The translations under genes were made by a program, and so were the position numbers. A DNA stretch of 64,000 bases, taken from positions 16,445 through 80,444 of the forward strand of contig CAIWAD010000124.1 of the NCBI GenBank assembly GCA_903910645.1. The letters are read 5' to 3'. The notes beneath the pieces were generated by a model. The model did no database searches. It worked only from the letters and a program-made list of their open reading frames with translations, and was not told where the DNA came from. Source of the DNA: an uncultured bacterium. GTDB lineage: Bacteria; CAIWAD01. Below, one piece after another: positions 1 through 64,000 of this stretch (positions within the stretch are counted from its first letter, which is position 1; each line of letters opens with the position of its first letter).

Positions 1-1098
1 CTTCAGGGACAGAAGGCCCAGGAAGCCCAGGATGAGGGCGATGATCCAGAAGCGGATGACCACCTTGGTCTCCGCCACGCCGCGATGCTCGAAGGCGTGG
101 TGGATGGGTGCGCGATAGAAGATGCGCCGCCCCAGGATGCCGATGCCAATCTTCTCCTGGATCAGCACGCTGGCTCCTTCCAGCACAAAGACGCCGCCCA
201 CGATGAGGAAGAGCACTTCCTGGCGCAGCATGAGCATCACGGCGGAGAGCAGGCCGCCCAGGGCCATGCTGCCCGTGTCTCCCATGAAGACCTGCGCCGG
301 AAAGAAGTTGTACCACAGGAAGCCCAGACCGGCGCCGATGACCGCGCCGCTCAGCACGGCCAGTTCCCCCATGCCGGGCACATAGGTGAATTGCAGGTAG
401 CCGCTCAGCACCTCGTTGCCCAGCACATAGGCGAAAATGGCGTAGACCATGAAGGAGATGGAGGCGGGCACCACGGCCAGGCCGTCCATGCCATCGGCGA
501 AGTTCATGCTGTTGGAGACGCTCAGGAAGACCATTACCACCCATGGCACGGCCAGCCATCCCAGATCCAGCACCGGCCCTTTCACAAAGGGCAGCATGAG
601 CTGGCTGCGCAAATCCTCCGGCAAGGGCGAGGCCGCGGAGATGAGCCAGACACCAAAAGCGGCGCCATAGGCCCCCTGTAGCCCGAGTTTGGACAACTGG
701 GAAAGGCCATGCTTGCCGCTGCCACCCTTCAGCTTGCCCCAGTCGTCCAGCATGCCCACGCCGCCAAACCACAACAGGGCCGAGACCGCCGCCCAGGCGA
801 ATGGGCTGTCCGGGGTCAGCCACAACAGGTAGCCACCCAGGATGGCCAGGATCATCATCAGGCCGCCCATGGTGGGAGTGCCTCGCTTGTTGGAGACATC
901 AATGACCCCGTAATCCTCCACCACATCGCGGATGCGCTTGCGGTGCAGGAAAAGGATCACCCGGCGGCCGATGAGCAGGCTTACAAGGAAAGTGGTCAAC
1001 GCGGCCATCACGGCGCGGAAAGTCAGGTAGTGCACCAGGCGCAGGAAACCGGGGCCGCCCAGCTCCTCACGCAGGAGGTCCGCCAGCCAGATCAGCAT
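1..1098 (-). CDS. mraY: Phospho-N-acetylmuramoyl-pentapeptide transferase MraY (3' end truncated by window edge)
   Basis: My reverse-complement translation from the ATG at 1096-1098 reads MLIWLADLLREELGGPGFLRLVHYLTFRAV...MGDTGSMALGG...IRFWIIALILGFLGLLSLK. These are classic MraY motifs. A GGAGG Shine-Dalgarno sits upstream. The frame continues past position 1. This ORF is not in the supplied track because no stop lies within the window. Confidence 0.9.
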   Translation of the reverse strand, partial: MLIWLADLLREELGGPGFLRLVHYLTFRAVMAALTTFLVSLLIGRRVILFLHRKRIRDVVEDYGVIDVSNKRGTPTMGGLMMILAILGGYLLWLTPDSPFAWAAVSALLWFGGVGMLDDWGKLKGGSGKHGLSQLSKLGLQGAYGAAFGVWLISAASPLPEDLRSQLMLPFVKGPVLDLGWLAVPWVVMVFLSVSNSMNFADGMDGLAVVPASISFMVYAIFAYVLGNEVLSGYLQFTYVPGMGELAVLSGAVIGAGLGFLWYNFFPAQVFMGDTGSMALGGLLSAVMLMLRQEVLFLIVGGVFVLEGASVLIQEKIGIGILGRRIFYRAPIHHAFEHRGVAETKVVIRFWIIALILGFLGLLSLK

Positions 1099-3074
1099 GT
1101 TTCCTCCGCTTTCTGGCCGGCCAGATCCCGCATGGCCTGTTTCAAGGGAAAGCGTGGGCGGAAATGTGTGCTGGTGAGCAGGAAGCTGTCCAGCTCGCCT
1201 TTCAGATCCGCCAGGGGAAGCTCGCCACCATGCACGCGCAAGTCCAGCGCCCGGATGGCCGCCTCACGCACGCGGCAATTGGCGTGTCGCGCCAGTGGCA
1301 GAATCCACTCCCGCCAGGATGCGGCCGGCATGCAGGCCGCCCACCACCACGCCACGGCCTGCGCCTCCTCGAAATTGCCCTTGAGGCGGAAGCGGGCCAT
1401 GTGCCGCACCACAGCCTCCGTGGCCTCAGCCTTCAGGACCCCCAGGCTGCGGATGGCCTCCACCCGCGCTTCCCAGTAGGGATCCTTCAGCGCCGCTCCC
1501 AGCACGCGCGCCGAATCCGCCGTCAGCGGCAATTCCGCCAGGGCCGTGCACAGGTTGCGGCGGATGAAGCCGTTCTGACGGTGGCGCTCGCCCATCAGGC
1601 GTGGCAGCAAGCCAGGCCTTCCCTTGTCCTCCGCCAGACGCACCAGCAGGGGCAGGGCATCCTGAAGCCCAAGGCGGCCCGCCAGTTTGATGCCGGCGTT
1701 GCGTTCCAGCCAGGAAGGACTGCAGAGGGCCGCCAGACAGCGGTATTCCACATAGCGCACATCGTGGGGATCCGTCAGGCGCGGCAGCCGCTGCAGAAGC
1801 TGTTCCGTGCCCAGACGCTCCAGCGTGGCGCCCGCGGGCACCTGCCCCGCGCCATCCAGGGTCGGCAGCGTGCCAATGGCCAGCACCGAGGCCAGCCGAC
1901 CCAAGCGCTCGCGGGCATCGGCGTGGAAACCGGATCGCGCGCCGCGCGAGAGCCCCTCCCGACGCTCCTTGTCCTCCAGCAAGGCCAGCAAGGCTTCCAG
2001 CAGACGCTCCGGCCGCACACCCGCCTCGATGCCATGGCCCTCCACCAGTGGCTCCTCCAGCAGCAACTCCGCGGCTCCCGCGCGCTCCGCGCTACGGGCA
2101 TTGGCCGTTTGGTGGTCTCCCGGAAGGCCCATTTTGGGAATCAGCAGTGCGGGCCGCCCCATGGCAAGCAGTTCAAAGATGGCGCCTGCGCCAGCCCGGC
2201 AACACACCAGATCCGCCGCTCCATAGGCCAGCTGGATGCGGTCGAAATAGGGCCTGGCGTGATACAGGGGCGCCAGCTCCGCCCAGTCGGGAACTTCACG
2301 AAACAGGCGGCCCAGCTGTTCGGCGTGCTCCGCGGTGGCGTCCCATGCCGTTCCCGCCGACATGCCGGTGCCGTGCAGCACCTGGATGCCCTTGCGCAGG
2401 AGTTGGGGCAGGATGTGGTACAAGGCGCGGTTGATGGCCCGGGCCCCCTGGGATCCGCCGAAGACGAACAGCACGGGGCGGGCGGGATCCAGTCCCAGTT
2501 CGCGGCAGGCTTCCACGCGGTCGGGCAGCTGCTCCAGCCCCGCACGCACGGGATAGCCCACGGTGTGGGTGCGGCAACCCGGCAAATGGCCGGCGGACTC
2601 GGGGAAGGTAAGGGCCACCAGATCCGCCACGCGGCCCGCCATGCGGTTCATCAACCCGGCGCTGGCGTTCTGCTCATGGATGAGAATGCCGCAGCGCAAC
2701 AGGCGCAGTTTGCGCAACAGCGCGGCGGCGAAAACCGTGGGCGCGGCGGCGTAGCCTCCGGTGGCCACCACCACCTGCGGCCGGAAACGCAGCAGGTGCA
2801 GGGAGGCCTGGGCCACGCCCAGGATCAGCTTCGCAATGAAGAGGGGAAGGCGCGGCGAGCGCAGTCCGGGAAAACCCACGGCGGGGGCGGACTGAAAGGG
2901 CAAGTCCAGCTGGCCGCTCTCCTGCAAGCCGCGCAGGATGCGCTCCTCCGCCCTTCCGCGCGTGCCAATGTACAGGCCCTTCCACGAGCCATCCGCCAGC
3001 AAGGCCTGGGCCACCGCAAGCGCCGGGTAGACATGTCCACCCGTCCCGCCGCCAGTGAACACCACCCGCTTCAC
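1092..3074 (-). CDS. murG: MurG glycosyltransferase (undecaprenyl-PP-MurNAc-pentapeptide GlcNAc transferase) fused to a C-terminal ~290-aa HEAT/PBS-lyase-like repeat domain
   Basis: ORF 1092..3233 contains VKRVVFTGGGTGGHVYPALAVAQAL and GGYAAAP, then AADLVCCRAGAGAIFELLAMGRPALLIPKMGLPGDHQTANA. These are MurG G-loop and C-terminal motifs. The likely start is the GTG at 3072-3074, overlapping the upstream stop as GTGA. The C-terminal third carries repeats such as DPYWEARVEAIRSLG and ANCRVREAAIRALD in the same uninterrupted frame. Confidence 0.85.
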   Translation of the reverse strand: MKRVVFTGGGTGGHVYPALAVAQALLADGSWKGLYIGTRGRAEERILRGLQESGQLDLPFQSAPAVGFPGLRSPRLPLFIAKLILGVAQASLHLLRFRPQVVVATGGYAAAPTVFAAALLRKLRLLRCGILIHEQNASAGLMNRMAGRVADLVALTFPESAGHLPGCRTHTVGYPVRAGLEQLPDRVEACRELGLDPARPVLFVFGGSQGARAINRALYHILPQLLRKGIQVLHGTGMSAGTAWDATAEHAEQLGRLFREVPDWAELAPLYHARPYFDRIQLAYGAADLVCCRAGAGAIFELLAMGRPALLIPKMGLPGDHQTANARSAERAGAAELLLEEPLVEGHGIEAGVRPERLLEALLALLEDKERREGLSRGARSGFHADARERLGRLASVLAIGTLPTLDGAGQVPAGATLERLGTEQLLQRLPRLTDPHDVRYVEYRCLAALCSPSWLERNAGIKLAGRLGLQDALPLLVRLAEDKGRPGLLPRLMGERHRQNGFIRRNLCTALAELPLTADSARVLGAALKDPYWEARVEAIRSLGVLKAEATEAVVRHMARFRLKGNFEEAQAVAWWWAACMPAASWREWILPLARHANCRVREAAIRALDLRVHGGELPLADLKGELDSFLLTSTHFRPRFPLKQAMRDLAGQKAEETC

Positions 3075-4147
3075 GCGTGGGCCTCGCGCAGGCGATCCAG
3101 CGCGCCGCCCTGGACTTCGCGCCGGGCCGCGTCGCACACCCGGCGCAACTCCGGACAATTGTGGAAGGCGGGGTTTTCCAGCAGCTCCAGCAGGTGATCC
3201 AGCGCCGTCGGCACATGCTGCAGGAACCACCACTTCCCTTTCACCCGGCTGAGCAGGCCATAAGCGCCAAGGGCCTGCATCATGCGATGGGCGGCCACCA
3301 GCGGGTATAGAGCCAGAAAAGAGGCGGCGCTCTCCAGTCCGCGCTCCTCGCGGCGAAGGGCGTAGCCCTCCAGCAGCTGGGCCCGGGTGGCGGAAGGCAG
3401 CCGCAGGTAGGGATCGTTGATGAAGGAGGCCACATCGTACTGTGGCGGACCCAGGCGGGCGCCCTGGAAGTCAATGATGCGCCAGCGTCCCGCCGTGCGC
3501 AGCACATTGGTGCTCTGGAAATCCCGGAAGAGGATGCCCCAGCGCGTCTGGGTCTCCACTTGGCGCGCCAGCGCGTCGCACTCCGCATGGAAGGCCGCGC
3601 GGTCCAGCGGCAGGCCCATCAGGCCATCCACGAAACGCTCACGGAAATAGCCGGATTCCCACACCGTCATCAGCTCATGGTCATAGGGAAGTGCGTGGAC
3701 GCGGCTTGGGTCGAATTGGCCGTGCAGGCCAGCCTGCAAATCCAGCAGAATCTCCAGCACCTCCGCCATCCACCGGGCGGTGAGTGGCGAGTCCCGACCT
3801 TCGCGCTCCACCATGGCCAGCAGGAGCTCGTCTCCCAGATCCTCCACCAGGTACCAGTGGGCGTCCAGATCGGCGTGCACCAGGCTGGGCCCATGTCCAC
3901 CCGCCTCCTGGAGCAGACCGCCCACATACCAGAAGGAGTGGTTCTCGTTCAACGGCCCACCAAAGGTCTGGGGGGTGGGGTTCTGCACCAGCACCAGGCT
4001 ATGGTCGCTGTCGCCGTGGGGCCAGATGCGGGTCATGACGCGGTCGCTGCCCCCACCCGGCATGTGCCAGGCGCGGGGCTCGCGATGTTCCAGGCCGGCC
4101 GCCGCCAGATAGGCCGCGGGCTGAAGGAGGGGATCGGGCATGCTCAT
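3071..4147 (-). CDS. APH-fold phosphotransferase/kinase, AmgK-like (putative anomeric MurNAc/GlcNAc kinase)
   Basis: 358 aa. FRDFQSTNVL and IIDFQGARLGPPQYDVASF resemble the Brenner/catalytic-loop and DFG-like motifs of the aminoglycoside-phosphotransferase/AmgK family. Translationally coupled to murG by a GTGA overlap. Confidence 0.5.
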   Translation of the reverse strand: MSMPDPLLQPAAYLAAAGLEHREPRAWHMPGGGSDRVMTRIWPHGDSDHSLVLVQNPTPQTFGGPLNENHSFWYVGGLLQEAGGHGPSLVHADLDAHWYLVEDLGDELLLAMVEREGRDSPLTARWMAEVLEILLDLQAGLHGQFDPSRVHALPYDHELMTVWESGYFRERFVDGLMGLPLDRAAFHAECDALARQVETQTRWGILFRDFQSTNVLRTAGRWRIIDFQGARLGPPQYDVASFINDPYLRLPSATRAQLLEGYALRREERGLESAASFLALYPLVAAHRMMQALGAYGLLSRVKGKWWFLQHVPTALDHLLELLENPAFHNCPELRRVCDAARREVQGGALDRLREAHA

Positions 4148-4305
4148 GCCCGAAGGTAGGGCTTTGGCGCAAAGGAGTCTGTTGGGCCTGGCTCACCTGC
4201 GGGATTGGCGCACATGCGGTGGATGTGTTTTGAAGTCCAATGCCCAGGAGATCAGCGAGAATCCTCACACAGCGGAAGTGGCATGGAGCGCCAAGTAGCC
4301 AAGCC

Positions 4306-6306
4306 TTAGCGCAAGAGACTTAATCGTTGCACGCTGCGCCCATTGGGCGTTTCCAGCACCAGCAGATAAAGTCCGCCCGCCAGGCCTTCGCCATCCAGGC
4401 GCGTCACAAATGCCCCGGCGGGACCATTGCCTTCCACCAGACGCCGCACTTCCTGACCGGCCAGGTTGAAAAGGCGCAGGCTGCGCGTGCCGGCCTGGTG
4501 GCTTTCCCAACTGATCAGGGTGGAAGGGTTGAAGGGATTGGGCCAGGCCTCCAGCAGGGGGATTTCCGTGGCGCGGGGAGGCACCACCACCGGCGGCCCG
4601 GGCTTCACATCCGTTTCATCCACTTGCAGGGCCAGCGAGCAGGTCTGACCCCCCGCAATGGCGGTAAAGCCCACATTGGGTTGGGGAACCACGCATTGAC
4701 CGTAAAGAAAATGCCCCCACGCCACCACGCTTCCGTCGCTCTTCAAGCCCATGCTGTGCAGGCTGCCACAAGCCACCGCCACAAAGTCTGTGTTGGGCTC
4801 CGGCACATCGCATTGCTGCCAGCCATTCCAGCCCCAGGCAACCACGCTGCTGTCCGCGCGCAAGGCCAGGTTGTGGTAGGGTCCGGCGGCGATGGCGGTG
4901 AAGCCCTCATTGGGGGAAGGCAGGTCGCACTGGCCGTACTCGTTGTTGCCCCAGGCCGCCAGAACTCCGCTCTGGCGCAAGCCTATGGTGTGCAGACCAC
5001 CGGCGGCCACATCCCGCCAATTGGTATTGGATCCTGACACGGTGCATTGGCCCGCCGAGTTCAGGCCCCAGCAGGAAATCATGCCGTTGCTGCGCAGTCC
5101 CACGCTGTGGGCCGTGCCGGCGTCCACTTTCAGCCACCCCATGTTGGGGCCGGGCACCACGCATTGGTTGAAGAAATTCCATCCCCAACCCACGGCCGTG
5201 CCGTCCTGCCGCAGGCCCATGCTGTGGTTACCGCCCGCCGAGACCGCATTGAAGAGCGTGGCGGCAGGCACGGAGCACTGTCCGTAGCTGTTGTCTCCCC
5301 AGGCCGCCACCGTGCCGTCCTCGTGCAGGAGCAGGCTGTGGTACTCGCCCGTGTCCACGGCGCGGGCCCACTGACCCAGCCCGCCTGGCAGGCACTGTCC
5401 ACGGGCGTTGTCCCCCCAGAGCAGGAGAGTGCCATCCTGCCGCAGGGCCAGGCTGAAGTTTCCGCCCGCGGCGATGAACACGCAATCCTGCGCCTCATCC
5501 GGCACGGCGCATTGGCCCAGGCTGTTGTCGCCCCACGCGGCCACCGTACCATCCTCCCGCAAGCCCAGGCTGTGTCGGGCGCCAGCGGCGATGGCGCTGA
5601 AGCCGCTGTTGGGCTCCGGCACCTGGCACTGGCCCTGCTCATCCCAGCCCCAGGCCACAATGGATGCATCCTGCCGCAGCAACAGGCTGTGGGCCTCGCC
5701 GGCGGCAAGGGCCAAGCCGCCGACGGCGTCTTCCGGCACCTGGCATTGGCCGTGGAGATCATTCCCCCAGGCCTGCACGCCTCCATTCTCCAAGAGCACC
5801 AGGCTGTGGAAGTGGCCCGCCGCCACGGCCCGGCAGGGTGGCAGGGAGTCCGGCACGGCGCATTGGCCTTCTGTGGACCTTCCCCAGGCCGCCACTCCGC
5901 CACTGTCCCGCAATGCCAAACCGTGGCCAATGCCGGCGGCCACGGCCACGAAGTGTTCGTTGGGCTCCGGCGTCAGGCATTGCCCCTGGGTGTTCCACCC
6001 CACTGCAAGCACGGTGCCATTGGCGCGCAGGCCAACCGTGAAGGCGTCCCCCGCCGCCACCTGAACCCAATGGGCATTGGCGCCAGGCAGGAAGCCTTGT
6101 CCCCAGGAGTTGTCTCCCCATACCACCATCACGCTGTCCGGCGTGATGCCCAGGCCGTGTCCCACGCCGCAGGCCGCCTGCGCAAGCCCGTGGGTCAGGC
6201 GCGGGGCCGGCACCAGCAGGGTGCCCCAGGCGCTCAGGGCCGCATGGTTCTGGGCAAGGGCAACAAGCGGCGCAAGTCCAAGCAGGCATCGCAGAAGGAC
6301 GGTCAT
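4306..6306 (-). CDS. Secreted RCC1-repeat beta-propeller protein with T9SS (Por) C-terminal sorting domain
   Basis: Signal peptide MTVLLRCLLGLAPLVALA. More than 10 tandem ~50-aa repeats fit the RCC1 repeat consensus: V(A/V)AWG.N..GQC.VP with a later AAG..HSL.L. The C-terminus is PNPFNPSTLISW...LFNLAGQEV..L....G......DG..LAGGLYLLVL....G, matching the TIGR04183 Por_Secre_tail pattern. Confidence 0.75.
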   Translation of the reverse strand: MTVLLRCLLGLAPLVALAQNHAALSAWGTLLVPAPRLTHGLAQAACGVGHGLGITPDSVMVVWGDNSWGQGFLPGANAHWVQVAAGDAFTVGLRANGTVLAVGWNTQGQCLTPEPNEHFVAVAAGIGHGLALRDSGGVAAWGRSTEGQCAVPDSLPPCRAVAAGHFHSLVLLENGGVQAWGNDLHGQCQVPEDAVGGLALAAGEAHSLLLRQDASIVAWGWDEQGQCQVPEPNSGFSAIAAGARHSLGLREDGTVAAWGDNSLGQCAVPDEAQDCVFIAAGGNFSLALRQDGTLLLWGDNARGQCLPGGLGQWARAVDTGEYHSLLLHEDGTVAAWGDNSYGQCSVPAATLFNAVSAGGNHSMGLRQDGTAVGWGWNFFNQCVVPGPNMGWLKVDAGTAHSVGLRSNGMISCWGLNSAGQCTVSGSNTNWRDVAAGGLHTIGLRQSGVLAAWGNNEYGQCDLPSPNEGFTAIAAGPYHNLALRADSSVVAWGWNGWQQCDVPEPNTDFVAVACGSLHSMGLKSDGSVVAWGHFLYGQCVVPQPNVGFTAIAGGQTCSLALQVDETDVKPGPPVVVPPRATEIPLLEAWPNPFNPSTLISWESHQAGTRSLRLFNLAGQEVRRLVEGNGPAGAFVTRLDGEGLAGGLYLLVLETPNGRSVQRLSLLR

Positions 6307-6400
6307 GACAACAGTTCCTGTAGGAGGGTCGGCTGTGTGTTTGCAGGGAGCTTAGCATGCGAAGGATGGGCTGACAAGGAGAACCCGCCGCCTCCTCATC

Positions 6401-6435
6401 ATTAAAAGCCGGCCCCCCAGGTGGAGGGCCGGCTT
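6401..6435 (-). terminator. Rho-independent terminator downstream of 6495..8135
   Basis: Perfect 10-bp stem (AAGCCGGCCC at 6406-6415 pairs with GGGCCGGCTT at 6426-6435) and a 10-nt loop. On the minus-strand transcript it is followed by UUUUAAU. Confidence 0.5.
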
Positions 6436-6494
6436 GTCTTCGTGCCCGCGCAGGGAGTTGCTTGTCCCTGGAGCGCGGCAATGGAGCCCGCCGT

Positions 6495-8135
6495 CTATTG
6501 TACGGCGCGCACCTGGAATACCTTCATGCCCGTGGCGGGCAGCACAAGGGAAGTACCCGTCGTGCTTCCTTCCAGGGTCATGGTGGAGTAACCCGATGTG
6601 GAGCTGTAGACATTGTAGCTGACAGCCAGGGGCACGGCCGTCCAGCTTAGCACCGCCTGTCCGCCCGTGTAGGTGATGTCCAGTCCGGGGGCGCAGAGGA
6701 AGTTGTCCCAGGCCACCGTGGGCAGGGTCACCACGGGGGTGGCATCATCCAGGGTCAGGGCGCGGTTGGCAATGCCATTCTCCCATTCCCAATTGGTGCC
6801 GTCCATGGTGTGGGTGAACTTGTACTCCACATCAAATGCCGTTCCGGCGGGGAAGACCACCGTGCCCGTCCACACGCCGTCGGCATCGCCATCGGCCAGG
6901 GCATTGGAGCCGCCCGTCCAGTCCAGGGGAGCGGCACTGCCTTGCACGGCCACGCCCGTCACGCCGCTCATGCAACCCATGTTCACGGCGAAGTCCACGC
7001 TGACATCCACCGTGGTGCCCACGGGCGGGGTCCAGTTGTTCCACAGGTCGGCGTCAAGCAGCATGAAACCGTTGTCGGCCATGCACAGGAAACGGTTGGG
7101 AGTGTCTTCCCAGCTCCACACCGTGCCGTTGCTGCGGGTGAACTTGTACTCACTGGTGTTCACGGTGCCAATGGGGAAGCTGACCGTGAGGGTGTAGACG
7201 CCGTCGTGGTTGAAATCGTTCATGGGCCGGCCGCCGGCGGTCCAGTTCAGCGGAGCGCGGCTGCCCTGCAGGGAGACGCCACCCGAATAGCTGGCGGGAT
7301 CCTGGTTGCGCATGTCCACGGCGAAGACCACCTGCTGCTGGGCCACCAGGGGATGCTCGATGCAGGGACAGACCTCCTGGTCGTTCCAGTAGCCCATGTA
7401 GCTGCCTTCCGTGGCGCCCAAGTCAATGGTGTACTCGCGGTTGGCGAAGGGACCGCCCGACAGGGATTCCCAGGCGGTGCCATTGCGGAACTTGAACTCG
7501 ATGGTGGTGGCGGAGCCAGCGGGCCAGGCGATGTCGGTGCTGTAAAGTCCACCGCCCACCGGGGTCATGGCCTGATAGTTCCAGCCGTTAAAGGAGCCGG
7601 AAATGCCCGGGCCGGGGCCATCGGGGGCCACGCAATGGAAGTCGCCGGTCACATGCAGCACGAAATTCTCCGTGGTGGCCTGCTGCACCAGATAGTAGGC
7701 CGGAGAGACTGCATTGAAGGTTCCCATGGGACTGCCCGGACGAGCCGTGAACTCCGCCGCGCCGTCGCCATCGGCGAATTCGCAGTAGAAGAACACGCTG
7801 TCACCGGTCAGGGCGCTCACGGGGATGTCGGCGAAGTACTCGTCCATGGGCGTGTAGCAGTCGCCGATGTTCAGGGTCATGGGCAGAGATGTGAAGCTGC
7901 CTTGTCCCTGGGCGCGATAGTAGAAGGTCTCGGTCATGTCGGCGCACTCCGTGCTGTCGCACATGCCGGTGCAACCGGTCTTCAGGGCGCGGGCATAAAC
8001 GCGGACGGCGTTGCCGTTGGGCACCGTGTCGCCGTTCTCCTGCCACTGCAGGTAGCTCTGCTCCACCAGGGCCGCCGCCGGCTGGGCCAGGACGGCCAGC
8101 AGGGCAGCCACTGCGGAAAAGTGAAGGACTTTCAT
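6495..8135 (-). CDS. Secreted protein with three CBM20-like (starch-binding-like) repeats and a C-terminal FN3-like segment
   Basis: Signal peptide MKVLHFSAVAALLAVLAQPAAA. The repeats contain EFKFRNGTAWES...ANREY, EYKFTRSNGTVWSWEDTPNRF and EYKFTHTMDGTNWEWENGIANRA. These resemble the CBM20 EYKF...V.WE.G.NR signature. Confidence 0.5.
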   Translation of the reverse strand: MKVLHFSAVAALLAVLAQPAAALVEQSYLQWQENGDTVPNGNAVRVYARALKTGCTGMCDSTECADMTETFYYRAQGQGSFTSLPMTLNIGDCYTPMDEYFADIPVSALTGDSVFFYCEFADGDGAAEFTARPGSPMGTFNAVSPAYYLVQQATTENFVLHVTGDFHCVAPDGPGPGISGSFNGWNYQAMTPVGGGLYSTDIAWPAGSATTIEFKFRNGTAWESLSGGPFANREYTIDLGATEGSYMGYWNDQEVCPCIEHPLVAQQQVVFAVDMRNQDPASYSGGVSLQGSRAPLNWTAGGRPMNDFNHDGVYTLTVSFPIGTVNTSEYKFTRSNGTVWSWEDTPNRFLCMADNGFMLLDADLWNNWTPPVGTTVDVSVDFAVNMGCMSGVTGVAVQGSAAPLDWTGGSNALADGDADGVWTGTVVFPAGTAFDVEYKFTHTMDGTNWEWENGIANRALTLDDATPVVTLPTVAWDNFLCAPGLDITYTGGQAVLSWTAVPLAVSYNVYSSTSGYSTMTLEGSTTGTSLVLPATGMKVFQVRAVQ

Positions 8136-8161
8136 GGGACACCTCTAGTTTTGTGGGTGAT

Positions 8162-11100
8162 TCACAAGCCTGTGCCGACGGCGGTGACCACGAAGCATGC
8201 GCCCGGGCCCGCCACCGGCAGAGAATGACTGGTTCCGCCCGTTTCCGCCAGGGGGGCGCCGGAGGGCGCGTCCCAGGGATGGGCCAATTGATGGATGCGA
8301 TAGGAAATGGCTCCCGGCACCACCGCCCAGCTGAGAAGCACGGTTCCATCGGGCTGCACCGATGCGCTCAGCACCGGCGCGGCGGGCGCCACCGCCACGG
8401 GATTGTTGGGCGCCACGCCCATGAGCGGCATGGGTCCGGCCAGGGGTGGCTGGGCGAAGGTCCACCAGCTGTTCAGCGTGACATTGGTGCCCACGGGATT
8501 GGCCTGGGGCCAGGCCACCACCGTTACCTGGTTGTTCTCCTGGGTGAAGTGGGCGCACAACGCCAGGCCCACGGGGTTGCCCAATTCGCTCCAGGGGATG
8601 CGCAGCTCCGTCAGCGTGTTGCCCGTCCAGCCCTCGTAACTGAGGCCCGTGTGGGTGCCGAACTGGCGGTAGGTCCAGGCGCCGGCACTCCATCGGTTGA
8701 TCTGCATGCTGTTGCCGCCGCCCTCCACCGCCACGCAGTATTCGGGGCGATGGGCCGTGGTGTAGCCCACACGGCTCCATGAGTCACGCGTGGCGCCGCT
8801 TCCCGCCACCAGATCCGTGTCGATGCCAAGAAAGAAATCCCCCAGGGAAAGGGCGCGACCGTGCCAGCCCACATAGAGTGCCTGGCTGTCCCAGGTAAGG
8901 AAAAGGCTGTCGCTGCGGGATTCCATCAGCTCCGTGGAAGGGATGAAGTCCCAGGTGCCATCCACCAGCACGCTGTGGGGCGTTGTGCCGTTGGGCACAG
9001 TGAACGCCGCCGTGTCGGCGGCGGGATCCACCAGATTCCCGGCCACATCCCGCACACCCACGGCGCGCAGGGAGCCGGACATGCCGCCGCTCAAGCCCGA
9101 CAGCCTTAGATAGACCCGCCGCGTGTAGGCCTGGCGCTCCGCTGACAGAAGGGTGACACCGCCCGGGAAGCCGCTCAGTTGCCAGCTGCCGGCAAGTTCC
9201 GCGCTGACTTCGTCCACGGCCTCATTGAAATCCACCACGGCAATGTTCGGGGCAATGAAGGCCGCCGTGCCCACCACCTGGGGGCCCTTCACATCCAGGT
9301 CCGTGGCAGCCAGGTCAAGAAGCTCGGGCACTTGTCCCTGTGCGTTGGGAGCCGTGCTGCGTCCGGCATAGAAGAGATAGCGGAAACGCCCGTCGCCGCG
9401 AATTTCGTCACCCTTCACCAGGGTGCCCTGGAAGTCCGAGGAATGCAGGGCGCCACCGTTGCCCAACACCAGCGCGGCCGTCCAGCCGGTGGTGGTGTTG
9501 CGCTGGCCCATCCAGTCGCTCTGGGGCCAGGATGCCCCGGGATCCCACAAGCGCGTGGTGCGGGCATTCCACAAAAGATCCAGGTAGTCCGGCGTGAAGC
9601 CGTGTTTCACCCAGGTCTCCGACGGCGTGTCGTAATCGCAGGTGATCCAGGGCTGGCCGGCTTGCACCGTGAAGCTCTTCACCAGCCCGCCACTGTGGAC
9701 AAGGCGCACCCGGGCGAATCCCGCGCCCAGGCTGTCAACGGTCATGGCGTAGGGATCATTCTCCGTGAGGGGGCTTACATCGCTGAAGGCCGCCACATGA
9801 TTGTTGGAGGAGCCATCGTTGAAATCACCCTCCGTGTCAACCCAGTAGGCGCTGCAGGAGCCCACCAGGCTGACGGCGTCGGTGCTGTCCTTGGCGAAGA
9901 TCCACGGGGCGCGGCCGCCGTTGGACTCGAAGACCGCCAGCACGCGATCACTGAAGAGCACCATCTCCTCCACGCCGTCGGCGTCCACATCCGCCGCCTG
10001 GGCGCCGGTGCCCTGCCAGGCCTGGCCGCCTTGCCAGCGCCCCGCCTCGGCGTAGACGCGGGCGTTCTTGATGTGCGAGGCATAGCGATGGATCCAGCCA
10101 CTCACCTCGCTGCCATCATGCCATCCGGTTTCGTAGAGATTGGTCATGAGCACATACCAGGCCAGGGTGGACAGATCGTTGTCCGGGCTGCCCATCACCC
10201 AGTTCCAGCTTTGATCCCAGCTTTGGCCGTAATTCCACTGGGGGCTGTGCAGGTCGCTGTGGCTGGGGCTTCCGGCGAAATGCCCATACCAGCTGTTGCG
10301 CGTGCCCGGGCTGAGCCAGTCCGAACCATAACCACCCCGCCCGCCCAACAGGCCGTAAGTGCCGTTCTGCAGGTTGATGGCGCCGCCGCCAAATCCGCCC
10401 AGGGCGTTGTCCAGCTTCATGGACTCCACGCTCCCCGCGGCGCCGGCGATTTGCTGCACCAGCCAGATCATGTTGTTCAACGCACTGGGGAACTGGTCCC
10501 CGAAACCCGCCACCTCCGCCACCACTTCCCAGTCCGTGCCGTAGACCAGCAGTTCATCGGCGCTGGAATCCAGGATCATGTTCCAGGCACTGCCCGCGTC
10601 CCAATGGCAGGCACCGGTGAAGGAGCCGTTGATGGGAATGACCTGCAGATCGCCCTGGCCGGGCACATTGATGGTGTAGATGTGGCGGTCGTTGGCCCAG
10701 TTGTTCTGGTAGTCGCAGTGCTCCTCCTGGTCCAGCAGCACGCCCCACACGCCGTGCGGCAGCCAGTCATCGCCAATCCAGTCCACCACATGGGGCGAAG
10801 TGTCCCAGGCGTTGCCGTCGTTGTCCGTGGGGCTTACCCACACACGCTCCGGCACCCAGGCCACATGGGGCGTGTAGCCGTAGCGCCAGGCGGTCATCTG
10901 CGCGTGGGTGTGCACGGACCAATCGTTCATGCTGTCCTGCACGAAGGGCATGATGTGCTGGGCGTAGGCGCTGGTGAGCATGCCGGCCCACCCCTCGGAC
11001 ACGCCGCGTGTGAGCCAGGCGTTCCAACCTTCCACCGCGCCGGTGGGGTAGTACCACTCCGCCGCCGTTTGCAGGGGGCCGGACACATGGAAGTTGGCGG

Positions 11101-11836
11101 GCACATTGAGCACATCGTGCAGGCCCAGGATCTCGTCGAAGCCGTTGTGGGCGCTGCCGGTGTTCAGGTAGTCCATGAAGTGCTGGCCGTGGGCGGAGGC
11201 TTCGTCCCCCCACAGCACATCCGTCCAGGTAAGGCCCTGGTTGCCGTGGTGCACAAAAGCCACATGGTGGTTGACCCGTTCGCCATCGCGGCTGGCCACA
11301 TCGTCCACCGCGGGACTGGTCACGGTGCCCTCATGCGTGCTTAGACGCAAGGGAGCCTCCACACCCAGCAGGGCCGTCCATTCAACCCAATCCGCCGGCA
11401 GCCACAGCTCCATCACGGTGGCGCCAAGGGCCCGGCGCAGATCCGGCCGCGCCTTCTCCACCGTTCGCCACTGGCCCTGTTCCAGGACCTGGCGCTCCAG
11501 ACGCTCGTCGCCATTCAACACCAGACGCGCCGCCTTGGCCCCGTCCTGCGCCTCCACCACCAGCAGGGACTTGTCCTGCCAAGCATCGCGGGTGCCCACG
11601 CGCAGCACGGCCTGACCGTCCAGCACGCCAGCGCAGGCCAGGCTCAAGTCCAGGTCCTGACGCTGCAACCCATCAACTGCGTCCAGACCCACCATGCGCA
11701 GGCCGGGCGTGAAGCCTGGAGCATTGCCCAAGGGGGCTGCATATCCACCACCAGCAAGCATACACGGAAGCAGTATGCCCAAAATCAGCTTTGCGCCTGG
11801 GTGAAAATGAATGGGGGGATGGACTGGCCGCGGCAT
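8162..11836 (-). CDS. Large secreted carbohydrate-active enzyme, GH57-like (alpha-glucan hydrolase/amylopullulanase-like) with FN3-like C-terminus
   Basis: ORF 8162..11878; the likely start is the internal Met before the hydrophobic signal AKLILGILLPCMLAGG. HVAFVHHGNQGL resembles GH57 region I. WVPERVW resembles GH57 region III, which carries the Glu nucleophile. Adjacent to a CBM20-repeat gene. Family assignment is tentative. Confidence 0.4.
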   Translation of the reverse strand: MPRPVHPPIHFHPGAKLILGILLPCMLAGGGYAAPLGNAPGFTPGLRMVGLDAVDGLQRQDLDLSLACAGVLDGQAVLRVGTRDAWQDKSLLVVEAQDGAKAARLVLNGDERLERQVLEQGQWRTVEKARPDLRRALGATVMELWLPADWVEWTALLGVEAPLRLSTHEGTVTSPAVDDVASRDGERVNHHVAFVHHGNQGLTWTDVLWGDEASAHGQHFMDYLNTGSAHNGFDEILGLHDVLNVPANFHVSGPLQTAAEWYYPTGAVEGWNAWLTRGVSEGWAGMLTSAYAQHIMPFVQDSMNDWSVHTHAQMTAWRYGYTPHVAWVPERVWVSPTDNDGNAWDTSPHVVDWIGDDWLPHGVWGVLLDQEEHCDYQNNWANDRHIYTINVPGQGDLQVIPINGSFTGACHWDAGSAWNMILDSSADELLVYGTDWEVVAEVAGFGDQFPSALNNMIWLVQQIAGAAGSVESMKLDNALGGFGGGAINLQNGTYGLLGGRGGYGSDWLSPGTRNSWYGHFAGSPSHSDLHSPQWNYGQSWDQSWNWVMGSPDNDLSTLAWYVLMTNLYETGWHDGSEVSGWIHRYASHIKNARVYAEAGRWQGGQAWQGTGAQAADVDADGVEEMVLFSDRVLAVFESNGGRAPWIFAKDSTDAVSLVGSCSAYWVDTEGDFNDGSSNNHVAAFSDVSPLTENDPYAMTVDSLGAGFARVRLVHSGGLVKSFTVQAGQPWITCDYDTPSETWVKHGFTPDYLDLLWNARTTRLWDPGASWPQSDWMGQRNTTTGWTAALVLGNGGALHSSDFQGTLVKGDEIRGDGRFRYLFYAGRSTAPNAQGQVPELLDLAATDLDVKGPQVVGTAAFIAPNIAVVDFNEAVDEVSAELAGSWQLSGFPGGVTLLSAERQAYTRRVYLRLSGLSGGMSGSLRAVGVRDVAGNLVDPAADTAAFTVPNGTTPHSVLVDGTWDFIPSTELMESRSDSLFLTWDSQALYVGWHGRALSLGDFFLGIDTDLVAGSGATRDSWSRVGYTTAHRPEYCVAVEGGGNSMQINRWSAGAWTYRQFGTHTGLSYEGWTGNTLTELRIPWSELGNPVGLALCAHFTQENNQVTVVAWPQANPVGTNVTLNSWWTFAQPPLAGPMPLMGVAPNNPVAVAPAAPVLSASVQPDGTVLLSWAVVPGAISYRIHQLAHPWDAPSGAPLAETGGTSHSLPVAGPGACFVVTAVGTGL

Positions 11837-12022
11837 GGAAGCCCTTTCATCATCATAGGAACCCGCGAGAGCGAGCAAAAATGACGCCAGAAGGTCGGAC
11901 AGGCTTTCTTATTGATAATCATTGGCTTGGCTTGAAAAATCCACGAAGGGATGGGAATTGCCTTGCTCATAGCGCCGGAAATTGAACAGCATGGGGGAGC
12001 AATCCAAAAGAGGGTTCAGGAG

Positions 12023-13180
12023 TCAGGATCTTTCCATCCACCACAAGCCCAGGCCGGCCACCGCCAACAAGAGGCCACTTGCCAGGAAAGCGCCGGGCAG
12101 ACCCACACCGTTCACCAGGGGAGCTGCCAGGAAGGGTGTGCAGAACTGTCCCAGGAAAATGGAGCTGCTCATCACCGCCACGGCGCGGGCGCGGGCGGCA
12201 TCGGGCACATGGGCGTTCAACCAGGCGGTGAAGTTGGGGCGGGCCAGCCCGAAACCCACGCTGGCCACTGCCAGACCGGCCAGGATGGGCCAGTAGCCCA
12301 GCGTGGTCCACACCAGCGCATAACCCAGTCCCACCAATCCAAAGCTTAGGGCGAACAAGGGTCCCACGGCCAGGCGTCGACGCAGGCGAGCGTACTGCAG
12401 CGACGCCAACCCGGCGAAGAGCGTGGCCCCACTGATGGCCCCCGCGATGGCGCCGGGGGAGTGGACACCCAGCTCGCCCAACAGGAAGGGCGTCTGCACC
12501 GGGGTGTAGTAGAACACCACCATGTGCACGAAAGCCATGGCTCCCATAAGCATCAGAAAGCCGCGCAGGCGCTTGCGGGTGGGGGCGTCCAGGGCTTTGG
12601 CGCGATCCACATGGCGCACCGGTTCCGGCAGCAGCAGGACCGCCGCAAAGGCAAGGGGCAAGGGCAGGAGGTAGACCCAGAAGGGACCGCGCCAGCCCAT
12701 GGCCTCCGCCAGGAAACCTCCCATCAGCTGGAAGGCCACGCCGCCAAAGGACATGAAGGCATTCTGCCAGCCCAGCACGCGGCGGCGCTCCTCGCCGTCC
12801 CAATACTCCAGAACCAGGGTGGTGGCGCTGGTCATGATGAGGCCCACAGCGAAACCCAGCAAGGCGCGGCCAACCAGGAGGCTGCTCAGGCTGCCCGCCC
12901 ACAGGCCCTGGGAACCGGCCAAGGCATAGAGCACCAAGCCTGGCAACAGCACCTTGCGCCGCCCGTGGCGATCCGCCAGCCAGCCAGCCAGCGGCGCCGC
13001 CAATGCCGTGAAAAGGCCTGGCAGGGTGAGAACCAGCTTGACCAGGGTGGGATCGCCGCCGAAGTGTCCACTCATCAAGCCCAGGCCAGGGGCAATGGTG
13101 GCGCCGGCCATGACGGTTAGACTGCTGGAGCAAAGCAGCGTGAGCAGTGCGCCGCGCCGCGTGATGGCCGGAGCCTTCAC
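12023..13180 (-). CDS. MFS transporter
   Basis: 385 aa with 12 predicted hydrophobic helices. GRRKVLLPGLVLYALAG and LLGFAVGL resemble MFS motif A regions. Confidence 0.7.
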   Translation of the reverse strand: MKAPAITRRGALLTLLCSSSLTVMAGATIAPGLGLMSGHFGGDPTLVKLVLTLPGLFTALAAPLAGWLADRHGRRKVLLPGLVLYALAGSQGLWAGSLSSLLVGRALLGFAVGLIMTSATTLVLEYWDGEERRRVLGWQNAFMSFGGVAFQLMGGFLAEAMGWRGPFWVYLLPLPLAFAAVLLLPEPVRHVDRAKALDAPTRKRLRGFLMLMGAMAFVHMVVFYYTPVQTPFLLGELGVHSPGAIAGAISGATLFAGLASLQYARLRRRLAVGPLFALSFGLVGLGYALVWTTLGYWPILAGLAVASVGFGLARPNFTAWLNAHVPDAARARAVAVMSSSIFLGQFCTPFLAAPLVNGVGLPGAFLASGLLLAVAGLGLWWMERS

Positions 13181-13728
13181 TCATCCTCCACAAGGCGTCG
13201 AAGGCGACGCACATGGTGGATTTCCAGGGCCACCAGGGCCCAGAAGAGCAGCATGAGCAGCAGGAAGGCGCGGGTTTCCATTCCAGCGGGCCGCCACCAG
13301 TCCAGCCCCACCGGCAAAGCCAGCACCAGGGGCAACTGGGCCAGGATGTGCCAGAAAGCCTCGCCCGGCAGGCGCACCGGCTTCACGCCTCCCACCTGCA
13401 GGTCGCCGACCTGGCGCAGCTTGCGGGCCCAGGCGCGATTCTCCTGCAGAAGGTGCAGCCAGGCCAGGAGCAGAGCCAGCCAGGGGCTGGTGTGCAGGTT
13501 GAAGAAGCCATCCACCAGGGGATTCACTACCAGCAGGATGATGAGCAGGTACAGGCCCTTCACCCAGAACCGATGCCGCTCGCGCTCCAGTTGCTGGTTC
13601 AGGGCTTCATCCACCACGCACCATTCATGGCGATGAAGGGAGACCAGCCACGCGGCCCTGCCATCGGCGGAGCGGCCCTGCACCCCGGTAACTGCCGTGG
13701 GCAGTCCATCGAAGTGGAAAGGGGCCAC
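13177..13728 (-). CDS. Hypothetical integral membrane protein
   Basis: 183 aa with 3-4 hydrophobic helices. Start and stop overlap the flanking Kup and MFS genes (operon). Amino-acid composition looks protein-like. No recognisable family. Confidence 0.4.
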   Translation of the reverse strand: MAPFHFDGLPTAVTGVQGRSADGRAAWLVSLHRHEWCVVDEALNQQLERERHRFWVKGLYLLIILLVVNPLVDGFFNLHTSPWLALLLAWLHLLQENRAWARKLRQVGDLQVGGVKPVRLPGEAFWHILAQLPLVLALPVGLDWWRPAGMETRAFLLLMLLFWALVALEIHHVRRLRRLVEDE

Positions 13729-15846
13729 CTAGATTTCGTCCTGCATGCCCAACTCCACCACCCGGCCCGTGGGGATGCCGAAGAAGGTGCGTGCGCTGCG
13801 CGCGTTGCGGGACAGGAAGATGTAGAGCATGCGCCGCCACTTGGTCAGGTAGGTGCGCCCGGAATCGATGAGCGTGATGTGCCCCAGGTAATAGCTCACA
13901 TGGTTGAGGTTGATGTGCAGGCCGGGCAGGTTCTTGAGGATGGCGGGCACGCTAACCCCTTCCATGTAGCCGTGGCGCACATCCACCTGGTAGAATCCCA
14001 TGCCCAGTTCCCGCACCGTGGCCTTTTCGTCGAAGGGGATGGTGGGGTGCCGCTCCACCATCACGCTCATCACGATCACCGTCTTGTGCAGGACCTTGGT
14101 GTGCTTCAGGTGGTGAAGCATGATGCGTGGCACGGTGCCGCTGTTCTGGGTCAGGAATACCGCCACCTCGCCCACCCGCGCTATGGGCGTTGAGCTTTCG
14201 GCCATTTCCGCCAGGAACTGCTCCATGGGCATCAGGCTGGCCTGCACGCGGCGGCGCAAGGCAAGGTTGCCGGATTTCCAGGTGGTCATCACGGCAAAGA
14301 GCACGGCGCCCATGGCCAGGGGGAACCAGCCGCCGTGGGCGATTTTGATGATGTTCCCGGCGGTGAAGATGAAGTCAATGGCCAGGAAGGCCCCGCAAAG
14401 GGCCAGCGCGCGCCACAGGGGCCAGTTCCAGCGGGCCAGGGCCACCGCGAAGAAGAGGCAGGTGGTGATGGTCATGGTGCCCATCACGGCGATGCCGTAG
14501 GCCGCCGCCAGATTGGTGCTGCTGCGGAAAATGATCACTGCCGCCAGACAGGCCGCCATGAGCAGGTAATTCACCACGGGCACATAGATCTGGCCACGCA
14601 TGCTGTGGGATGTGTGATGCACCTGAAGGCGGGGCATGTAGCCCAGCTGCATGGCCTGCTGGGCCAGACTGTAGCTGCCGGTGATAAGGGACTGGGAGGC
14701 GATGATGGCCGCGCTGGTGGAGATGAACAGCAGGGGCCAGGTGAACCAGCCGGGACTCAAGGCATAAAAGGGATTGGCCACGCCGGCGGGTTCCGCCAAC
14801 ACCGATGCGCACTGGCCGAAGTAGTTCAACAGCAGGCAGGGCATGACCAGCAAGGTCCACGAGAGTCGGATGGGCAGTCGTCCGAAGTGGCCCATGTCCG
14901 CGTACAGGGCCTCGCCACCTGTGATGCACAGCACCACGCTGCCCAACACCAGCACGCCGTGCCAGCCATAATGCTGGAAGAAGTGAAGGATGTGCAGGGG
15001 ATTCACCGCGCCAAGAATCTCGGGGCTCTGCAGGATTCCCCCCACTCCCAGCACGGCAATGGAGGCGAACCACACCAGCATCATGGGGCCGAAGACCGTG
15101 CCGATGCGGTCCGTGCCGTGGCGCTGCACCAGAAAGAGCGCAACCAGAATGAGGATGGAAACAGGCAACACCAGGGATTTCATGCCGGGCAGGGCCACAT
15201 CCAGGCCCTCCACCGCGCTGAGCACGGTGATGGCCGGGGTGATGACGCCATCCGACAAAAGCAGTGCCGTGCCCGCAATGGCCAAGCCGGAGATGAGAGC
15301 CACCGTGCGCGGCACATCTTTGCGGGACAGGGCGGCGCGGCGCTGGGCCCGACGACTGGCTTCCTGACTCAGTTTCTGGTACTTGGCCCGCAGGTGATCC
15401 GCTTTCTCCTTCTCACCCGCATCCAGCAGGGCTTGCACTTCGGCACTGCGGCGTTCCGCCAGCCGCTTGTCCGCGGCGCGGCGCTCCGCCTCGGCGGGAC
15501 GGCCGGCTTCCACGCGTTCCTTTTCCCGCACCTGATGGGCCGCAATGAGCTTCTGGACGCTGCCCGCGCTTAGGGCCAGGGCCAACAGGCTCATCATGCC
15601 GCCTTCACCCTCGTTGTCCGCCAGCAGGATGAAGCCCAGGTACTTCACCATCACCACAATGACCATGGACCAGAAAACCAGGCTCATGACGCCGAACACG
15701 GTGACGGCGTCCACCTGCAGGTTGTAGTGGGTGCCCAGGGACTCCTTGATGGTGTAAAGGGGCGAAGTGCCAATGTCGCCGAAGACCACGCCCACGGCCG
15801 TGAGGCAAAGTCCCAGCAGACCGCGGTTGGTGATGTGCTTGTCCAT
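13729..15846 (-). CDS. kup: Kup/HAK/KT potassium uptake transporter with ~80-aa charged cytoplasmic insertion
   Basis: GVVFGDIGTSPLYT, ADNEGEGG and GGEALYADMGHFG are hallmark Kup motifs. An E/R/A/K-rich segment (QKLIAAHQVREKERVEAGRPAEAERRAADKRL...SRKDVP) is inserted after ADNEGEGG and before the next TM region. Confidence 0.85.
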   Translation of the reverse strand: MDKHITNRGLLGLCLTAVGVVFGDIGTSPLYTIKESLGTHYNLQVDAVTVFGVMSLVFWSMVIVVMVKYLGFILLADNEGEGGMMSLLALALSAGSVQKLIAAHQVREKERVEAGRPAEAERRAADKRLAERRSAEVQALLDAGEKEKADHLRAKYQKLSQEASRRAQRRAALSRKDVPRTVALISGLAIAGTALLLSDGVITPAITVLSAVEGLDVALPGMKSLVLPVSILILVALFLVQRHGTDRIGTVFGPMMLVWFASIAVLGVGGILQSPEILGAVNPLHILHFFQHYGWHGVLVLGSVVLCITGGEALYADMGHFGRLPIRLSWTLLVMPCLLLNYFGQCASVLAEPAGVANPFYALSPGWFTWPLLFISTSAAIIASQSLITGSYSLAQQAMQLGYMPRLQVHHTSHSMRGQIYVPVVNYLLMAACLAAVIIFRSSTNLAAAYGIAVMGTMTITTCLFFAVALARWNWPLWRALALCGAFLAIDFIFTAGNIIKIAHGGWFPLAMGAVLFAVMTTWKSGNLALRRRVQASLMPMEQFLAEMAESSTPIARVGEVAVFLTQNSGTVPRIMLHHLKHTKVLHKTVIVMSVMVERHPTIPFDEKATVRELGMGFYQVDVRHGYMEGVSVPAILKNLPGLHINLNHVSYYLGHITLIDSGRTYLTKWRRMLYIFLSRNARSARTFFGIPTGRVVELGMQDEI

Positions 15847-16005
15847 GGAGTGGGCGCGCCTACGCCTGGGCCGGGCAGCGCCGGCGGGGGGATGGGATCT
15901 TGGTCACGTGCTTTGCCTGTCCTTCAGCAAGACTGCGCCCGACTTTGGTGAGGAGCCGCCAAAGGTAGTCCCCCCACCGGGTCCCCACAAGGGTCAGCCA
16001 CGGCC

Positions 16006-16420
16006 CTATGCAGACTTCTCCGATGACGGGAGGAAGTTCTTGTAATGTTTCTCCGCGCAGCCCGGGCAGATGCCATGGCTGAACTCCGCCTCTGAGTGCT
16101 CCTTCACATAACTCTCCACCGGACGCCAGGTACCTGCGTCGTCCCGGATCTTGTGGCACACACAGCAGATGGAAAGCAGGCCGCGCAGGGTTTTCAAACG
16201 GTGCACCAGCGTGCGCGTGAAGAACAGCACTACCAATGCGCAGCCAATGACCATGGTGGTTTCAATCAGGCCTTCCACCCAATTGACCGGCGTGGCCTGG
16301 AATCCAAAGAGCTTGTGCGGCAGGTCCAGGACCTCGTCCAGCCACATAATGGCCACTACGGCCAGAAAACCCGCGGCTTCCAGCAAGGCCATGCGTCGCA
16401 ACAGACCTGATTCCCGCATG
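16006..16420 (-). CDS. Small two-TM membrane protein with C-terminal Cys-rich CxxC...HGICPGC zinc-ribbon-like motif
   Basis: The likely start is ATG at 16418-16420 with GGAGG 5 nt upstream (MRESGLL...). Two hydrophobic helices are followed by SICCVCHKIRDDAGTWRPVESYVKEHSEAEFSHGICPGCAEKHYKNF. This is the last gene in the cytochrome operon. Confidence 0.5.
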
Positions 16421-16487
16421 TGAACCTCCGCTGTGCCGCCCTTGAAGCCCCCTTGCGAAGGCAGGGCCTCCCAAGACGGACGCAGGA

Positions 16488-18143
16488 TCAATAAGGTGCC
16501 GAGTCGTGGGCGTGGCCGTGGCACATCAAGGTGCAGTTGCCCTGGCTCAGGGATTGGCGCTCCACTTTCAGCCGGCCATCCAGCGGCTCAATCCAGGGTC
16601 GGTCCAGGCGCAGCAGGCCAGGCTGGTCCGGCGAGCCGTGGGGATCATGGCAGGAGGCGCAGGACAGGGCTCCGCGCCCCGTGTGCAGGTTGTGCCAGCG
16701 CCATCCTTCACCGCTGCTGAAGGAGCTTTCCTGATGGCAGGTGAAGCACAGGGCGTTCTCGCGGTCTTCACCTGTGGCGAAAGGCGAGGGATTGAAAGGC
16801 GCCTTGAGCAGGTGTTCGATGTTGGATCCGTGGGGGCCCTGGGGACCGGCGGGATCGTCGCTGCCATGGCAGTCGGAGCAGGTGATTTGGTCCAGGGCGC
16901 TCCATTCCTTTTTCAGGCTGGGCACCTCCGGATTCAGGCCGGGACCCATCACCGGATGGTAGCTACGGTTGCCCAAATCAAAATCCCGCGCCACATCGCG
17001 CTGGCCGGGAAGCGTGTTGCCCGTGAAGCCGTGGCACTTGAGGCAGATTTCGTATTCGAAGTCCGCCACATCCTTTTTCATGCCCAATCGGCTGATGCCG
17101 CTGACACCCTCCATGCTCCCCGGCATGGTGCGCACGCTGGACTGGCTGGACACAGCGTGGGGATTGTGGCAATCCGTGCAGCGCACGGCGCGGTTTTCAC
17201 GCGATCCCGCCAGGAAGCCCACAAAGCCCGACCCGTCCGGCTCCACGGTGCGGGAACCCGTGTGCACGCTCACCGGGTGGGTGAAGAGCTTGTCGAACTC
17301 CGCCCGCATGTTGTTGGGCGAAGGAATTTCCCTGGGCCCATCCACGCTGGCGTCGTGGCAACGGAAACACAGACTGTTCTCCTCCGCCAGCAGGAGGCGC
17401 GGCTGGGGTGGTGATGCGTGGATGCTGTGGCACTGGGCGCAGCTCAGTTCGCGCATCTCCGCGTAGAGGGGCTCGTCCGGGTTGGCGTGCACACTGTGGG
17501 ACCAGCCCTCCAGTCGGTGGCACTCCTGGCAAATGGCCCCCTGGGCGGACTCCACCTTCAGGAACTTGCCACGCGTGTTGTCGTGGGGGTCGTGGCAAGT
17601 GCTGCAGCGGATGCGCTCCCCGCGCAGGGTCATGCCCGAGGTGGCGCTGTCCGGTTTGGCCAGCTCGTGGTTGCGCGACCAGGTGAAGAGGTGAGTGTTC
17701 ATGTGGGTGGGCGCAATCTGCGCTCGTTCACCCAGATCCGTCTCCCGGCTGATGTGTTCGGCGGGATCCGTGGGAAAGGCCCGGGCCACGCTGCCATCGT
17801 GGCAGGCCAGACACAGTTGGCTGCCCGGATCGGCGGGGAAACCAGGCTCCAGATCATCGAGATGGGCACCCAGGGGGAAGGGCCCGCGGGGCAGGCGCCG
17901 GTCCCACAGGGGAATGAGCTGGTCGTGCACGCGGGGTCCGTGGCACACGCGGCAGAGCTGGCGCTCCATGGTGGTGTCGGAGGGCATCCCGGTGTGCCAG
18001 TGGGTCAGGTTGTGGGGTGAGGCCTGCACGCGGGAGGCTTTCACCTGGTCGGGATCGCTGGCCCCTGCCAGCAGGGCAAAGGCGCCCAGGGAAAGCGCGG
18101 GAAGGACGATCAGGGCCGCCCGGCGGAGCGAGAACATCACCAC
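16488..18143 (-). CDS. Multihaem c-type cytochrome (~12 haem-binding motifs)
   Basis: Signal peptide followed by CRVCH, CLACH, CSTCH, CQECH, CAQCH, CFRCH, CTDCH, CLKCH, CSDCH, CFTCH, CASCH and CTLMCH. The start overlaps the upstream OMP stop (TGATG). Confidence 0.85.
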   Translation of the reverse strand: MVMFSLRRAALIVLPALSLGAFALLAGASDPDQVKASRVQASPHNLTHWHTGMPSDTTMERQLCRVCHGPRVHDQLIPLWDRRLPRGPFPLGAHLDDLEPGFPADPGSQLCLACHDGSVARAFPTDPAEHISRETDLGERAQIAPTHMNTHLFTWSRNHELAKPDSATSGMTLRGERIRCSTCHDPHDNTRGKFLKVESAQGAICQECHRLEGWSHSVHANPDEPLYAEMRELSCAQCHSIHASPPQPRLLLAEENSLCFRCHDASVDGPREIPSPNNMRAEFDKLFTHPVSVHTGSRTVEPDGSGFVGFLAGSRENRAVRCTDCHNPHAVSSQSSVRTMPGSMEGVSGISRLGMKKDVADFEYEICLKCHGFTGNTLPGQRDVARDFDLGNRSYHPVMGPGLNPEVPSLKKEWSALDQITCSDCHGSDDPAGPQGPHGSNIEHLLKAPFNPSPFATGEDRENALCFTCHQESSFSSGEGWRWHNLHTGRGALSCASCHDPHGSPDQPGLLRLDRPWIEPLDGRLKVERQSLSQGNCTLMCHGHAHDSAPY

Positions 18144-19932
18144 AGTCTCCTCAGCACATGGATCCAGGCCTCCGTGTCCTTCCGTCCAAAGTGGTCGGGA
18201 TCGCCCACGAAGCGCAGGTCGGTGGTCAGGGTCAGCTTGTTCAGTTCAAACTCCACGAAGGAGCGCAGCCACATGCGCTCGGACAACTGGTCCCGGCCAG
18301 GCCGCCAGGTGCCGCGCACATTCAGCGAGGCAAGACGCAGCGGCTGCCAGCGCAGATGCATGGACAGGCGGTGTTCCAGGTCCACCAGATCCGCCGCCAC
18401 CAGGTGCTGCAATGCCATGGCGCTCAACTGGGCCTGCAAGCGATGGCCCCGGGCTTTCACCCACACTTCGTTCTTCAGCGTGTTGCGCAAAGTGTCGTCG
18501 CTGTAGACCAAATGGCTGCCCACATGGCGGCGCCACTCCAGACGATGTCCGCCCTGCAGGGTGCCATGGGGATTCAGTGTGCTGTTGAAGCTGGTCAACT
18601 GATCCAGCTCCTTCTGGGAAGGATCGGCCCAGGGGGCCACTGTTTCCCGGTCTTGCATGCGGAAGAGCTCCGCTCGCTGCAGGGCGCGCATGCTGAAGCC
18701 CAGCCAGGGCAGGGGCTCCACCGGCGCGATCATCTCCACCGTGGCCCGTCCCACCAGCCCGCGGCCATATTCGCGCGTCTCCGCCCAGCCGCCGCCCAGG
18801 TCGCCGCGCAGGGACAGATTGCGCTTCAACCACAGGGAGCGATCCATGAACCGGGACCAGGACTGGTGTTGGCCCGCGGCCTCCACCGCCGCCGCCATAC
18901 GCGCCAGGGGCTTCACCTGGAAGACCGCCAGGGCCAGCACATCCCGCCTGTGGACAAGATCCTCGTCCGTGATGCGCACGCGCTCGGTGGAGGCGCGCAG
19001 TTCGGCGCCCACTTCCTCCAAGGGCATCCAGCGCCAGGAGGCGTCGGCGTGACGGCGCAGCACATCCCGCTCCTCCAGCTCGGTGAAATCCGCGCCGGCA
19101 TTGATGGACAGGCGATGCTTCCCCCACAAGGTGGTGCGCAGGCGGTTCTGCCCCAGCACGCGGCGCACGCCCTTGCGCTGCACCAAAGCCGAGTTGCTGT
19201 GGACATCCACGCCACCAGGCAGCTCACCCGCCATGCTCAAGCCCGCAAGGCTGCGCTGAAGATCGAAGTCAAGGCTGTCCGCCAGGCCATACCAGGAGCT
19301 CTCGCCCCAGGCACGCGCCACGAACTGGTGCCAGGCGGGCACGCGGTGCTCCACCTCGGCCCGCATGAATCGATGGTCCGAGATGGCCTCGCCATTGAGC
19401 ACGCGACGGTTGCCCGCCACCACTCCCAGCTCGGTGGTGGGCATGGGACGCAGGGCCAGGCGCCCGCCCACGATCAGGTCGCGCAGGCGCAGGCTGTCGA
19501 TGAGGAAGGCATTGGGACGCCGCCAGCCGTGACGGGCGAAGAGTCCCAGTTCCACTCCGCCCAGGGGCGTCCAACCCAGGTCCGCCTGGAACTCGGGCGT
19601 GTAGATGCGCTGCTCGTAAAGACTGTTCTGTGCCATGGTGGCGCCGGTGCGCAGCAGCCAGTCCAGGCCGCCGGCCTTTTGCACCTGGCCATGGGCACCC
19701 ACCACCACCCGCGCCGTGTGCAGGCGCAGGTCCTCCCCGTAGGCCCCGGCGTAGCTGGAATCACTGACCCAGGTGCTGGTGTGGTCAATCCAGCCGTCCA
19801 GGGTGAAGGATCGCGACGGCTGATAGGCGGGCGCCTGCACCCATGTCGGAACCTGGAACGCGCCCAGCGCCGAACCGACAAGGGAAAGGGCGAAGAGCAA
19901 GGCGCAACGCATGTGGCGGGATCCTCTCATGG
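18137..19932 (-). CDS. Outer-membrane beta-barrel protein (putative porin component of a porin-cytochrome complex)
   Basis: The real start is an internal Met: MRGSRHMRCALLFALSLVGSALGA (signal). It runs ~570 aa with alternating amphipathic segments and ends in an aromatic residue (...VLRRLW). No TM helices. The upstream N-terminal extension of ORF 18137..20482 overlaps the NHL gene and was rejected. Confidence 0.6.
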
Positions 19933-20956
19933 CGCCACCTCCCCGGCCGGAAGTTCCGCCGACAGGTAGGGCAGATAGCGATAGGCCTGCACGCGCCGGT
20001 TGTACTGATCCACGATGTAGAGGTGGTCCCCGTGGAAGCAGAGCGCGCTGGGCAGCAGGAACTGGTCGCCCGCCCTGCCCGTGCCGCCGAACCAGTACAA
20101 AAGGGCGCCGCTGCGGCTGAAGACCTGGATGCGGCTGAAGGCGGCATCGCTCACATAAAGATTGCCGTCGCCATCGAAGGCCAGTCCCTTGGGAAACATG
20201 AAACCGCCCGGCGAGTGGTCGTAGACTCCGAAGGAGAACAGGAAGTCGCCCTGGGCGTTGAAGCACTGCACGCGATGGTTCAGGGCGTCCAGCACCCACA
20301 GTTGACCGTCGGGATCGCTGGCCACCGCCACGGGATGCAGGAACTGGCCCTGCGCGCCGCCTTCTCCACCCAGGGTGCGCTGCCAGCGGCCCTGGCCGTC
20401 GAAGCTCTCCACCACATGGCGGCCCGCATCCACGATGTGCAGCAGCGAGCCATCCCAGTGCATCTGTCCCGGCCTCTTCCATCCCTTGGGCGAAGACAGT
20501 TCGCCCTTCACATTGCCGGATCCGGACTCCAACAGGAAGACCTTGCCCCGGCCCGCGTCGCTCATGGCGATGCCGGCGGGAAAGGCGGCCACGCCCGTGG
20601 GCGTGGCGAACAAGGGCGAGGCCATCACTTCGAACGGTCGGGGCGAGCAGCCCTCGGGGCTAAGTCGCAGAAGGCGGGACAAATCGCCGTCGCACACCAG
20701 CACGCGGCCATCTGCATCCACATCCACATCGGTGGGGCGTCCCACGCTGGCGGTGGCGCAGCTGCCCGTCACCAGGCGCAGGGCCTTCATGCCCAGGCCT
20801 CCGTCCAGTCGCACCTGGGAAAGGACATCCCCCTCCTGCAGGTAGAGCGTGTCCGTGCCGGCGGCCACCAGGGGTCGCGGCCCCTGATGCGTCACCGTGG
20901 CGCATCCCGCCGCCAGGAGCAGGGAAAGGAAAAGGACAGGCAGGCGTCGCCTCATG
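19927..20956 (-). CDS. NHL-repeat beta-propeller lipoprotein
   Basis: Internal start MRRRLPVLFLSLLLAAGC (lipoprotein signal plus Cys). NHL-like repeats include GQFLHPVAVASDPDGQLWVLDALNHRVQCF and FMFPKGLAFDGDGNLYVSDAAFSRIQVF. The first ~340 aa of ORF 19927..21987 were rejected as a spurious extension. Confidence 0.7.
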
Positions 20957-23165
20957 GCAGCACCCGCTTCTCGCTTGAGTGGTAATAGCGGTACTTCCAC
21001 AGGGCCTTGTCTCCATGGCAATCGGCGCAGACGGCCTCGCTTGTCTCCTGGCGCAGGAAGTCCGGCGAATGTTCGCCGCCTCCCTCGGGGTGGGCCACAT
21101 GGGGGTTGTGGCAACTGGTGCAGTCCACGCGTCCAATGGCGCCGTCCGTGCGGCCCTCGGCATCGAAGAGCGGCATGGTGCGTCCGTCGGGTCGCGTCTG
21201 GCCCGCAAGGGTCATGTACTTCTGCGGATGGCCCCACGCCTCGGGTACATGGCTGCTGGCGCCCTGCTCGCGGTGGCAGGAGAGGCAGTGCCGGGCGCCC
21301 GGACTCCAGTTCTCCGCCTTGCGCTCCAGGCTTCCATCCGGCCGCACGGCGGCCACGCTGTCCATCTGGGCATTGTCCAGGCTGCTGGCGATGATGGCCC
21401 AATCCGACACGGCGCGGTGGGTGGTGTGGCAGGCCCGGCAGGCGCTCTCGTTGGGCCTGGTCTCGCTCAAGTCGTGGGCGCTTCCCAATACACGGGTCTC
21501 GCCGGAGTGGCAGGCGGAACAGAGTTGCGCGCCGGAGTTGGCCATGCGCAGGAAGGAGCTGTTGTCGTCGCCCTTGGCGTTGGCCTGCCAGGTGGGCGGT
21601 CCGGCGGGATTCCAGTGATGTGGCTCGTGGCAGGACTCGCAGCCCACCAGCAGATCGGCCGGTTCGGGTGTGCCGTCCGCAGGTCTCCAGGTGCGCAGGT
21701 TCTCTGCGCGGTAACCCGGCAGCTTGCTGCCCTTGGGCATGGCCCTGCCCACCGGATGGCCGTGCTGGCCCAGGGTGGTGGCCCCGTGCTTGCCGGTGCC
21801 CTCGTGGCAGCTCAGGCACAGGCTGGTGAACTCGGATGCTTCCGTCCGGGCATGGCCATCGCCAAATGCCTGCTGCTTGTGCGTGTTGTGGCAGGAAGTG
21901 CATTGGCCCCGGCTGGGCTCGCTCCAGTTGAAGGAGTTGTGGTCGGAGACCAGGGTTTGGGCCTGCTCGTTGTGGCAGTTGATGCACAGTCGGCCGTTTT
22001 CGTCATCGGGCAGGCGCAGGAAGCTGCCCAGGGCATCCCCATCCTCATTGCCCGGGCCCGGCTTGTGCCCTGGCATGGCGCTCCAGCGGTGGGGGTCGTG
22101 GCAGGTGGTGCAGCTCATGCCGCCCTCACGCAGGGGAAGGCGCACATTCTGCTCCTTCACCGGACGGTCCAGGGGATGGCCGTGCCCCACCCAGCTGATG
22201 GCGCCCGCCGCGCCCTTTTCCTGGTGGCAACTAAGGCAACGGGCGTCCACGCCATCCTTCACCACATCCGCGCCACGCCCGCCGGGCAGGGGCCAGGCCC
22301 ACATGGCCGGACCATTGCCGCCATGGGTCACATGGCAGGATGCGCAGGCGTCGCTTTGCCCGGCCGTGCGCCTCGTGTTGCCAATAGGCAGATTCCCGTG
22401 TTCTTCCTTCAGGTGGTGGTCGCTTTGCAGCACGGCGAAACTGGGCTCGTGGCAGCTGCGGCACAATTGGGTGCGGTCGGCGCCATCCACCAGCTTGGCC
22501 CGCTTGTCGCTGTGCATGTTGTGGCAACTAAGGCATTCCACCGTGCCTGTGGACACATGGCGTCCGGCCAGCTCCTGTGGCAGTGCCTGCTCCAGCTTGG
22601 CATGCAGGGGATGGTCTGTGTTGCGACGGGCGTGGTCCGCGTGGCACTTCAGGCACAAGGCGGAATTGTCCGCTTCCGCGCGCAAGAAGGGCACATACTG
22701 GAACTCGCGCTCCATGCGGTTCATGTGGGGCGTGTGGCAGCTGCCGCAGTAGATGTCCCCCTTGCGATCCAGGGGAAGGCCGCTGGCGGACACCGCCGCG
22801 CCATTGCTGGGCTTGTGGAAATGCGGATCGTCCTTCTGGAAGAAGCGCCGGCTGTCCCCCACATAACCGTCGTGGCAGGACCAGCACATGTCGCGGCTGG
22901 CCACGCGGGCTTCGCGGCCGTCGATCATCACAGGATGATCCACCGGCGGCAGCAGGACGGCCATCTTCTCATAGCCTTCACCCCACTCCACATGGCAGAT
23001 CACGCACTCCTTGGAGCGGTCCATGTGCAACTGGGCGTCCGCGCGACCGGCTGGGCCCAATCCAAGGGCAAGCCACAGGCCCGCGACTCCGCAGGCCAAG
23101 GTGGCGCGAAGCAGGCGGGCTTTCAGTCTCCGGGAGTCAAGATCCATGGGCGAAAATCCATTCAT
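20952..23165 (-). CDS. Multihaem c-type cytochrome (~18 CxxCH)
   Basis: Start MNGFSPMDLDSRRLKARLLRATLACGVAGLWLALG (signal). It has 18 CxxCH motifs (CVICH ... CADCH) spread over ~730 aa. Confidence 0.85.
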   Translation of the reverse strand: MNGFSPMDLDSRRLKARLLRATLACGVAGLWLALGLGPAGRADAQLHMDRSKECVICHVEWGEGYEKMAVLLPPVDHPVMIDGREARVASRDMCWSCHDGYVGDSRRFFQKDDPHFHKPSNGAAVSASGLPLDRKGDIYCGSCHTPHMNRMEREFQYVPFLRAEADNSALCLKCHADHARRNTDHPLHAKLEQALPQELAGRHVSTGTVECLSCHNMHSDKRAKLVDGADRTQLCRSCHEPSFAVLQSDHHLKEEHGNLPIGNTRRTAGQSDACASCHVTHGGNGPAMWAWPLPGGRGADVVKDGVDARCLSCHQEKGAAGAISWVGHGHPLDRPVKEQNVRLPLREGGMSCTTCHDPHRWSAMPGHKPGPGNEDGDALGSFLRLPDDENGRLCINCHNEQAQTLVSDHNSFNWSEPSRGQCTSCHNTHKQQAFGDGHARTEASEFTSLCLSCHEGTGKHGATTLGQHGHPVGRAMPKGSKLPGYRAENLRTWRPADGTPEPADLLVGCESCHEPHHWNPAGPPTWQANAKGDDNSSFLRMANSGAQLCSACHSGETRVLGSAHDLSETRPNESACRACHTTHRAVSDWAIIASSLDNAQMDSVAAVRPDGSLERKAENWSPGARHCLSCHREQGASSHVPEAWGHPQKYMTLAGQTRPDGRTMPLFDAEGRTDGAIGRVDCTSCHNPHVAHPEGGGEHSPDFLRQETSEAVCADCHGDKALWKYRYYHSSEKRVLP

Positions 23166-23188
23166 GGGGCCCTCCGGCGCGGGCTGTG

Positions 23189-24133
23189 TCAGGGAATGTC
23201 GAAGCGGATGATGCGGCTGGCGCGGCTGTCCACCACCCACCACGAAGCTCCGCAACACACAATGGCCGTGGGACCCTGGAGTTGCCAGGGCTTGCCCTTC
23301 AGCATCAACTGGCCCTGGCTCTGGGCGTACTCGTCATAGGCGTGCACCATGCCCAGGTAGCTGTCGGTGATGAGCAGGCCCTTGCCGTTCCAGCAGGCGC
23401 AGGCGCCCTTGGGACGATAGAGACGCTCGCCATCGGTGCCAAAAGAGCCCACCATGCGGTCAAAGTTCCCCAAGCGCGTGTAGGCCTGGATGCGGCCGCC
23501 CAGCACATCAATCACCATGAAGCCGTTCATGTGGCGGGACAGGATGCCCGGAAACTTGAACTCCTCCACGCGATCGCCCGGCTTGCCGTCGGGCAGGCTC
23601 ATGCCCGCCATGCGACGCATGGGGCGGATCTCGTCGGCGCCCCGGCCAATCACTTTCAACAGGGCGCCGTCGTAGCTGATCATCAGCAGGCGATGGTTGT
23701 CGTTGTCGGAGACCACCAGCTTGTCCTCCAGCGCCAGCACATCCACCGGATCGCAATTGGCCGGAAGCTTGATGGTCTGCACGGGACGCCCGTCCAGGGT
23801 GGTGACGAAAATGGAGCCGGCATCCGGATCGCTCACATAAAGGCGGTCCTTCCAGATATCGTTGCCCACCGGGTTCACAAAACCATCGTGGCGGATTTCA
23901 CGCATCAGGGCGCCCTGGGGGCTGATGACCACCACGCGCTTGTTCAGGCCGTCCACCACATAGGCGTTGCCGCGCTCGTCGGCCGCCAGGTCCGTGGGAT
24001 AAGTGGTGCCGGCGGCCACATCCTCCAGAATGCGCACATCCACCGCGCCGGCCACGCCGGCCAGCATCAGAAGCAGGATCGGGAGGAGCAGGGCTCTCCG
24101 ATCAGTACGCGGGCGGCAGGAAGAAGACTTCAT
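23189..24133 (-). CDS. NHL-repeat beta-propeller protein (secreted)
   Basis: Signal MKSSS..RRALLLPILLLMLAGVAGA. Repeats include YPTDLAADERGNAYVVDGLNKRVVVI and DRLYVSDPDAGSIFV. Confidence 0.7.
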   Translation of the reverse strand: MKSSSCRPRTDRRALLLPILLLMLAGVAGAVDVRILEDVAAGTTYPTDLAADERGNAYVVDGLNKRVVVISPQGALMREIRHDGFVNPVGNDIWKDRLYVSDPDAGSIFVTTLDGRPVQTIKLPANCDPVDVLALEDKLVVSDNDNHRLLMISYDGALLKVIGRGADEIRPMRRMAGMSLPDGKPGDRVEEFKFPGILSRHMNGFMVIDVLGGRIQAYTRLGNFDRMVGSFGTDGERLYRPKGACACWNGKGLLITDSYLGMVHAYDEYAQSQGQLMLKGKPWQLQGPTAIVCCGASWWVVDSRASRIIRFDIP

Positions 24134-26683
24134 TGTCGGTCACACTCGCGGTTATGGCGCTGCTGCGCAGTTGGCGAATCCGCTCCTCGTCGAAGCCCAC
24201 GCCGTGGAAGTCCACCAGCCCACCCTCGGGCACATGGCATTCTCCACAGGTGGCGCCCGTGCCTTCGCCGGACTGGATGCGATCGTGGAAGCGGTCCTTG
24301 GTGTCCTTCATGCGTGCCTGGGTCATGGGCGCGGAATTCTGCCGGTACTCCTCGGCACGAGGGCTGTCCAGATCGGCATAAAGCGGCTTTCCGCCCACCT
24401 TCAAGCCCAGCAGGCTGGTGTAATTGTCCAGCCCGGTGAAGGGCGGTGTGCCGGTCAACTTATAGGGAGCCTTGGGCTCGCCCTGGGGCTGGCGGCGGAG
24501 ATCCAGCCAGCTCCACTCCGCGCCCTTGCGGTCGGCCTCCTTGGCGTGGCAGGTCTCGCAGGTCATGAAGCGGCTGTGCAGGTTCAAGTAGGCCCGCGTC
24601 TTGCGGTCGTTCTGGTGCGGCAACATGGCGTGGCAGAGCAGGCACTCGCTTTGGCGCAGGGTGGAATCCGCCGTCACCACCGGCTCGGCATCGTGGAAGC
24701 GTCTGTGGCGCCAATCCACATCCTCGTTGGCGACACGCAAGGGATAACTGGGATCCGCCAGCGCCGCCTCCTTGTCCGCCAGCGGGCGCTTGCACCACTG
24801 GGCCACCACATCGGCGGCGGCCGGAGCCTTGTCCACTCCCAGGTAGAGGCGGAAGGACCACACCATGGCGGCGCAGGTGACAATGGTGAGAAACAGAAAG
24901 GACCATCCCAGGGTGCGGGCCAGGGTGTCGCGCGTGCTGCGGCGACGCTCCCGGGCCCCGGTGACCTCGTTCACCAGGATGGGGCCGAACTTCTCCACGG
25001 CATCCGGCTCCATGAGCGCGCCGTGCTCCTCCTCCATGTCCTCTTCGCCCATTTTGCCGTCAATCCACACCTCGCTCATGGGCCAGCGGCTGGGCTTCCA
25101 GTGCACGTTCCAGAAATGCCACACCACGATGGCCGCCACGGCAAGGATGGCCTCCAGCGAATGCACCAGGCGGGCCAGGTCCACGATGAACTTGCTGCCC
25201 AGGTGCTCCATCCACAGGATGATGCCCGTTCCTGTCATCACCACGGAGCCCCAGGCGAAGGCCCAGTACTCCATTTTCTCGCCATAGTTGAAGAAGCCGA
25301 AGGCCGGGCGATCCTTCCGCAGGCCCAACATGAAGCTGATGTTGTGGCTGATGAGCTTCATGTCCGATGGGCCGGGGAGCATGGCCCACATCAGGGCCCT
25401 GCCGCGCTTGCTGAACACCGCATAGCCCAGGTGGTAGAAACTCACCAGCGTGAGCAGGATGGCCGCCACGCGATGGCTCCAGTCACGCACGGGCATGAAG
25501 TATTCCCACCGCACAAGGGTGCCGAAGCGCTCCGGCGGAATCCACAGCATGACGCCTGTCAGAGCCAGCAGGGTGAAGCTGGTGAACATGACCACATGAC
25601 TGATGCGCTCCGCTGGGCTCAGGCGGCGGAAGACACGACGCACGGCGCCTTCGGGCTTTTGGTGGTGGGCCGCTGCGTGCGCCTTTCGATGGCGACGCCA
25701 GGCGATGTAGTCCAGCAGATTGTGGCCCAGCATGCCGCCAATGGTGAGCAGGATGATCCAGATGTAAATGCGCTTCACCCACACCAGGGCCTGCACCTTG
25801 GTGCCCTGGTAAAGGTTGTGCATGCTGCCGGCGGTGGCGAAAGACACCGTGGCGCCATCGTGGCAACCGGTTGTGCTGCAGGTTTTCTGCAGGTTCGCCG
25901 GGTTGATCATGGACTTGGAATCCTGATGGCTCAGGATGTTGTGGTGGCCATGGCAGTCGGCGCACACGGGGCTGCGCTTGTCCCCGAAGTTGAAGCCGCG
26001 GCCATGGAAGGACTCCAGGAAGCTGGAGACCATGGTGCCATCGATGAGCAAGGTTTCAAGGCTGTCGGACACCAGCTCGTTGTCCGTGTGGCAGCGGATG
26101 CAGGCCTCGAAGTTCTGCTGATGCCTCCAGTACTCGTCCTCGCTGATGTGCAGGGCCAGGTGCTTGAAGTCCTCGTCCAGGGCGTTGTAGTTCTCGTGGC
26201 AGGTGAGGCACTTGGCCTTGGCGCGCTCCATGTCCTCCGGAAGCTTCTGCCAGTAGACGCTGTTGAAGTGGCAGTCCTTGCACACCGGCTTGCGGTGGTC
26301 GTAGGGGCCCTTCCCCGTCTTGCCATGCACGCTGGCCGCCAGGTCCCTGGCCATTTTCTGATGGGAGTAATCGGCGCCGGTGTAGGGATCGATTACATGG
26401 CAGGCCACGCTGCAGTCCACCTTTTTCACCGGCGCGCGGTGGGGCACCTGATCGATGTCCGTGTGGCACTGGCGGCAGGCGAAGCGGCCATGGATGCTGC
26501 TTTTATGGACGCCTTCGTCGATGGTGAAATTGCGCACGCCCGCGCTGTCGCTGACGGCCATCCAGGGCTTGCCATGGCAGAAGAGGCAATTCTCGGGATC
26601 GAAGGTGCTGTCCTGGGCCACGGCCAGTGTGGCCAGCAGCAGTCCCGCCAGGGCAAGGATCTTCCGCAGGGGATCCATCATTC
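24102..26683 (-). CDS. Fused multihaem cytochrome c / di-haem cytochrome b / cytochrome c membrane protein (CbcL-like quinol oxidoreductase candidate)
   Basis: Start MMDPLRKILALAGLLLATLAVA. The N-terminal periplasmic domain has ~8 haem motifs, including CSVACH and CSTTGCH variants. The central domain has 4-5 TM helices with conserved His: ISHVVMFTSF, WSHRVAAILLTLVSFYHLGY and VAAIVVWHFWNVH. This resembles FdnI/HydC-type cytochrome b. The C-terminal domain has CLLCH, CETCH and CGECH. Confidence 0.8.
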
Positions 26684-27481
26684 CTCCAGCATGGGGAAGT
26701 GGAAGGGTTCGTAATTCTCCACCATGCCCACGGCGGCGGAGTGCGTCAATTCGTGGATGCGCGGTTGGCTGAAGCCCAGCGCGACCCATGGGAAAGCGGC
26801 TTCCGGCGTGTGGCAGGCCAGGCAGGCGCTGGGCGTTTTGCCCACATGCTCCTCGGCGAACTCGCGGAACTGGGCCTCGTCGATCTCCAGCCCGCTCAGC
26901 GCGTCGGCGCGGAACTGCTTGTAGCGCTGGTCATCGTAGGGCGTGAACAGCAGGGTGTTGCCGCCTGCCGCCGTGAGCACAGGGACGATGCGGCTGATGA
27001 AGTTGTGCCGCCCGGACAGGACGCCATCCTTCCCCCGCTCAAGTCCATAGGGGCCCAGGGCCGTGACCGTGTTGTCCGTGTCGAAGGAGGTCCACTCCAG
27101 CGAGGTGCGCGCGCGCATGGTGTCGTCCAGATGGCAGGCCAGACAGCTCATGAAATGGCTGTGCTGGTTGTAGAAGGCACGGCGCTTGGGATCCTTGGTG
27201 TGCGGGAAAAGCGGGTGGCATGTCAGGCAGGCCTCCTGCTGGCCCAGGGGCAGCAGGCTGTGCACCTCGATGTTGTGGAAGTGCTGCTCCTGGTTGCGGT
27301 AGTCCTCGAACCAGGTCTCCAGCTGCTCCACATGGTCCGTGAAGTGGCGCCTTCCCTGCTTTTCCTCCTCGTGGGCCTTGTGGGGACGGTTGGTCATCCA
27401 CACCAGCCAGGCGGACACAGCGCTGCCGATGACCAGGGCCGTAAGGCCGTAGGCCACCCGGCTGAAGGTTCTCATGCTCAT
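26678..27481 (-). CDS. Membrane-anchored tri-haem c-type cytochrome
   Basis: N-terminal TM anchor, then CLTCH, CLACH and CLACH. The stop overlaps the start of the downstream fused c-b-c gene. Confidence 0.7.
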   Translation of the reverse strand: MSMRTFSRVAYGLTALVIGSAVSAWLVWMTNRPHKAHEEEKQGRRHFTDHVEQLETWFEDYRNQEQHFHNIEVHSLLPLGQQEACLTCHPLFPHTKDPKRRAFYNQHSHFMSCLACHLDDTMRARTSLEWTSFDTDNTVTALGPYGLERGKDGVLSGRHNFISRIVPVLTAAGGNTLLFTPYDDQRYKQFRADALSGLEIDEAQFREFAEEHVGKTPSACLACHTPEAAFPWVALGFSQPRIHELTHSAAVGMVENYEPFHFPMLEE

Positions 27482-28263
27482 GCGTCACCATCCCGGCCGG
27501 CGGCGCCGTCCTGCTTGTCGTCGTCGTCGTGGCGTCGCACACGGCCACGCTTCAACTGCTCAAGGATGTCCTCCAGCTCGCGGGGATGCTCGTGCATCAT
27601 CTCCTCTTCGCTAAGGGTGCCGCGGTACCACACCTTGTTGGCGGGCCACACGCGGGGATTGAAGTGCACGTTGTAGAAGTGCCAGATGACAATGGCCAGG
27701 AAGGCCAGCAGGGCCTCGTCACTGTGGGCCACATAGGCGATCTGGATGACCTCTGAGGGGAACCACTGGCCGCTGGCCTCCGGATACCACAGCAACAGGC
27801 CGCTGCCCGCCATGATGAACATGCCCCAGAACACCGCCCAGTAGTCGAATTTTTCGATGTAGGAGAAGCGGTGGAAGCGGGGACGCTCCTCACTCAGGAA
27901 AAGGAAGTAGCGGATGTTCGTGGCAATGTCCCGGGCATCCTGCAGGTTCGGCAGCAGATGCATGCCGGAAAGGGGCGTGCGGTTGCGCACGATGTTGAAG
28001 AACACATAGAACACATGGACGGCGAAATCGGCGATCATCACCACCGCGGCCACGCGATGAATGGTGCGCACCGTGTCGATGCCCCCGAAAAGGTTGATGG
28101 AGTGCGACCAGAAGGCGGTGTCCGGGAACTTGATGGGGAAGCCCGTCACCACCAGGACAATGAATGGCACAAACATGAAGATGTGCTGCAGGCGCTGGCT
28201 GAGCGAGAAACGCACATACTCCCGCCTTCCCCCCACCACGCGAATGCGATCACTCACTCTCAT
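27478..28263 (-). CDS. Di-haem cytochrome b membrane subunit (FdnI/HydC/PF01292-like)
   Basis: The real start is the internal ATG (MRVSDRIRVVGG). Four TM helices carry His ligands (TIHRVAAVVMIADFAVHVFY; IVIWHFYNVHF). The upstream 112 aa of ORF 27478..28599 are Ala/Arg/Pro-rich and were rejected. Confidence 0.7.
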   Translation of the reverse strand: MRVSDRIRVVGGRREYVRFSLSQRLQHIFMFVPFIVLVVTGFPIKFPDTAFWSHSINLFGGIDTVRTIHRVAAVVMIADFAVHVFYVFFNIVRNRTPLSGMHLLPNLQDARDIATNIRYFLFLSEERPRFHRFSYIEKFDYWAVFWGMFIMAGSGLLLWYPEASGQWFPSEVIQIAYVAHSDEALLAFLAIVIWHFYNVHFNPRVWPANKVWYRGTLSEEEMMHEHPRELEDILEQLKRGRVRRHDDDDKQDGAAGRDGDA

Positions 28264-29296
28264 GGCGGCCTCCTCCCGAGAAGCGCCCGTGGACCCAGCG
28301 GCCGAAGTCCAGCAGGATGTGGCTGAAGAGCAGGGCCATGGTGATGGCCGTGAGCAGGATGAAGCCCCAGGTGACCACATAGACCACCGGATTGCTCTCC
28401 ATGGTGGGCTTGCTGTGGATGGCCGAGCGCGCGAACTCAATGCTGGGGCTGATGTGGCAGCCCGTGGTGCCGCAGGTCTGGCGGATGTTCGCCGTGGACA
28501 GCGTGGAGGCCGGGTCGTCCTGGGGCAGCACAAGATGACTGGTGTGGCAATCCGCGCAGTTGGCCACGCCATCCAGGCCGCGCCGCATGGCCTTGCCATG
28601 GAAGTGGTGCTGGAAGCCTTCCACCTGCGTGCTGCTCACATTCACGCTCTCCATCAGCGTGGCGTCGCCGTGACAGCTTGAGCACAAGCGCACGATGTCC
28701 AGCGAGTTCTCCGCGCTGCGGTGGGAAGTGTGGCGGTCAATGTGCTGGATGACGCCTTCCAGGGACTTGCCGTCGTGGCAGTTGGCGCAGTGCTTGGCCT
28801 GCTCCTGCACGCGCTGGTCCGGGGCCGCCATGCGATGGCTGCCGTGGCAGTACTTGCAGCCGGGCTTGGCGGCGTTGGTTTCGGGATCGTCCTTGGGATT
28901 CTGCCCGTGCACGCTCATGGCGTGGGCTTCCACTTCGCCGCGGTGGGAGAACACCGTCAGCTCGAAGGGGCGGTTCACATGGCAGGTCTTGCCGCAGTCC
29001 ACCTTCTGCACCACCTGTGGATGCGGAAACGCATCGATGTCCGCGTGGCAGTCCCGGCAGCCGATGCCCTTGTGGGAGCTGTGCATCACGGTCTCGGCGC
29101 TCACCTCGTAGAGGCGGAAACGGCCCTTGTCGTCGTGGCGCGACAACAGGGGCAGCCCATGGCAGAGTTCGCAGTTCTCCGAATCCGCCAGACGCGGATT
29201 GGCCAGCGAAGACGCCAGCGGCAGCAAGGCGAGAAGGGCCGGGAGCAGGCCCCTGGCCAGAGAGGCCAAGGCGCCCCTACAGGTCGTGACAGGCAT
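28250..29296 (-). CDS. Multihaem c-type cytochrome (~8 haems) with C-terminal TM anchor
   Basis: Signal peptide, then CELCH, CRDCH, CGKTCH, CKYCH, CANCH, CSSCH, CADCH and CGTTGCH. The C-terminus has a hydrophobic helix (VVYVVTWGFILLTAITMALLF). Immediately upstream of the cytochrome b gene, so this looks like a split Cbc-type module. Confidence 0.8.
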   Translation of the reverse strand: MPVTTCRGALASLARGLLPALLALLPLASSLANPRLADSENCELCHGLPLLSRHDDKGRFRLYEVSAETVMHSSHKGIGCRDCHADIDAFPHPQVVQKVDCGKTCHVNRPFELTVFSHRGEVEAHAMSVHGQNPKDDPETNAAKPGCKYCHGSHRMAAPDQRVQEQAKHCANCHDGKSLEGVIQHIDRHTSHRSAENSLDIVRLCSSCHGDATLMESVNVSSTQVEGFQHHFHGKAMRRGLDGVANCADCHTSHLVLPQDDPASTLSTANIRQTCGTTGCHISPSIEFARSAIHSKPTMESNPVVYVVTWGFILLTAITMALLFSHILLDFGRWVHGRFSGGGRHESE

Positions 29297-30218
29297 AGCA
29301 GATCCGCTCTTTTGCCGCCCGCAGGAGCTTGGAGGCGGGGGCGCCTCCGCCCGAGCAGGCGGGATTTGGGCTGTGACAGGTGGCGCAGGCCACCGTTCCC
29401 CCGGGTCCCAGGGGCAGGATCACGCCGCTCTGGGCCTGGAACCGTTCCAGCGCGGCGGCGGTGTTCATCTTCAATCTGTTGTGCAGCACGGAGCGTCCCA
29501 CATGCTCCCGCTCATGCTTCACATCCTTGTGGCACTTCAGGCACAGTTCGCCCTGGGGCAGCTGAAGGCCCTTGCCGGGCTGGGCCGCATCGCCGCCCTC
29601 CGCGCTGTGGCAGTACCAGCAGGCCTTGTTGTCCTCGGACTGGCCGTGGGGATAGGTCTGCTTGTAGAGTTCGCGCGTGTGGCACTGGTAGCAGAAGTCC
29701 GTCTCCCGGGGCCATGGTCCGCCACGCAGCATGCTGCGGTTCTCCCGCGCCACGCGATAGCTGGTGGTCTCGTCGCAGTTGATGGCGTGGCAGGTCAGGC
29801 AAGTGCCACGGCCTTCCTTCAGGCGCGCATTGGCCGGACTGGGCGCCTTGGAGCTTGCCCCGGAGAAATCCGTGGGATGGATTTCACGCAAATGGGCCTG
29901 GGGGTCGTGGCATTCCACACAAGCGCCGTCCCGCCAGTTGGCCGCCGCCGGAGTCTGCCCGGGCGTGTGGCATTGGTCGCAACGGTTGGGCCGGCCGTGG
30001 GGGTTGTCCTTGCCAGGCAGAGTCAGGTGCTGCTTCTGGGCGGGCCTGGGTGCCGGGGCCGCCGCACGCGCGGGCACGGGTGGCTTGCACAAGCCACAGG
30101 ACGGTTTGGCGCAGTCATCATGGGTGGCCGGGGCAGGAGCCGCTCCCAGCTGGGCACCAAGCAGCAGCGCCAGCAAACCGACAACCCAGGAACCTGACCA
30201 CGAGCGTTGAACCATCAC
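29277..30218 (-). CDS. Periplasmic octahaem c-type cytochrome
   Basis: Start MVQRSWSGSWVVGLLALLLGAQLGA. Motifs CDQCH, CVECH, CLTCH, CYQCH, CWYCH, CLKCH, CATCH and CYACH. Confidence 0.8.
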   Translation of the reverse strand: MMVQRSWSGSWVVGLLALLLGAQLGAAPAPATHDDCAKPSCGLCKPPVPARAAAPAPRPAQKQHLTLPGKDNPHGRPNRCDQCHTPGQTPAAANWRDGACVECHDPQAHLREIHPTDFSGASSKAPSPANARLKEGRGTCLTCHAINCDETTSYRVARENRSMLRGGPWPRETDFCYQCHTRELYKQTYPHGQSEDNKACWYCHSAEGGDAAQPGKGLQLPQGELCLKCHKDVKHEREHVGRSVLHNRLKMNTAAALERFQAQSGVILPLGPGGTVACATCHSPNPACSGGGAPASKLLRAAKERICYACHDL

Positions 30219-30222
30219 GCCA

Positions 30223-31410
30223 TCACTCCAGCGGATAGGATAGGCCTTGCTCCTCCCAGCGATTGGGAAGGGGCAGGTCGTCATGGATGAGCGCATTGGC
30301 GCCGAAGCGCAGGCTGAGCAGGTCGTAGCCCAGCACATTGAGGTAGAAACCCACGAAGGCGCTGGTCTGGCCCGTCCAGCAGTAGAGGACATTGGTGTTG
30401 GCCGGATGCAGGGCGCTCAGGTCCTGATTGGTGGTCAGGCTGCCCGGGCTAAGCTGATAGGCGCCCTGGACATGGCCGTACGTGAAGTAGTCGTCCTGCA
30501 GCCAGTAGTTGTGGATGATGAAGGAGCCGGGGTTGTCCATGACCTCGTAGGCGTTCACAGCGTTGGCCGTGAAGCCCTCCGCCAACACCGCCGACACCCG
30601 CGCCTGCAGAATGGCCTGCCCCGAGGCCAGTCCCGTGGACAGCTCGGGCCAGTCGAAGGTGGGAAGGGCGGGACTGTTGCCGTAGCTCATCACCGATTCG
30701 TATGCGTTGCTGATGCCTGCATTCCAGGGCCCTGCCAGCAGGTCGTTCCACCCCGCCATGCCCCATTGCAGACTGAAGGCGTCGTGGCCCAACATGCGCA
30801 ATGCCATGGTGGCGAAGGCCGCCACCTGTCCCGTGTCACAAGCCAGCAGCACCGGCAGGCCGCCACTGTTCTGCCCTTCCACCGTGGACACCAGCGTGGT
30901 AAGGCTGGCATTGCGAGCGCCGGGAATGTGCCCTGCCAGGAAGGCCTGGCTGCTGCGGAGATCCACCACGAAGTACTGGCCCAGATTGGCGTTCACCGTG
31001 GTGGCAGGCAGGATCCAGTTGGTGGCCCAGGTGGCGAACTGGGCGTCCGTGATGGCCGCCAGGCGGTTGAATTCCCCGCGCACGGAGATGGAGGTGGAAC
31101 GGCTGGCGCTGTCCACGCCATCGCTGACCTCCACCAGGATCGTCACCTGCCCGGAAGCCGGTGCCTGCCACTGGATGTTGGCCGTGCTGCCAATGGCCAG
31201 ACCATCAACTGTCCAGGCATAGGTCAAGGCGTCGCCATCGGCGTCGCTGGCCGTGCAGGCAAGAGTGATGGTCTCGCCGGGATCGGGGGTGGGATCGCTG
31301 GCGGTGACACCGCTGATGACAGGCGGGCTGTTGCCCTCCTCAGAAGAGGAACAGCCACCCAAAATGAGGGCGGCCATCAGGCCCGTGACGAAAATGCGTG
31401 CGCGACCCAT
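30223..31410 (-). CDS. Lipoprotein with N-terminal PKD/Ig-like domain and two rhodanese-like domains
   Basis: Lipobox ILGGC. The PKD-like segment reads TASDADGDALTYAWTVDG. The rhodanese domains contain YFVVDLRS...AGHIPGA, with Cys loops LLACDTGQVAAF and LYCWTGQTSAF. Confidence 0.7.
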   Translation of the reverse strand: MGRARIFVTGLMAALILGGCSSSEEGNSPPVISGVTASDPTPDPGETITLACTASDADGDALTYAWTVDGLAIGSTANIQWQAPASGQVTILVEVSDGVDSASRSTSISVRGEFNRLAAITDAQFATWATNWILPATTVNANLGQYFVVDLRSSQAFLAGHIPGARNASLTTLVSTVEGQNSGGLPVLLACDTGQVAAFATMALRMLGHDAFSLQWGMAGWNDLLAGPWNAGISNAYESVMSYGNSPALPTFDWPELSTGLASGQAILQARVSAVLAEGFTANAVNAYEVMDNPGSFIIHNYWLQDDYFTYGHVQGAYQLSPGSLTTNQDLSALHPANTNVLYCWTGQTSAFVGFYLNVLGYDLLSLRFGANALIHDDLPLPNRWEEQGLSYPLE

Positions 31411-31434
31411 GGCCGATCCTTTCCGGAAATGAAT

Positions 31435-31458
31435 CCGGGCCGCCCGAGGGCGGCCCGG
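31435..31458 (-). terminator. GC-rich hairpin (possible attenuator or terminator) between the two rhodanese paralogs
   Basis: CCGGGCCGCC and GGCGGCCCGG form a perfect 10-bp stem with a 4-nt loop. On the minus-strand transcript it is followed by AUUCAUUUCC, which is only weakly U-rich. Confidence 0.3.
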
Positions 31459-31471
31459 ACACGAGGTGGAC

Positions 31472-32431
31472 TTAGTTGGTTTCCAGCTCGTAGTTGAAGC
31501 CGGTGGCGGCCCAGGCGTTGGCCGGCATGGTGTCGTGGTACAGCGCGTTGGCGCCGTACTTCAGGCTAAGCACATCATAGCCCAGGGCGTTCAGGTAGAA
31601 ACCCACCAGGGCGCTGGTCTGGCCCGTGTAGCAGTAGAGCACCTGCTGGTCGGCGGGATCCAGGGCGTCCAGGTCCGTGGTGGTGGTCAGGTTGCCCGGA
31701 GTCAGCTGGTAGGCGCCGTCGATGTGGCCAACGGCGTAGTGGGCGGCGCTCCAGTAGTTGAAGATCTGGTAGTCACCCGGAGTGGCCATTACGGTGGCTG
31801 CGGTGACGATGTTGGGCGTCAGGCCTTCAGCCAGGATGGCGTTCACGCGGGCCTCCAGGATGGCCTGGCCATCGGTGAGGCCGGTGTTCAGTGCAGGGAA
31901 CTCGAAGGTGCCCAGGGCGGGGCTGGCGCTGGTGACCATGTTGCCCACATAGGCGTTGCTGATGCCCGTGGCCCAGCTGGTGTTCAAGGCGTCATTCCAA
32001 CCGCCCATGCCCCACTTCACGGAGAAGGCGTCCGTCCAGCCCAGCATGCGCAGAGCCATGGTGGCGAAGGCCGAAGTCTGGCCCGTGTAGCACACCACCG
32101 CCACCGGCAGGTCGCTGGTGTTGTTGGTGGCGATGTTGTCGGCCATGGTGGTCAGCGTGGCGTTGTGGGCGCCGGGGATGTGGCCGGCAGCGTAGTCCGT
32201 GGCGCTGCGCAGGTCCACCACATAAAGGTTGGCCAGGTTGGTGTGGACATAGTCCGCGCCCTGCACCCAGCCCGTGGTCCAGCCGGCGAAGCCCGTGTCC
32301 GTGAGCTCGCTCATGAGGGCGAACTCGTCCACCGGTGTGGTATTGTCGTCGTCGTCATCCTCGGAGCAGCCGGTGAAGACGGAAAGGGTGAGCGCCACGG
32401 ACAAAGCCAAGGCGAGCTTCTGGAACTTCAT
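31472..32431 (-). CDS. Lipoprotein with two rhodanese-like domains (paralog of 30223..31410)
   Basis: MKFQKLALALSVALTLSVFTGC lipoprotein signal. LYVVDLRSATDYAAGHIPGA. Cys loops VVCYTGQTSAF and LYCYTGQTSAL. Alignable to the neighbouring gene over the full rhodanese region. Confidence 0.7.
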   Translation of the reverse strand: MKFQKLALALSVALTLSVFTGCSEDDDDDNTTPVDEFALMSELTDTGFAGWTTGWVQGADYVHTNLANLYVVDLRSATDYAAGHIPGAHNATLTTMADNIATNNTSDLPVAVVCYTGQTSAFATMALRMLGWTDAFSVKWGMGGWNDALNTSWATGISNAYVGNMVTSASPALGTFEFPALNTGLTDGQAILEARVNAILAEGLTPNIVTAATVMATPGDYQIFNYWSAAHYAVGHIDGAYQLTPGNLTTTTDLDALDPADQQVLYCYTGQTSALVGFYLNALGYDVLSLKYGANALYHDTMPANAWAATGFNYELETN

Positions 32432-32531
32432 GCGAACTCCTGTGTTTTGGAAAGTTGGGTCCATTGACCCATTGGTGACGCGCCCGTGGCCGCCGACCCT
32501 CCCAAGCCCGCGGCCCGACCCGTTTCAACCA

Positions 32532-34094
32532 TCAATGTCTGTTCCAATACCTCGTGATGCTGTCGTCCACTGCAGTGGCCCGGTTGGCCCGCACATACTC
32601 GTCGGGGTCCTCCAGACCCGTGACGGACGACTTCAAACTGTCCAGATGGCTCAGCCACAGGAAGCGCCTGGCGTTGGCCTCCTCGTGCGGGCCCTGGACA
32701 TGGCAGCTCATCCAGCAGTCTCCCATGCTGTAGGCAGGGTTGGACAGCGCCACGGCCGTCTGGGGCGTGAAGCGCTGGATGTTGTGGGGACTGGAGTACT
32801 CCCAGGTGGGGAAGGAGGACCAGTTCTGCAGACTGGGCCAGCCCCACTCGCGAAAGCCATCCTTGATCACCGGGATGTGGCGCACGGTGACCCACTCCTC
32901 ATGCTCCACCGGATGGGTGGAAATTGCGCCTGTGTTGCGACCAATGCGGAAGTCAGTGTACTCAGAATACCCCTCGGGGTCTCCACTGTTCCACACGCCG
33001 CCGGAGTGGCAATTCAGGCAGTTGGTGTAGGGCTGGCTGTGGCACACGGTGCAGGACAGGCCCTCTTCCATGGAGCCTTCCCCCGGCCAGTGATAGGCGT
33101 GGAAAAGGTTGTCCTCCGCCGCCAGGCTGTGGCAGTTGGTGCAGCGCGGCATGCCTTCCACTTCATAACGGCTGGTGTAGTCCGTGCGGCCGTCCCCGTG
33201 CAGATTCTCCTGGTGGCAGAAGAAACAGTCGAAGCCCAGCTCATTGTGCACATCGGGGCGATTGCCCTCGTGGTGGCCGTTGTAGTCGTTGCCCACGCGG
33301 CTGCCATGGCAGGCGGTGCAGTTGTTTTCAATGTCAGGCGTGCGCTTGAAGCGATGGCTGTCCAGCAGGCCGCCCTTCACACTGGTGGGACGGGACACAT
33401 GGCATTGGCCGCAGGTGGCGTGGCAGCTGGAACATTCCCGCGCATGGCCTTCCTTGAGCAGCTCGGGACAATCCTCCCAGCTTTCGTAGCCGGCGCGCAG
33501 GGCGATCTTCGCCTTTTCGCCCCACAGCTGGCTGTGCATGGACGTGGCATGCAGGTCCACGATCTGGGCATGGCAACCCGTGCCGTTGCAATTCAGCTCC
33601 GGCTGGGTGCTGGGATCCCGCGTGATGCCCTTCACCGTGGGCTTTTCACGAATGACGCGCCCGTTGCTGGTGTAGCGCACCTCGAACTGGTGGGCCGCCG
33701 CCATGGCCACCCACAAATCATCCCGCGAGCCACTGGCCGCCACCACCTGATCCACGCCGCCGTGGCAGGTGACACATCCCACAGCCGCATGGTTGGGGTC
33801 AACTTCGGCGTAGCTGTCGGCGTCGATGAACACTTTTGCATAAGGCTCCAACGGAGCCACGGCGCCGCCTCAGCCACCACCCGCGCTTTCACTGGCCGCC
33901 TCTTCCACCGCCAACAGACGCAGATAGTCCCGGTTGGTGTGGCAGCTCTCGCAGCTAAGGGTCACCGCGTCGCCCGACGAGGCGGGATCCGCGGTGATGG
34001 GGTCGATGCGTTCGCACCCCTGCTGCAAGGCGGCAAAGAGGCTCCCCCACAACAGAAGGCGCCACCATGCCTGTGAAAATGCGCTTGTCGTCAT
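32532..34094 (-). CDS. Multihaem c-type cytochrome (~11 haem motifs) interrupted by a single in-frame TGA (33870-33872)
   Basis: ORFs 33870..34094 and 32532..33860 are in the same frame, separated by one TGA. The first carries signal peptide MTTSAFSQAWWRLLLWGSLFAALQQGC and CESCH. The second carries 10 haem motifs with no signal. The TGA sits in the codon run GGT GGT TGA GGC GGC. Confidence 0.7.
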
Positions 34095-34284
34095 GACATC
34101 GTCCCGATGTTAGGTCCTTGACACAGCCTCAAGTGGCTGAGCGCGTGCGCGAAAGGGGCTTTCGTTTTCACAATCAAGGACTTGCGCTTTCGTTGATCCG
34201 CCAGCACAGCAAATCAGGTCTCACGACTGAACCACTCGCGGCGACTCAAATCAGGTTCAGATCCTAAACTGTTAGCACTTTGAC

Positions 34285-34312
34285 AATATAGGCGGCGAAG
34301 GCGCAGAGTCAA
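34285..34312 (-). promoter_or_regulatory. Candidate sigma70-like promoter for the cytochrome operon (minus strand)
   Basis: The minus strand reads TTGACT-N16-TATATT (reverse complement of 34285-34312). It lies ~190 nt upstream of the first cytochrome start, in the only AT-richer intergenic stretch of the region. Confidence 0.3.
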
Positions 34313-34349
34313 GCCTGCGGGGGAGGCAAAAGTTGGCCCCTCTTCCTCT

Positions 34350-36557
34350 TTACTGGATGCGAATCCTGGAGCTGGACACGCTTTCGTTGCCCAGGCGATC
34401 CCGCACGCGCAGCTCGAGATCGTGGACTCCCGCCGGCAGCCGTTGGTCAAGGGGAAAACGAGCCAAGTGGGTGTCTGGCTCGTAGGGTGGATAGAATCGG
34501 CGTCCCGCCAGGCGCAGCTCCACATCGGCGATGCCGGAGGGATCCCCGCCCACGTCCCAGACCAGGACAGCGTTGTCTGCATAGAATTCCGCCGGAACGG
34601 TCCGCCACCGGGCGCGACGGCCCTTGCCCTTGCGTTTCACCTTGATGGGCGGCGCTTTGCGCAGGGAGATGCCAGGTCCATGCGTGTCGGCATGCAGGAC
34701 ATAGCTGCCAGCCTTCCCCACCATGACTTTCAGGCGATCGCCGTCCCTGCGCCCACCAATCAGGGCGATGGGGCCGCCACCAGCGCCCGCCTGGAACAGG
34801 GCCACCTTGTCACGCAGGTGCTCTGGAAAAGTGGAAAGGCTGATCTCCAGCTCCAGGTCCATCTCCAATTGGAGGTCCGAAGGGCCCAGGGTGAAGACCC
34901 GGCCATCCTTGCCGCGCTTGAAGGAGAGAAAGCTGAAATCCTCCACGGTGCGGCGCTGGCTGTAGACCACCACGGCGGGATCCTGCCTGGCATCGCGCCA
35001 GACCTGTTCCCGGCCGGGGTCCAGCCACCACCCGTCCAGGCGCAAACCCGGTGAGGCGGGAAGATTGGCCACGCGCAGCTCGCCCTTGGTCTGGGGAGGC
35101 AGGATCCACTCCCAGCCCCTGGCCCTCAGCTGGCCCCAGACGGACAGCGTGTCGCCATCCGCCACCAGCACGGGCCTAAGTTCCGCGGCGTGGGCGGGCA
35201 AAGGGGCCAGACGCACATGGAAGCCGTCGGCCAGGGTGAAGCGACTCCATTCCGGATCCGGCGCAGGGGCCGGTCTGGGCACCCGGCTGTTCTTCCTGCG
35301 CCCCTTGGTTCGCCTGGCCTTGGCGGGTTTTGGACTGGGTGCCGCCGTGGCCTTCAGCTCCGCCACCGCCATGCTGTCCAGGGGAGCGAAAGCGGCCGTG
35401 GGCGGGCTTGCGGGCAACAGGCGCAGCACCAGATCCAGCCGGCTCAAATTCAGGTTCTCGTCGCGCACCAGGATCTGAAGTCTGCGCAGGGGCTTTCCAT
35501 TCACAGGCCGCAGACGGCCGCGCCAGCCCTCCTCATCCACCGGACCGCTCCACAGATCCAGGGGGCCGCCGCGATTCCACAGCCGCAGCCAGGGATCACC
35601 GCTCATGTGCTGCAGCCAGCGCTGGTAAATGCGACCGCTGTGGTCGTTCCAGGCCAGGGGGAACGCATCCAGCCGCTGGCGGAAGAGTGTGTCGCCCTCC
35701 TCCACCACCTCCACCTGCCAGGGAATGGGCGCCGCACCATTGTCGGGAAGACGCTCCAGGGCGTGCAGGGCCAGGGCCACCGGACCGCGGCATGCCAGCG
35801 TATCCATCACGCGCCACTGGCTGCTTCCCCCATCCTGTGGTTTCAGGCGCATGGGAAGCAAACCGCCCTCCACCATGGCGCCAGCCTCAAGTGGAAGCAG
35901 GGCCAATCCCAAAATGCGCGGCGGAAGCCTGTCTTCCAGACGCAATCCATGGCGTCGTGGATTGAAGCACAGGTCCTCTTCGGCGGCCCGCAGCTCGTAG
36001 TGCAGGTGGGGCGGCCCATTGCCCGTGTCGCCACTTAGGCCAATGACCTCGCCGCGCTGCACGGGAAACTCCCCTGTGGCGAAGTGCAGCACATGCACAT
36101 AGCGGCCACTGTCCTGACGGGCCTGCTCCAGCCTGATTGCCAGATCGTCACGGAAAGCACTCAGGTGGGCGAAGAGGTGGCGGCGGCCCAGGGAGTCCGT
36201 CACCATGAGCTGGAGGCCATAGCCGGTGTAATCCGCCGCAAGCCGGGAAATCCAGCCTCCCGCCGGTGACAGCACGGGCATGCCCTTCTCGCGGTTGGTG
36301 CTGAAATCGATGCCCGCGTGGAGACGCAGGGCGCGGGGCTCGCCAAAGCCGGATGTGAAGCGCGTGGATTCGCCCAGCAAGGGTCCAATGGGCGCCACGG
36401 GCAATGTGTTTCGCGATGCGCTGTTGGCGCGGCTGGGTTCTTTCAGGAGCGGCCAGGCCAAGAGAATGGCGACCAGCGCGGACAGCAGGAAGGTCCTCAA
36501 CAGGCGTCGGTGGAAGCCCCCCGCCCGCAATCCGACAGGACGGCTCACGGCCGGCAA
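34350..36557 (-). CDS. M23 family metallopeptidase with long C-terminal extension
   Basis: LHAGIDFS (HxxxD) and GNGPPHLHYEL (HxH) are LytM/M23 motifs. N-terminal TM/signal region. A basic Pro-rich linker (PKPAKARRTKGRRKNSRVPRPAPAPDP). Confidence 0.75.
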   Translation of the reverse strand: MPAVSRPVGLRAGGFHRRLLRTFLLSALVAILLAWPLLKEPSRANSASRNTLPVAPIGPLLGESTRFTSGFGEPRALRLHAGIDFSTNREKGMPVLSPAGGWISRLAADYTGYGLQLMVTDSLGRRHLFAHLSAFRDDLAIRLEQARQDSGRYVHVLHFATGEFPVQRGEVIGLSGDTGNGPPHLHYELRAAEEDLCFNPRRHGLRLEDRLPPRILGLALLPLEAGAMVEGGLLPMRLKPQDGGSSQWRVMDTLACRGPVALALHALERLPDNGAAPIPWQVEVVEEGDTLFRQRLDAFPLAWNDHSGRIYQRWLQHMSGDPWLRLWNRGGPLDLWSGPVDEEGWRGRLRPVNGKPLRRLQILVRDENLNLSRLDLVLRLLPASPPTAAFAPLDSMAVAELKATAAPSPKPAKARRTKGRRKNSRVPRPAPAPDPEWSRFTLADGFHVRLAPLPAHAAELRPVLVADGDTLSVWGQLRARGWEWILPPQTKGELRVANLPASPGLRLDGWWLDPGREQVWRDARQDPAVVVYSQRRTVEDFSFLSFKRGKDGRVFTLGPSDLQLEMDLELEISLSTFPEHLRDKVALFQAGAGGGPIALIGGRRDGDRLKVMVGKAGSYVLHADTHGPGISLRKAPPIKVKRKGKGRRARWRTVPAEFYADNAVLVWDVGGDPSGIADVELRLAGRRFYPPYEPDTHLARFPLDQRLPAGVHDLELRVRDRLGNESVSSSRIRIQ

Positions 36558-37003
36558 CGCTCCAGCATGCGCTTGGCGCGAGGTGCACTGGCGCCTGCGG
36601 GAAAGCGGCCCAACAGGGCGCGGGCCTCGGAACAGGCACGATCCCGCTCACCCAGATTCTGCCAGCACAGGGCCAATTTCAGGCGGGCATCCTCTTCCTT
36701 GTTGGACTCCTCGTGCTCCAGCACTTTCAGGAAGCAACCAAGGGCATCCTGCCAGGCCTCGCGGGCATAGTGGGACTCGCCAAGCCAGTAGTAGCAGTTG
36801 TCCTGCAAGTCGGCGGGCAGGGAGGCGTCCTGCAAGAGACTCTCAAAAGACTTGCGGGCGCGATCGTTCCGGTGGGCATCGAAATCCGCCACCGCCTGCT
36901 CATAGCGGGCCAAGGCCGTGTTTCCCTTCACGGCGGGCGTGGCGGCATGGGATTCCACCATCAACATGGCGGCAATCGATAGGAGGAGCACATGGTGACG
37001 CAT
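36545..37003 (-). CDS. TPR-repeat protein (YbgF/CpoB-like C-terminal domain)
   Basis: The real start is an internal Met with signal MRHHVLLLSIAAMLMVESHAA. TPR-like helices follow (ARYEQAVADFDA..., DNCYYWLGESHYAREAWQDALGCFLKVL). Overlaps the start of the M23 peptidase gene by 13 nt. Confidence 0.5.
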   Translation of the reverse strand: MRHHVLLLSIAAMLMVESHAATPAVKGNTALARYEQAVADFDAHRNDRARKSFESLLQDASLPADLQDNCYYWLGESHYAREAWQDALGCFLKVLEHEESNKEEDARLKLALCWQNLGERDRACSEARALLGRFPAGASAPRAKRMLERCRP

Positions 37004-37570
37004 GGGTTCAACCAAAGGAAGCCGGGGCTCATCCGCAAGCTGAAATGCCTGCTTTTGCTTCCAATGCTGGGCCTGGGCTGCGTGTATTCCATCCAGCCCT
37101 GGCACCGGGCGGGCACCGGCGGCGGGGATCCGGCCCTGCTGGGCGTGTGGGTGGAGGTGGACAAAAGCAACACCTGGGTCTTCACCCAACAGGGGGATTC
37201 GCTCTCCGTGCTCTACCAGGCGGACAAAGAGCTGGCGCGCTTCAACGGGGCCAGTTTCACCAGCGGCGCCTGGTCATTCCTGGATCTGTGCCCGGCGGAC
37301 GGCTCCTGTGGAGAAGGGGTGGCGGCGTGGTACCTGTTGCCCTTGCATGGATTGCATCGCTGGGAGATGCGGGGCGACACCTTGCTGCTGGCATCGTTGA
37401 AGGCCCAGGCGCTGGACAGCCTGATGAGCGGAGTGGACCATCCGCCGCTGGACCGCGGCAGCGACCGCTGGGTGTTCACGGGAAACCGTGAAGAGATGGC
37501 GGCTTTCCTGGATCGCCACCTGCTGGACTTGGGTCTCTACGACAGTCCAACGGTGCTGGTGAGGCCCTGA
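36992..37570 (+). CDS. Hypothetical lipoprotein
   Basis: This is the only plausible plus-strand gene in the 0-54 kb block. The composition is balanced, with a hydrophobic N-region ending LGLGC. The start is uncertain and may be a later Met, because the annotated start overlaps the TPR gene's start. Confidence 0.4.
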   Translation: MVTHGFNQRKPGLIRKLKCLLLLPMLGLGCVYSIQPWHRAGTGGGDPALLGVWVEVDKSNTWVFTQQGDSLSVLYQADKELARFNGASFTSGAWSFLDLCPADGSCGEGVAAWYLLPLHGLHRWEMRGDTLLLASLKAQALDSLMSGVDHPPLDRGSDRWVFTGNREEMAAFLDRHLLDLGLYDSPTVLVRP

Positions 37571-37574
37571 GGAG

Positions 37575-38198
37575 TCAGCGACTGCCTTCCAACTCCAGCA
37601 GCGCCTGCTTTCGCGGCAGACCTCCGGCATAGCCCACCAGTGTCCCCGAGGCGCCCACAACCCGATGGCAGGGCACCACCAGGGCCACGCGATTGCGCCC
37701 GTTGGCGCCGGCCACGGCCCGGGAAGCGGTGGGTTGGCCCACCTTGTCCGCCAGTTGGGCGTAACTGATGGTGGTCCCCAGGGGAATACGGCGCAGCTCC
37801 GCCCACACCTTCTCCTCAAAAGGCGTGCCGGGAAGGCAGAGGGGCACGGAAAAGCCCTTTCCCTGGCCGGCGAAGTAGGAAGCCAGCTCCTTCTCCAATT
37901 GGGCGATCAACGGGTGGGTGGAGGCCTGGAAAGCGGCATCCATGCGGCGCACAAGCGTGGCCAGCTGGCCTTCCAGGTTGTGGCGTCCATGGAACTCCAG
38001 GAGACAGACGCCCTGGTCCACGGCGCCCGCCAGAAGCGGTCCCATGGGACTGGACAGGCAGCACAAGTGGATTGTGGTGGCAGGTGAGGCGGGAGCGGAA
38101 ATGGCCTCCACAGTGGCCTGGAAGGGGCCAAGGGCGCGGAAGTCCGCGCGGAATTGGTTTGCCAAGGGGATCCTCCTTTGCCCGTAGGGACACGACAT
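37575..38198 (-). CDS. ogt: Methylated-DNA--protein-cysteine methyltransferase
   Basis: Active-site PCHRVV motif. FEEKVWAELRRIPLGTTISYAQLA matches the Ogt/Ada-C DNA-binding region. Confidence 0.75.
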   Translation of the reverse strand: MSCPYGQRRIPLANQFRADFRALGPFQATVEAISAPASPATTIHLCCLSSPMGPLLAGAVDQGVCLLEFHGRHNLEGQLATLVRRMDAAFQASTHPLIAQLEKELASYFAGQGKGFSVPLCLPGTPFEEKVWAELRRIPLGTTISYAQLADKVGQPTASRAVAGANGRNRVALVVPCHRVVGASGTLVGYAGGLPRKQALLELEGSR

Positions 38199-38207
38199 GT
38201 CGTGTCC

Positions 38208-41200
38208 CTACATGTTGCGCCGATACTGCCCGCCCACCTCGAAGAGCGCCCGCGTGATCTGCCCCAGGCTGGCCACCCGCACAGTCTCCATCAGTTCCGC
38301 GAAAAGGTTGCCCCCCTCCGCCGCCACGCATCGCAAGCGCGCCAGCGCCTCCGGTGTCTGCGCGGCATGCCGCGCCTGGAAGTCGCGCAGGCGGGTCACC
38401 TGCAGCTGCTTCTCCTCGTCCGTGGCCCGGGCCAGCTCCAGGTGTTCGGGCACATCCGATCCCCCCGGACGCAGGAAGCTGTTCACGCCCATGATGGGCA
38501 GCTCGCCGGACTGCTTCTTCAGCTCGTAGAGCATGGACTCTTCCTGGATGCGGCCGCGCTGGTACTGCGTCTCCATGGCGCCCAGCACGCCGCCGCGCTC
38601 GCTCAGGCGCACGAACTCCGCCAGCACCGCCTCCTCCACCAGCTCCGTCAACTCGTCCATGATGAACGAGCCCTGCAGGGGGTTCTCATTCTTCGTCACG
38701 CCGAATTCGTGGCTCACGATGAGCTGGATGGCCAGGGCACGGCGCACGCTCTCTTCCGTGGGCGTGGTCACCGCTTCGTCGTAGGCGTTGGTGTGCAGGC
38801 TGTTGCAGTTGTCGTAGATGGCCAGCAGGGCCTGCAGTGTGGTGCGGATGTCGTTGAAGTCCATCTCCTGGGCGTGCAGGCTGCGACCGCTGGTCTGGAT
38901 GTGGTACTTCAGCTTCTGGCTGCGCTCGTCCCCATGGTACAGGTCGCGCATGGCCACCGCCCAGATGCGTCGGGCCACGCGCCCGATGACGCTGTACTCC
39001 GGATCCAGCCCATTGCTGAAGAAGAAGGAGAGGTTGGGCGCGAAGTCGTCAATGCGCATGCCCCGGCTCAGGTAGTACTCCACATAAGTGAAGCCGTTGG
39101 CCAGGGTGAAGGCCAGCTGCGAGATGGGGTTGGCCCCCGCCTCGGCGATGTGGTAGCCGCTGATGGACACGCTGTAGTAGTTGCGCACGCGGTTGGAAAT
39201 GAACCACTCCTGGATGTCGCCCATGAGCTTCAGCGCGAACTCCGTGGAGAAGATGCAGGTGTTCTGCGCCTGGTCCTCCTTCAGGATGTCCGCCTGCACC
39301 GTGCCGCGCACGGCGGAGAGCGTGGTCGCGCGCAGCTCCCCCGCCTCCACGGCACTGGGATCGCGGCCCTCCCGCTGGCGGAACGCATCCAGGGCGAAGT
39401 CCACCGCCGTGTTCAGGTACATGGCCAGAATCATGGGGGCCGGCCCGTTGATGGTCATGCTCACGCTGGTGGTAGGGCTGCTCAGATCAAAGCCGTCATA
39501 GAGCCGCTTCATGTCGTCCAGGGTGCAGATGCTCACGCCGCTCTCGCCCACCTTTCCGAAGATGTCCGGGCGCTCCTCCGGGTCCTCGCCGTAGAGGGTC
39601 ACGCTGTCGAAAGCGGTGGAGAGCCGTTTGGCCGCGCTGTCCCTGGACAGGTAGTGGAAGCGGCGGTTGGTGCGCTCCGGCGGTCCCTCGCCGGCGAACT
39701 GCCGCGTGGGGTCCTCGCCCTGGCGCTTGAAGGGGAAGACCCCGGCCGTGTAGGGGAAGAATCCCGGCAGGTTCTCCAGCGCCACGAAGCGGTAGAGATC
39801 CCCCACATCCCCAAAGCGCGGCAGAGCCACCCGTGGAATGGCCGACCCGGACAGGCTGGTGCGCGTCAGCTCCTGACGATGCACCTGGCCGCGCACCGTG
39901 TATTCGTAGAACTCGCCCGTGTAACAGGCCGCCGTGGCCTGATAGGCCTCCAGCGCGGACAGGGCCCCCGCATGCAGGGCCAGGGCCAACTCCCGCCGCT
40001 TCGCCTCCAGGAGATCCGCCGCCTCGCACGGGCCCAATTCAGACACCGCGGTGGCCAGGTGGGCGCAACGGCTCAGGCGGTCGGCATCCTGGCGCACGCG
40101 GGTCTTGTAGTCTCGCACGGTGCGTGAGATTTCCGCCAGGTAACCCACGCGGTCTTCCGGTATCAACTGCCGGCGCAGCACGCGGTTGTCCGCGGCCAGC
40201 GGCGTGGTGGCGAAACCGCCGCCGAAGCGCGCCTCCAGCGCCTGCATGAAGCGGTCGAAGAACCAGTTGGTACCGTTGCAGTCGAAGCGGCTGGCCACCG
40301 TGCCGAACACGGGCAGCTCCTCGTCGGGCACATCCCAGGAGATGCCGCGGGCCCGGCGCACTTGCCGCCGCACATCGCGCAGGGCGTCCTCGCTGCCGCG
40401 CTTCTCGTACTTGTTGAGCACCACCATGTCGGCATAGTCCAGCATGTCGATCTTCTCGAGTTGGCTGGCCGCGCCATACTCGGCGGTCATGGCGTAGATG
40501 CTGAAGTCCGCCAGGTCCACCACCGCGCTGCTGCCCTGACCGATGCCGCTGGTCTCCAGCAGGATGAGGTCGAAGCCCGCCACCTTCAGCAGGGCCACGC
40601 TGTCCGCCGTGGCGGCGCTGAGCTCGCTGCCGCTCTGCCGGGTGGCCAGACTGCGCAGGAAGACCTTCTCGCCGCTCAGGCTGTTCACGCGGATGCGGTC
40701 ACCCAACAGGGCGCCGCCGCTCTTGCGCTTGGTGGGATCCACACTCACCACCGCCGCGCTCTTGCCCGGATGCACCGCCTGGAAGCGGCGCAGGATCTCA
40801 TCGGTCAGGCTACTCTTGCCGGCGCCCCCCGTCCCCGTGATGCCCACCACCGGGGCTCCGCCGGCGCGGCCCATTTCCAGCAACTCGTGCAGCGCCGCTG
40901 GGGCCTGGGCTCCGGCGGCCTTGCGCTCGCACCAGGTAAGGGCGCGACCCAGCGCCATTTCTTGGCGGGCCAGCACACCGGCCTTCAAATCGTCCAGGGG
41001 AAGCTGGGAAGGATCGAAGTCGCTGGCGTTCAAAGCCAGCTGAATCATGCCCTCCAGGCCCAGCTCCGCACCGTCCTGGGGGCTGAAGATGCGATCGATG
41101 CCCGCGGCGTGCAGCTCCTCGATCTCATCCCGCACAATCACGCCGCCGCCGCCGCCAAAGATCTTCACATGGCCCGCGCCTCGCTCAGCCAACAGCTCCT

Positions 41201-41444
41201 TCATGTACTTGAAGAAGCGCACATGGCCGCCCTGGTAGCTGGAGACGGCCACGGCCTGGGCGTCCTCCTGCACGGCGGCGCGCACAATGTCCAGCACGCT
41301 GCGATTGTGGCCCAGGTGGATCACCTCCGCCCCGGCGGCCTGGAAGACCCGACGCATGATGTTGATGGCGGCGTCGTGGCCGTCGTAGAGGCTGGCGGCG
41401 GTGACCACGCGGACGGGATGTTGCAGGCGGTGTTCCTGGGCCAT
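38208..41444 (-). CDS. icmF: Fused isobutyryl-CoA mutase IcmF (B12-binding domain + MeaB-like G-protein + mutase catalytic domain)
   Basis: N-terminus VRVVTAASLYDGHDAAINIM (B12-binding DxHxxG region). GITGTGGAGKSSL P-loop and NKYEKRG (GTPase NKxD-like motif). C-terminal mutase domain (...SGYHIAEAGANPISQLAFTLANG...). ~1078 aa. Confidence 0.9.
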   Translation of the reverse strand: MAQEHRLQHPVRVVTAASLYDGHDAAINIMRRVFQAAGAEVIHLGHNRSVLDIVRAAVQEDAQAVAVSSYQGGHVRFFKYMKELLAERGAGHVKIFGGGGGVIVRDEIEELHAAGIDRIFSPQDGAELGLEGMIQLALNASDFDPSQLPLDDLKAGVLARQEMALGRALTWCERKAAGAQAPAALHELLEMGRAGGAPVVGITGTGGAGKSSLTDEILRRFQAVHPGKSAAVVSVDPTKRKSGGALLGDRIRVNSLSGEKVFLRSLATRQSGSELSAATADSVALLKVAGFDLILLETSGIGQGSSAVVDLADFSIYAMTAEYGAASQLEKIDMLDYADMVVLNKYEKRGSEDALRDVRRQVRRARGISWDVPDEELPVFGTVASRFDCNGTNWFFDRFMQALEARFGGGFATTPLAADNRVLRRQLIPEDRVGYLAEISRTVRDYKTRVRQDADRLSRCAHLATAVSELGPCEAADLLEAKRRELALALHAGALSALEAYQATAACYTGEFYEYTVRGQVHRQELTRTSLSGSAIPRVALPRFGDVGDLYRFVALENLPGFFPYTAGVFPFKRQGEDPTRQFAGEGPPERTNRRFHYLSRDSAAKRLSTAFDSVTLYGEDPEERPDIFGKVGESGVSICTLDDMKRLYDGFDLSSPTTSVSMTINGPAPMILAMYLNTAVDFALDAFRQREGRDPSAVEAGELRATTLSAVRGTVQADILKEDQAQNTCIFSTEFALKLMGDIQEWFISNRVRNYYSVSISGYHIAEAGANPISQLAFTLANGFTYVEYYLSRGMRIDDFAPNLSFFFSNGLDPEYSVIGRVARRIWAVAMRDLYHGDERSQKLKYHIQTSGRSLHAQEMDFNDIRTTLQALLAIYDNCNSLHTNAYDEAVTTPTEESVRRALAIQLIVSHEFGVTKNENPLQGSFIMDELTELVEEAVLAEFVRLSERGGVLGAMETQYQRGRIQEESMLYELKKQSGELPIMGVNSFLRPGGSDVPEHLELARATDEEKQLQVTRLRDFQARHAAQTPEALARLRCVAAEGGNLFAELMETVRVASLGQITRALFEVGGQYRRNM

Positions 41445-41571
41445 GGATGATCTCACGCTTGGTTGAACGACCGGTGAATCTACCACTGCCACCGGCAAGT
41501 GGACCCACAAGTGGAAGGGGCCACCGCGGCGGCCCCTTCCAAAGATGCAGGCATCGTCAACGCCGCTCGAG

Positions 41572-42615
41572 TCAACGCTCCTCGCGCCAACGCAGCAGCC
41601 AGGCCGCCAGCATGTATCCCGCCACTCCCAGGGCCACTCCCGACAGCAAGTCCATGGGAGAGATCAGCGCGTCCGCACCCCAGGCTTCCCCCTTCCAGTA
41701 GGCCACTTCGTGGAAGGTGCCCAGGAATCCCCCCGGGGCCCATCCAGGAGGGAGCAGGTGGCGTCCCAGCCATTGGAGGAATGCGCCATGGCTCAGGTAC
41801 AGGTCGTCGGCGATACCCGCGGCGAAGAGCAGACCCGCCGCCGCCAGCCTGCGTCCGGGGTTCCAGACGTTCAATGCGGCCAGCAGGCCCATGGTCGGCA
41901 GAAAGGCCAGGAAGTCCACCACCAGATTGGACAGCGTGCCGCCCCACAGGCGCAGGAAAGGGGTGGGCGCCCACAACAGATCCACCGCGTCCATGCCGTT
42001 GGCCCAGGCCGCACCCATGAACATCAGCAGGGGCACGACCTGCACCACCAGCACCGTGAGGGCCATCAGGAGCAGGAGCAAAGGGCCAGCCACCAGCGCC
42101 TTGGACAGCACCTGGAGGCCTTCACGCACCGGCATGGCCTTGTGAAAGGCGATGCTGCGGTCCAGGATCTCCTTACGCCACGCGCCAAGGGCGAGCAGGG
42201 CCGCCAGGAATCCCAGAGGCAACAGGGCCATCCGCCCCGTGACCATCATGACAAAGAGCAGGATCTGGCCGCGCACGACATCCGGCAACTTGCCGAAGAA
42301 GTCCAGCAGGTTGGCCAGGCTGACTTCGCCCAACTCCAGCCGGACGCCGCTGCCCACCATGCCGGGGATGAGCTGGGTCAGCGTGCTGTCCTGTCCGTCC
42401 ACCCGCAGCGCCAGATGCTCCCCTTGGCCCAGATTCGCGTCCAGACGATCGGGCAGGATGAGGGCCAGGGCGCTGATGACGAGCGTCAGGCCCACCAGGG
42501 TCAGGGGCATCCAGCGCAGGGTCCGGTGCTCCCACCACTCCCTGCGCACCAGGGCAATCAGCTGCCGAGTCGCCGACTTGCCGCTCGTCGGCTGGTTCCA
42601 GGAAAGGGGCTTCAT
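41572..42615 (-). CDS. ABC-2 type transporter permease-like membrane protein
   Basis: REWWEHRTLRWMPL N-terminal motif followed by 6 predicted TM helices. Paralog of 42612..43617. Start is 4-nt coupled to the upstream gene. Confidence 0.5.
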   Translation of the reverse strand: MKPLSWNQPTSGKSATRQLIALVRREWWEHRTLRWMPLTLVGLTLVISALALILPDRLDANLGQGEHLALRVDGQDSTLTQLIPGMVGSGVRLELGEVSLANLLDFFGKLPDVVRGQILLFVMMVTGRMALLPLGFLAALLALGAWRKEILDRSIAFHKAMPVREGLQVLSKALVAGPLLLLLMALTVLVVQVVPLLMFMGAAWANGMDAVDLLWAPTPFLRLWGGTLSNLVVDFLAFLPTMGLLAALNVWNPGRRLAAAGLLFAAGIADDLYLSHGAFLQWLGRHLLPPGWAPGGFLGTFHEVAYWKGEAWGADALISPMDLLSGVALGVAGYMLAAWLLRWREER

Positions 42616-43617
42616 GTCTCCTCCCGCCAATGCAGGGCCCTGGCCGCGGCCACGAGCAGGAGCAAGCCCAACACCATGCCGAGAACGAGATCGGCCCCTT
42701 CACCCAGAGCGGGCGCCTTGCCCTGCGCGGCCCGCAATGCGTCCAGCCCCCGATCCTCCCAATTGATACCGGGAGGCGGCAGGTGACGGGTCATCCACAG
42801 CCACAATCCCCCGCCGGTCAGGTACAAGCGGTCCACCACCGTGGCCACCACAGCGCCCATCAGCAGCACGCCGAAGCGCCCGCCCCTTCCCGACCAGCCC
42901 AGGCTTGCCATCAGGGCGATGCTGCCGAAGAGGGGCAGGGCCCACAGGGTGTCCACCAGCAATTGGGCTCCCAGCAGGGCCCACAGGCGGAACACGTGGG
43001 AAGGCCCCCACACCAGATCCACCGCCGCGTGCCCGTGCGCCCACGCCGTTGCGCTGATCACCAGCAGACCCAGCGTCTGGGAAATCACCACAGTCCCCCA
43101 CAACAGGACCAGCGCAAGGGCTCCGGTGGCCATCTTGCCACCCAGGTAGGTCCAGGGGTTCAGGGGCATGGAGAGGAAGAACAGGCTGCTGCGATTCTCC
43201 CGCTCTCGGTTCAGCATCACGCTGAAGAGACCCATCACGAGAAAGGAGCCCACGGCCGCCAACAGATGCGCGTGCCCCAGCAACAACCTGTCCAGCAGGC
43301 CTCCCCGCTCCTCCGGCGGCGTGGCGGCCGCCAGGTCCAGCAGGCTGGCGGTGGACATGCGATTCCAGTTCAGGCTGGTGCTCTCCACCTGGGTGCCGGG
43401 CGTACCGCCCAGGCTGTCGGCCACGGTCAATTGCTCGCTGCGCACTTCCACCTGGAGGTTCATGCCATTCCGCGGCACCAGCACCAGGGCCAGGGCCAGG
43501 ATGAAGTGCAGGACGCACACGGCCACGGGCAGCCACAGCAAGGAACGGTGCTCCCAGAACTCCCGGCGCACCAGCACTGTGAAGCGCTTCCAGCCGCCTT
43601 GATATGCGCTGTTCATG
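42612..43617 (-). CDS. ABC-2 type transporter permease-like membrane protein (paralog)
   Basis: Internal start MNSAYQGGWKRFTVLVRREFWEHRSLLWLPV, then 6 TM helices. The N-terminal 238 aa of ORF 42612..44330 were rejected as an antisense shadow of the ATPase gene. Confidence 0.5.
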
Positions 43618-44473
43618 CCCTCTCCTCCCGACCCATCATGGCCACGAAGAGATCCGCCACCCCAGGCGTGCGGAGCTCGCCCAGGGACTCCAGCCGCTCC
43701 CTCTCCACACCGTCGAAGAGGAAGACATGGCGACCGAAGAAGCTCTCCTCGCGCAGGGGCGCCAGGGCGCGCGCTGCAGCAGCCTGTTCCGGCGCGCAGG
43801 AGAGCTGGGCGAAGCGGTCTGCCACTTCGTCCATGGGCAGGTTGAGCAGGATGCGTCCCTGGCGGATGAAGATCAGGTCCGTGAGGATGTGCTCCACCTC
43901 CTCCACCTGGTGCGTGCTGATGAGGATGGTGCGGTCCTCGTCGAAGAAGTCCGTCACCAGACTGCTGTGAAAGGCCTTTCGGTACAGGATGTCCAGGCCC
44001 AGCGTGGGTTCGTCCAGCACCAGCAGGCGCGCGTCCACGGCCATGGCCAGGGCCAGGTGCAATTGGGTTTTCATGCCTTTGGAAAGCCGGGACACCTTGA
44101 AGGAGGGTTGCAGATCCGTGCGCGCCAGGAAGGCTTCCGCCATGGGACGACGGAAGCGCGGATGAACGCCTTCGCAGTAAGTCAGCAGCTGGTCCACGCG
44201 CATCCAGTCGGGCAGGGTGGCCACATCGGCGATGTAAGAGAGCTGCTCCAGCATGCGCGCCCTGTCCCGGTGGGGATCCAGGCCCAGCACCTCCAGCCCG
44301 CCATCGAAGCGCAGCAGGCCCATCAGACACTTGAGGAAGGTGGACTTGCCCGCTCCATTGGGCCCAATGAGACCCACAATGCGTCCCGCCGGCAGCACCA
44401 GACTCACATCCGTGAGGGCCTGCACCTTGCCATAGCGCTTGCCCAGGCCTTTGGCCTTCACCAGCTCAACCAC
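43613..44473 (-). CDS. ABC transporter ATP-binding protein
   Basis: Walker A GPNGAGKST. Signature LSKGMKTQ. Walker B LLVLDEPTLGLD. Confidence 0.85.
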   Translation of the reverse strand: MVELVKAKGLGKRYGKVQALTDVSLVLPAGRIVGLIGPNGAGKSTFLKCLMGLLRFDGGLEVLGLDPHRDRARMLEQLSYIADVATLPDWMRVDQLLTYCEGVHPRFRRPMAEAFLARTDLQPSFKVSRLSKGMKTQLHLALAMAVDARLLVLDEPTLGLDILYRKAFHSSLVTDFFDEDRTILISTHQVEEVEHILTDLIFIRQGRILLNLPMDEVADRFAQLSCAPEQAAAARALAPLREESFFGRHVFLFDGVERERLESLGELRTPGVADLFVAMMGREERA

Positions 44474-44870
44474 GGGACACCTCCGCTTCCTTGCCCTCCG
44501 CCGGGACGGGCAGATCCTTGGTCAACTCCTGCACCGAGAGGCCCAGCGCCGTGATGCGCTGGCGGATGCGCGGCCACTCGCTTTCCAGAAACTGCCGCCG
44601 CTCCTGATCCATCAACCGCGTCCAGGCGCCTTCCTTGATGAACATGCCCAGCCCCCTGCGTTTCTCCAGCACGCCCTCGTCCACCAAGAGCTGGTAGGCC
44701 TTCATCACCGTGATGGGATTGACGGCCAATTCCGCCGCCACCTGGCGGACGCTGGGCAGCTGCTCTTCCACCTTCAGACTCCCCCCCAGCACCAGGCGCA
44801 CAATGCGATCCCGGATTTGCAGGAAAATGGGGTCTCGATCATTCCAGTTGCTCGCCATGGGTGGATCCAT
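44466..44870 (-). CDS. GntR-family (YtrA-subfamily-like) transcriptional regulator
   Basis: 134 aa. An N-terminal winged-HTH (LPSVRQVAAELAVNPITVMKAYQLLVDEGVL) is typical of GntR. The short C-terminal domain is typical of YtrA. First gene of the ABC operon. Confidence 0.8.
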   Translation of the reverse strand: MDPPMASNWNDRDPIFLQIRDRIVRLVLGGSLKVEEQLPSVRQVAAELAVNPITVMKAYQLLVDEGVLEKRRGLGMFIKEGAWTRLMDQERRQFLESEWPRIRQRITALGLSVQELTKDLPVPAEGKEAEVSRG

Positions 44871-44875
44871 GTTTT

Positions 44876-44898
44876 GGTGTTGTATCGAACTACACCAC
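44876..44898. promoter_or_regulatory. Imperfect palindrome immediately upstream of the GntR gene start (candidate autoregulatory operator)
   Basis: GGTGTTGTA-TCGAAC-TACACCAC: a 7/8-matching inverted repeat centred ~16 nt from the start codon. Confidence 0.3.
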
Positions 44899-45059
44899 TA
44901 AAACACGCAAACAGCCAAGGAAAGGTCAAGGGCTTGCTGATCATTTTTCATGAAAATCCGACAACGCGTGGCATCAATAGAAGCGAGAGTTTTCCTATTG
45001 ATCTTCAACAGGTTTGCCTGGACCGGGCGCAGAATTTGAGATGTGCCATGTGGGCGCCC

Positions 45060-45554
45060 TCAGGCGGGGCGGCGGAATCGGCCATAGAGCAGGCCCACCC
45101 ACAGGGCGGTGAAGAGCAGGTAAATGCCCAGACTCCAATTGGAATGTCCCAAGGCGCTGGCCGATCCCGTGGCCACTTTCACCGATTGTGCCAGCAGATC
45201 CATCATGAGCAACTGGGTGGCGCAGCCCATCCACCGCATGTGGGAGGCCAGGCTCTCAAGCGTGGACTGACGCCGGGCGGGTGCCAGCCAGTAGTCCTTG
45301 TTGGGCAGGTTGATGAGATCGTCCGGCAGGCGGGCCATCAGCCAGGGCAGGGCCAGGAAAAGAGCAGCATTGAAGGCCAGCAGCACCCAGTTGAGGATGA
45401 TCAGGGCCGCGCGGCTGCCATGGGAGTCCGGCGTGCCGTCAAAGCTGAAATGCAGGGGCACCTGCTCCGGCAACACCCAGGCGGCGTGCAGGAGTTGGGC
45501 CACGGACAGGGCGCACACCAACAGGAAGCCCAGCAGGCTGAGTCGTCGCATCAT
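45060..45554 (-). CDS. DUF1648/SdpI-like membrane protein
   Basis: 164 aa with 4 hydrophobic helices. N-terminus MMRRLSLLGFLLVCALSV. No catalytic motifs. Confidence 0.45.
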   Translation of the reverse strand: MMRRLSLLGFLLVCALSVAQLLHAAWVLPEQVPLHFSFDGTPDSHGSRAALIILNWVLLAFNAALFLALPWLMARLPDDLINLPNKDYWLAPARRQSTLESLASHMRWMGCATQLLMMDLLAQSVKVATGSASALGHSNWSLGIYLLFTALWVGLLYGRFRRPA

Positions 45555-45563
45555 GAAGACTCC

Positions 45564-45947
45564 TCAGGACAGCCATTTCCCCAGCGCCAGCCCTGCCACC
45601 GCGGCGCCCAGGCCCAGCAGGGCGCTGCCTGCCAGATAGCCCAGGGAGTTCAGCCATTCACCGCGTTCCAGGAGGCCCAAACCTTCCCATGCGAAGGTGG
45701 AAAAGGTGGTGTAGCCGCCCAGCAAGCCCACTCCCAGGAACAGGCGCAAGCCGTGGGAAGCCTCGTGGCGCTGCAGGCCCAGGCCCATCAACAGGGCCAG
45801 CACGAAAGCGCCGCTGAGGTTGATGGCCATGGTATGCCAGGGGTAGGCCTCGCCCACCCGCTGCTGGATCCATTGCCCCATCAGGTGGCGCAAGCCGCCG
45901 CCCAAACCGGCGCCCGCCATCACCAGCCAGAGCTGGGTGGATCCCAT
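45564..45947 (-). CDS. crcB: Fluoride ion channel CrcB/FluC
   Basis: 127 aa from an internal Met (MGSTQLWLVMAGAGLGGGLR). GGYTTFSTF motif. The start overlaps the recD stop. Confidence 0.75.
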   Translation of the reverse strand: MGSTQLWLVMAGAGLGGGLRHLMGQWIQQRVGEAYPWHTMAINLSGAFVLALLMGLGLQRHEASHGLRLFLGVGLLGGYTTFSTFAWEGLGLLERGEWLNSLGYLAGSALLGLGAAVAGLALGKWLS

Positions 45948-47668
45948 CAGCACTCTCCTTCCGCAGCGGCAAACGCCACCTGCAGTTTTCCCGCCAAGCC
46001 GCTGCTGCGGCGTGTCACATTCCCAAGGGCCTGGCGCAGGGCCGCTTCCGAGGCCACCAGCACCAGCTTCTTGCGGGCGCGGGTAAGACCGGTGTAGAGC
46101 AGTTCGCGGCACAGGAGGGGCGACGCTTCCTCCGGCAGGACCAGCAGAAGCTCATCCGCCTCCGATCCCTGGCTCTGGTGCACGGTGATGGCCCATGCCT
46201 CATCGTGGGGCGGCACCTGGGCCTCGTCCAGGGACAGGGCCTGCGTATCGCCGGTGTGAAAATGGAACTTTCCTGTTCCCGGCGCATGCTCCCGCACTCC
46301 GCTGTCGCCATTGGCCAAGCCCAGCACATGGTCGTTCACGCGGATGAGCACGGGGCTGAAACTTCCCATCCCACTTTCCTGAAACTGGCGACGGCACCAC
46401 GAATTCACCGCCTCCACGCCCTGGGGACCGCTGCGACGCCCGCAAATGGTGCGGAAAGTGTCCAGGGCGGCCAGCGCCTCAGCAGCGCTCCCCGCCTTGA
46501 TAAAGGGATCCAATCCCTTGCGCAGGGCCTCGCTGAACGCGACCCCGGACCGGGCATCCCCACGCTGGATCCATTCCACTTCGCCGCCACCGCGCAGGGC
46601 GGCCATGGCGGCCTCACCATCTCCAGTTCTTACCGCCAGGGCCAATCGGCCAATGGCGCTGTCCTGCCCAAAGCGCCGGCTTGCCATCAGCGTGGTGACC
46701 ATAGGGGTCGGCGCTCCGCCTTCGTCCACCCGACGGCCCGCCAGACCCTCCACCACATGATGGAGCACGGCACCGGCGTCCACGGACGCCAGCTGATCCG
46801 CATCCCCCACCAACAACAGTCGGGCATGGGGCGGAAGAAAGGCCAGCACACGGTCCATCAAGCCCAGGTCCACCATGGAGGCTTCGTCCACCACCAGCCA
46901 GTCCAGGGGTGGCGCCTCGTGCAGCAGGCGATGCAGCGTGCTGGCCCGTGGCAATGTTGAAAGGGCCTGGCGCAGCTCCTGGGGCAGCCAGCCCAGACTT
47001 TCACCCAGGGCCTCCTGCAGACGGGCGGCAGCTTTTCCGGTGGGCGCGGCCAGCCGAATGCGCAGCCCGGGCTCCAGGGCCAGCGCCACCGCCAGCATGC
47101 GGCCCACTGTGCTGGTCTTGCCCGTTCCCGGGCCACCGGTGAGCACATGGAAGGGGCGCTGGAACACCGCCTCCACCGCCTGCCGTTGCAAAGGATCGCC
47201 GTCCTGGGGCGCCACCCGCTCCAGGAGCTCGGCCAATCCCGCTGGCGGTTCCAACGGGCGCATGCGGAACAGCAGGGCCTGCGCCACCCGGCCTTCCGCG
47301 GCATGCATGCGCTGCAGATAGAGGCGGCCAGCCTCCAGTACAAGGGGTTGCGGCGCCCCGCCATTTCCCTCGTGGGCCACCACGCCGCTTTCCCGCAACT
47401 CCGCCAGCCAGTCTTCCAGGTTCGGACAGGTCCCGGGCATGGACAGTGCACCATGCGCCGACTCCCGGCCCAGCAAGCCATGCTCCCGCCCGGCCCATTC
47501 CTCCAGCAACAAGCAGGGATGCCCCACCCGCCGCTGCCGACTGGCCAGGGCCGCCGCCAGCGCCACTCCACCCTGTGGGTGCGGAGCCCCCTTGGTCAAC
47601 AAATGGGCCAGTTCAAGATCCACAAGGCTGAAGCCCTCGGCCGCGCCGTCTTCCTTGCGCAATGTCAT
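45947..47668 (-). CDS. recD: Exodeoxyribonuclease V alpha subunit RecD
   Basis: Walker A GGPGTGKTS. Helicase motifs LLVGDADQL and VHQSQGSE. Start is ATGA-coupled to recB. Confidence 0.85.
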   Translation of the reverse strand: MTLRKEDGAAEGFSLVDLELAHLLTKGAPHPQGGVALAAALASRQRRVGHPCLLLEEWAGREHGLLGRESAHGALSMPGTCPNLEDWLAELRESGVVAHEGNGGAPQPLVLEAGRLYLQRMHAAEGRVAQALLFRMRPLEPPAGLAELLERVAPQDGDPLQRQAVEAVFQRPFHVLTGGPGTGKTSTVGRMLAVALALEPGLRIRLAAPTGKAAARLQEALGESLGWLPQELRQALSTLPRASTLHRLLHEAPPLDWLVVDEASMVDLGLMDRVLAFLPPHARLLLVGDADQLASVDAGAVLHHVVEGLAGRRVDEGGAPTPMVTTLMASRRFGQDSAIGRLALAVRTGDGEAAMAALRGGGEVEWIQRGDARSGVAFSEALRKGLDPFIKAGSAAEALAALDTFRTICGRRSGPQGVEAVNSWCRRQFQESGMGSFSPVLIRVNDHVLGLANGDSGVREHAPGTGKFHFHTGDTQALSLDEAQVPPHDEAWAITVHQSQGSEADELLLVLPEEASPLLCRELLYTGLTRARKKLVLVASEAALRQALGNVTRRSSGLAGKLQVAFAAAEGEC

Positions 47669-50600
47669 GCCAGCCTCCCCAACTCCTGGTCCAACTCCAG
47701 GATCAACTCCACCGGCAGGATGTCCGTGAGCACGCCGCTGTCAGGATCCTCCTGGCGCAAGCCGCGCAGATAGACATAGCGCAGGCCTCCCAGATGGCGC
47801 CAGGGATCGTGGTCCTTGTCCACCCGCTTCAGATGCCGGTGCAGGGCCGTCAGGTAGAGCAGGGCCTGCAGGAAGTAGCCGGACTCCGCCATGGAGCGCA
47901 CCATGCGTTCCCTGGTGTAGGCGGCGGCATTGGGTGCCAGGCGGTTGGATTTCCAGTCCACCACCCACCACCGGCCCTCCCAGCACAGGCACAGATCCAT
48001 GAAGCCTTTCAGGAATCCGGGCGCCATGGGCCTGGCCTCCCGGCGCGTGGCCAATTCCAGCGCCGCCAGCGTGTCCGGCTCCTTCACCCCCAATCGCCCG
48101 GCATTGTGCAGCAAATGACTCTGGCACAGCTCCCGCAGTCGGGCCCCCGAGATTCCTTTCGTGGAAAGATGAAAGGCCAGCTCCGTGGCGCGCAGTCCGG
48201 CTTCCACATCCAGGGGAACGGGACCTCCCCCCCCCAAGGGCCGATGCAGCACGGCGTCCAGACGAGGCGCCAGGAAGGCGGCATGTTCCTTTCCCAGCCC
48301 GGCGGATTGCAACTCCTCCTCGCAGAGGCGCACCGTGACACCACCCTGGTCGAGGCCCGTTTCCAACAGCGCGTGCAGGCAGATTCCCGCTCCCGTGCCG
48401 GCGGGGAACTTGGCCCAGGCATCGCGCCCGGCGGAAGTGGCATCCTCCAGGTCCGCATCCCCGCCTTCACTTGGGCTGTCCTGCGCGGCGAACCACTCAT
48501 CCACGCGCTCGTCGGCATGGGCGTCCCGCAGAAGACTTGTGAAGGAGGAGCTGCTCTCCCGCTCCTCCAGACTGCCCTGGAATGTGCGCACAGGCAGGGC
48601 GGTCTCAACCGAGGCCTGCTCATTGCCGGGCATGGAAGGCGAATCCTCGTCCAGGCACAAGGGCTCCACCGCAACGCCCTCGCCTGCCGCCTCCAGCGCG
48701 CGCCATTGCTGCAGCTGGGCCTCAGCCCCCTGCTCCTTGAAGGCCTTCCACGGATCCTTCTCGCCGGGATGCGCGCAGTCCCCCAGCCCTCCGCCCAGCA
48801 GGAGCCAGTCCAGCGGAGAGGGAAAAAGCTTGTCATGATTGGTGAACGCACTGTAGCAGAAGAGCTGGGAGCGCGCCCGTGTCAGGGCCACATAAGCCAG
48901 CCGCAGAGACTCCGCCAGACTGGCGTCGGCCAGGACGCTCTTCTCCTCACCCTCAAGGGGCATCCCTGGTGAGGCAAACAGGCGCCGCTCCCCCTGGGTG
49001 GAGGGCAGGCGCAGCTGGGCGAAAGTCTCCACCCTGGCGTCTCCGGCCCACAGGAAGGGGCAGAACACCAATGGATACTCCAAACCCTTGCTCTTGTGCA
49101 TGGTGACAATGCGCACCAGGTTGTCCTCGCTCTCCAGCCGCTGCTCCCACTCGGCGGATGGCCGGGACTCCTGCGCCTTGACCTGCGCCAAACGCGCCAT
49201 GGCGCCGGGATCCACGCGCCGCAGGGTCTCCTCCTGGCGAAGCAGTTCCAACAGGTGGTTCCAGTTCACCACGCGCCGCTCACCCATGGGACGGGCGAGC
49301 ATGGCCTCGCGCCAATGGGTGCGGCCAAGGAACTGATCCAGAGCAGCGGCCAAGGAGCCCGTCTGGGCCCGCGCCCGCGCCAGATGCAGTTCCGTTTGCG
49401 CAAGCAGGAGCAAGTCCGGCTGGTGAAGGGTATCCAAGGCCGTGCCGCCCAAGGCCCGGGCGAGGCCCCCGGCCAGCAACGCACGCGCCAGTCCGCTGTC
49501 ATCGGGACGCTCCATGGCCTTCAACAGCACCACCAGCTGGCCCGCCTCCGCGCTTGACCACACGGACTCGCGTCCCCCCTGGATGCAGGCCAGACCGCGC
49601 TCCGCCAGTGCCTGGGCCACCAGTTGGCCCTGCCGACTGGTGCGTACCAGAATGGCCACCTCACGGCCTATGATGCTCTGCAGGTCCTCGCCTGTGCCGC
49701 GACGAACCCAACAGGCCCCGGGACCCAGCAGGCGCTCCACCATTTGCGCCACATGCCGGCAGATGCGCTCCTCCGCCAGCCCTTTGGAAATGCCGGATTG
49801 CTCCTCCTGCACCACATGGAAGGCGCGCAGGATTGCGCCATGCAATTTCACGGCGCGGTTGTCGGGCTTGGGACAGGCTTTCACCGGCGCGAAGGCCACG
49901 CCACTGTGCAGGAAGGGCCCCTGACCGGGAAAGCGCTCCTGCTGGAAGAGCTGATTCACGGCCGCCACCAGGGGCGGATCCGAGCGCCAGTTGGTGTACA
50001 AGGCGCGCTGGGTATCGGCGGACGCGGCAACCTTCAGATAGGCATCCAGGTCCGCGCCGCGGAAACCGTAAATGGCCTGCTTGGGATCGCCCACCAGCAC
50101 CAGGGGATGCCCCACTTCGCGGAAGATCTGGTGGAAGATCTCCGTCTGCAGGGGATCCGTGTCCTGGAACTCGTCCAGCATGGCCATGGACCAGCGTTGC
50201 TGCAGAAGGTCCTTCAAGCGGGCGCCCTGGGGACCCAGCAAAGCCTTCAGCACCATGCTCAGCAGGTCGCTGAAATCGAGGCGGCGCTCCTGCAGCCTTA
50301 GGTCGGCGGCACGGGCCGGCCAGGTGGCCACCGCCTCCTCTTGCAGGGCGCGCAGCAAGCGGGCAAAGGCTTCGGCCAGGTCGCCACAGGCCTGCTCCAA
50401 CGCGTCCATGGCATCGAAGAAGGGATGGGGACCCAGCGGTGGCGCGCCCTTCCGCTGCTTTCCCCGCAGATGGGTTGAGGTGAAATACCAGGCCCCATCG
50501 CCCGTGCGCTTGGGCATCTGGTCGCAGGACGCGCCCGTCTGCAGCCAGGCTCCCAGGTCCTCCAGCAAGGAGGTGAAGTGTTCCTGCTTATAGGATCCGG

Positions 50601-51381
50601 CATTCAGGCTCAGCCCCTGCAACTCCTCCCGCAGGGCCGAGACGCCCAGCATGTCAAAGGCGATGCAACAGGTCTCAAGGCATTGGCGCTGTTTCAGAAT
50701 GAGCTGTGCTGCGTGCCAGACCGCCTGATTCACCGCCTGGGGAAAATCCCCCTCCAGGGCGCCCACCCGGCCTTCTCCGGCCTTGCTGGCCATGGCCGCC
50801 CACAGGGCGGGCTCGAGCAGGCTCCGGGACTGGCGGCCCCCGCCAGCTTTCTGCCCCCCCAGCCAATCCATGAAGGCGTCTGGCAGTTGGGTCCACCAGC
50901 GACGCAGTTGATCCATGGCCACGCGTTCCATGGCCTCGCCAGCCTCATCGCCCAACTCCACCTTGCCGCTCAGTCCGGCGCCCAGTCCGGCTTCTCCCAG
51001 GACGCGACGGCAGAAGCCGTGGATGGTGAAGATGGAGGCCTCGTCGAACTGGGCCAGGGCGCGACGCAAGCGCTTCCGCGCGTTCTCCTCATCCACCATG
51101 CCTGCGGCCACCATGTCCCGCAGCAGTTCGTCCTCCTTCACGCCGGGCACCTTCTCCAAGCTGGCCAGGGCCTCCTCCAGCCTGTGCCGCATGCGCTCGC
51201 GCAGGTCGGCGGTGGCGGCCTCTGTGAACGTGAGGATGAGGATCTGCGGCAGCTCCCGCCCTTCCGCCAGGCATCGCACCAGCAGGGCGCCAATGGTCCA
51301 GGTCTTGCCTGTGCCCGCGCTGGCCTCCACCAGCAGCGTGCCCTTGATGGGCGTGGCGAGCACATCCATGGTGGGGATCAT
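47665..51381 (-). CDS. recB: Exodeoxyribonuclease V beta subunit RecB (UvrD-like helicase + PD-(D/E)xK nuclease)
   Basis: Start MIPTMDVLATP. ASAGTGKTWTI Walker A. UvrD-type motifs (ILTFTEAA, TIHGFC). C-terminal nuclease motif VVDWKSNRL. Start ATGA overlaps the recC stop. Confidence 0.9.
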   Translation of the reverse strand: MIPTMDVLATPIKGTLLVEASAGTGKTWTIGALLVRCLAEGRELPQILILTFTEAATADLRERMRHRLEEALASLEKVPGVKEDELLRDMVAAGMVDEENARKRLRRALAQFDEASIFTIHGFCRRVLGEAGLGAGLSGKVELGDEAGEAMERVAMDQLRRWWTQLPDAFMDWLGGQKAGGGRQSRSLLEPALWAAMASKAGEGRVGALEGDFPQAVNQAVWHAAQLILKQRQCLETCCIAFDMLGVSALREELQGLSLNAGSYKQEHFTSLLEDLGAWLQTGASCDQMPKRTGDGAWYFTSTHLRGKQRKGAPPLGPHPFFDAMDALEQACGDLAEAFARLLRALQEEAVATWPARAADLRLQERRLDFSDLLSMVLKALLGPQGARLKDLLQQRWSMAMLDEFQDTDPLQTEIFHQIFREVGHPLVLVGDPKQAIYGFRGADLDAYLKVAASADTQRALYTNWRSDPPLVAAVNQLFQQERFPGQGPFLHSGVAFAPVKACPKPDNRAVKLHGAILRAFHVVQEEQSGISKGLAEERICRHVAQMVERLLGPGACWVRRGTGEDLQSIIGREVAILVRTSRQGQLVAQALAERGLACIQGGRESVWSSAEAGQLVVLLKAMERPDDSGLARALLAGGLARALGGTALDTLHQPDLLLLAQTELHLARARAQTGSLAAALDQFLGRTHWREAMLARPMGERRVVNWNHLLELLRQEETLRRVDPGAMARLAQVKAQESRPSAEWEQRLESEDNLVRIVTMHKSKGLEYPLVFCPFLWAGDARVETFAQLRLPSTQGERRLFASPGMPLEGEEKSVLADASLAESLRLAYVALTRARSQLFCYSAFTNHDKLFPSPLDWLLLGGGLGDCAHPGEKDPWKAFKEQGAEAQLQQWRALEAAGEGVAVEPLCLDEDSPSMPGNEQASVETALPVRTFQGSLEERESSSSFTSLLRDAHADERVDEWFAAQDSPSEGGDADLEDATSAGRDAWAKFPAGTGAGICLHALLETGLDQGGVTVRLCEEELQSAGLGKEHAAFLAPRLDAVLHRPLGGGGPVPLDVEAGLRATELAFHLSTKGISGARLRELCQSHLLHNAGRLGVKEPDTLAALELATRREARPMAPGFLKGFMDLCLCWEGRWWVVDWKSNRLAPNAAAYTRERMVRSMAESGYFLQALLYLTALHRHLKRVDKDHDPWRHLGGLRYVYLRGLRQEDPDSGVLTDILPVELILELDQELGRLA

Positions 51382-54300
51382 GCCGCACCTCGCTTTCCGG
51401 AAGCCTTCTTCGGAGGCAAAAGGGCACCCAGACCACAGGCCAGATCCAGCACCTGCGTCGCCAGGCCGGGGTGACAAAGGGGATCCGTCCCATCCAGCAC
51501 CAACTGCACCCAGGCGTCCTCCAGCAGATATTCCCTGCCCTGGAACCAGTCCCTGGACTGCAGGAGACCAGGCTCCCTGTCCTTCCCTTCCGCCGCCGCT
51601 TGGGCCATTTCCTCGCTTGCACGCTGAAACCATGGCATCCAGCGGTGTTGCCCCAGCCGCCACACCGCAAGGATTTCGCGCAACTGGGCCAGGGCATCTT
51701 CAGGCCCCGGCAGCTCCTCCACCTTGGCCGCGCCCTTGTCCAGGGTGATCAACACGGCACGGCGCGCCCCAATGGGAGGGCCTGACTGTGCCAGCTGCCA
51801 GGCCAGATGCTGAATCCAGCCGGGCAGGCGCTGGCGGGAGGAGTCGGACCCCAGCGCGGTCAGCACCAGCGTGCCCGCGCCCTGCCAGACTTCGCCCTTC
51901 AAAGTCAAGGCGTCCACCGCCGTGGTGGTGGTGGTCCTTTCCAGCGGAGCGCCACAGGCTTCCCGCGCCGCACCAAGCGCACTCTCCACGTCATGCTGCA
52001 ACTCCTCCAGCTGACGCTGCCCCGGCCGCCCCCAGGGCAACAGGCCTTCAGCACGCAGCACCTTCTCCTCCCGCGCCGCATCCCGCCCTTCCAGCCTGGC
52101 TTGCAACAAGCGGTTGCGCAGCATGCCCCGCGTCAAATGGTCCAGGAAGAAGGGTTCGTGCCGAGGAGGCACCTGTCCGTCCCAGGGAAGGCGCACACCG
52201 GCGCGGCGCAGGAAACTCCTGGCAGGATTGCGATAGAAGGACAACAGCTGGGCCAATTCCAATTCCTGTGGAAGCTCGGTCTCCGGCAGGGTGGCCTGCC
52301 ACAGGCGGAAATCCGCGTCCGCCCTGGGTCGTCCGGCTGCCCGGAATCCCTTCAGGGCATTGGCCATGCGGTGCCGTCCCATGTGGAAGGAAGCCTCGTC
52401 GCTGGTGTCATAGGCCCGTTCGCTGAAGCCCTGCATGGGATGCTGGCGGGGCCTCACGGCTTTCAAATCCGGAGAGGAGTCCTCCGTCCCTTCGCTCTCG
52501 GGCATGATCCTGCGCGTGCACCTTTCCAGCCAGGTGGTGACTTCACCCACCACCACGGAGGGTGGCCGCACCCGTCCTTCACGAGGATCCAGGCCCTGCC
52601 AGAAAATGAGCAAGGCATCCTGTGCCGCGCAGATGGCGTCCAGGAACTGGCCGCGATCCTGCTCCCGGGGCTGGCGGTCTCCCAGGATTGTCTCCAGTTG
52701 GCACAAGTCCAGCTCGTCCCGCCGGGCCGCCCGGGGAAAGGCCTGATCGTCCAGCCCGAACAGCACCACCACCCGCGCGGGCAGGCCTCGCCCCGCCAGC
52801 ATGGGCAGCATGGTCAGGCGACCATCCAGCCCCGCCACGGCCCCATCCTCCGGCTGCAAGAGCTCGCGCAGGGCATCCAGGGCCACAGGCCAGCCGACGC
52901 TGCCACAGGATCCCGCCGCCGCCACTTTTCGCTGGCCCTCGGAGATGCGCCGTCGCAGGGCGTCCAACTCGCGTTTCTCGCCATCCCCGAAAGGCTCCAA
53001 CAACCGGGGAAGCAATAGCAGGAGCCAGTCCATCCACTGGGCGGGCTCCCGCTCCACCTGCACATCCAGGCGCAGCGCCACCAAGGCATGATGCCAGGCC
53101 AGCAGCGCCTCCAGCAAGGCGTGGCGTCCCGCCACCTCATCCACAGGGAGATGAGTGGAATCCCCGCCGCCGGCCTCCATGGCGTGGCCCAGCACCAGGC
53201 GATCCAAACCGGCGCGCCAGCTGTGCTCATCCGTGGGCGGCAATTCCAGCCGCTCCCGGTGTTGCGCGTCCAGCCCCCACACAATGCCCGCCAGGCGGCA
53301 CCAATCTGCCAGCAGGGGCAGGTCGGCGGCTTCCAGCCCCAGCTTGCGCCTGAGCGGCGCGCAGGCCAGCGGGGCCAGCACCTCGTCCACCTGCCAGCGG
53401 CCCAGAAGAAGTTCCAGCACGCCCAGCAGGCTTTCCTGCACATCACTTCTTCCCTGTCGAGCCATGGCCCAGGGTATCCGCCGGCCCTCCTCCTGGCTGC
53501 CGAACACCGACTCCAGCGCCGGGCGGGCAGCATCAATGTCCGCGCACAGCACCAATACATCGCCGGGGGCCAGGTCTGGATGGCGCTGGAAGAGGTCCAG
53601 AAGACGATCGTGCAGGACTTCGGCCTGTCGCAACGGGCTGTGGCAGGCGTGGAGCTGCAGACTGGAGTCCAGCGGCCCCACGGGCATGGGGCCCAACTCA
53701 GCCAGGCTGTGCTGCAGCCGGTGCAGCAGTTGGCCCTTCTTCCTTTCATCCAGTGCATCCAGCGGCGCATCAAAGGTGGCCTCCACCTCCAACAGCTGGT
53801 CAATCCACTGTCCCAACTCCTGACCATTGGCCTGGATCAACGGGGCCTCATCCACATCCAGGGCTTCCCGCCGCCGCCGTTTGCAGGCCAGATCCGTCCA
53901 GTAATAAGTGGGTGAAGGATTGGCCAGATAGAAATCCACCTGCCGCCACTGGGACAGGCGTTCCACCAGCTTCAATTGGGCTGGCGGAAGGCCGCGCAAA
54001 TTGAAGAAGCCGATGCGACGCGGCAGCGCCTTCACATCCTGTTCCGTGGACTCCAGGAGCCAGCGGGCCATCAAATCGGCACGGGTGGGCGCGGGAGTCT
54101 GTTCACGCAGCCGAAGCCAGAGACGCTTCTGCCAGGGCGCTTTCAGGGCGGCCTCCTGCGCTTTGAGCGCCCCCGGGAAGTCCGCGTGGGGCCCGCCTTG
54201 CCAGGCAAGCAGCATGCCGGGACGAAAAACCAGGTACTGGTCGAAGAGATCCGCCAGCCGCTGGCCCAAGTCCCGCGCGGCCCGCTCCCCACCCATTTTT

Positions 54301-54644
54301 CGCAGAAGGGTCTCGCCTGGGCCCGCCAGGGCAGGCTCCTCCGCCAACAGTGCGCAGATGCGCCACGCCAGGGCCTCCTTGCCCCAGGGCGAGGGGTGTT
54401 CCAGCCCTCCTTCGGCAAAGGGCAGGAGGAGGGAATCCCAAATGAAGGCCGCCGGCATGGGCATGTGAAGACGGGCTGTGGCGCCCAGCAGGCGTGTCAG
54501 CTCCAGCGGCAGGCGCCGGGCCAGGCCCCGGGACTCCACCACCACCACCTCCCTTTCCATGGGAGCCAGAGGGTCCGCTTCCATTTGACTGGCAAGCGCT
54601 TCCATGAGAGGATGAATGTGATGGGCCTGGTGGACCTTGAACAT
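51378..54644 (-). CDS. recC: Exodeoxyribonuclease V gamma subunit RecC
   Basis: Start MFKVHQAHHIHPLMEALASQ. ~1088 aa. Position and size fit RecC as first gene of a recCBD operon. Inactivated helicase-like fold, no Walker A. Confidence 0.8.
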   Translation of the reverse strand: MFKVHQAHHIHPLMEALASQMEADPLAPMEREVVVVESRGLARRLPLELTRLLGATARLHMPMPAAFIWDSLLLPFAEGGLEHPSPWGKEALAWRICALLAEEPALAGPGETLLRKMGGERAARDLGQRLADLFDQYLVFRPGMLLAWQGGPHADFPGALKAQEAALKAPWQKRLWLRLREQTPAPTRADLMARWLLESTEQDVKALPRRIGFFNLRGLPPAQLKLVERLSQWRQVDFYLANPSPTYYWTDLACKRRRREALDVDEAPLIQANGQELGQWIDQLLEVEATFDAPLDALDERKKGQLLHRLQHSLAELGPMPVGPLDSSLQLHACHSPLRQAEVLHDRLLDLFQRHPDLAPGDVLVLCADIDAARPALESVFGSQEEGRRIPWAMARQGRSDVQESLLGVLELLLGRWQVDEVLAPLACAPLRRKLGLEAADLPLLADWCRLAGIVWGLDAQHRERLELPPTDEHSWRAGLDRLVLGHAMEAGGGDSTHLPVDEVAGRHALLEALLAWHHALVALRLDVQVEREPAQWMDWLLLLLPRLLEPFGDGEKRELDALRRRISEGQRKVAAAGSCGSVGWPVALDALRELLQPEDGAVAGLDGRLTMLPMLAGRGLPARVVVLFGLDDQAFPRAARRDELDLCQLETILGDRQPREQDRGQFLDAICAAQDALLIFWQGLDPREGRVRPPSVVVGEVTTWLERCTRRIMPESEGTEDSSPDLKAVRPRQHPMQGFSERAYDTSDEASFHMGRHRMANALKGFRAAGRPRADADFRLWQATLPETELPQELELAQLLSFYRNPARSFLRRAGVRLPWDGQVPPRHEPFFLDHLTRGMLRNRLLQARLEGRDAAREEKVLRAEGLLPWGRPGQRQLEELQHDVESALGAAREACGAPLERTTTTTAVDALTLKGEVWQGAGTLVLTALGSDSSRQRLPGWIQHLAWQLAQSGPPIGARRAVLITLDKGAAKVEELPGPEDALAQLREILAVWRLGQHRWMPWFQRASEEMAQAAAEGKDREPGLLQSRDWFQGREYLLEDAWVQLVLDGTDPLCHPGLATQVLDLACGLGALLPPKKASGKRGAA

Positions 54645-54759
54645 GGGGCCTCCGGATAGTGCGCATGGAAGATACAGGGGCTTGGGACATGCCGCGAGCC
54701 GCATGGGGAAATGGCCGCCCCATTGGCCCTACATTGGCGCAGCCACCAAGAGGTACCCC

Positions 54760-56493
54760 ATGCCCCGTCGCAATCTGCGCCGTCTGTTGAAAGATGAATT
54801 CACCGGCTACAGCTTGCCCGTCTTCCGCCAGGATCTCATGGCGGGGCTGACCGTGGCGGCGGTGGCCCTGCCCTTGGCCCTGGCCTTCGGCGTGGCCAGC
54901 GGCGCCAGCGCGGCGGCGGGATTGGTCACCGCCATTGTGGCGGGCCTGCTCATTGGCGGACTTTCCGGCGCGCCCTATCAGATCAGCGGGCCCACGGGCG
55001 CCATGAGCGCCGTGCTCATTGTGCTGGCACAGCGCTACGGGCTGGAAGGCGTGTGGGTGGCGGGCCTGCTCAGCGGCCTGCTGCTCCTGCTCATCGGCCT
55101 CCTGCGCATGGGACGCTTCATCTCCTTCATCCCCGCGCCGGTGATCACCGGCTTCACCAGCGGCATCGGGCTGATTATTGCCATTGGCCAGCTGGACAAC
55201 TTCCTGGGCGTGCACACGCCCGCCCACGACAAGGCGCTGCACAAGCTGGTGGCCTACTTCCAGGTGCCGTGGACGCCGGACGGGCCCACGCTGGCCCTGG
55301 GCCTGATGGTGGTGGGTCTGATGATCCTTTGGCCGCCCAAGTGGGGCGCCCGCATGCCCGCCAGCCTTGTGGGACTGGTGCTGACCACGGCCCTGGCTCA
55401 GCTGGCCGGCTGGGATGTGGCCACCATTGGCAGCATCCCCACCTCGCCCATCCTGGCGGAGCGCCTGCGACTGGACGCCGTGCCCTGGCAGCATCTGGGG
55501 GACTTCATCTACCCCACCCTCACCATCACGGCGCTGGGCGCGGTGGAATCCCTGCTCTGCGGCATGGCGGCCTCCAACATGACCGGCGTGCGCCTGCAGG
55601 CCAATCAGGAGCTGGTGGCCCAGGGTCTGGGCAACATGCTCATCCCCTTCCTGGGCGGCGTTCCCGCCACCGCGGCCATTGCGCGCACCAGCGTGGGCAT
55701 TCGCAGCGGTGGGCGCACACGCATGACGGGCATCCTCCACGCCGTGGGTCTCTTGCTCAGCATGCTATTGCTGGCGCCGGTGATGGGACGCATTCCCCTG
55801 GCCGCCCTGGCGGGCATTCTCATGGTCACGGCCTGGCGCATGAACGAATGGGCGGCCATCCGCTTCATGTTCTCCCACCGTTTCAAAACCGCCATGCTGG
55901 CTTTCACCGTCACCTTGCTGGCCACCATCACACTGGATCTGACCCAGGCCATCCTCATCAGCACCTTCCTGGCGGGCGCCATATTCCTTAGCCAGATCGC
56001 CAGCCTGGACATCGAGCGCCAACCCGTGGACGCTGCCAAGCTGCGTCAGCGCGGTCTGGAGATCTCCAGCGAATGCCCCCATGTGGAAGTGGCCTTCATC
56101 ACAGGCCCGCTCTTCTTCGCCGCCGTGGGCAATTTCAATGAGGCCTTCGCCGGCGGGCGCCCCACCCAGGCCCTCATTCTCTCCATGCGTGGCGTGCCCC
56201 TCATCGACACGGCGGGCCTGGAGGCCATCATGCAGCTGAAGGAGCACCTGCACCGCGCGGGAGGGCACTTGATGCTGGCGGGCGTGAATCCCCGCGTTCG
56301 GGTGATGATGGAGCGCGGGGGCATTGTGGACGCCATCGGTCGTGAGAATTTTTTCTGGGGCAGTGACGAGGCCATTGTGGAAGCCGACCGCCGGGGCTGC
56401 CCCTTCTGCGCCCGACCCGCACGCATGGCCTGGCCGCGCGGCGCGGCAGATGAGGCATTCACGCCGGTGGACGGCGAAGAGGACAAGGACTGA
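54760..56493 (+). CDS. SulP-family anion (sulfate/bicarbonate) transporter with C-terminal STAS domain
   Basis: Start MPRRNLRRLL. SulP N-terminal signature GLTVAAVALPLALAFGVASGA. ~12 TM helices. C-terminal STAS-like domain (VAFITGPLFFAAVGNF...LAGV). Confidence 0.85.
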   Translation: MPRRNLRRLLKDEFTGYSLPVFRQDLMAGLTVAAVALPLALAFGVASGASAAAGLVTAIVAGLLIGGLSGAPYQISGPTGAMSAVLIVLAQRYGLEGVWVAGLLSGLLLLLIGLLRMGRFISFIPAPVITGFTSGIGLIIAIGQLDNFLGVHTPAHDKALHKLVAYFQVPWTPDGPTLALGLMVVGLMILWPPKWGARMPASLVGLVLTTALAQLAGWDVATIGSIPTSPILAERLRLDAVPWQHLGDFIYPTLTITALGAVESLLCGMAASNMTGVRLQANQELVAQGLGNMLIPFLGGVPATAAIARTSVGIRSGGRTRMTGILHAVGLLLSMLLLAPVMGRIPLAALAGILMVTAWRMNEWAAIRFMFSHRFKTAMLAFTVTLLATITLDLTQAILISTFLAGAIFLSQIASLDIERQPVDAAKLRQRGLEISSECPHVEVAFITGPLFFAAVGNFNEAFAGGRPTQALILSMRGVPLIDTAGLEAIMQLKEHLHRAGGHLMLAGVNPRVRVMMERGGIVDAIGRENFFWGSDEAIVEADRRGCPFCARPARMAWPRGAADEAFTPVDGEEDKD

Positions 56494-56562
56494 ATTCCCA
56501 GGCTCCCCCTGCCGATGAGGGCCTCGGCCACGCATGCCCGGCTGGCCGAAAGGGGGATCCCC

Positions 56563-57213
56563 ATGGTGTTGACGCGCACTCCGCGACTTTTGCTTGCCGC
56601 CGCCCTGCTGGTGGTCTGGTTTCCCAGGTTCAGCTCAGCCGCCCGTCCCTTCACGACAGAGGATGCCGGCACCGCCGGAAGCCGGGTGACCGAACTGGAG
56701 GCAGCGCTGGACATGACCCACGAGAGCGCCTGCAGTGGCTTTGCACTGAGCCGGGGCTTGAGCGGGAGGCTGGATGTCGGTCTTGCCTTTTGTCTGGAGC
56801 ATCGGGACGGCGGCAGCGCCTACGATGGCGCTGAAGCCTCCTTCAAGCTGGCCTTGTGGCCGGAACATGTGGCCCTGGCGGGGGTGGCGGCCTTGAACGC
56901 GCCGGGACGCGGCCTGACCCTGGCCTGGTCCCAGGGCCTGGGCACCCTGCAATTGGATGCCAGCCTGGGATCCTTCCTGGAACTGGGAGGCAACGCGCAT
57001 GGCGAGTGGGGTCTGGCGCTGAGTGGCGCAAGGGGCTCCATTGGCATGGGTGCGGAACTGCACGGCCTGCAGGACGAGGCGGCCACCTGGCTGGTGGGAC
57101 TGACGGCGCCCATGGGCGCACTGGCCTTGGATGTGGGACTGGGAGGCGGCTTCCATCCCGGCCGGGACCTGACGGTGGTGGCCGGCATGACCCTGCCGCT
57201 CAACCCGCGCTGA
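56563..57213 (+). CDS. Hypothetical secreted protein (Gly/Ala/Leu-rich, possible small OM beta-barrel)
   Basis: Signal MVLTRTPRLLLAAALLVVWFPRFSSAA. Alternating Gly/Leu pattern (LDVGLAF, LALDVGLGGGF). No known motifs. Confidence 0.35.
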   Translation: MVLTRTPRLLLAAALLVVWFPRFSSAARPFTTEDAGTAGSRVTELEAALDMTHESACSGFALSRGLSGRLDVGLAFCLEHRDGGSAYDGAEASFKLALWPEHVALAGVAALNAPGRGLTLAWSQGLGTLQLDASLGSFLELGGNAHGEWGLALSGARGSIGMGAELHGLQDEAATWLVGLTAPMGALALDVGLGGGFHPGRDLTVVAGMTLPLNPR

Positions 57214-57225
57214 AGCGCGGCCGCA

Positions 57226-57894
57226 TCAGCCCTGTTGCTTCAGCCCGGCGCTCTCCCGCCGGGCTTTCAGGTATTCCACCACCGGTGGCACGCAGCTGAG
57301 CACGATGATGGCCAGGATGACGAGCTTGAAATTGCGCTGCACGAAGGGCAACTGGCCGAAGGTGTGCCCGCCGTAGACGAATAGACCCACCCAGGACAGG
57401 CCGCCCACCACATTGTAGGCCAGGAAGTGGCGGTAGCTCATGGCGCCCACGCCAGCCACGAAGGGCGCGAAAGTGCGGATGATGGGCACGAAACGCGCCA
57501 GGATGATGGTCTTGCCGCCGTGGCGCTCAAAGAAGGCGTGGGTGCGCTCCAGGTGCTGGCGGTTGAACAAGCGCGAGGCCTCCCCGCGGAAGACGCGCGG
57601 GCCAATGAGATGGCCAATCCAATAGTTGAGCGTGTCGCCCAGGATGGCGGCCACGCTGAGCAGCAGGAAAAGGGTGTGGACATCCAGGCTGGAGCCAGGC
57701 GCCGCCGCCAGGGAACCAGCGGCGAAGAGCAGGGAGTCGCCAGGTAACAGCGGCAGGAAAACCAGACCTGTTTCGCAAAAAATGATGGCGAAGAGGATGC
57801 CGTAGAGCCAGGTCCCGTACTGTGCCGCCAGACTGACCAGATGCGTGTCGATGTGCAGGATGAAATCCACCAGGCTCTTCAGCAGCTCAATCAC
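57226..57894 (-). CDS. DedA-family membrane protein
   Basis: [18 protein letters not shown] and [16 protein letters not shown] are DedA/SNARE-associated signatures. Confidence 0.8.
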
Positions 57895-57906
57895 CAGGCT
57901 CCCTTT

Positions 57907-58368
57907 CTATTTGCCGAATGCGATGTCGTCGGACAGCTCGTTCACATCGTCGGCTTGGTGGGGGAAATGCCGCCCCAGATGGTCGCCCACGGCCAACACG
58001 GCCTCCGCCAGGCCATCCGCGAAGCGGTCTTCGCGAAAGTGCCGGGCCATGGCCTGGGCGGTTTGCTGCCAGAAGGCATCGCCCACCCGCTTGTGCAACT
58101 CTTCATCACCCACAATGGCGAAGCGCTGGGAGCGCGTGGCCAAATAGACGAGCACGCCGTTGCGCTGGACCGTGTTGTGCATGCCAAGGCCGGCAAAAAT
58201 CTGCCGGGCGCGCCGATAGGGATCCCGGCGGAAAAGGGGCAGACGCCCTTCCAGATAAACGCGGATCTCCGCGCTGGTGCCCGCTTCGGCTTTCTCCACC
58301 GCGGACTTCACCTGGTCCTGCTCCTCCTGGCTCAGGAAGAGGGCGGGCCGTTTGTGCCGTGTCATGCT
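57907..58368 (-). CDS. TPM-domain (DUF477-like) protein
   Basis: Internal start MTRHKRPALFLSQEEQDQVKSAVEKAEAGTSAEIRVYL. Typical TPM-domain N-terminus. 1-nt overlap with the upstream TPM gene. Confidence 0.55.
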   Translation of the reverse strand, partial: SMTRHKRPALFLSQEEQDQVKSAVEKAEAGTSAEIRVYLEGRLPLFRRDPYRRARQIFAGLGMHNTVQRNGVLVYLATRSQRFAIVGDEELHKRVGDAFWQQTAQAMARHFREDRFADGLAEAVLAVGDHLGRHFPHQADDVNELSDDIAFGK

Positions 58369-59122
58369 ACCACCCTCCACTGGCGCCACCGCCACCCGAG
58401 AAGCCTCCGCCGCCGGAGAAGCCGCCTCCACCCCCACCACCGAAGCCACCGCCGCCAAAGCCACCGCCCCGGCTGGCCGAGCCAAGGATGCTGCCAATGA
58501 TGAGCGGCGTCATGCCGCCTCCCCTGCCCCGTCCACCAAAAAGTGCCACCAGCGCCACCAGGGCCAGGAATCCAAACAAGCCTCCGCCACGGGAGCGTCC
58601 ACCGCGCCGGGACTGGGTTTGCGCAACCTCTCCCTTGGCCAGGGGATCATCCGGCGCCACACGACGCGCCACCTCCACCATCAGGAACTTGAAGCGCGCG
58701 CTGGCGGGATCCCGGGGAATCTGCAGCATCTCGCGGATGATGCGGCCCGCCTGGATGTCCGGCAGGCTCTCCTCCAGTCCGTAGCCCACCTCGATGCGCG
58801 AGGCCTTGGCATTGGGCAAGACCAGGGCCAGCACGCCGCGCTGGGTGTCCTTGTTGCCAATCTTCCAATGCTGGTAGAGCCGGTTGGTGTAATCGGTGAT
58901 CTCCGCGTCCGCCTCCGGCAACACGGCAATGAGGAACTGGATGCCCGTGCGCTGTTCGAAGGCGTAGAGCTGATCCGCCAGGACCCGGGCGTCATCCGCC
59001 GACACAATGCCCACAAAGTCCTCAAAATGGCGGGTGGGTGCGGGCGGCAATTCGCCCGCGGCAAAAACCCGGCCCAGCGTGAGGAACAGCAGGGCCAGCA
59101 GAAAGAGGCGGGCGCGTCTCAT
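58367..59122 (-). CDS. TPM-domain (YgcG-like) membrane protein with Gly-rich C-terminal tail
   Basis: Signal MRRARLFLLALLFLTLG. FEDFVGIVSADDARVLADQLYAFEQRTGIQFLIAVLP is a TPM-domain motif. Then a TM helix and a tail GGGFGGGGFGGGGGGGFSGGGGFSGGGG. Confidence 0.6.
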   Translation of the reverse strand: MRRARLFLLALLFLTLGRVFAAGELPPAPTRHFEDFVGIVSADDARVLADQLYAFEQRTGIQFLIAVLPEADAEITDYTNRLYQHWKIGNKDTQRGVLALVLPNAKASRIEVGYGLEESLPDIQAGRIIREMLQIPRDPASARFKFLMVEVARRVAPDDPLAKGEVAQTQSRRGGRSRGGGLFGFLALVALVALFGGRGRGGGMTPLIIGSILGSASRGGGFGGGGFGGGGGGGFSGGGGFSGGGGASGGW

Positions 59123-59159
59123 GGACGGCCTCCTGCGCTAAGGGACACGGATAGGGCCG

Positions 59160-59765
59160 CTATTTCTCGAAGCTCACTTTGGGGGCCTTCTCGGCACCCT
59201 CGTCGGCCTGGAAGTACTCGTGCTTCTGCAGTCCGGCAATGCCCGCAATGATGTTGGCGGGGAAGCGGCGGATGCCCGCGTTGAAGTCTTTGGCCATGTC
59301 GTTGAAGCGGCGGCGCTCCACGGCGATGCGGTTCTCCGTGCCTTCCAGCTGGGTCTGCAGATCCAGGAAGTTCTGATTGGCCTTCAGGTCGGGATACTTC
59401 TCCACCACCACCATCAGGCGGCCCAGCGCGCTGCTCAGCTCACCCTGGGCGGCCTGGAACTTCTGCAGGGCCTGCGGATTGTTCAGGGCCTCCGGCGTCA
59501 ACTCGGCGGTCACCTGGGTGGCCTTGGCCCGCGCCTGCACCACACCCTCCAGCGTTTCGCGCTCATGAACGGCGTAGCCCTTCACCGTCTCCACCAGATT
59601 GGGGATAAGGTCCGCCCGCCGCTGGTAGACGTTTTCCACATTCGCCCACTGCCCCGTGACGCCCTCATCCAGGCTCACCAGGGTGTTGTACTTGCCAATG
59701 CTGCCGAAAACCAGCAACACCAGGAGCAGCACCACGCCGCCCACGATCATCAGGGTCTTGCTCAT
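59160..59765 (-). CDS. LemA-family protein
   Basis: Start MSKTLMIVGGVVLLLVLLVFG (N-terminal TM). YNTLVSLDEGVTGQWANVENVYQRRADLIPNLVETVKGYA is the LemA core. Confidence 0.75.
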   Translation of the reverse strand: MSKTLMIVGGVVLLLVLLVFGSIGKYNTLVSLDEGVTGQWANVENVYQRRADLIPNLVETVKGYAVHERETLEGVVQARAKATQVTAELTPEALNNPQALQKFQAAQGELSSALGRLMVVVEKYPDLKANQNFLDLQTQLEGTENRIAVERRRFNDMAKDFNAGIRRFPANIIAGIAGLQKHEYFQADEGAEKAPKVSFEK

Positions 59766-59923
59766 GTTGTCCTCTCTTTTTCCACCGCGTGGGGCCGACA
59801 ATATCCACAAGGTGGGCGAGACCTGCCCCGCATTTCTTCAGGGGGCGGCCTTGGCCTCCAACCGGTGAAAGGGATGTCGGCAGGCCTTCCCTTGTCCAGC
59901 CAGGAAGCCGCCCGGCACCAGGC

Positions 59924-60442
59924 TCAGGCCAGCAGCTTGCGACCAATGGTGGCGAAGTCCCGGGCAAAGAGCGCCAGGCGCTCCTCCAGGGCCGGCACCG
60001 GCGCCCCGTCTTCAGGCAGGTCCCTCTCCAGCGCGTAGACCACTCGGGGCAGCTGGATCATGCGCCACTCGTTCATGCACATCTGCGTCAGGTGCATGGT
60101 GCTCAAATAGCTCTTCTCGCCACCTGCGGCGCACAAGATGCCGAAGAACTTGTCCTCGCAGCCCTTCATGCAGGTGTCCAGCACCATTTTCAAGCCATCG
60201 TTCACCGTGTAGCAGTGCACGCCCATGCCGAAGACATAGTTGTCCGACTCGGCCACCAGGTCGGCCAGGGCGCGCATGCTGTCTGTTTTGCCCAGATGGC
60301 AGGGACGCAGTTCGATATCGCGCAGGTCCACCCAGCGAGTGTCCACTTCATGCTCCGTGCGCAGCAGCTCGTCAACACGCTGGCACAGCCGTCGGGAGCG
60401 GGAGGCGGGGTTAAGGGAACTGGAAAGCACCAGAGTGCGCAT
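59924..60442 (-). CDS. NAD(P)H-dependent FMN reductase-like flavoprotein
   Basis: Start MRTLVLSSSLNPASRSR, then DNYVFGMGVHCYTVND. Flavodoxin-like fold pattern of PF03358. Confidence 0.55.
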   Translation of the reverse strand: MRTLVLSSSLNPASRSRRLCQRVDELLRTEHEVDTRWVDLRDIELRPCHLGKTDSMRALADLVAESDNYVFGMGVHCYTVNDGLKMVLDTCMKGCEDKFFGILCAAGGEKSYLSTMHLTQMCMNEWRMIQLPRVVYALERDLPEDGAPVPALEERLALFARDFATIGRKLLA

Positions 60443-60590
60443 GGATGTCTTCTCCAATGATGAGCGCTTTGTTGTGAAGGAATAAACCTGGGGATCTTGA
60501 TGCTTGTCATGGCGCGGGTCACCCGGAAACTCCATCCTTCAGTGTCCAGCGCGGCTCAGGCATCGCCGGATCCCACACCAGCCAAAGAAC

Positions 60591-62609
60591 ATGAAAAGCC
60601 GGGAGTTTGCCATGACCATGCCTTGGCGCGGGCAGCCACTTGCCCTCCTGTGCGTGCTGGCCCTGTGCCACGCCGCTGCCGCGGTGCAGATCTTCAACCA
60701 GCCCCACAACGGCACCGGAACCTTGTACCAATCCTCCTGGCTGGAACCCGATGGCAGCAATAGCGACCAGTTCGCCTATGACTCTTTCCAAATGGCCAGC
60801 TCACAGGCCATCACGGAAATCCACTGGCGCGGCGGCCACGATCCAGCGTTCGTGTGGTGGAGCACGCCGGTGCTCAGCTTCCGCGTGGACATCTACGGCA
60901 ACAACGGCAACCTCATGCAACCCGATGTGGTTCACCCGCCTCTGGTGAGCTACACCAGCACAGATGCCTGCGGTGAGAGCCCGGTTGGGGTCTTCGGCGG
61001 CACCACCTTGCACGACTACCACTTCACCCTGCCCTCGCCTTTTCAGGCCGTGGGTGGAACGCGCTACTGGGTGCAGATCACCGCGGAGCAGCATGGCATT
61101 CCGGACTGGGGATTCGCCGCCGCCAGCGGAGGCAATGGCAGCCATTTCCGGCGCCTCTCCGAGTACCAGTTCCAGAGCATTTCCGGGGATTGCGCCTTCA
61201 GCCTGTACACCAGTGCCGATCCCACCGCCCTCATCAGCGCCACGGTGGAGCCCGTCGGCACCGGCAGCGTGATGGGCGCGGGACTCTATCCCCTGGGCAG
61301 CAGCGCCACCCTGGTGGCCACGGCAGAGGCGGGCTTCGGCTTCCAGCAGTGGACAGAGAACGGCCAGCCCGTCAGCCAGAACAGCCGCTACACCTTCAGC
61401 GTCACGGCCAACCGCAGTTTGGTGGCCCACTTCCTGCCCACCCATTCCCTGGTTCTGGAGCGCTGGCCCGCCACCGGGGGCCATGTGCAGGGCGGAGGCG
61501 TGTTCAATACCGGCAGCGCGGTGGGCATCCTGGCCACTCCCAGCCCGGGCCATCACTTCGTGGCTTGGCTGGACGGTGGCAGCACTTTCATGGGAAGCAA
61601 TCCGGACACCACCCTGATCCTGGACAGCGATCGCTTTGTGGCGGCCCAGTTCGAGGCGGATCCCGCCACCGCCGTCTTTGATTTCGACAACGCTTACCCC
61701 CCCGTCTATCCCCACCAGACCATGCCGTCCGTGCAGAGCCAGGCCGGCCTGTCCTGCAACTTCACGGCGCGCTCCGGCTTCTGGTCGGTGCAGAACACCA
61801 TCTATGGCTGGACGCCATTGGATTTCGGCGGGAACTTCCTGTACCCCTCCACTTCCTGGAGCTCGCTGGCCTTCAACTTCGATGCTCCCCTGACGGAGCT
61901 GGCGCTGGACTTCTGCACCAGCGAGATCGCCGCCGAGTTCGACATGGGATCCCTGTTGCGCCTGCGGGCATATGCCACCTCGGAGACCGGCCCTGTGCTG
62001 GCGGAGTGCAGCGGGCGTGGCCAGTGGGTGGGACTAATGTACCCGGAGGGCCGCCTGCATCTGGTGTCGGCGGAACCCTTCCAGACCGTGGTGGTGGACT
62101 TTGGGCCTGCCCAGGGTGGTCCTTTGGGCGATCTCTTCTGGGTGGACAATCTCATTGCCGTGCGCGCCTCCGCGCCTCCCCAGCTCCTGACCCTGGATGC
62201 CTGGCCGCCGGAAGGTGGCACGCTGGAGGGAGCCGGCTTGTGGGATGCGGGACTGGAAGTCCTGGCCACGGCCTGGGCCGCGCCTGGCTTCCAGTTCTCC
62301 CATTGGGAAGAGTATGGAGTCCTGCGCTCCTCCGCCAATCCCCTTGCCGTGACCATGGACCAGACCCACGCCCTTACCGCCGTGTTCGCCCCCGTGTTGG
62401 AAGCATTGGTGGACACGGGGGCCGATCCAGTCCAGGCCTGGCTGCGCTGGCCGGATTCCACGGGCAGCTGGATGCTGGAGCAGTCTCCGGGCACCTATCC
62501 GCCCGCCTGGGTTCCCGTGGACGCGCCGGTGAGCGGCGTTGAGGGATGGAACGAACTCTATCTGCCTGTCACCCAGGGCGCCGTGCTGTATCGCTTGCGG
62601 AGGCCATGA
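60591..62609 (+). CDS. Secreted protein with divergent InlB B-repeat (Listeria-Bacteroides repeat)-like domains
   Basis: Signal peptide MKSREFAMTMPWRGQPLALLCVLALCHAAAA. Three repeats of the pattern G(G/T)xV.G.G.Y/F..GS.A.L.A.P..G..F..W (VEPVGTGSVMGAGLYPLGSSATLVATAEAGFGFQQW; GGHVQGGGVFNTGSAVGILATPSPGHHFVAW; GGTLEGAGLWDAGLEVLATAWAAPGFQFSHW). Confidence 0.5.
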   Translation: MKSREFAMTMPWRGQPLALLCVLALCHAAAAVQIFNQPHNGTGTLYQSSWLEPDGSNSDQFAYDSFQMASSQAITEIHWRGGHDPAFVWWSTPVLSFRVDIYGNNGNLMQPDVVHPPLVSYTSTDACGESPVGVFGGTTLHDYHFTLPSPFQAVGGTRYWVQITAEQHGIPDWGFAAASGGNGSHFRRLSEYQFQSISGDCAFSLYTSADPTALISATVEPVGTGSVMGAGLYPLGSSATLVATAEAGFGFQQWTENGQPVSQNSRYTFSVTANRSLVAHFLPTHSLVLERWPATGGHVQGGGVFNTGSAVGILATPSPGHHFVAWLDGGSTFMGSNPDTTLILDSDRFVAAQFEADPATAVFDFDNAYPPVYPHQTMPSVQSQAGLSCNFTARSGFWSVQNTIYGWTPLDFGGNFLYPSTSWSSLAFNFDAPLTELALDFCTSEIAAEFDMGSLLRLRAYATSETGPVLAECSGRGQWVGLMYPEGRLHLVSAEPFQTVVVDFGPAQGGPLGDLFWVDNLIAVRASAPPQLLTLDAWPPEGGTLEGAGLWDAGLEVLATAWAAPGFQFSHWEEYGVLRSSANPLAVTMDQTHALTAVFAPVLEALVDTGADPVQAWLRWPDSTGSWMLEQSPGTYPPAWVPVDAPVSGVEGWNELYLPVTQGAVLYRLRRP

Positions 62610-62774
62610 TCCACCTGCGTGCGGCAAGGCATGCTCTTCAATGCCACTTCGCATAGTTTTGTTCGTATTTCCGAATTCAAGACAAATCAAGTCCGAGAAA
62701 TCTCCTCTCCCGCGCCTCCTCTCCTTGCATGCCCTTTAGGGGAGAACTAGCTTGTCGGCCAATGACTAAAATCA

Positions 62775-62789
62775 GAACCACTTAGGTTC
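62775..62789. promoter_or_regulatory. Perfect inverted repeat GAACC-ACTTA-GGTTC upstream of the Rrf2 regulator (candidate operator)
   Basis: 15-bp palindrome ~20 nt upstream of the GTG start at 62809. An AGGAAGGA Shine-Dalgarno lies between them. The intergenic region 62610-62808 is the AT-richest in the window. Confidence 0.3.
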
Positions 62790-62808
62790 TACTTAGGAAG
62801 GACGCCCC

Positions 62809-63297
62809 GTGCTGCGCATCACCAAGCAAAGTGATTACGGCATCCTCTTGATGACCCTTATCGCCACCCGACCCGAATCCGGCTCGCACAGCGCGCGGGA
62901 TCTGGCGGATGAAACCGGCCTTCCCCTGCCCATGGTGGGCAAAATCCTGAAGCTGCTGGTGCGGGACGGCCTTCTGGTCAGCCAGCGCGGCGCCAAGGGC
63001 GGATACCGGCTAAGCAAGTCGCCGGCGGGCATCACGGTGGAAGACATTGTGCGCTCACTTGAAGGGCCCATCGCCATCACCGAGTGCTCGGAGACGGGTC
63101 CCGGCGGCTGTCGCTTCACTGGCGCCTGCACCCTGCAACCCAATTGGATGCGCATCAATCGAGCCCTGCGCAAGGCCCTGCAAGGCATCACCCTGATGGA
63201 CATGATGCCCGCGGATGGCAAGCTGGACGGCGTGTCCTGCGCAGGCATGACCCGCGCCGCCGAGGCCTTGGAGCGCATGGCCGGAGCAGGCGCATGA
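62809..63297 (+). CDS. Rrf2-family transcriptional regulator (IscR/SufR-like, Cys-containing)
   Basis: MLRITKQSDYGILLMTLIA and LPLPMVGKILKLLVRDGLLVSQRGAKGGYRL form the Rrf2 wHTH. Cys cluster CSETGPGGC...C. The stop overlaps the sufB start (ATGA). Confidence 0.8.
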   Translation: MLRITKQSDYGILLMTLIATRPESGSHSARDLADETGLPLPMVGKILKLLVRDGLLVSQRGAKGGYRLSKSPAGITVEDIVRSLEGPIAITECSETGPGGCRFTGACTLQPNWMRINRALRKALQGITLMDMMPADGKLDGVSCAGMTRAAEALERMAGAGA

Positions 63298-64000
63298 CAG
63301 AAGAGAAACGGCAGATCCACGAACTGGCCCAGCAGGACTACAAGTACGGCTTCGTCAGCGCCATTGACGCCGACACCTTCCCCGCCGGGCTAAGTGAAGA
63401 GATTGTGGCGGCCATCTCCCACCGCAAGGATGAGCCGGCCTACATGCTGGATTGGCGCATCAAGGCATTTCGCGCCTGGCGGGACATGCGCCTGCCCAAT
63501 TGGGCCTACCTCACCATTCCGCCCATCGATTTCCAGGCCATCTCCTATTACAGCGCCCCCCGCAAGAAGGAAGGCCCCGCCAGCCTGGACGATGTGGATC
63601 CGGACCTGCTGGAGACCTTTGAAAAGCTGGGCATCCCGTTGGGCGAGCGCGCCCGTCTGGCCGGCGTGGCGGTGGACGCGGTATTCGACAGTGAAAGTGT
63701 GAAGACCACTTACAAGGAAGAGCTGGCCGCCAAGGGCGTCATCTTCTGCTCCATGAGCGAGGCCCTGCGCGAGCATCCGGATCTGGTTCGCCGCCACCTG
63801 GGCAGCGTGGTGCCCGTGCGAGACAACTTCTACGCCGCGCTCAACTCCGCCGTCTTCAGTGACGGCTCCTTTGTCTACATCCCGCGCGGCGTGCGCTGCC
63901 CCATGGAATTGTCCACCTACTTCCGCATCAACGCGGCCGGCACGGGGCAGTTCGAGCGCACGCTCATCGTGGCGGATGAAGGCTCCCATGTGAGCTATCT
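63294..64000 (+). CDS. sufB: Fe-S cluster assembly protein SufB (5' part; runs off window end)
   Basis: ATG at 63294. My translation reads MTEEKRQIHELAQQDYKYGFVSAIDADTFPAGLSEEIV...AWRDMRLPNWAYL...FYAALNSAVFSDGSFVYIPRGVRCPMELSTYFRINAAGTGQFERTLIVADEGSHVSY. This is the highly conserved SufB N-terminal and core sequence. Not in the ORF track because there is no stop before the window end. Confidence 0.9.
   Translation, partial: MTEEKRQIHELAQQDYKYGFVSAIDADTFPAGLSEEIVAAISHRKDEPAYMLDWRIKAFRAWRDMRLPNWAYLTIPPIDFQAISYYSAPRKKEGPASLDDVDPDLLETFEKLGIPLGERARLAGVAVDAVFDSESVKTTYKEELAAKGVIFCSMSEALREHPDLVRRHLGSVVPVRDNFYAALNSAVFSDGSFVYIPRGVRCPMELSTYFRINAAGTGQFERTLIVADEGSHVSY

What the first reader, a model, noticed from the sequence alone, without database searches (positions are those of the whole stretch)
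1092..3074. MurG fused to a HEAT-repeat domain in a rearranged murG-mraY arrangement
The MurG glycosyltransferase domain (~370 aa) continues without a stop into ~290 aa of HEAT/PBS-lyase-like repeats. The gene lies directly upstream of mraY with a 1-nt spacer. The canonical dcw order mraY-murD-ftsW-murG is absent within the window. A HEAT scaffold on MurG could tether it to divisome or elongasome partners or to MraY. I am not aware that this fusion has been described.
Basis: seen in the sequence. Interest (0 to 1): 0.6.

Follow-up and report, generated by a model that had tools for sequence, protein, structure and literature searches.

The report
MurG fused to mraY-linked HEAT module
The cell-wall enzyme MurG here really does carry an extra helical-repeat (HEAT) domain, and this undescribed domain always sits directly in front of the gene for MraY, the preceding enzyme in the pathway, so it probably docks the two enzymes together.

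Summary
One 660-codon minus-strand ORF (3074..1092) encodes a complete MurG glycosyltransferase (residues 1 to about 400), a short linker, and a 237-residue HEAT-type helical solenoid (423-659). No stop codon or frame change separates them.

It is not an assembly artefact. Ten near-identical 660-aa copies come from independent assemblies. More than 100 protein clusters, down to 32% identity, keep the same full-length architecture.

The main result goes beyond the finding. The HEAT module is a distinct, unnamed family with four architectures:
- on its own (about 225 aa)
- MurG-HEAT
- MurG-MurJ-HEAT
- MurJ-MurG-HEAT

In all 107 loci with downstream sequence, the gene carrying the module is followed directly by mraY, usually with a 4-nt or 7-nt stop/start overlap. 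The upstream partner varies (ftsW, murG or murJ).

My best explanation, which is inferred and not shown, is that the module is a cytoplasmic partner of MraY. Fused to MurG, it would hold the lipid II synthase next to the lipid I synthase.

Two details in the finding are wrong: mraY overlaps murG by 7 nt (there is no 1-nt spacer), and the extension is about 260 aa, not about 290. I found no paper describing any of this. Verdict: a new variant of a known kind, of moderate to high interest.

The parts
1092..3074 (-). murG::HEAT fusion gene, 660 codons plus a TGA stop
   Evidence: ORF list. Pfam hits to GT28 N and C domains and HEAT_2. Best NCBIfam hit is murG TIGR01133 at 218.8 bits. Identical 660-aa public gene call P0152. 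AlphaFold2 model with pLDDT 93.9 and pTM 0.90.
1875..3074 (-). MurG two-domain (GT-B) glycosyltransferase part, residues 1 to about 400
   Evidence: Foldseek against the PDB puts MurG structures first: 1f0k, 1nlm and 3s2u, E 1e-19 to 3e-20, target-normalised TM 0.78-0.88. Catalytic motifs GGTGGH, HEQN and GGSQGA are conserved.
1809..1874 (-). Linker, residues 401-422
   Evidence: Non-helical in the model, with block-mean pLDDT of 72-81, lower than in the flanking domains. Variable in length and sequence across homologues.
1095..1808 (-). HEAT-type helical solenoid, residues 423-660. Signature motifs: W..RN.G(V/I)K, GF(I/V)RRN, D.Y(Y/W)E(V/A)R, and C-terminal F.P.F.(L)K(E/Q)
   Evidence: Pfam HEAT_2. 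Domain-only model with pLDDT 94.6 and 14 helices. Foldseek best matches are alphaRep HEAT-like binders and the CpcE/F lyase. 211 representative proteins match the domain profile. Invariant residues across all architectures.
1..1098 (-). mraY, 366 codons, cut by the window edge about 2 codons before its end
   Evidence: NCBIfam mraY TIGR00445 at 271.6 bits, above the 192.05 cut-off. Aligns end to end with E. coli MraY 8g01, E 1.9e-74.
1092..1107 (-). murG/mraY junction: GGAGG at 1107-1103, mraY ATG at 1098-1096, murG TGA at 1094-1092, giving a 7-nt overlap
   Evidence: Read directly from the sequence. The same type of overlap, 1 to 8 nt, occurs in 20 of 31 loci and in most of a further 74 loci.
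3071..4147 (-). APH-family sugar-kinase-like gene, best but weak match to AmgK. Its TGA overlaps the murG GTG (GTGA).
   Evidence: Pfam APH, E 2.7e-12. NCBIfam AmgK, E 1.4e-13, far below the cut-off. The same gene lies upstream of the fusion in L002, L003, L004 and L006.

Best explanation
**Shown**
- The gene encodes an intact MurG (the lipid II synthase) carrying a C-terminal helical solenoid of about 237 residues of the PBS/HEAT type. The solenoid belongs to a distinct, unnamed family.
- The fusion is real and is conserved across many uncultivated lineages.
- The gene that carries this module always lies directly upstream of mraY.

**Inferred**
- The module is a cytoplasmic protein-binding adaptor for MraY, the lipid I synthase.
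- It is made in step with MraY through translational coupling.
- Fused to MurG, it would keep the MurG active site next to the cytoplasmic face of MraY, where lipid I is made. Lipid I would then be converted to lipid II without diffusing away.
- In other lineages the same module also carries the flippase MurJ, extending this to a MraY-MurG-MurJ assembly line.
- The module is never fused to MraY itself. A likely reason is that both MraY termini are periplasmic, whereas MurG is cytoplasmic and the ends of MurJ face the cytoplasm.
For: **The fusion is real**
- No stop codon lies between the two domains in 21 of 21 related loci.
- Ten near-identical 660-aa cluster members come from NCBI, ENA, JGI and Logan assemblies.
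- More than 100 protein clusters of 650-720 aa cover 97-100% of the query, down to 32% identity.
- Codon-position GC is uniform across the whole ORF.

**The module is a family of its own**
- A profile search over 1.84 billion representative proteins gives 211 hits at E<=1e-3 and 118 at E<=1e-10.
- The best 150 fall into 59 MurG-HEAT, 11 MurG-(mid)-MurJ-HEAT, 3 MurJ-MurG-HEAT, 4 MurJ-HEAT and 73 HEAT-only proteins.
- Fourteen residues are invariant across all architectures.

**Linkage to mraY**
- mraY follows the module-bearing gene in 33 of 33 loci from the first rounds and in 74 of 74 metagenome loci that have downstream sequence.
- The stop and start overlap by 4 or 7 nt in most cases.
- The upstream partner varies. 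It is ftsW in L024, L031 and L033-L036, a separate murG in L032, a fused murG in most loci, and a fused murJ in L023 and L030.

**Fold**
- The full-length model has pLDDT 93.9 and pTM 0.90, which suggests the two domains pack in a defined way.
- The domain alone best matches engineered alphaRep protein binders and the CpcE/F lyase, which are protein-binding scaffolds.

**Background from the literature**
- MraY has 10 transmembrane helices and both its termini are periplasmic (PMC5039524).
- MurG is already reported to interact with MraY in E. coli and Caulobacter (PMC6420597).
Against: - No direct evidence of HEAT-MraY contact was obtained. A co-fold of the complex could not be run, and the structure tool returns no coordinates, so I could not inspect how the HEAT domain docks on MurG.
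- Conserved gene order predicts a functional link, not necessarily a physical one.
- Most of the invariant residues (R/N in '(V/I)R..A..AL', and D.Y.E.R) are the standard structural signature of PBS-type HEAT repeats, so they do not point to a specific ligand.
- The net charge of the module is only mildly basic (median +4.5) and tells us little.
- MraY proteins next to the module differ from E. coli MraY in their cytoplasmic loops. Without MraY sequences from related genomes that lack the module, this cannot be separated from ordinary phylogenetic divergence.
- The unfused L032-type modules lack the C-terminal F.P.F motif, so not every feature of the family is universal.
Confidence: 0.5

Rival explanations
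1. The module binds MraY as a regulator, either a brake or an activator, and not as a passive tether. For example, it could match lipid I synthesis to the supply of UDP-MurNAc-pentapeptide or undecaprenyl phosphate. The fusion to MurG would then be a secondary convenience.
For: The strict linkage to mraY and the translational coupling fit this idea as well as they fit tethering. The module exists on its own in ftsW|HEAT|mraY clusters that have no murG nearby. MraY activity is known to be regulated, through feedback by flipped lipid II (PMC10914600).
Against: Repeated independent fusions to the two next enzymes in the pathway, MurG and MurJ, in three different arrangements are more easily explained by scaffolding than by regulation alone. 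No ligand-binding or sensor domain was detected.
Confidence: 0.2
2. The module binds something other than MraY, such as a Mur ligase (MurF), a cytoskeletal or divisome protein, or the membrane or a lipid carrier. Its position before mraY would then be inherited operon order only.
For: HEAT solenoids are generic binding scaffolds, and the fold search gives no specific functional relative. MurG is reported to bind MurD/E/F and MreB (PMC6420597).
Against: Adjacency held in 107 of 107 loci, most with overlapping stop and start codons, while the upstream neighbour changes and the rest of the dcw cluster is absent. That is much tighter than ordinary operon inheritance.
Confidence: 0.2
3. This MurG/MraY pair is a paralogous set that builds a different lipid-linked glycan, not peptidoglycan lipid II, and the HEAT domain is specific to that other pathway.
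For: The MurG score of 218.8 bits is below the TIGR01133 cut-off of 250.25. The pair lies outside a dcw cluster. I could not scan whole genomes for a second murG or mraY.
Against: MraY passes the equivalog cut-off (271.6 against 192.05) and aligns end to end with E. coli MraY. The MurG catalytic motifs are intact. The standalone form of the module sits inside genuine dcw clusters, mraZ-mraW-ftsL-ftsI-murE-murF-ftsW-HEAT-mraY. The fusion partner MurJ passes its equivalog cut-off. The flanking genes resemble the MurNAc salvage enzymes AmgK and MurU.
Confidence: 0.07
4. The fusion is an artefact: a sequencing or assembly frameshift, or a lost stop codon, has joined two separate genes.
For: Two relatives show split genes, L027 (MurG 374 aa and HEAT 293 aa in overlapping frames) and L028.
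Against: The L027 break falls inside the MurG fold, before its last helices. L028 is a long-read contig in which the kinase and mraY genes are also broken. Both therefore look like frameshift errors. The fused frame is intact in 21 of 21 loci, in 10 near-identical copies from independent assemblies, in more than 100 protein clusters, and in 67 further metagenome loci.
Confidence: 0.01

Closest known systems
Canonical MurG (E. coli 1F0K/1NLM, P. aeruginosa 3S2U; NCBIfam TIGR01133)
   Same: Same two-domain GT-B fold (target-normalised TM 0.78-0.88). Same G-loops and HEQN motif. Best family hit. Encoded next to another lipid II pathway gene.
   Different: Carries an extra C-terminal linker and HEAT solenoid of about 260 aa. 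Scores below the equivalog cut-off (218.8 against 250.25). Has an insertion in the C-domain, GTG..Y(D/H)A..(D/E)T, that is shared by MurGs associated with the module. Lies directly upstream of mraY, not after ftsW in a dcw cluster.
Natural Mur chimeras: MurE-MurF, MurC-Ddl, MurC-MurB, MurG-MurC, MurD-FtsW, MraY-MurG (PMC10214165; PMC6420597)
   Same: Fusion proteins of the peptidoglycan precursor pathway, interpreted as evidence for multi-enzyme complexes.
   Different: Those chimeras join two enzymes. Here the added part is a non-enzymatic repeat scaffold. Neither a MurG-HEAT nor a MurG-MurJ chimera is listed in that survey.
PBS-type HEAT-like repeat proteins: Pfam HEAT_2/HEAT_PBS, the CpcE/CpcF phycocyanin lyase 5N3U, and engineered alphaRep binders 3LTJ/6GX7
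   Same: Same repeat signature and solenoid fold (HEAT_2 E 7e-9; Foldseek E 1.5e-4 to 8e-4, query-normalised TM 0.5-0.58). These proteins act through protein-binding surfaces.
   Different: Only about 20% identity. There is no phycobiliprotein context. The module has its own invariant motifs, including a non-HEAT C-terminal F.P.F.(L)K(E/Q) segment, and an exclusive genomic link to mraY.
Reported MraY-MurG(-MreB/MurF) interactions in E. coli and Caulobacter (cited in PMC6420597)
   Same: The same functional idea: the lipid I and lipid II synthases work in one membrane-associated complex.
   Different: In those organisms the contact is reported between the enzymes themselves, with no dedicated adaptor. 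Here a separate, conserved module appears to be dedicated to the link.
AmgK/MurU MurNAc salvage pathway of Pseudomonas and Tannerella (PMC5371407; PMC7670621)
   Same: The kinase upstream of the fusion has AmgK as its best NCBIfam match. The nucleotidyltransferase after mraY in the closest relatives has MurU as its best match.
   Different: All scores are far below the family cut-offs (50.7 against 550; 92.4 against 250). The murU-like gene lies outside this window. These genes flank the pair in only 4 of the first 20 loci.

Membership tests
MurG (GT28; TIGR01133) | Two Rossmann-like GT-B domains (Pfam PF03033 plus PF04101) | tested here: met
   Both domains score above their Pfam cut-offs. 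Foldseek puts MurG crystal structures first.
MurG (GT28; TIGR01133) | Conserved glycine loops (GGTGGH, GGY, GGSQGA), the HEQN motif and the C-domain acidic and Gln/Asn residues | tested here: met
   These align with 1F0K and are invariant or nearly invariant across 104 homologues.
MurG (GT28; TIGR01133) | Score at or above the curated equivalog cut-off | tested here: not met
   218.8 bits against a cut-off of 250.25. It is still by far the best family.
MurG (GT28; TIGR01133) | Transfers GlcNAc from UDP-GlcNAc to lipid I | not testable with these tools
   Requires an enzyme assay.
MraY (TIGR00445), the downstream gene | Score above the equivalog cut-off and full-length alignment to solved MraY structures | tested here: met
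   271.6 bits against 192.05. E 1.9e-74 to 8g01 over residues 1-366.
HEAT repeat (Pfam HEAT_2, PBS-lyase-like) | Pfam hit above the gathering score | tested here: met
   36.3 bits against 27.7, E 7.2e-9. Homologues also hit HEAT and HEAT_PBS.
HEAT repeat (Pfam HEAT_2, PBS-lyase-like) | Solenoid of stacked antiparallel helix pairs | tested here: met
   The model has 14 helices and pLDDT 94.6. Its best PDB matches are alphaRep, CpcE/F and designed ARM repeats.
Phycobiliprotein lyase (CpcE/F) | Chromophore-attachment function and a phycobiliprotein gene context | tested here: not met
   The neighbours are mraY and a kinase, not phycobiliprotein genes. The similarity is at fold level only, about 24% identity.
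Known Mur enzyme chimeras | Two peptidoglycan-pathway enzymes in one polypeptide | tested here: not met
   The second part is a repeat scaffold with no enzyme family hit. This type of fusion is not in the published survey.
Canonical dcw cluster | Gene order mraY-murD-ftsW-murG within a cell-division and cell-wall cluster | tested here: not met
   Here the order is murG then mraY. There is no ftsW, ftsI, murE or murF in the 64 kb. The same isolated pair occurs in L029.
AmgK / MurU salvage genes (flanking genes) | Score above the NCBIfam equivalog cut-offs | tested here: not met
   AmgK 50.7 bits against 550. The MurU-like gene of L004 scores 92.4 against 250. These are best hits only.

The most novel reading that the evidence does not exclude
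The HEAT module is a previously unrecognised, dedicated subunit of the lipid II synthesis machinery in several bacterial phyla. It would bind the cytoplasmic face of MraY and physically assemble MraY, MurG and, in some lineages, the flippase MurJ into one complex that passes intermediates from enzyme to enzyme. Natural MurG-MurJ-HEAT polypeptides would be ready-made material for solving the structure of that long-postulated complex.
Probability: 0.4. Interest if true: 0.78.

Novelty: new variant of a known kind. Interest (0 to 1): 0.62.

Why it matters
Whether MraY, MurG and the lipid II flippase work as one physical complex that passes lipid I and lipid II along is a long-standing open question. 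So far it rests mainly on two-hybrid and co-localisation data.

This family offers evolutionary evidence for such a complex:
- a dedicated scaffold domain tied to mraY in 107 of 107 loci;
- repeated fusion of that domain to MurG;
- in some lineages, fusion to both MurG and MurJ.

The fusions give concrete constructs for co-folding, co-purification and cryo-EM. They also define a new accessory component of an essential antibiotic-target pathway in poorly studied phyla (MAGs labelled Krumholzibacteriota, Latescibacteria, Delongbacteria and Planctomycetes). Current annotation calls these proteins simply 'MurG', 'glycosyltransferase', 'hypothetical protein' or 'HEAT repeat domain-containing protein'.

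Tried and rejected
- **Artefact or frameshift:** rejected. The two split relatives, L027 and L028, look like frameshift errors.
- **First word-indexed search with the C-terminal domain alone:** found only one hit. The exhaustive HMMER search was needed.
- **Co-fold of HEAT with MraY:** not attempted.
- **Metagenome scan with the 13-sequence alignment A4:** the alignment was too diverse. I repeated the scan with the standalone-module alignment A5.
- **Promoter and terminator scan of 1-4500:** found nothing. This is uninformative for an organism that may not use sigma-70-type promoters.
- **Net charge of the module:** uninformative.
- **MraY cytoplasmic-loop differences from E. coli:** not interpretable without MraY sequences from related genomes that lack the module.
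- **Chung et al. MraY structure paper (PMC3906829):** not held. MraY topology was taken from the review PMC5039524 instead.
Full report
**1. What is in the window**

On the minus strand, an ORF runs from GTG at 3074 to TGA at 1094-1092 and encodes 660 aa. Pfam finds the two halves of glycosyltransferase family 28 at residues 4-153 and 201-389. It also finds HEAT_2 at 504-558, with E 7.2e-9, above the gathering score.

The best NCBIfam family is murG TIGR01133, at 218.8 bits. This is below the cut-off of 250.25. GC content at codon positions 1/2/3 is 0.75/0.50/0.82 and is uniform through both halves.

The downstream gene is mraY. It scores 271.6 bits against TIGR00445 (cut-off 192.05) and aligns end to end with E. 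coli MraY 8g01. Its ATG at 1098 overlaps the murG stop by 7 nt (ATGCTGA), and a GGAGG lies 6 nt upstream of the ATG. mraY runs off the window about two codons before its end.

The upstream gene (4147..3071) is an APH-family kinase whose stop overlaps the murG start (GTGA). Its best NCBIfam match is AmgK, but only weakly.

No ftsW, ftsI, murE or murF homologue occurs anywhere in the 64 kb. The ten large ORFs I scanned between 4.3 and 28.6 kb encode RCC1-repeat and CBM20 proteins, a Kup transporter, multihaem cytochromes and cytochrome b561 proteins.

**2. The fusion is not an artefact**

- The cluster of the window protein holds ten near-identical members from NCBI, ENA, JGI and Logan assemblies. 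Nine are 660 aa and one is a 443-aa fragment.
- A full-length search returned more than 100 clusters of 650-720 aa that cover 97-100% of the query, down to 32% identity. All carry GT28, and most also carry HEAT Pfam domains.
- In 21 related loci the two domains share one frame with no stop codon between them.
- Two relatives look split. In L027 the break falls inside the MurG fold, before its last helices. L028 is a long-read contig in which the kinase, the HEAT region and mraY are all fragmented. Both are best read as frameshift errors.

**3. The C-terminal domain is a family of its own**

A profile of the domain was searched against 1.84 billion representative proteins. It gave 211 hits at E<=1e-3 and 118 at E<=1e-10. 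The best 150 divide as follows:

| Architecture | Count |
|---|---|
| MurG-HEAT | 59 |
| MurG-(middle region)-MurJ-HEAT | 11 |
| MurJ-MurG-HEAT | 3 |
| MurJ-HEAT | 4 |
| HEAT only | 73 |

Some of the HEAT-only hits are contig-end fragments. Many others are complete proteins of about 222-245 aa that begin with Met. The module is always at the C-terminal end.

An alignment across all architectures has fourteen invariant residues, in window-protein numbering:
- W455, R458, N459, K463
- G502, F503, R505, R506, N507
- D531, Y533, E535
- P640, F642

Pfam and NCBIfam have no specific model for the module; only the generic HEAT_2 and HEAT models match. Public names for these proteins are 'MurG', 'glycosyltransferase', 'hypothetical protein' and 'HEAT repeat domain-containing protein'. 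They come from MAGs labelled Latescibacteria, Gemmatimonadota, Myxococcales, Planctomycetes, Krumholzibacteriota and Delongbacteria.

**4. The invariant partner is mraY, not murG**

In every locus examined, the gene that carries the module is followed directly by mraY.

- This held in 33 of 33 loci from the genome scan and from individual look-ups.
- It held again in 74 of 74 loci from an independent metagenome scan. Six further loci ended too soon to tell.
- The stop and start codons overlap by 4 or 7 nt in most loci.

The upstream side varies:
- ftsW, in true dcw clusters of the form mraZ-mraW-ftsL-ftsI-murE-murF-ftsW-HEAT-mraY (L024, L031)
- a separate murG with a 20-nt gap (L032)
- a fused murG, in most loci
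- fused murG and murJ (L023 and L030)

In a 6.58-Mb contig the murG::HEAT-mraY pair sits alone between a restriction-modification system and recG.

**5. Structure**

The full-length AlphaFold2 model was built with 104 homologues. It has pLDDT 93.9 and pTM 0.90. MurG spans residues 1 to about 400, a lower-confidence linker spans 401-422, and 423-659 is all helical. The high pTM suggests the two domains pack in a defined orientation, but no coordinates were available to inspect.

Foldseek places E. coli and P. aeruginosa MurG first. The domain-only model (pLDDT 94.6) best matches engineered alphaRep HEAT-like binders, the CpcE/F lyase and designed armadillo repeats. Those matches are modest, at E about 1e-4 and TM 0.5-0.58. 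The domain is therefore a generic protein-binding solenoid with no specific functional relative among solved structures.

**6. Local context in the closest relatives**

In L002 (69-83% identical), L003, L004 and L006 the order is:

AmgK-like kinase, murG::HEAT, mraY, MurU-like nucleotidyltransferase, EEP-family phosphatase or nuclease.

The last two genes probably lie just beyond the edge of this window. This hints at a link between MurNAc salvage and lipid I/II synthesis, but all the family scores are far below their cut-offs.

**7. Mechanism**

Shown:
- an intact MurG fused to a conserved HEAT solenoid;
- strict linkage of that solenoid to mraY, usually with overlapping stop and start codons;
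- recurrent fusion to MurG and MurJ, the two enzymes that act directly after MraY.

From the literature:
- MraY has both termini in the periplasm (PMC5039524).
- MurG has been reported to contact MraY (PMC6420597).

Inferred:
- The solenoid is a cytoplasmic adaptor for MraY and holds MurG (and MurJ) next to it.
- The topology of MraY would explain why the module is never fused to MraY and always sits on the C-terminus of a protein whose end is cytoplasmic.

Rivals:
- a regulator of MraY, not a tether;
- a different binding partner, with the gene order simply inherited;
- a paralogous pathway that does not make peptidoglycan, which is unlikely given the equivalog-level MraY and MurJ scores and the dcw-embedded standalone forms.

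**8. Novelty**

Full-text searches were run for MurG, MraY or dcw together with 'HEAT repeat', and for MurG-MurJ fusions. None found a description. The published survey of Mur chimeras lists MurE-MurF, MurC-Ddl, MurC-MurB, MurG-MurC, MurD-FtsW and MraY-MurG only.

The proteins are present but unremarked in public databases. I rate this a new variant of a known kind: a known enzyme with a new, conserved accessory module, plus a new conserved gene pair (HEAT module and mraY).

**9. Limits**

- There is no direct test of binding.
- There are no model coordinates.
- Whole genomes could not be scanned for second copies of murG or mraY.
- Taxonomic labels of several MAGs are inconsistent. For example, the closest relative has '68' in its isolate name, which may be its GC percentage, yet it is labelled Acetofilamentum, a genus of Bacteroidaceae.

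Noticed in passing
window 3071-4147 (-); L002 5338-7096; L004 11802-13519: An AmgK-like kinase lies directly upstream of murG::HEAT. In the four closest loci a MurU-like nucleotidyltransferase and an EEP-family phosphatase or nuclease follow mraY. MurNAc-salvage-like genes may therefore bracket the lipid I/II genes. All family scores are far below their cut-offs.
   Followed up: partly
P0036, P0038, P0052, P0095 (L023); P0056 (L030); L083, L098: Natural three-part polypeptides MurG-MurJ-HEAT and MurJ-MurG-HEAT of 1190-1330 aa exist. Some carry an unassigned region of about 110 aa between MurG and MurJ that looked FHA-like by eye. I found no paper describing a MurG-MurJ fusion.
   Followed up: partly
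L024 and L031 (also L022, L033-L036): In these loci (the L024 MAG is labelled Planctomycetes) the dcw cluster reads mraZ-mraW-ftsL-ftsI-murE-murF-ftsW-HEAT-mraY. mraY therefore comes after ftsW, and no murD, murG or murC appears in the stretch seen.
   Followed up: no
window 1-1098 (-), MraY residues about 333-337: The MraY 'HHH' motif of E. coli (PIHHHYE) reads PIHHAFE here. Across MraYs linked to the module, the third His is not conserved. Several cytoplasmic loops also differ from E. coli in a consistent way.
   Followed up: partly
P0295, P0296 (L032): The genuinely unfused murG|HEAT|mraY form has a module that lacks the otherwise conserved C-terminal F.P.F.(L)K(E/Q) motif.
   Followed up: no
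window 16488-28599 (-): A run of large multihaem c-type cytochromes (paired CXXCH, MtrC/MtrF-like domains) and cytochrome b561-type proteins suggests an extracellular or periplasmic electron-transfer module.
   Followed up: no
window 4306-6306 (-) and 6495-8135 (-): A 666-aa protein with 11 RCC1 repeats ends in a segment that, by eye, resembles the type IX secretion sorting domains that Pfam detects in neighbouring genes of related loci (L004, L028). Next to it is a CBM20 starch-binding-domain protein.
   Followed up: no
window 8162-11878 (-) and 18137-20482 (-): Two long ORFs, of 1238 aa and 781 aa, have no Pfam match at E<=1e-4.
   Followed up: no
L002, L003, L006 (record titles): The closest relatives are public MAGs labelled 'Acetofilamentum sp.' or 'uncultured Bacteroidaceae'. 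More distant relatives are labelled Krumholzibacteriota or Delongbacteria. The labels are mutually inconsistent and probably unreliable.
   Followed up: partly

Follow-up and report, generated by a model that had tools for sequence, protein, structure and literature searches.

The window, i.e., the complete 64-kb stretch of DNA analysed here, carries 13 to 14 co-directional genes (g01 to g14) that span ~18 kb of the minus strand, to which all coordinates below refer. The original prediction described a row of fourteen genes; they lie on this strand where it placed them, but the membership of the last is doubtful. Together, the cytochromes of this operon contain 64 CxxCH and 7 variant haem motifs, in agreement with the ~70 predicted, and none was found in the other ORFs between 12 and 38 kb, g14 excepted. 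This concentration of haem motifs exceeds chance by far. Neighbouring genes are spaced by -32 to +100 nt, most of them overlapping; the g01–g02 gap measures 67 or 100 nt, according to which start codon is used. With overlapping start and stop codons and a gene order that is preserved in relatives, the operon is one unit. The only strong promoter-like site upstream of it, TTGACT-16-TATATT (34285..34312), lies ~190 nt upstream of the start of g01 and matches 10 of 12 consensus positions, a consensus match only; no convincing terminator was found within the operon. g14 (16419..16006) encodes a small protein with two TM segments and a C-terminal Cys4 motif (C-x2-C...C-x2-C), within which its single CxxCH sits, and it has no match in Pfam or NCBIfam. 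In the related loci L001 and L002, a DNA-alkylation-repair gene stands between a 53% homologue of g14 and the homologue of g13; because another gene thus separates it from the operon, we consider g14 a doubtful member.

The central genes of the operon encode two sets of membrane-associated cytochromes. g05 (cytC; 29296..28250) has six CxxCH and two variant motifs followed by a C-terminal TM anchor, g06 (28263..27478) is an FdnI/HydC-type membrane cytochrome b (PF01292, E 2.6e-16), and g07 (cytD; 27481..26678) is N-terminally anchored and has three CxxCH. By comparison, g08 (26681..24102) is a c-b-c fusion with 9 + 2 haem motifs and five to six hydrophobic segments, in which PF01292 matches residues 355-522 after eight haem motifs. 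Residues 28-328, 348-564, and 653-856 of g08 are 32%, 37%, and 28% identical to g05, g06, and g07, respectively, which identifies g08 as a predicted colinear fused paralogue of these three proteins. The full c-b-c fusion was found in about 17 clusters. Fusion proteins of the c-b type are widespread, and the c-b part of g08 is 30-35% identical to them; by this c-b layout we predict that g08 is a CbcL-like quinol/quinone module. Upstream of these genes, g04 (cytB; 30215..29277) encodes a secreted cytochrome with 8 CxxCH, a putative periplasmic carrier that is kept after the rhodanese gene in full operons.

The remaining downstream genes encode candidate components of an outer-membrane module. 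g12 (19930..18137) ends in ...RRLW, i.e., with a C-terminal Trp, and AlphaFold models it as a barrel of ~28 strands (pLDDT 77.6), as expected from the outer-membrane β-barrel proposed earlier. The structures returned in a fold comparison were all generic large barrels of the outer membrane (TM about 0.3). Neither Pfam nor NCBIfam gave a match, and a search of 1.84 billion representatives turned up only 22 relatives of g12; the seven relatives of barrel length that were scanned also had no Pfam domain. We regard g12 as representing a putative orphan barrel family. g13 (cyt11; 18137..16488), a secreted protein with 11 CxxCH and one variant, i.e., 12 motifs, has an ATG that shares one base with the g12 stop codon, and it comes after the barrel in L001, L006, and L020. 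g10 (cyt18; 23165..20952) is secreted and has 18 CxxCH. The secreted g09 (NHL1; 24133..23189), for which synteny is conserved, and the lipoprotein g11 (NHL2; 20955..19927) are NHL β-propellers that score 32.8 and 71.3 bits, respectively, against PF01436 with a cut-off of 20. These propellers had been put forward as a novelty of the locus; however, NHL genes beside multihaem genes were already known (PMC10376724). Otherwise, the Pfam search confirmed the domains expected in the operon (PF01292, PF00581, PF01436, and multihaem families), and the CbcL-type layout together with a predicted barrel flanked by cytochromes fits the proposed architecture spanning the quinol pool, the periplasm, and the outer membrane.

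The first gene, g01 (cytA; 34094..32532), encodes a 520-aa lipoprotein with 9 CxxCH, one CX4CH, and one CX3CH, i.e., 11 haem motifs in total; its lipobox in the window, LQQGC, is non-canonical. The reading frame is interrupted by an in-frame TGA (33872..33870), here read as selenocysteine (Sec) at residue 75 in the sequence G-U-GG, so that the N-terminal lipoprotein region bears haem 1 and the Sec loop. This TGA, the most informative feature of the locus, was overlooked in the original prediction. Three observations argue for its readthrough. First, in 80 related species loci, the corresponding codon is TGA in 50, TGC/TGT in 25, and TAA/TAG in none; the Sec/Cys position is always inside G-x-GG, and the Cys homologues P0034, P0122, P0126, P0134, and P0136 have G-C-GG where cytA has Sec. 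Overall, about a third of the family members use Cys, and some have no Sec/Cys residue at all. Second, a SECIS-like hairpin with 6 bp in the window and an apical GUU (33842..33860) begins 11-13 nt after the UGA. In the hairpin alignment, 83% of the cells are paired, and seven of eight pairs covary, with compensatory changes on both sides; pairing was as high in 0 of 500 shuffles, and slid controls gave 39-52%. An Rfam search with the hairpin returned no matching family. Third, the ORF 3' of the TGA would on its own, despite its 10 haem motifs, lack a signal peptide. For these three reasons, we identify cytA as a predicted selenoprotein; selA, selB, selC, and selD were not found within the window. 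The 11 haem motifs are accompanied by only 10 conserved extra His residues, by which cytA looks like an enzyme more than a wire, and no second conserved non-haem Cys was found besides the Sec/Cys position. An NCBIfam scan of cytA matched no family, and this Sec-containing 11-haem lipoprotein is apparently undescribed. Several cytA homologues are named thiosulfate sulfurtransferase by JGI, which is a mis-annotation.

Next to cytA lie two genes for tandem-rhodanese lipoproteins. g02 (rhdA; 32431..31472) matches PF00581 in two stretches, with a catalytic Cys loop, and thus an active-site Cys, in each domain. g03 (rhdB; 31410..30223), which is 53% identical to rhdA, has a weak, sub-threshold PKD/Ig-like match at its N-terminus followed by the tandem rhodanese. 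A gene for a tandem-rhodanese lipoprotein with two active sites adjoins cytA in 72 of the 74 evaluable loci with Sec/Cys but in none of the four loci lacking this residue (Fisher p = 1e-5). Moreover, C114 and C267 are invariant in all 66 partner rhodaneses (motif C-Y-[ST]-G-Q). Because of this adjacency and the invariance of both active-site Cys residues, we conclude from the sequences that cytA is probably functionally coupled to the rhodanese. Starting at its lipid Cys, rhdA has the acidic stretch C-SEDDDDD, and a similar acidity is seen in 36 of the 44 partner rhodaneses. This stretch matches the Bacteroides lipoprotein export signal CS(D/E)3 (PMC6222051), a hint of a surface location, and cytA and the rhodaneses may be at the cell surface.

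Relatives carry the labels Delongbacteria and Marinimicrobia, in line with the FCB-group-like lineage originally suggested. The sole module conserved over hundreds of genomes is the Sec/Cys cytochrome with the rhodanese lipoprotein, and most genomes have this pair without barrel, NHL, or cyt18 genes within 10 kb. Given the latter, the two parts can function apart, and cytA may be a periplasmic protein. By the same token, the operon might comprise two independent adjacent systems, one being a cytA-rhodanese sulfur reductase in the periplasm and the other a porin-cytochrome conduit that has quinol oxidases of its own. We consider this distinctly unlikely because Delongbacteria-like and Marinimicrobia genomes keep the complete order of genes despite protein identities of only 21-45%, and because the reading frames overlap downstream of a single promoter-like site.

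The original prediction interpreted the locus as a conduit for extracellular electron transfer (EET). In its classical form, with metal oxides or an electrode as acceptor, CbcL-like quinol oxidases would feed a porin-cytochrome complex formed by g12 with g10/g13, cytA would reduce Fe(III)/Mn(IV) outside the cell, and the rhodaneses would have an accessory role. The layout is porin-cytochrome-like, with the barrel between large multihaem cytochromes and with a lipoprotein cytochrome in addition; the predicted barrel is wide enough for a cytochrome and lies beside the multihaem gene g13; g10 (below the family cut-off) and g13 have partial similarity to the DmsE/MtrA family; and NHL proteins occur with EET cytochromes elsewhere (PMC10376724). 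However, metal reduction leaves unexplained that cytA and the rhodanese with two active sites are the most conserved pairing and are lost together, outer-sphere metal reduction needs no conserved Sec/Cys, neither Pfam nor NCBIfam nor a profile search relates g12 to MtrB/PioB, and the Geobacter counterpart ExtKL has since proved to be a polysulfide reductase rather than a metal reductase (PMC13510729). A metal-oxide conduit is thus unlikely, although it deserves some weight. From the conserved cytA-rhodanese module and the activity of ExtKL, we therefore consider that the terminal chemistry is likely the reduction of sulfane sulfur (or chalcogen) and not of Fe/Mn oxides. In other words, the architecture of the earlier proposal stands, while a metal-oxide acceptor probably does not: because rhodanese sulfur carriers nearly always accompany the key enzyme cytA, the operon is more likely to respire sulfur compounds than metal oxides.

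With about even confidence, we suggest that respiratory electron transfer is the function of the operon, with a Sec-dependent multihaem sulfane-sulfur reductase as the most likely end of the chain. In this scheme, the two paralogous CbcL-like modules, i.e., the split g05-g06-g07 and the fused g08, would exchange electrons with the menaquinol pool, and g04, g10, and g13 (8, 18, and 12 haems) would ferry electrons through the periplasm. g10, g13, and g04 together with the barrel g12 and the NHL proteins g09 and g11 may also move electrons across the outer membrane, and the electrons would reach the 11 haems of the lipoprotein cytA. g02 and g03, with two active-site Cys residues each, would hold sulfane sulfur as persulfides; Sec75, on a flexible Gly-rich loop of cytA, would attack the S-S bond; and the Se-S intermediate would be reduced by a nearby haem with release of sulfide. 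Candidate substrates are polysulfide, elemental sulfur (S0), and thiosulfate or a thiosulfate-derived persulfide, as suggested by the rhodanese linkage, the analogy with a non-homologous enzyme, and a moderate fold match, which was obtained by modelling a Cys homologue that is 46% identical (pLDDT 72).

Both the role of Sec and the direction of electron flow in this scheme are inferred. CbcL-type modules operate in both directions, and CbcL/MtrH/MtoC homologues are found in reducers and oxidisers alike without a distinguishing feature (PMC6295460). Conceivably, then, cytA could oxidise rhodanese-bound sulfane sulfur, thiosulfate, sulfide, or extracellular Fe(II), with the c-b modules passing the electrons on to the quinone pool, much as TsdA/Sox or MtoC-type systems do. 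Thiosulfate oxidation by multihaem enzymes of the His/Cys type, TsdA among them, is described in work cited in PMC13510729, and OTR-type enzymes are reversible in principle. By contrast, the respiratory enzymes in which Sec is known to take part in S-S chemistry catalyse reductions (MccSep); Sox, Dsr, or oxidase genes linked to the operon were not found in the window; and MAG names, which are weak evidence, place the relatives largely in anoxic or sulfidic settings. Altogether, an oxidative direction appears very unlikely. We regard it as slightly less probable still that a selenium or tellurium oxyanion, respired or detoxified, serves as the substrate in place of sulfur. MccSep also reduces selenite, Geobacter requires ExtI for selenite and tellurite reduction (PMC13510729, PMC5877670), and rhodaneses also handle selenium; however, MccSep prefers polysulfide (PMC13510729), Cys replaces Sec in about a third of the family, and the family has a very wide distribution that takes in marine Marinimicrobia, which live where selenium oxyanions are scarce.

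Several known systems share features with the operon. As in CbcL/MtrH/MtoC proteins, defined in PMC6295460, a multihaem c domain at the N-terminus precedes an FdnI/HydC-like cytochrome b of the membrane in both g08 and g05+g06; the modules of the operon differ by an added TM-anchored three-haem domain, which is separate (g07) or fused (C-terminus of g08), and by the presence of a split and a fused copy. As in MtrCAB and the Geobacter Pcc systems (OmbB-OmaB-OmcB), the barrel gene is flanked by genes for large secreted multihaem cytochromes and the same operon encodes a lipoprotein multihaem cytochrome. By contrast, two NHL propellers are interleaved here, and the outer role would fall to a Sec enzyme accompanied by rhodaneses. 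By the Pfam, NCBIfam, and profile searches, g12 was rejected as a homologue of MtrB/PioB or Pcc porins.

For cytA, OTR of Shewanella oneidensis (PDB 1sp3) was also rejected as a family assignment, with no match to TIGR04315 at E <= 0.01, and OTR was not among the matches when PDB sequences were searched with the cytA family profile. OTR has 8 haem motifs compared to 11 in cytA, which adds the lipoprotein N-terminus with haem 1 and the Sec loop. In Dethiobacter, Otr-like cytochromes encoded beside rhodanese genes have been proposed as sulfur/thiosulfate reductases (PMC10376724). Of these, the Otr/SirA-like DealDRAFT_1917 of Dethiobacter alkaliphilus, itself mis-annotated as thiosulfate sulfurtransferase (PMC10376724), resembles cytA in gene context, i.e., a multihaem cytochrome adjoining rhodanese-domain genes; it is octahaem, its host is Gram-positive, and Sec is not reported.

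The likeness to ExtH and the extHIJKL cluster drawn originally is apt. In Geobacter, ExtKL/MccSep (GSU2937-2936), a Sec-containing multihaem polysulfide reductase, is encoded beside the rhodanese lipoprotein ExtH and the barrel ExtI (PMC13510729, PMC6148476), and the operon shares with this cluster a rhodanese lipoprotein, an outer-membrane barrel, and one Sec multihaem cytochrome. In both MccSep and cytA, the in-frame TGA is followed by a SECIS hairpin, and both families have Cys-type homologues (PMC13510729, PMC6148476). cytA was nevertheless rejected as a member of the ExtKL/MccSep family: NF040886 was not matched in the NCBIfam scan, and searches with phmmer and the cytA family profile against PDB sequences, including MccSep (9wt8/9wt9), gave nothing or, for the profile against the MccSep chains, E = 4. 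MccSep has 5 CxxCH, with haem 2 His/Cys-ligated, and its Sec lies in a C-terminal Ig-like domain (DGUP), whereas cytA has 11 haem motifs, carries Sec in the N-terminal G-U-GG loop, and, unlike ExtKL/MccSep, is a lipoprotein. The operon also differs from ExtHIJKL in that its rhodanese has two domains in tandem, each with an active site, and is encoded twice, in that its predicted barrel counts about 28 strands compared to 21 in the Geobacter barrel, and in that it brings its own quinol modules, NHL propellers, and cytochromes with 18 and 12 haems. We suggest that the operon encodes a quinol-to-sulfane-sulfur chain that may act at the cell surface and is analogous, not homologous, to ExtHIJKL/MccSep of Geobacter.

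Several lines of sequence evidence support the idea that cytA, the first gene of a multihaem cytochrome operon, almost certainly encodes a selenoprotein, i.e., the conserved TGA/Cys codon, a covarying hairpin and a signal peptide that lies only upstream of the TGA. The original prediction overlooked this TGA at 33872..33870, which breaks the 520-aa frame in two: a 74-aa N-terminal piece containing the signal peptide, the lipobox Cys and the first CxxCH, and a downstream piece of 445 aa that holds the other ten haem motifs. First, a scan with one genome per species identified at least 585 genomes with a cytA relative, and of the best 80 loci, 50 have TGA at this codon and 25 have TGC/TGT, 5 lack the Sec/Cys residue, and none has TAA or TAG. 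The surrounding sequence reads ...SAGGG-TGA-GGAVAPLEPY in the window, and full-length homologues have G-C-GG at the TGA position. A Candidatus Delongbacteria MAG is split identically, at the same TGA, with genes called as 74 aa and 442 aa. Second, folding of the 42 nt from the UGA gave a hairpin 11-13 nt 3' of the UGA with a G-U-rich apical loop. In an alignment of 51 sequences, 83% of cells are paired and both sides have changed in 7/8 pairs; these values were reached by 0/500 shuffles, and pairing with the partner slid was 39-52%. The hairpin of the Delongbacteria MAG differs from that of the window by a compensatory pair (GGCUC/GAGCC to GGUUC/GAACC). Third, a product translated only from downstream of the TGA would lack a signal peptide and could not mature as a c-type cytochrome. 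The alternative reading, in which the TGA is a true stop between a 74-aa and a 442-aa gene, was rejected in view of the missing signal peptide downstream, the exclusive use of TGA rather than TAA or TAG, the Cys variants and the hairpin covariation. No Rfam SECIS family was detected in the window at gathering thresholds or in the TGA region at E ≤ 10, the lone Rfam match being a chance miRNA on the opposite strand, and the 64-kb window contains no tRNA-Sec or selenium-machinery genes.

Most cytA homologues in the protein database are ~442 aa long and start exactly past the TGA position, as expected where gene callers stop at a TGA. Sec-type members are mostly called as such truncated ORFs without a signal peptide, and several homologues among P0030, P0076, P0080, P0084, P0111 and P0120 carry the JGI name "thiosulfate/3-mercaptopyruvate sulfurtransferase" despite being multihaem cytochromes. 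Together, naming and truncation look like systematic mis-annotation. If cytA reduces polysulfide, S0 or thiosulfate, the prokaryotic selenoproteome would gain one family, and hundreds of gene calls that are now truncated (442-aa ORFs without a signal peptide) or misnamed ("thiosulfate sulfurtransferase") would be set right. In the family alignment, 11 haem-binding motifs are conserved and only 10 His residues outside these motifs; thus, one of the haems may be without a distal His, a feature of catalytic multihaem enzymes. Residue 75 is the sole conserved non-haem Cys/Sec of cytA, and the Gly-rich loop around it is presumably flexible.

Of the 74 evaluable Sec/Cys loci, 72 have a tandem-rhodanese gene beside cytA, directly downstream in all but one (L031, directly upstream), while none of the four evaluable loci without Sec/Cys has a rhodanese beside cytA (Fisher p = 1e-5). 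The cytA homologues that lack both the Sec/Cys residue and a downstream rhodanese gene are those of L020, L029, L030 and L073; after the loss, the residue-75 region is VPGDG in L020 and has an Arg codon, TA-R-GG, in L073. These patterns suggest that the Sec/Cys residue and the rhodanese gene are lost together as one functional pair. The partners are lipoproteins (lipid Cys in 65/66), and the catalytic Cys is kept in both rhodanese domains of all 66 sequences within the motif C-Y-[ST]-G-Q. In the partner encoded by rhdA, the gene after cytA, the lipid Cys is followed by an acidic stretch (C-SEDDDDD), and 36/44 partners have at least two D/E within six residues past the lipid Cys. This stretch resembles the CS(D/E)3 export signal of surface-exposed Bacteroides lipoproteins (PMC6222051), a hint that the rhodanese lipoproteins could reside at the cell surface. 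In three relatives, a single lipoprotein of 609-612 aa with four rhodanese domains replaces the two genes (L003, 11438-13267; L005, 11594-13429; L006, 11686-13464). Because these Delongbacteria-like relatives carry the single gene, rhdA and the following rhdB appear to be its split or duplicated form.

The window has a G+C content of 63-68% and, therefore, numerous spurious ORFs; a clean series of genes runs on the minus strand from 34094 to 16006. CytA is followed by the tandem-rhodanese lipoproteins g02 and g03 (PF00581), the 8-haem cytochrome g04, a split c/b/c set (g05, g06 and g07), the fused c-b-c protein g08, the NHL protein g09 (NHL1), the 18-haem cytochrome g10, the NHL lipoprotein g11 (NHL2), the 597-aa g12 with a C-terminal Trp, the cytochrome g13 with 11 CxxCH and one variant motif, and the small protein g14. 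Profile-HMM searches placed PF01292 in g06 and g08 and PF01436 in g09 and g11. Adjacent genes mostly overlap, by 1-32 nt, and no intergenic gap exceeds 100 nt (67 nt if an alternative start is used). The operon cytochromes matched multihaem Pfam families and contain 64 CxxCH and 7 CX3-4CH motifs, while other ORFs at 12-38 kb of the window contain none except a fortuitous one in g14; in NCBIfam, no operon protein falls into a named family above the cut-off. The sole strong sigma-70-like site lies upstream of cytA (34312..34285), and a promoter and terminator scan found no convincing interruption within the gene row. The gene row, the Pfam domains and the single promoter-like site thus bear out the description of the row in the original prediction. 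The 2-TM protein g14 (16006-16419, minus strand) carries a C-x2-C...C-x2-C motif at its C-terminus, and neither Pfam nor NCBIfam assigned it to a family. It is probably not a member of the operon because the homologue in L001/L002 (53%; 14369-14779) sits behind an inserted DNA-alkylation-repair gene.

The fused g08 is a colinear homologue of the split set (32% identity to g05, 37% to g06 and 28% to g07). Its c-b part is 30-35% identical to many c-b proteins, and the complete c-b-c form is uncommon (~17 clusters). The c-b layout, in which the multihaem domain precedes an FdnI/HydC-like cytochrome b, is that of the CbcL/MtrH/MtoC quinol modules, a widespread family that operates in both directions (PMC6295460). 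For the operon, we regard an oxidative direction of electron flow as quite improbable. The beta-barrel topology anticipated for g12 agrees with its structural model, in which ~28 strands are predicted (pLDDT 77.6). Foldseek matched this model only to generic large barrels at TM ~0.3, for example ushers, TonB-dependent transporters and LptD; the top 50 matches did not include MtrB. We found 17 close homologues and, by profile search, 22 relatives among 1.84 billion representatives; neither g12 (Pfam, NCBIfam) nor the seven barrel-length relatives scanned (Pfam) had a domain match. Thus, g12 is an orphan family not demonstrably related to MtrB/PioB. The cytochromes g10 and g13 are secreted and not lipoproteins, and they show a partial resemblance to DmsE/MtrA that scores under the cut-off. 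The barrel fits the concept of porin-cytochrome systems, but belongs to no known porin family; that the operon serves as a conduit to metal oxides, we consider unlikely.

The whole order (cytA, rhodanese, the g04 cytochrome, c-b-c module, NHL1, g10, NHL2, barrel, g13) recurs across Delongbacteria-like genomes (L001/L003, L005 and L006) and Marinimicrobia (L007, L011, L013, L016 and L020, the last listed here though it has no rhodanese gene downstream of cytA). Conservation of order at barrel identities of merely 21-35% argues for one functional unit, and we consider it distinctly unlikely that the modules are independent and merely adjacent. In Ignavibacteria (including Melioribacter roseus), Calditrichia, Bacteroidota, Eisenbacteria, KSB1 and others, the cytA-rhodanese pair occurs without the barrel module, sometimes with CbcL-like genes nearby. 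Upstream of the operon (38208-41510 and 34350-37189, minus strand) lie genes for an M23 peptidase, a TPR protein and an IcmF-like fused isobutyryl-CoA mutase (B12-binding, MeaB and mutase domains); L003, the Delongbacteria MAG, has these neighbours too, and synteny therefore reaches past the operon. Within the genome collection, the closest relative is L005 (DYSB01000006.1), with 72% identity in cytA; its record reads "Acetofilamentum sp." (Bacteroidaceae), a label that looks doubtful because the other close relatives are labelled Candidatus Delongbacteria.

Elsewhere in the window, an RCC1-repeat protein (4306-6306, minus strand) has a weak Por_Secre_tail match (E 2e-4, below the cut-off). 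This putative type IX secretion C-terminal sorting domain is consistent with an FCB-group organism. A 1238-aa ORF (8162-11878, minus strand) has gene-like codon composition (GC3 0.82) and no Pfam match, and a SulP-family anion permease with a STAS domain is encoded ~20 kb from the operon (54637-56493, plus strand). At 45947-51663 (minus strand), a RecD-like helicase adjoins a 1332-aa UvrD/PD-(D/E)XK helicase-nuclease; the pair looks like a RecBCD/AddAB-type system unrelated to the operon.

We suggest, at roughly even odds, that the operon forms a reductive chain from quinol to sulfane sulfur with cytA as the terminal enzyme, for which we infer substrate, direction of flow and location. The CbcL-like modules would oxidise quinol, and electrons would reach cytA via g04 and the large cytochromes, possibly via the barrel. 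The rhodaneses would keep sulfane sulfur as persulfides, Sec75 would attack the S-S bond, and the haem chain would reduce the Se-S adduct to sulfide. We favor this mechanism because of the tight, co-lost pairing of cytA and rhodanese, a possibly OTR-like fold and the precedent of Geobacter ExtH/ExtI/ExtKL. Reduction of selenium or tellurium oxyanions instead appears very improbable. More tentatively, cytA and its rhodanese lipoprotein with two active sites could represent a very widespread, hitherto undescribed Sec/Cys multihaem sulfane-sulfur reductase that arose independently of MccSep (ExtKL) in the FCB superphylum, with ocean Marinimicrobia, Calditrichota and Ignavibacteria among its carriers. 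In Delongbacteria and Marinimicrobia, it would be the terminal reductase at the cell surface in a conduit with the orphan 28-strand barrel, and these bacteria would respire insoluble extracellular S0 by means of selenium chemistry. The orphan barrel and NHL propellers would then constitute a new type of outer-membrane conduit. If cytA reduces polysulfide, S0 or thiosulfate, the sulfur-cycling potential of oxygen-minimum zones, sediments and the subsurface would need re-annotation; abundant marine Marinimicrobia are among the carriers. Melioribacter roseus would then offer an experimentally tractable entry because it is cultured and has the Cys form.

Before the 2026 work on MccSep, sulfur respiration of molybdoenzyme-less Geobacter-type sulfur reducers had no molecular basis. 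Within the Geobacter set of ExtH, ExtI and ExtKL, it is ExtKL that reduces polysulfide, as a Sec multihaem enzyme required for S0 respiration (PMC13510729), and its family is found mainly in Desulfobacterota and Nitrospirota. The prokaryotic selenoproteins covered by a 2026 review include ExtKL, a GSU2204-type barrel and OTR-family cytochromes, and nothing similar to a G-U-GG undecahaem lipoprotein (PMC13188914). The literature searched, with incomplete coverage, contained no description of the cytA-rhodanese system, including work on multihaem-rhodanese systems of Marinimicrobia/Delongbacteria and the Melioribacter multi-omics paper. None of the NCBIfam models matches cytA, those for ExtKL (NF040886) and the OTR family (TIGR04315) among them, and its three multihaem Pfam matches are all sub-threshold. 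No significant relative was found among PDB sequences by sequence or family profile, MccSep (9wt8/9wt9) scoring E = 4. In a haem-free model of P0034, a Cys homologue 46% identical to cytA of the window, the fold may be OTR-like; any structural kinship of cytA with OTR would be distant. The cytA system would work like ExtHIJKL/MccSep, yet it falls outside that family by every membership test applied. CytA points to a second Sec/Cys multihaem enzyme that is partnered by a rhodanese, is not homologous to MccSep and occurs in other phyla (at least 585 species genomes), and we rate cytA and its rhodanese as an independently evolved counterpart of the Geobacter system that is embedded in a larger trans-envelope operon.

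Follow-up and report, generated by a model that had tools for sequence, protein, structure and literature searches.

Why would a bacterium keep two quinol oxidoreductase-like units side by side, one built as a single polypeptide and the other as three? The question is raised by four genes on the minus strand of the window, by which is meant the whole 64,000-nucleotide stretch of DNA from an uncultured bacterium that was analysed here: a fused gene (c8-b-c3) and separate genes for an octahaem cytochrome c (c8), a cytochrome b (b) and a trihaem cytochrome c (c3) (Table 1). Of the steps in extracellular electron transfer, the one carried out by inner-membrane quinol oxidases is understood least; for the bc type, CbcL serves as the main model. 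The analysis confirms that the region holds an adjacent pair of CbcL-like inner-membrane cytochrome units, which are sister copies of long standing, the first made as one polypeptide and the second as three proteins. All four genes lie on the minus strand as described in a first-pass annotation, but the start proposed there for the fused gene, 26683, is out of frame; the open reading frame spans 24102..26789 and the real start is an ATG at 26681 or 26678, the latter being the choice of the gene callers. For c8, the gene call in L001 is the same.

Table 1. Positions of the two modules, their domains and the surrounding operon within the window
Feature	Positions	Strand	Description
Promoter-like site	34312..34285		ahead of the operon head
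74-aa ORF	33870..34094	-	head of the operon (30223..34094)
442-aa 8-CXXCH cytochrome	32532..33860	-	operon head
Two rhodanese-domain lipoproteins	31472..32464, 30223..31410	-	operon head
312-aa 8-CXXCH cytochrome	29277..30215	-	upstream of c8; overlaps c8 start by 20 nt
c8 (split module, part 1)	28250..29296	-	348-aa periplasmic octahaem cytochrome c; signal peptide; C-terminal anchor helix
b (split module, part 2)	27478..28263	-	261-aa FdnI/HydC-type dihaem cytochrome b; four helices
c3 (split module, part 3)	26678..27481	-	267-aa trihaem cytochrome c; N-terminal anchor helix
Fused c8-b-c3 module	24102..26678	-	858 aa; start overlaps c3 stop (ATGA)
Fused residues 22-295	25794..26615	-	octahaem c domain; eight invariant haem motifs and nine further invariant His
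Fused residues 345-560	24999..25646	-	four-helix dihaem cytochrome b core; His361, His402, His506, His521
Fused residues 580-613	24840..24941	-	sixth membrane helix joining b to the trihaem domain (AlphaFold model)
Fused residues 614-858	24105..24839	-	trihaem c domain; C679, C707, C811 motifs
NHL propeller	23189..24067	-	downstream; conduit gene
18-CXXCH cytochrome	20952..23165	-	downstream; conduit gene
NHL lipoprotein	19927..20955	-	downstream; conduit gene
591-aa putative outer-membrane barrel	18137..19912	-	downstream; conduit gene
11-CXXCH cytochrome	16488..18137	-	downstream; conduit gene
Small 137-aa protein	16006..16419	-	downstream; conduit gene set 16006..24067

The fused protein runs from a signal peptide through an eight-haem c domain, an anchor helix, a four-helix b domain and a sixth helix to a three-haem c domain. 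Motif counts confirm the roughly eight N-terminal and three C-terminal haems expected at first reading: the octahaem domain carries six CXXCH motifs together with CSVACH (CX3CH) and CSTTGCH (CX4CH), and three CXXCH motifs follow the membrane region. The same pattern recurs in c8 (six CXXCH, CGKTCH and CGTTGCH), which has a hydrophobic segment at residues 311-329, and c3 has three CXXCH motifs, the first at residue 85, behind a transmembrane segment at residues 9-27. In pairwise alignments, fused residues 29-329 match c8 (32% identity, E 8e-44), residues 349-565 match the split b (37%, E 4e-41) and residues 654-857 match c3 (28%, E 3e-20). These matches are colinear and far above chance level, and the upstream genes are thus the same three-part unit in unfused form, as had been suggested. 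The membrane helices had been put at four or five; hydropathy and the AlphaFold model give six in the fused protein (one anchor, four in b and one before the trihaem domain). The model has a pLDDT of 76 overall, above 90 in the b domain and 55-87 in the c domains. All 11 c-haem motifs are invariant across the family, with enough distal histidines for bis-His ligation. An assembly artefact as the source of the fused gene is ruled out, since 18 sequence clusters, 31-100% identical, retain the protein over its full length and none of them departs from any haem motif.

The membrane part was first read as a dihaem, quinone-type cytochrome b, and profile, ligands and fold all bear this out. PF01292 (Ni_hydr_CYTB, cutoff 30.1 bits) matches both the fused b (E 7e-13, 49.2 bits) and the split b (E 2.6e-16, 60.3 bits); formate dehydrogenase gamma and hydrogenase cytochrome b models also match, with TIGR01583 and TIGR02125 doing so locally and under their equivalog cutoffs. 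The only real sequence match of b in the PDB is FdnI (1kqf_C), which is also the top Foldseek match of the b-domain model (E 8e-5, target TM-score 0.68), followed by the Hyd-1 cytochrome b (4gd3_A). Four haem-ligating histidines are conserved in 93/93 b-domain relatives and 18/18 full-length relatives. The first-pass annotation expected them on helices II and V; the four ligands are there, but in the FdnI scheme helices 1 and 2 of the b core contribute one each and helix 4 contributes two (II, III and V in six-helix numbering), so that looking for them on II and V was a mis-specified test, because these ligands are not the two NarI/bc1-like pairs on those helices. The histidine pair of the fourth helix aligns with His155/His169 of FdnI, its members being 15 residues apart instead of 14, and overall identity to FdnI is about 20%. 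A further shared feature with FdnI and the Hyd-1 cytochrome b, beyond the four-helix dihaem fold and the placing of the histidines on helices 1, 2 and 4, is a conserved loop at the start of helix 3 beside the cytoplasmic-side haem. Here it reads (N/S/T)-x-x-(E/Q)-K, with the lysine present in 93/93 b domains and E/Q in 91/93. FdnI, too, works with a redox partner on the periplasmic face, FdnH, that is anchored by one helix of its own, as c3 and c8 are, although the partners in the window are multihaem cytochromes and not iron-sulfur or molybdopterin subunits.

Relatives of the trihaem c3 are all annotated as hypothetical. Histidines 69, 94 and 107, the distal His of c3, are invariant, as are His662, 688, 701 and 798 alongside the three haem motifs of the fused trihaem domain. 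With an N-terminal helix that resembles those of NrfH and CymA, and weak local matches of its first-haem region to NrfH (TIGR03153, E 6e-4) and NapC/NirT models, c3 might itself be a NapC/NrfH-like quinol dehydrogenase, which would place a second quinone site at the periplasmic face. This is very unlikely: none of the NapC/NirT/NrfH profiles scores above cutoff (TIGR03153 reaches 19.9 against 134.2 bits, and PF03264 is also below), there are three haems and not four, and the first CXXCH lies about 55 residues past the helix, not directly after it. An analysis of the tails of about 60 relatives makes the sixth helix of the fused protein equivalent in position to the N-terminal anchor of c3, and likewise to the helix with which CbcL-type proteins end. 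In this family, neither split b proteins nor c8-b fusions have it; the split b of the window has four helices, no sixth, and a 30-aa hydrophilic tail.

CbcL (GSU0274) of Geobacter sulfurreducens is a c-b fusion that acts as a menaquinol oxidase below -0.1 V and is needed to respire acceptors with potentials under about that value; it belongs to the CbcL/MtoC/MtrH family described by Zacharoff 2016 and Zhong and Shi 2018 (PMC6295460). It proved the right comparator: a search recovered probable orthologues from Geobacter and Trichlorobacter, whose alignment takes in the b domain and the end of the c domain. The fused protein has the layout of that superfamily, with a secreted N-terminal multihaem c, one anchor helix and an FdnI/HydC-type dihaem b in one polypeptide, and shares with CbcL the six membrane helices, the four b-haem histidines and the (E/Q)-K loop; in the split copy the same parts lie on separate polypeptides. 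The likeness is that of a relative and not of CbcL sensu stricto. The motifs of the window family number eight, with CX3CH at position 3 and CX4CH at position 8, against nine, all canonical CXXCH, in CbcL-type proteins, to which the family is only about 24-26% identical. CbcL also ends at the sixth helix, as do 16/16 of the Geobacter/Trichlorobacter proteins (one a fragment), whereas here that helix carries a trihaem domain of about 245 aa or belongs to a separate c3. The window family is a new variant in the CbcL-related family, not a new system. CbcL itself falls within a wider family that usually includes a trihaem third part anchored by a helix, which gives a concrete and testable reading of CbcL's unexplained sixth helix. 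The split layout, an anchored periplasmic multihaem cytochrome plus a separate dihaem b, also recalls CbcBA (GSU0593-0594). According to Joshi et al., however, CbcB has three histidines, the fourth being on the CbcA anchor, and no sequence homology to the CbcL b domain. By that published description the split b is set apart, as it holds all four histidines and is 37% identical to the fused b; CbcA, moreover, carries seven haems, and the description of that system mentions no trihaem third subunit. A histidine on the anchor helix is present in the window, but in only 24/97 family members.

How old, then, is the pair? Genomes of the FCB group, Desulfobacterota and Phycisphaerae carry the c8/b/c3 unit in all its fusion states, frequently with two units in tandem, and in nearly every case genes for an NHL propeller and a large multihaem cytochrome come next. 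Relatives of the 312-aa cytochrome adjoin the module in many loci of all three groups. A Desulfurivibrio genome (L068) carries a c8 plus b-c3 unit, and a 'CbcL homologue' is known to be up-regulated in Desulfurivibrio during Fe(III) oxide respiration. The range of fusion states amounts to a set of ready-made constructs for structural work, in which a single chain guarantees 1:1:1 stoichiometry. In neighbour-joining trees the fused b groups with the fully split b of Desulfobacterota MAGs in 100/100 bootstraps and with its own neighbour in 0/100. Since the fused b is orthologous to a fully split b elsewhere, the two copies of the window are old paralogues and the fusion state is labile; the split genes are the same unit unfused, but not a recent twin. 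On the relationship between the two copies, the c8 tree and the b tree disagree. Against related loci the two modules are conserved to a similar degree (70-78% identity to L003, 49-70% to L010), so purifying selection acts on both. The cluster does exist with a single module, as would be expected if one copy were a redundant or decaying duplicate with no role of its own, but that idea is largely refuted and can be given next to no weight: haem motifs and b-haem ligands are intact in both copies, L003 and L010 keep both at comparable identity, and copies only 28-37% identical must have persisted for long.

Both modules sit in an operon for electron transfer across the cell envelope and are translationally coupled by overlapping starts and stops. 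No internal promoter or terminator signal was found within the operon around them, and because the modules are coupled in this way, any difference between the copies, such as the different potentials or electron acceptors that the first-pass annotation thought they could serve, would need to be post-transcriptional. The downstream conduit gene order is the same in L003-L010 and in L086. By gene content the cluster resembles Ext/Pcc of Geobacter, Uet of Tenderia and PCC3 of Sideroxydans, with large and periplasmic multihaem cytochromes, NHL beta-propellers and a putative outer-membrane barrel, and its rhodanese lipoproteins are found as in Geobacter extH. Among the published Ext/Pcc, Uet and PCC3 conduit clusters that were compared, none has a c8/b/c3 inner-membrane module; CbcL loci, conversely, are without the NHL and large-cytochrome neighbours. 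The linkage of module, NHL propeller and large cytochrome in FCB-group MAGs, Desulfobacterota and Phycisphaerae may mark electron exchange with solids in uncultured lineages.

What such a module might do can be pieced together from these comparisons. Each consists of a four-helix FdnI-type b together with two c domains, one octahaem and one trihaem, that are each held by a single helix. Sequence and model together place both c domains on the periplasmic side and one b haem near each face, with His402/His506 assigned to the periplasmic-side haem and His361/His521 to the cytoplasmic-side one. By homology to FdnI and CbcL, menaquinol would be oxidised, or menaquinone reduced, beside the cytoplasmic-side haem, at a putative site which the alignment to FdnI and its HQNO-site residues would line with the (N/S/T)-x-x-(E/Q)-K loop and His521. 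Electrons would cross the membrane via the pair of b haems, move on to the c haems of c3 and/or c8, and from there reach the multihaem cytochromes that the same operon supplies to the periplasm and outer membrane. The module would function as a quinol/quinone:cytochrome c oxidoreductase feeding an outer-membrane conduit.

The opposite direction deserves consideration. FdnI of Fdn-N (1kqf) itself runs in the quinone-reducing direction, and a donor in the periplasm or outside the cell, be it Fe(II), reduced sulfur, a cathode or a partner cell, could likewise pass electrons through the c haems to menaquinone at the cytoplasmic face, in an FdnI-like, energy-conserving redox loop. The two rhodanese lipoproteins would fit uptake, as would the closest named genome (L007), which comes from an assembly with an isolate name starting 'SulCav'. 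The literature places CbcL/MtoC/MtrH homologues in both Fe(II) oxidisers and Fe(III) reducers, and for the syntrophic sulfate reducer Seep-SRB2 a reversed operation of CbcBA has been proposed. Yet no sequence feature fixes a direction; CbcL, the relative that has been characterised, oxidises quinol; and the extH cluster of Geobacter, linked to reduction, contains rhodanese lipoproteins as well. Uptake is therefore a tentative alternative, held to be somewhat unlikely.

As for the pair, it would most simply represent parallel entry and exit points to the quinone pool with differing properties. On balance, the two paralogues are probably self-contained inner-membrane quinol/quinone:cytochrome c oxidoreductases of the CbcL-related family that link to the pool in parallel. 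Tandem paralogous pairs recur in FCB-group MAGs, Desulfobacterota MAGs and many Phycisphaerae, and tandem CbcL-like pairs are also seen in Geothrix; such repeated pairing hints that the possession of two modules is itself favoured. Recurrent pairs, two lineages kept distinct across long evolutionary distances, and overlapping genes in one operon free of internal signals could also mean that the modules are subunits of one hetero-oligomeric membrane complex that work together and are not alternative routes. That one module can suffice is suggested by L086 (and, within the stretches covered, L007-L009), where the same conduit cluster has a single module, and by Geobacter CbcL, which works as a single protein according to the literature; a joint complex is accordingly judged unlikely, if less so than the remaining proposal. 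In that more speculative and rather improbable scheme, the tandem pair would be a functional unit in which one paralogue oxidises quinol and the other reduces quinone, or in which potential gates the two in opposite ways. Here c3 would be indispensable as the subunit that docks on the outer b haem, and Geobacter CbcL would be a reduced form keeping only the helix of c3. If true, one operon would encode a bidirectional or self-regulating link between the quinone pool and the extracellular conduit. The co-transcribed and translationally coupled modules fit a single joint complex at least as well as they fit two alternative routes.

The window holds one bc module in two forms: an octahaem cytochrome c (c8), a dihaem cytochrome b (b) and an anchored trihaem cytochrome c (c3) are fused in a single protein, and the same three parts are carried by separate genes upstream. 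From N- to C-terminus the fused protein comprises a signal peptide, eight haem motifs, a hydrophobic helix, a region matching PF01292 (E 7e-13; prokaryotic cytochrome b561, FdnI/HydC family), a further helix and three CXXCH motifs. Its octahaem part combines six CXXCH motifs with CSVACH in third and CSTTGCH in eighth place. BLASTP aligns the fused protein colinearly with c8, b and c3 at 32%, 37% and 28% identity (E 8e-44, 4e-41 and 3e-20, respectively), far beyond chance, and the first-pass annotation was therefore right to read the fused gene and its three upstream neighbors as the same parts. The start that it gave for the fused gene, 26683, is out of frame. The true start is an ATG at 26681 or 26678; the latter, chosen by gene callers, yields 858 aa and shares the sequence ATGA with the stop codon of the preceding gene. 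The window has a G+C content of 65%, and all genes of both modules lie on its minus strand. An assembly artefact as the source of the fusion is ruled out by full-length relatives (~850 aa) in 18 sequence clusters (31-100% identity), in which all haem motifs and four membrane-domain histidines are invariant, as are nine further histidines in the octahaem domain and four in the trihaem domain.

Coordinates of the features discussed, in the window and in related loci
Feature	Location	Position	Strand	Remarks
Fused c8-b-c3, long ORF	window	24102..26789	-
c8	window	28250..29296	-	348 aa; 6+1+1 motif pattern as in the fused protein; C-terminal helix
b	window	27478..28263	-	261 aa; PF01292, E 2.6e-16
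c3	window	26678..27481	-	267 aa; N-terminal helix, three CXXCH
Anchor-helix His319, fused protein	window	25722..25724	-
Anchor helix of c8, SHILLD	window	~28292..28309	-
Promoter-like site	window	34312..34285	-
Two rhodanese-domain lipoproteins	window	30223..31410 and 31472..32464	-	lipoboxes LGGC and FTGC
591-aa protein	window	18137..19912	-	no Pfam match
137-aa protein	window	16006..16419	-	one CXXCH; hydrophobic N-terminus; no Pfam match
RCC1-repeat protein	window	4306..6351	-
B12-binding/MeaB/mutase fusion	window	38208..41663	-	1151 aa
Gene-like ORF	window	8162..11908	-	1248 aa
Gene-like ORF	window	41572..42699	-	375 aa
Three consecutive modules	L015, Desulfobacterota MAG	6196..15479
Three consecutive modules	L074, Desulfobacterota MAG	3452..13702
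Odd 343-aa protein	L074	12671		matches both the c8 start and c3
Two adjacent CbcL-like c-b fusion genes	L088, Geothrix alkalitolerans	6001..10092		11 haem motifs each

The only solved sequence relative of the b domain is E. coli FdnI (1kqf_C), with whose His155 and His169 both histidines of the last b helix align. The fused protein was modelled with AlphaFold2 (mean pLDDT 76, >90 throughout the b domain); the model contains six long helices (residues 293-340, 355-379, 391-422, 465-489, 496-527 and 580-613), and a Foldseek search with the whole protein, informative for the b domain alone, returned FdnI (target TM-score 0.68) and hydrogenase-1 cytochrome b as best matches. When 93 b domains of related loci are aligned, exactly four histidine columns (His361, His402, His506 and His521 of the fused protein) are invariant. 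The b-haem ligands are laid out as in FdnI: one, one and two on core helices 1, 2 and 4. The four ligands anticipated by the first-pass annotation are present; the placement that it expected, helices II and V, is that of the NarI/bc1 scheme and gives way to the FdnI pattern. The loop before core helix 3 reads (N/S/T)-x-x-(E/Q)-K, with the lysine in 93/93 and E/Q in 91/93 of the b domains, and aligns with FdnI residues 110-114, which we take to border the menaquinone/HQNO site next to the haem on the cytoplasmic side. Attachment of c-type haem requires a periplasmic location of the c domains; placing both of them on that side agrees with the positive charge of the loops that follow the first helix and precede the sixth. 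Near the cytoplasmic end of the octahaem anchor helix, both window copies share another histidine with the Geobacter CbcL-type proteins; a fifth histidine in CbcL might, as Joshi et al. speculated, permit alternative haem ligation. As a feature of the present family this extra histidine was rejected, being found in only 24/97 members.

The CbcL/MtoC/MtrH superfamily is known, with reported lengths of 416-1034 aa in 15 phyla, and the c8/b/c3 family is a solid and useful comparative finding within it. Comparison with CbcL (GSU0274) was made through probable orthologues. These 615-617-aa Geobacter and Trichlorobacter proteins, found by genome scan, carry nine canonical CXXCH motifs, the same four histidines, and V205 and F525/526, residues described for CbcL. 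Their genus, length, nine haems, six helices and these residues make them probable CbcL orthologues; their identity to the fused protein is about 24-26%. Two features set the present family apart from CbcL: its octahaem domain carries eight motifs, the third being CX3CH and the eighth CX4CH, a pattern kept from FCB-group MAGs to Phycisphaerae, and it has c3 as an additional part. A hydrophobic helix closes the chain in each of the 16 CbcL-type proteins from Geobacter/Trichlorobacter (one of them a fragment). The b proteins and c8-b fusions of the family all lack this sixth helix and have a short hydrophilic tail instead. Their genes all precede a c3 gene, whose product starts with a helix; in the fused forms the sixth helix joins b to the trihaem domain. 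From this arrangement we infer that the sixth helix of CbcL is positionally equivalent to the c3 anchor, the sequence similarity between the helices being weak.

Relatives of c3 are all annotated as hypothetical. A word-indexed search with c3 gave only 15 close matches, and the family became visible through a full profile search, in which 434 of 1.84 billion representative proteins matched at E <= 1e-3 and 246 at E <= 1e-10. Match lengths cluster at ~240-375 aa (stand-alone), 500-590 aa (b-c3) and 800-910 aa (c8-b-c3). Kinship of c3 with NrfH/NapC was rejected on profile scores and haem layout. In the open-access text of the literature we found no description of a C-terminal or separate trihaem part or of its equivalence to the sixth helix of CbcL, nor of the labile fusion states or the recurrent tandem pairs, and nothing specific on a named c-b-c architecture, on Phycisphaerae or Delongbacteria cytochromes, or on clusters of NHL and cytochrome b genes.

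When HMMs built for c8, b and c3 were scanned against all ORFs of 85 fetched loci, the unit was found in every fusion state. The commonest form is c8-b plus c3; complete c8-b-c3 fusions occur in FCB-group MAGs, some Desulfobacterota MAGs and many Phycisphaerae, c8 plus b-c3 in Desulfurivibrio sp. and Desulfobulbaceae, and three separate genes in the window and in loci L003, L010, L015, L061, L067 and L074. For Desulfurivibrio, induction on ferrihydrite has been reported for a 'CbcL homologue', which may be this unit. Some splits may be frameshifts of draft assemblies; b or c3 is cut in two in L066 and L070. In each of the three groups some loci hold two or three modules in tandem, and the triplets of L015 and L074 differ in fusion state from module to module. 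The adjacent CbcL-like genes of Geothrix, followed by a small dihaem protein and differing in that only one product has the sixth helix, extend tandem duplication of bc quinol oxidases beyond the c8/b/c3 family.

In neighbor-joining trees of the b domain, the fused b of the window groups in 100/100 bootstraps with the fully split b of four Desulfobacterota MAGs, and in none with the split b beside it; HMM scores agree, at 206-226 bits for those Desulfobacterota genes versus 153 for the split b of the window. By these comparisons the two window copies are old paralogues, the orthologue of the fused copy being unfused elsewhere. The b tree supports old paralogy of the FCB and Desulfobacterota copies, but the c8 tree disagrees with it: there the two FCB copies are sisters, and the pairs of Planctomycetota group by phylum. 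The module pairs may therefore stem from one duplication or from several. Decay of one copy is made very unlikely by comparable conservation, as both modules show 70-78% identity to L003 and 49-70% to L010.

Both modules belong to one operon. Neighboring genes overlap by 20 nt (upstream cytochrome/c8), 14 nt (c8/b), 4 nt (b/c3) and 1-4 nt (c3/fused), and the only promoter-like site precedes the entire cluster. The order is a small ORF, an 8-CXXCH cytochrome, two rhodanese lipoproteins, another 8-CXXCH cytochrome, the split module, the fused module, an NHL propeller, an 18-CXXCH cytochrome, an NHL lipoprotein, the 591-aa protein and an 11-CXXCH cytochrome. Downstream of the module(s), nearly all loci in the three groups encode an NHL protein and a relative of the 18-CXXCH cytochrome. 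Geobacter CbcL loci are without them. A relative (L086) combines an identical conduit with just one module, of the c8-b plus c3 form, so one module is enough for the cluster. The 591-aa protein keeps its position between the NHL lipoprotein and the 11-CXXCH cytochrome in FCB relatives and L086; its signal peptide and C-terminal tryptophan make it probably the outer-membrane barrel of the conduit. One of the two rhodanese lipoproteins has an Ig/PKD-like N-terminal domain, and in L003/L004 both are fused as one 612-aa protein. They recall ExtH, the rhodanese lipoprotein of the Geobacter extHIJKL cluster, which has been linked to selenite/tellurite reduction. The 137-aa protein, the last gene of the operon, is kept in L003-L007.

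With the parts, their order, the ligands, the b-domain fold and the operon context in place, a mechanism can be proposed from FdnI and CbcL. Quinone would bind at the cytoplasmic face, beside the His361/His521 haem; electrons would traverse the membrane through the two b haems and be exchanged, in either direction, with the c haems of the periplasm and, beyond them, with the conduit. By analogy with FdnH, a single helix of which packs beside FdnI, c3, c8 or both could be anchored at the periplasmic face by their own helices. If menaquinol is oxidized, protons would be released inside while charge moves outward, at a cost in membrane potential that would help drive electrons to low-potential acceptors. 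Such a push has been argued for CbcL, which is needed below about -0.1 V. The reverse direction would constitute an FdnI-like energy-conserving loop, and the sequence is compatible with both. Hypothetically, the two copies might serve different potentials.

The host is an uncultured bacterium of the FCB group, and the closest named matches are labelled Candidatus Delongbacteria, 'Acetofilamentum sp.' and 'bacterium'. An RCC1-repeat protein of the window weakly matches, below cutoff, the C-terminal sorting domain of type IX secretion (Por_Secre_tail), which fits such a host. Two further ORFs show gene-like codon composition without a Pfam match. A B12-binding domain, a MeaB GTPase and a methylmalonyl-CoA mutase are fused elsewhere in the window in an IcmF-like architecture.
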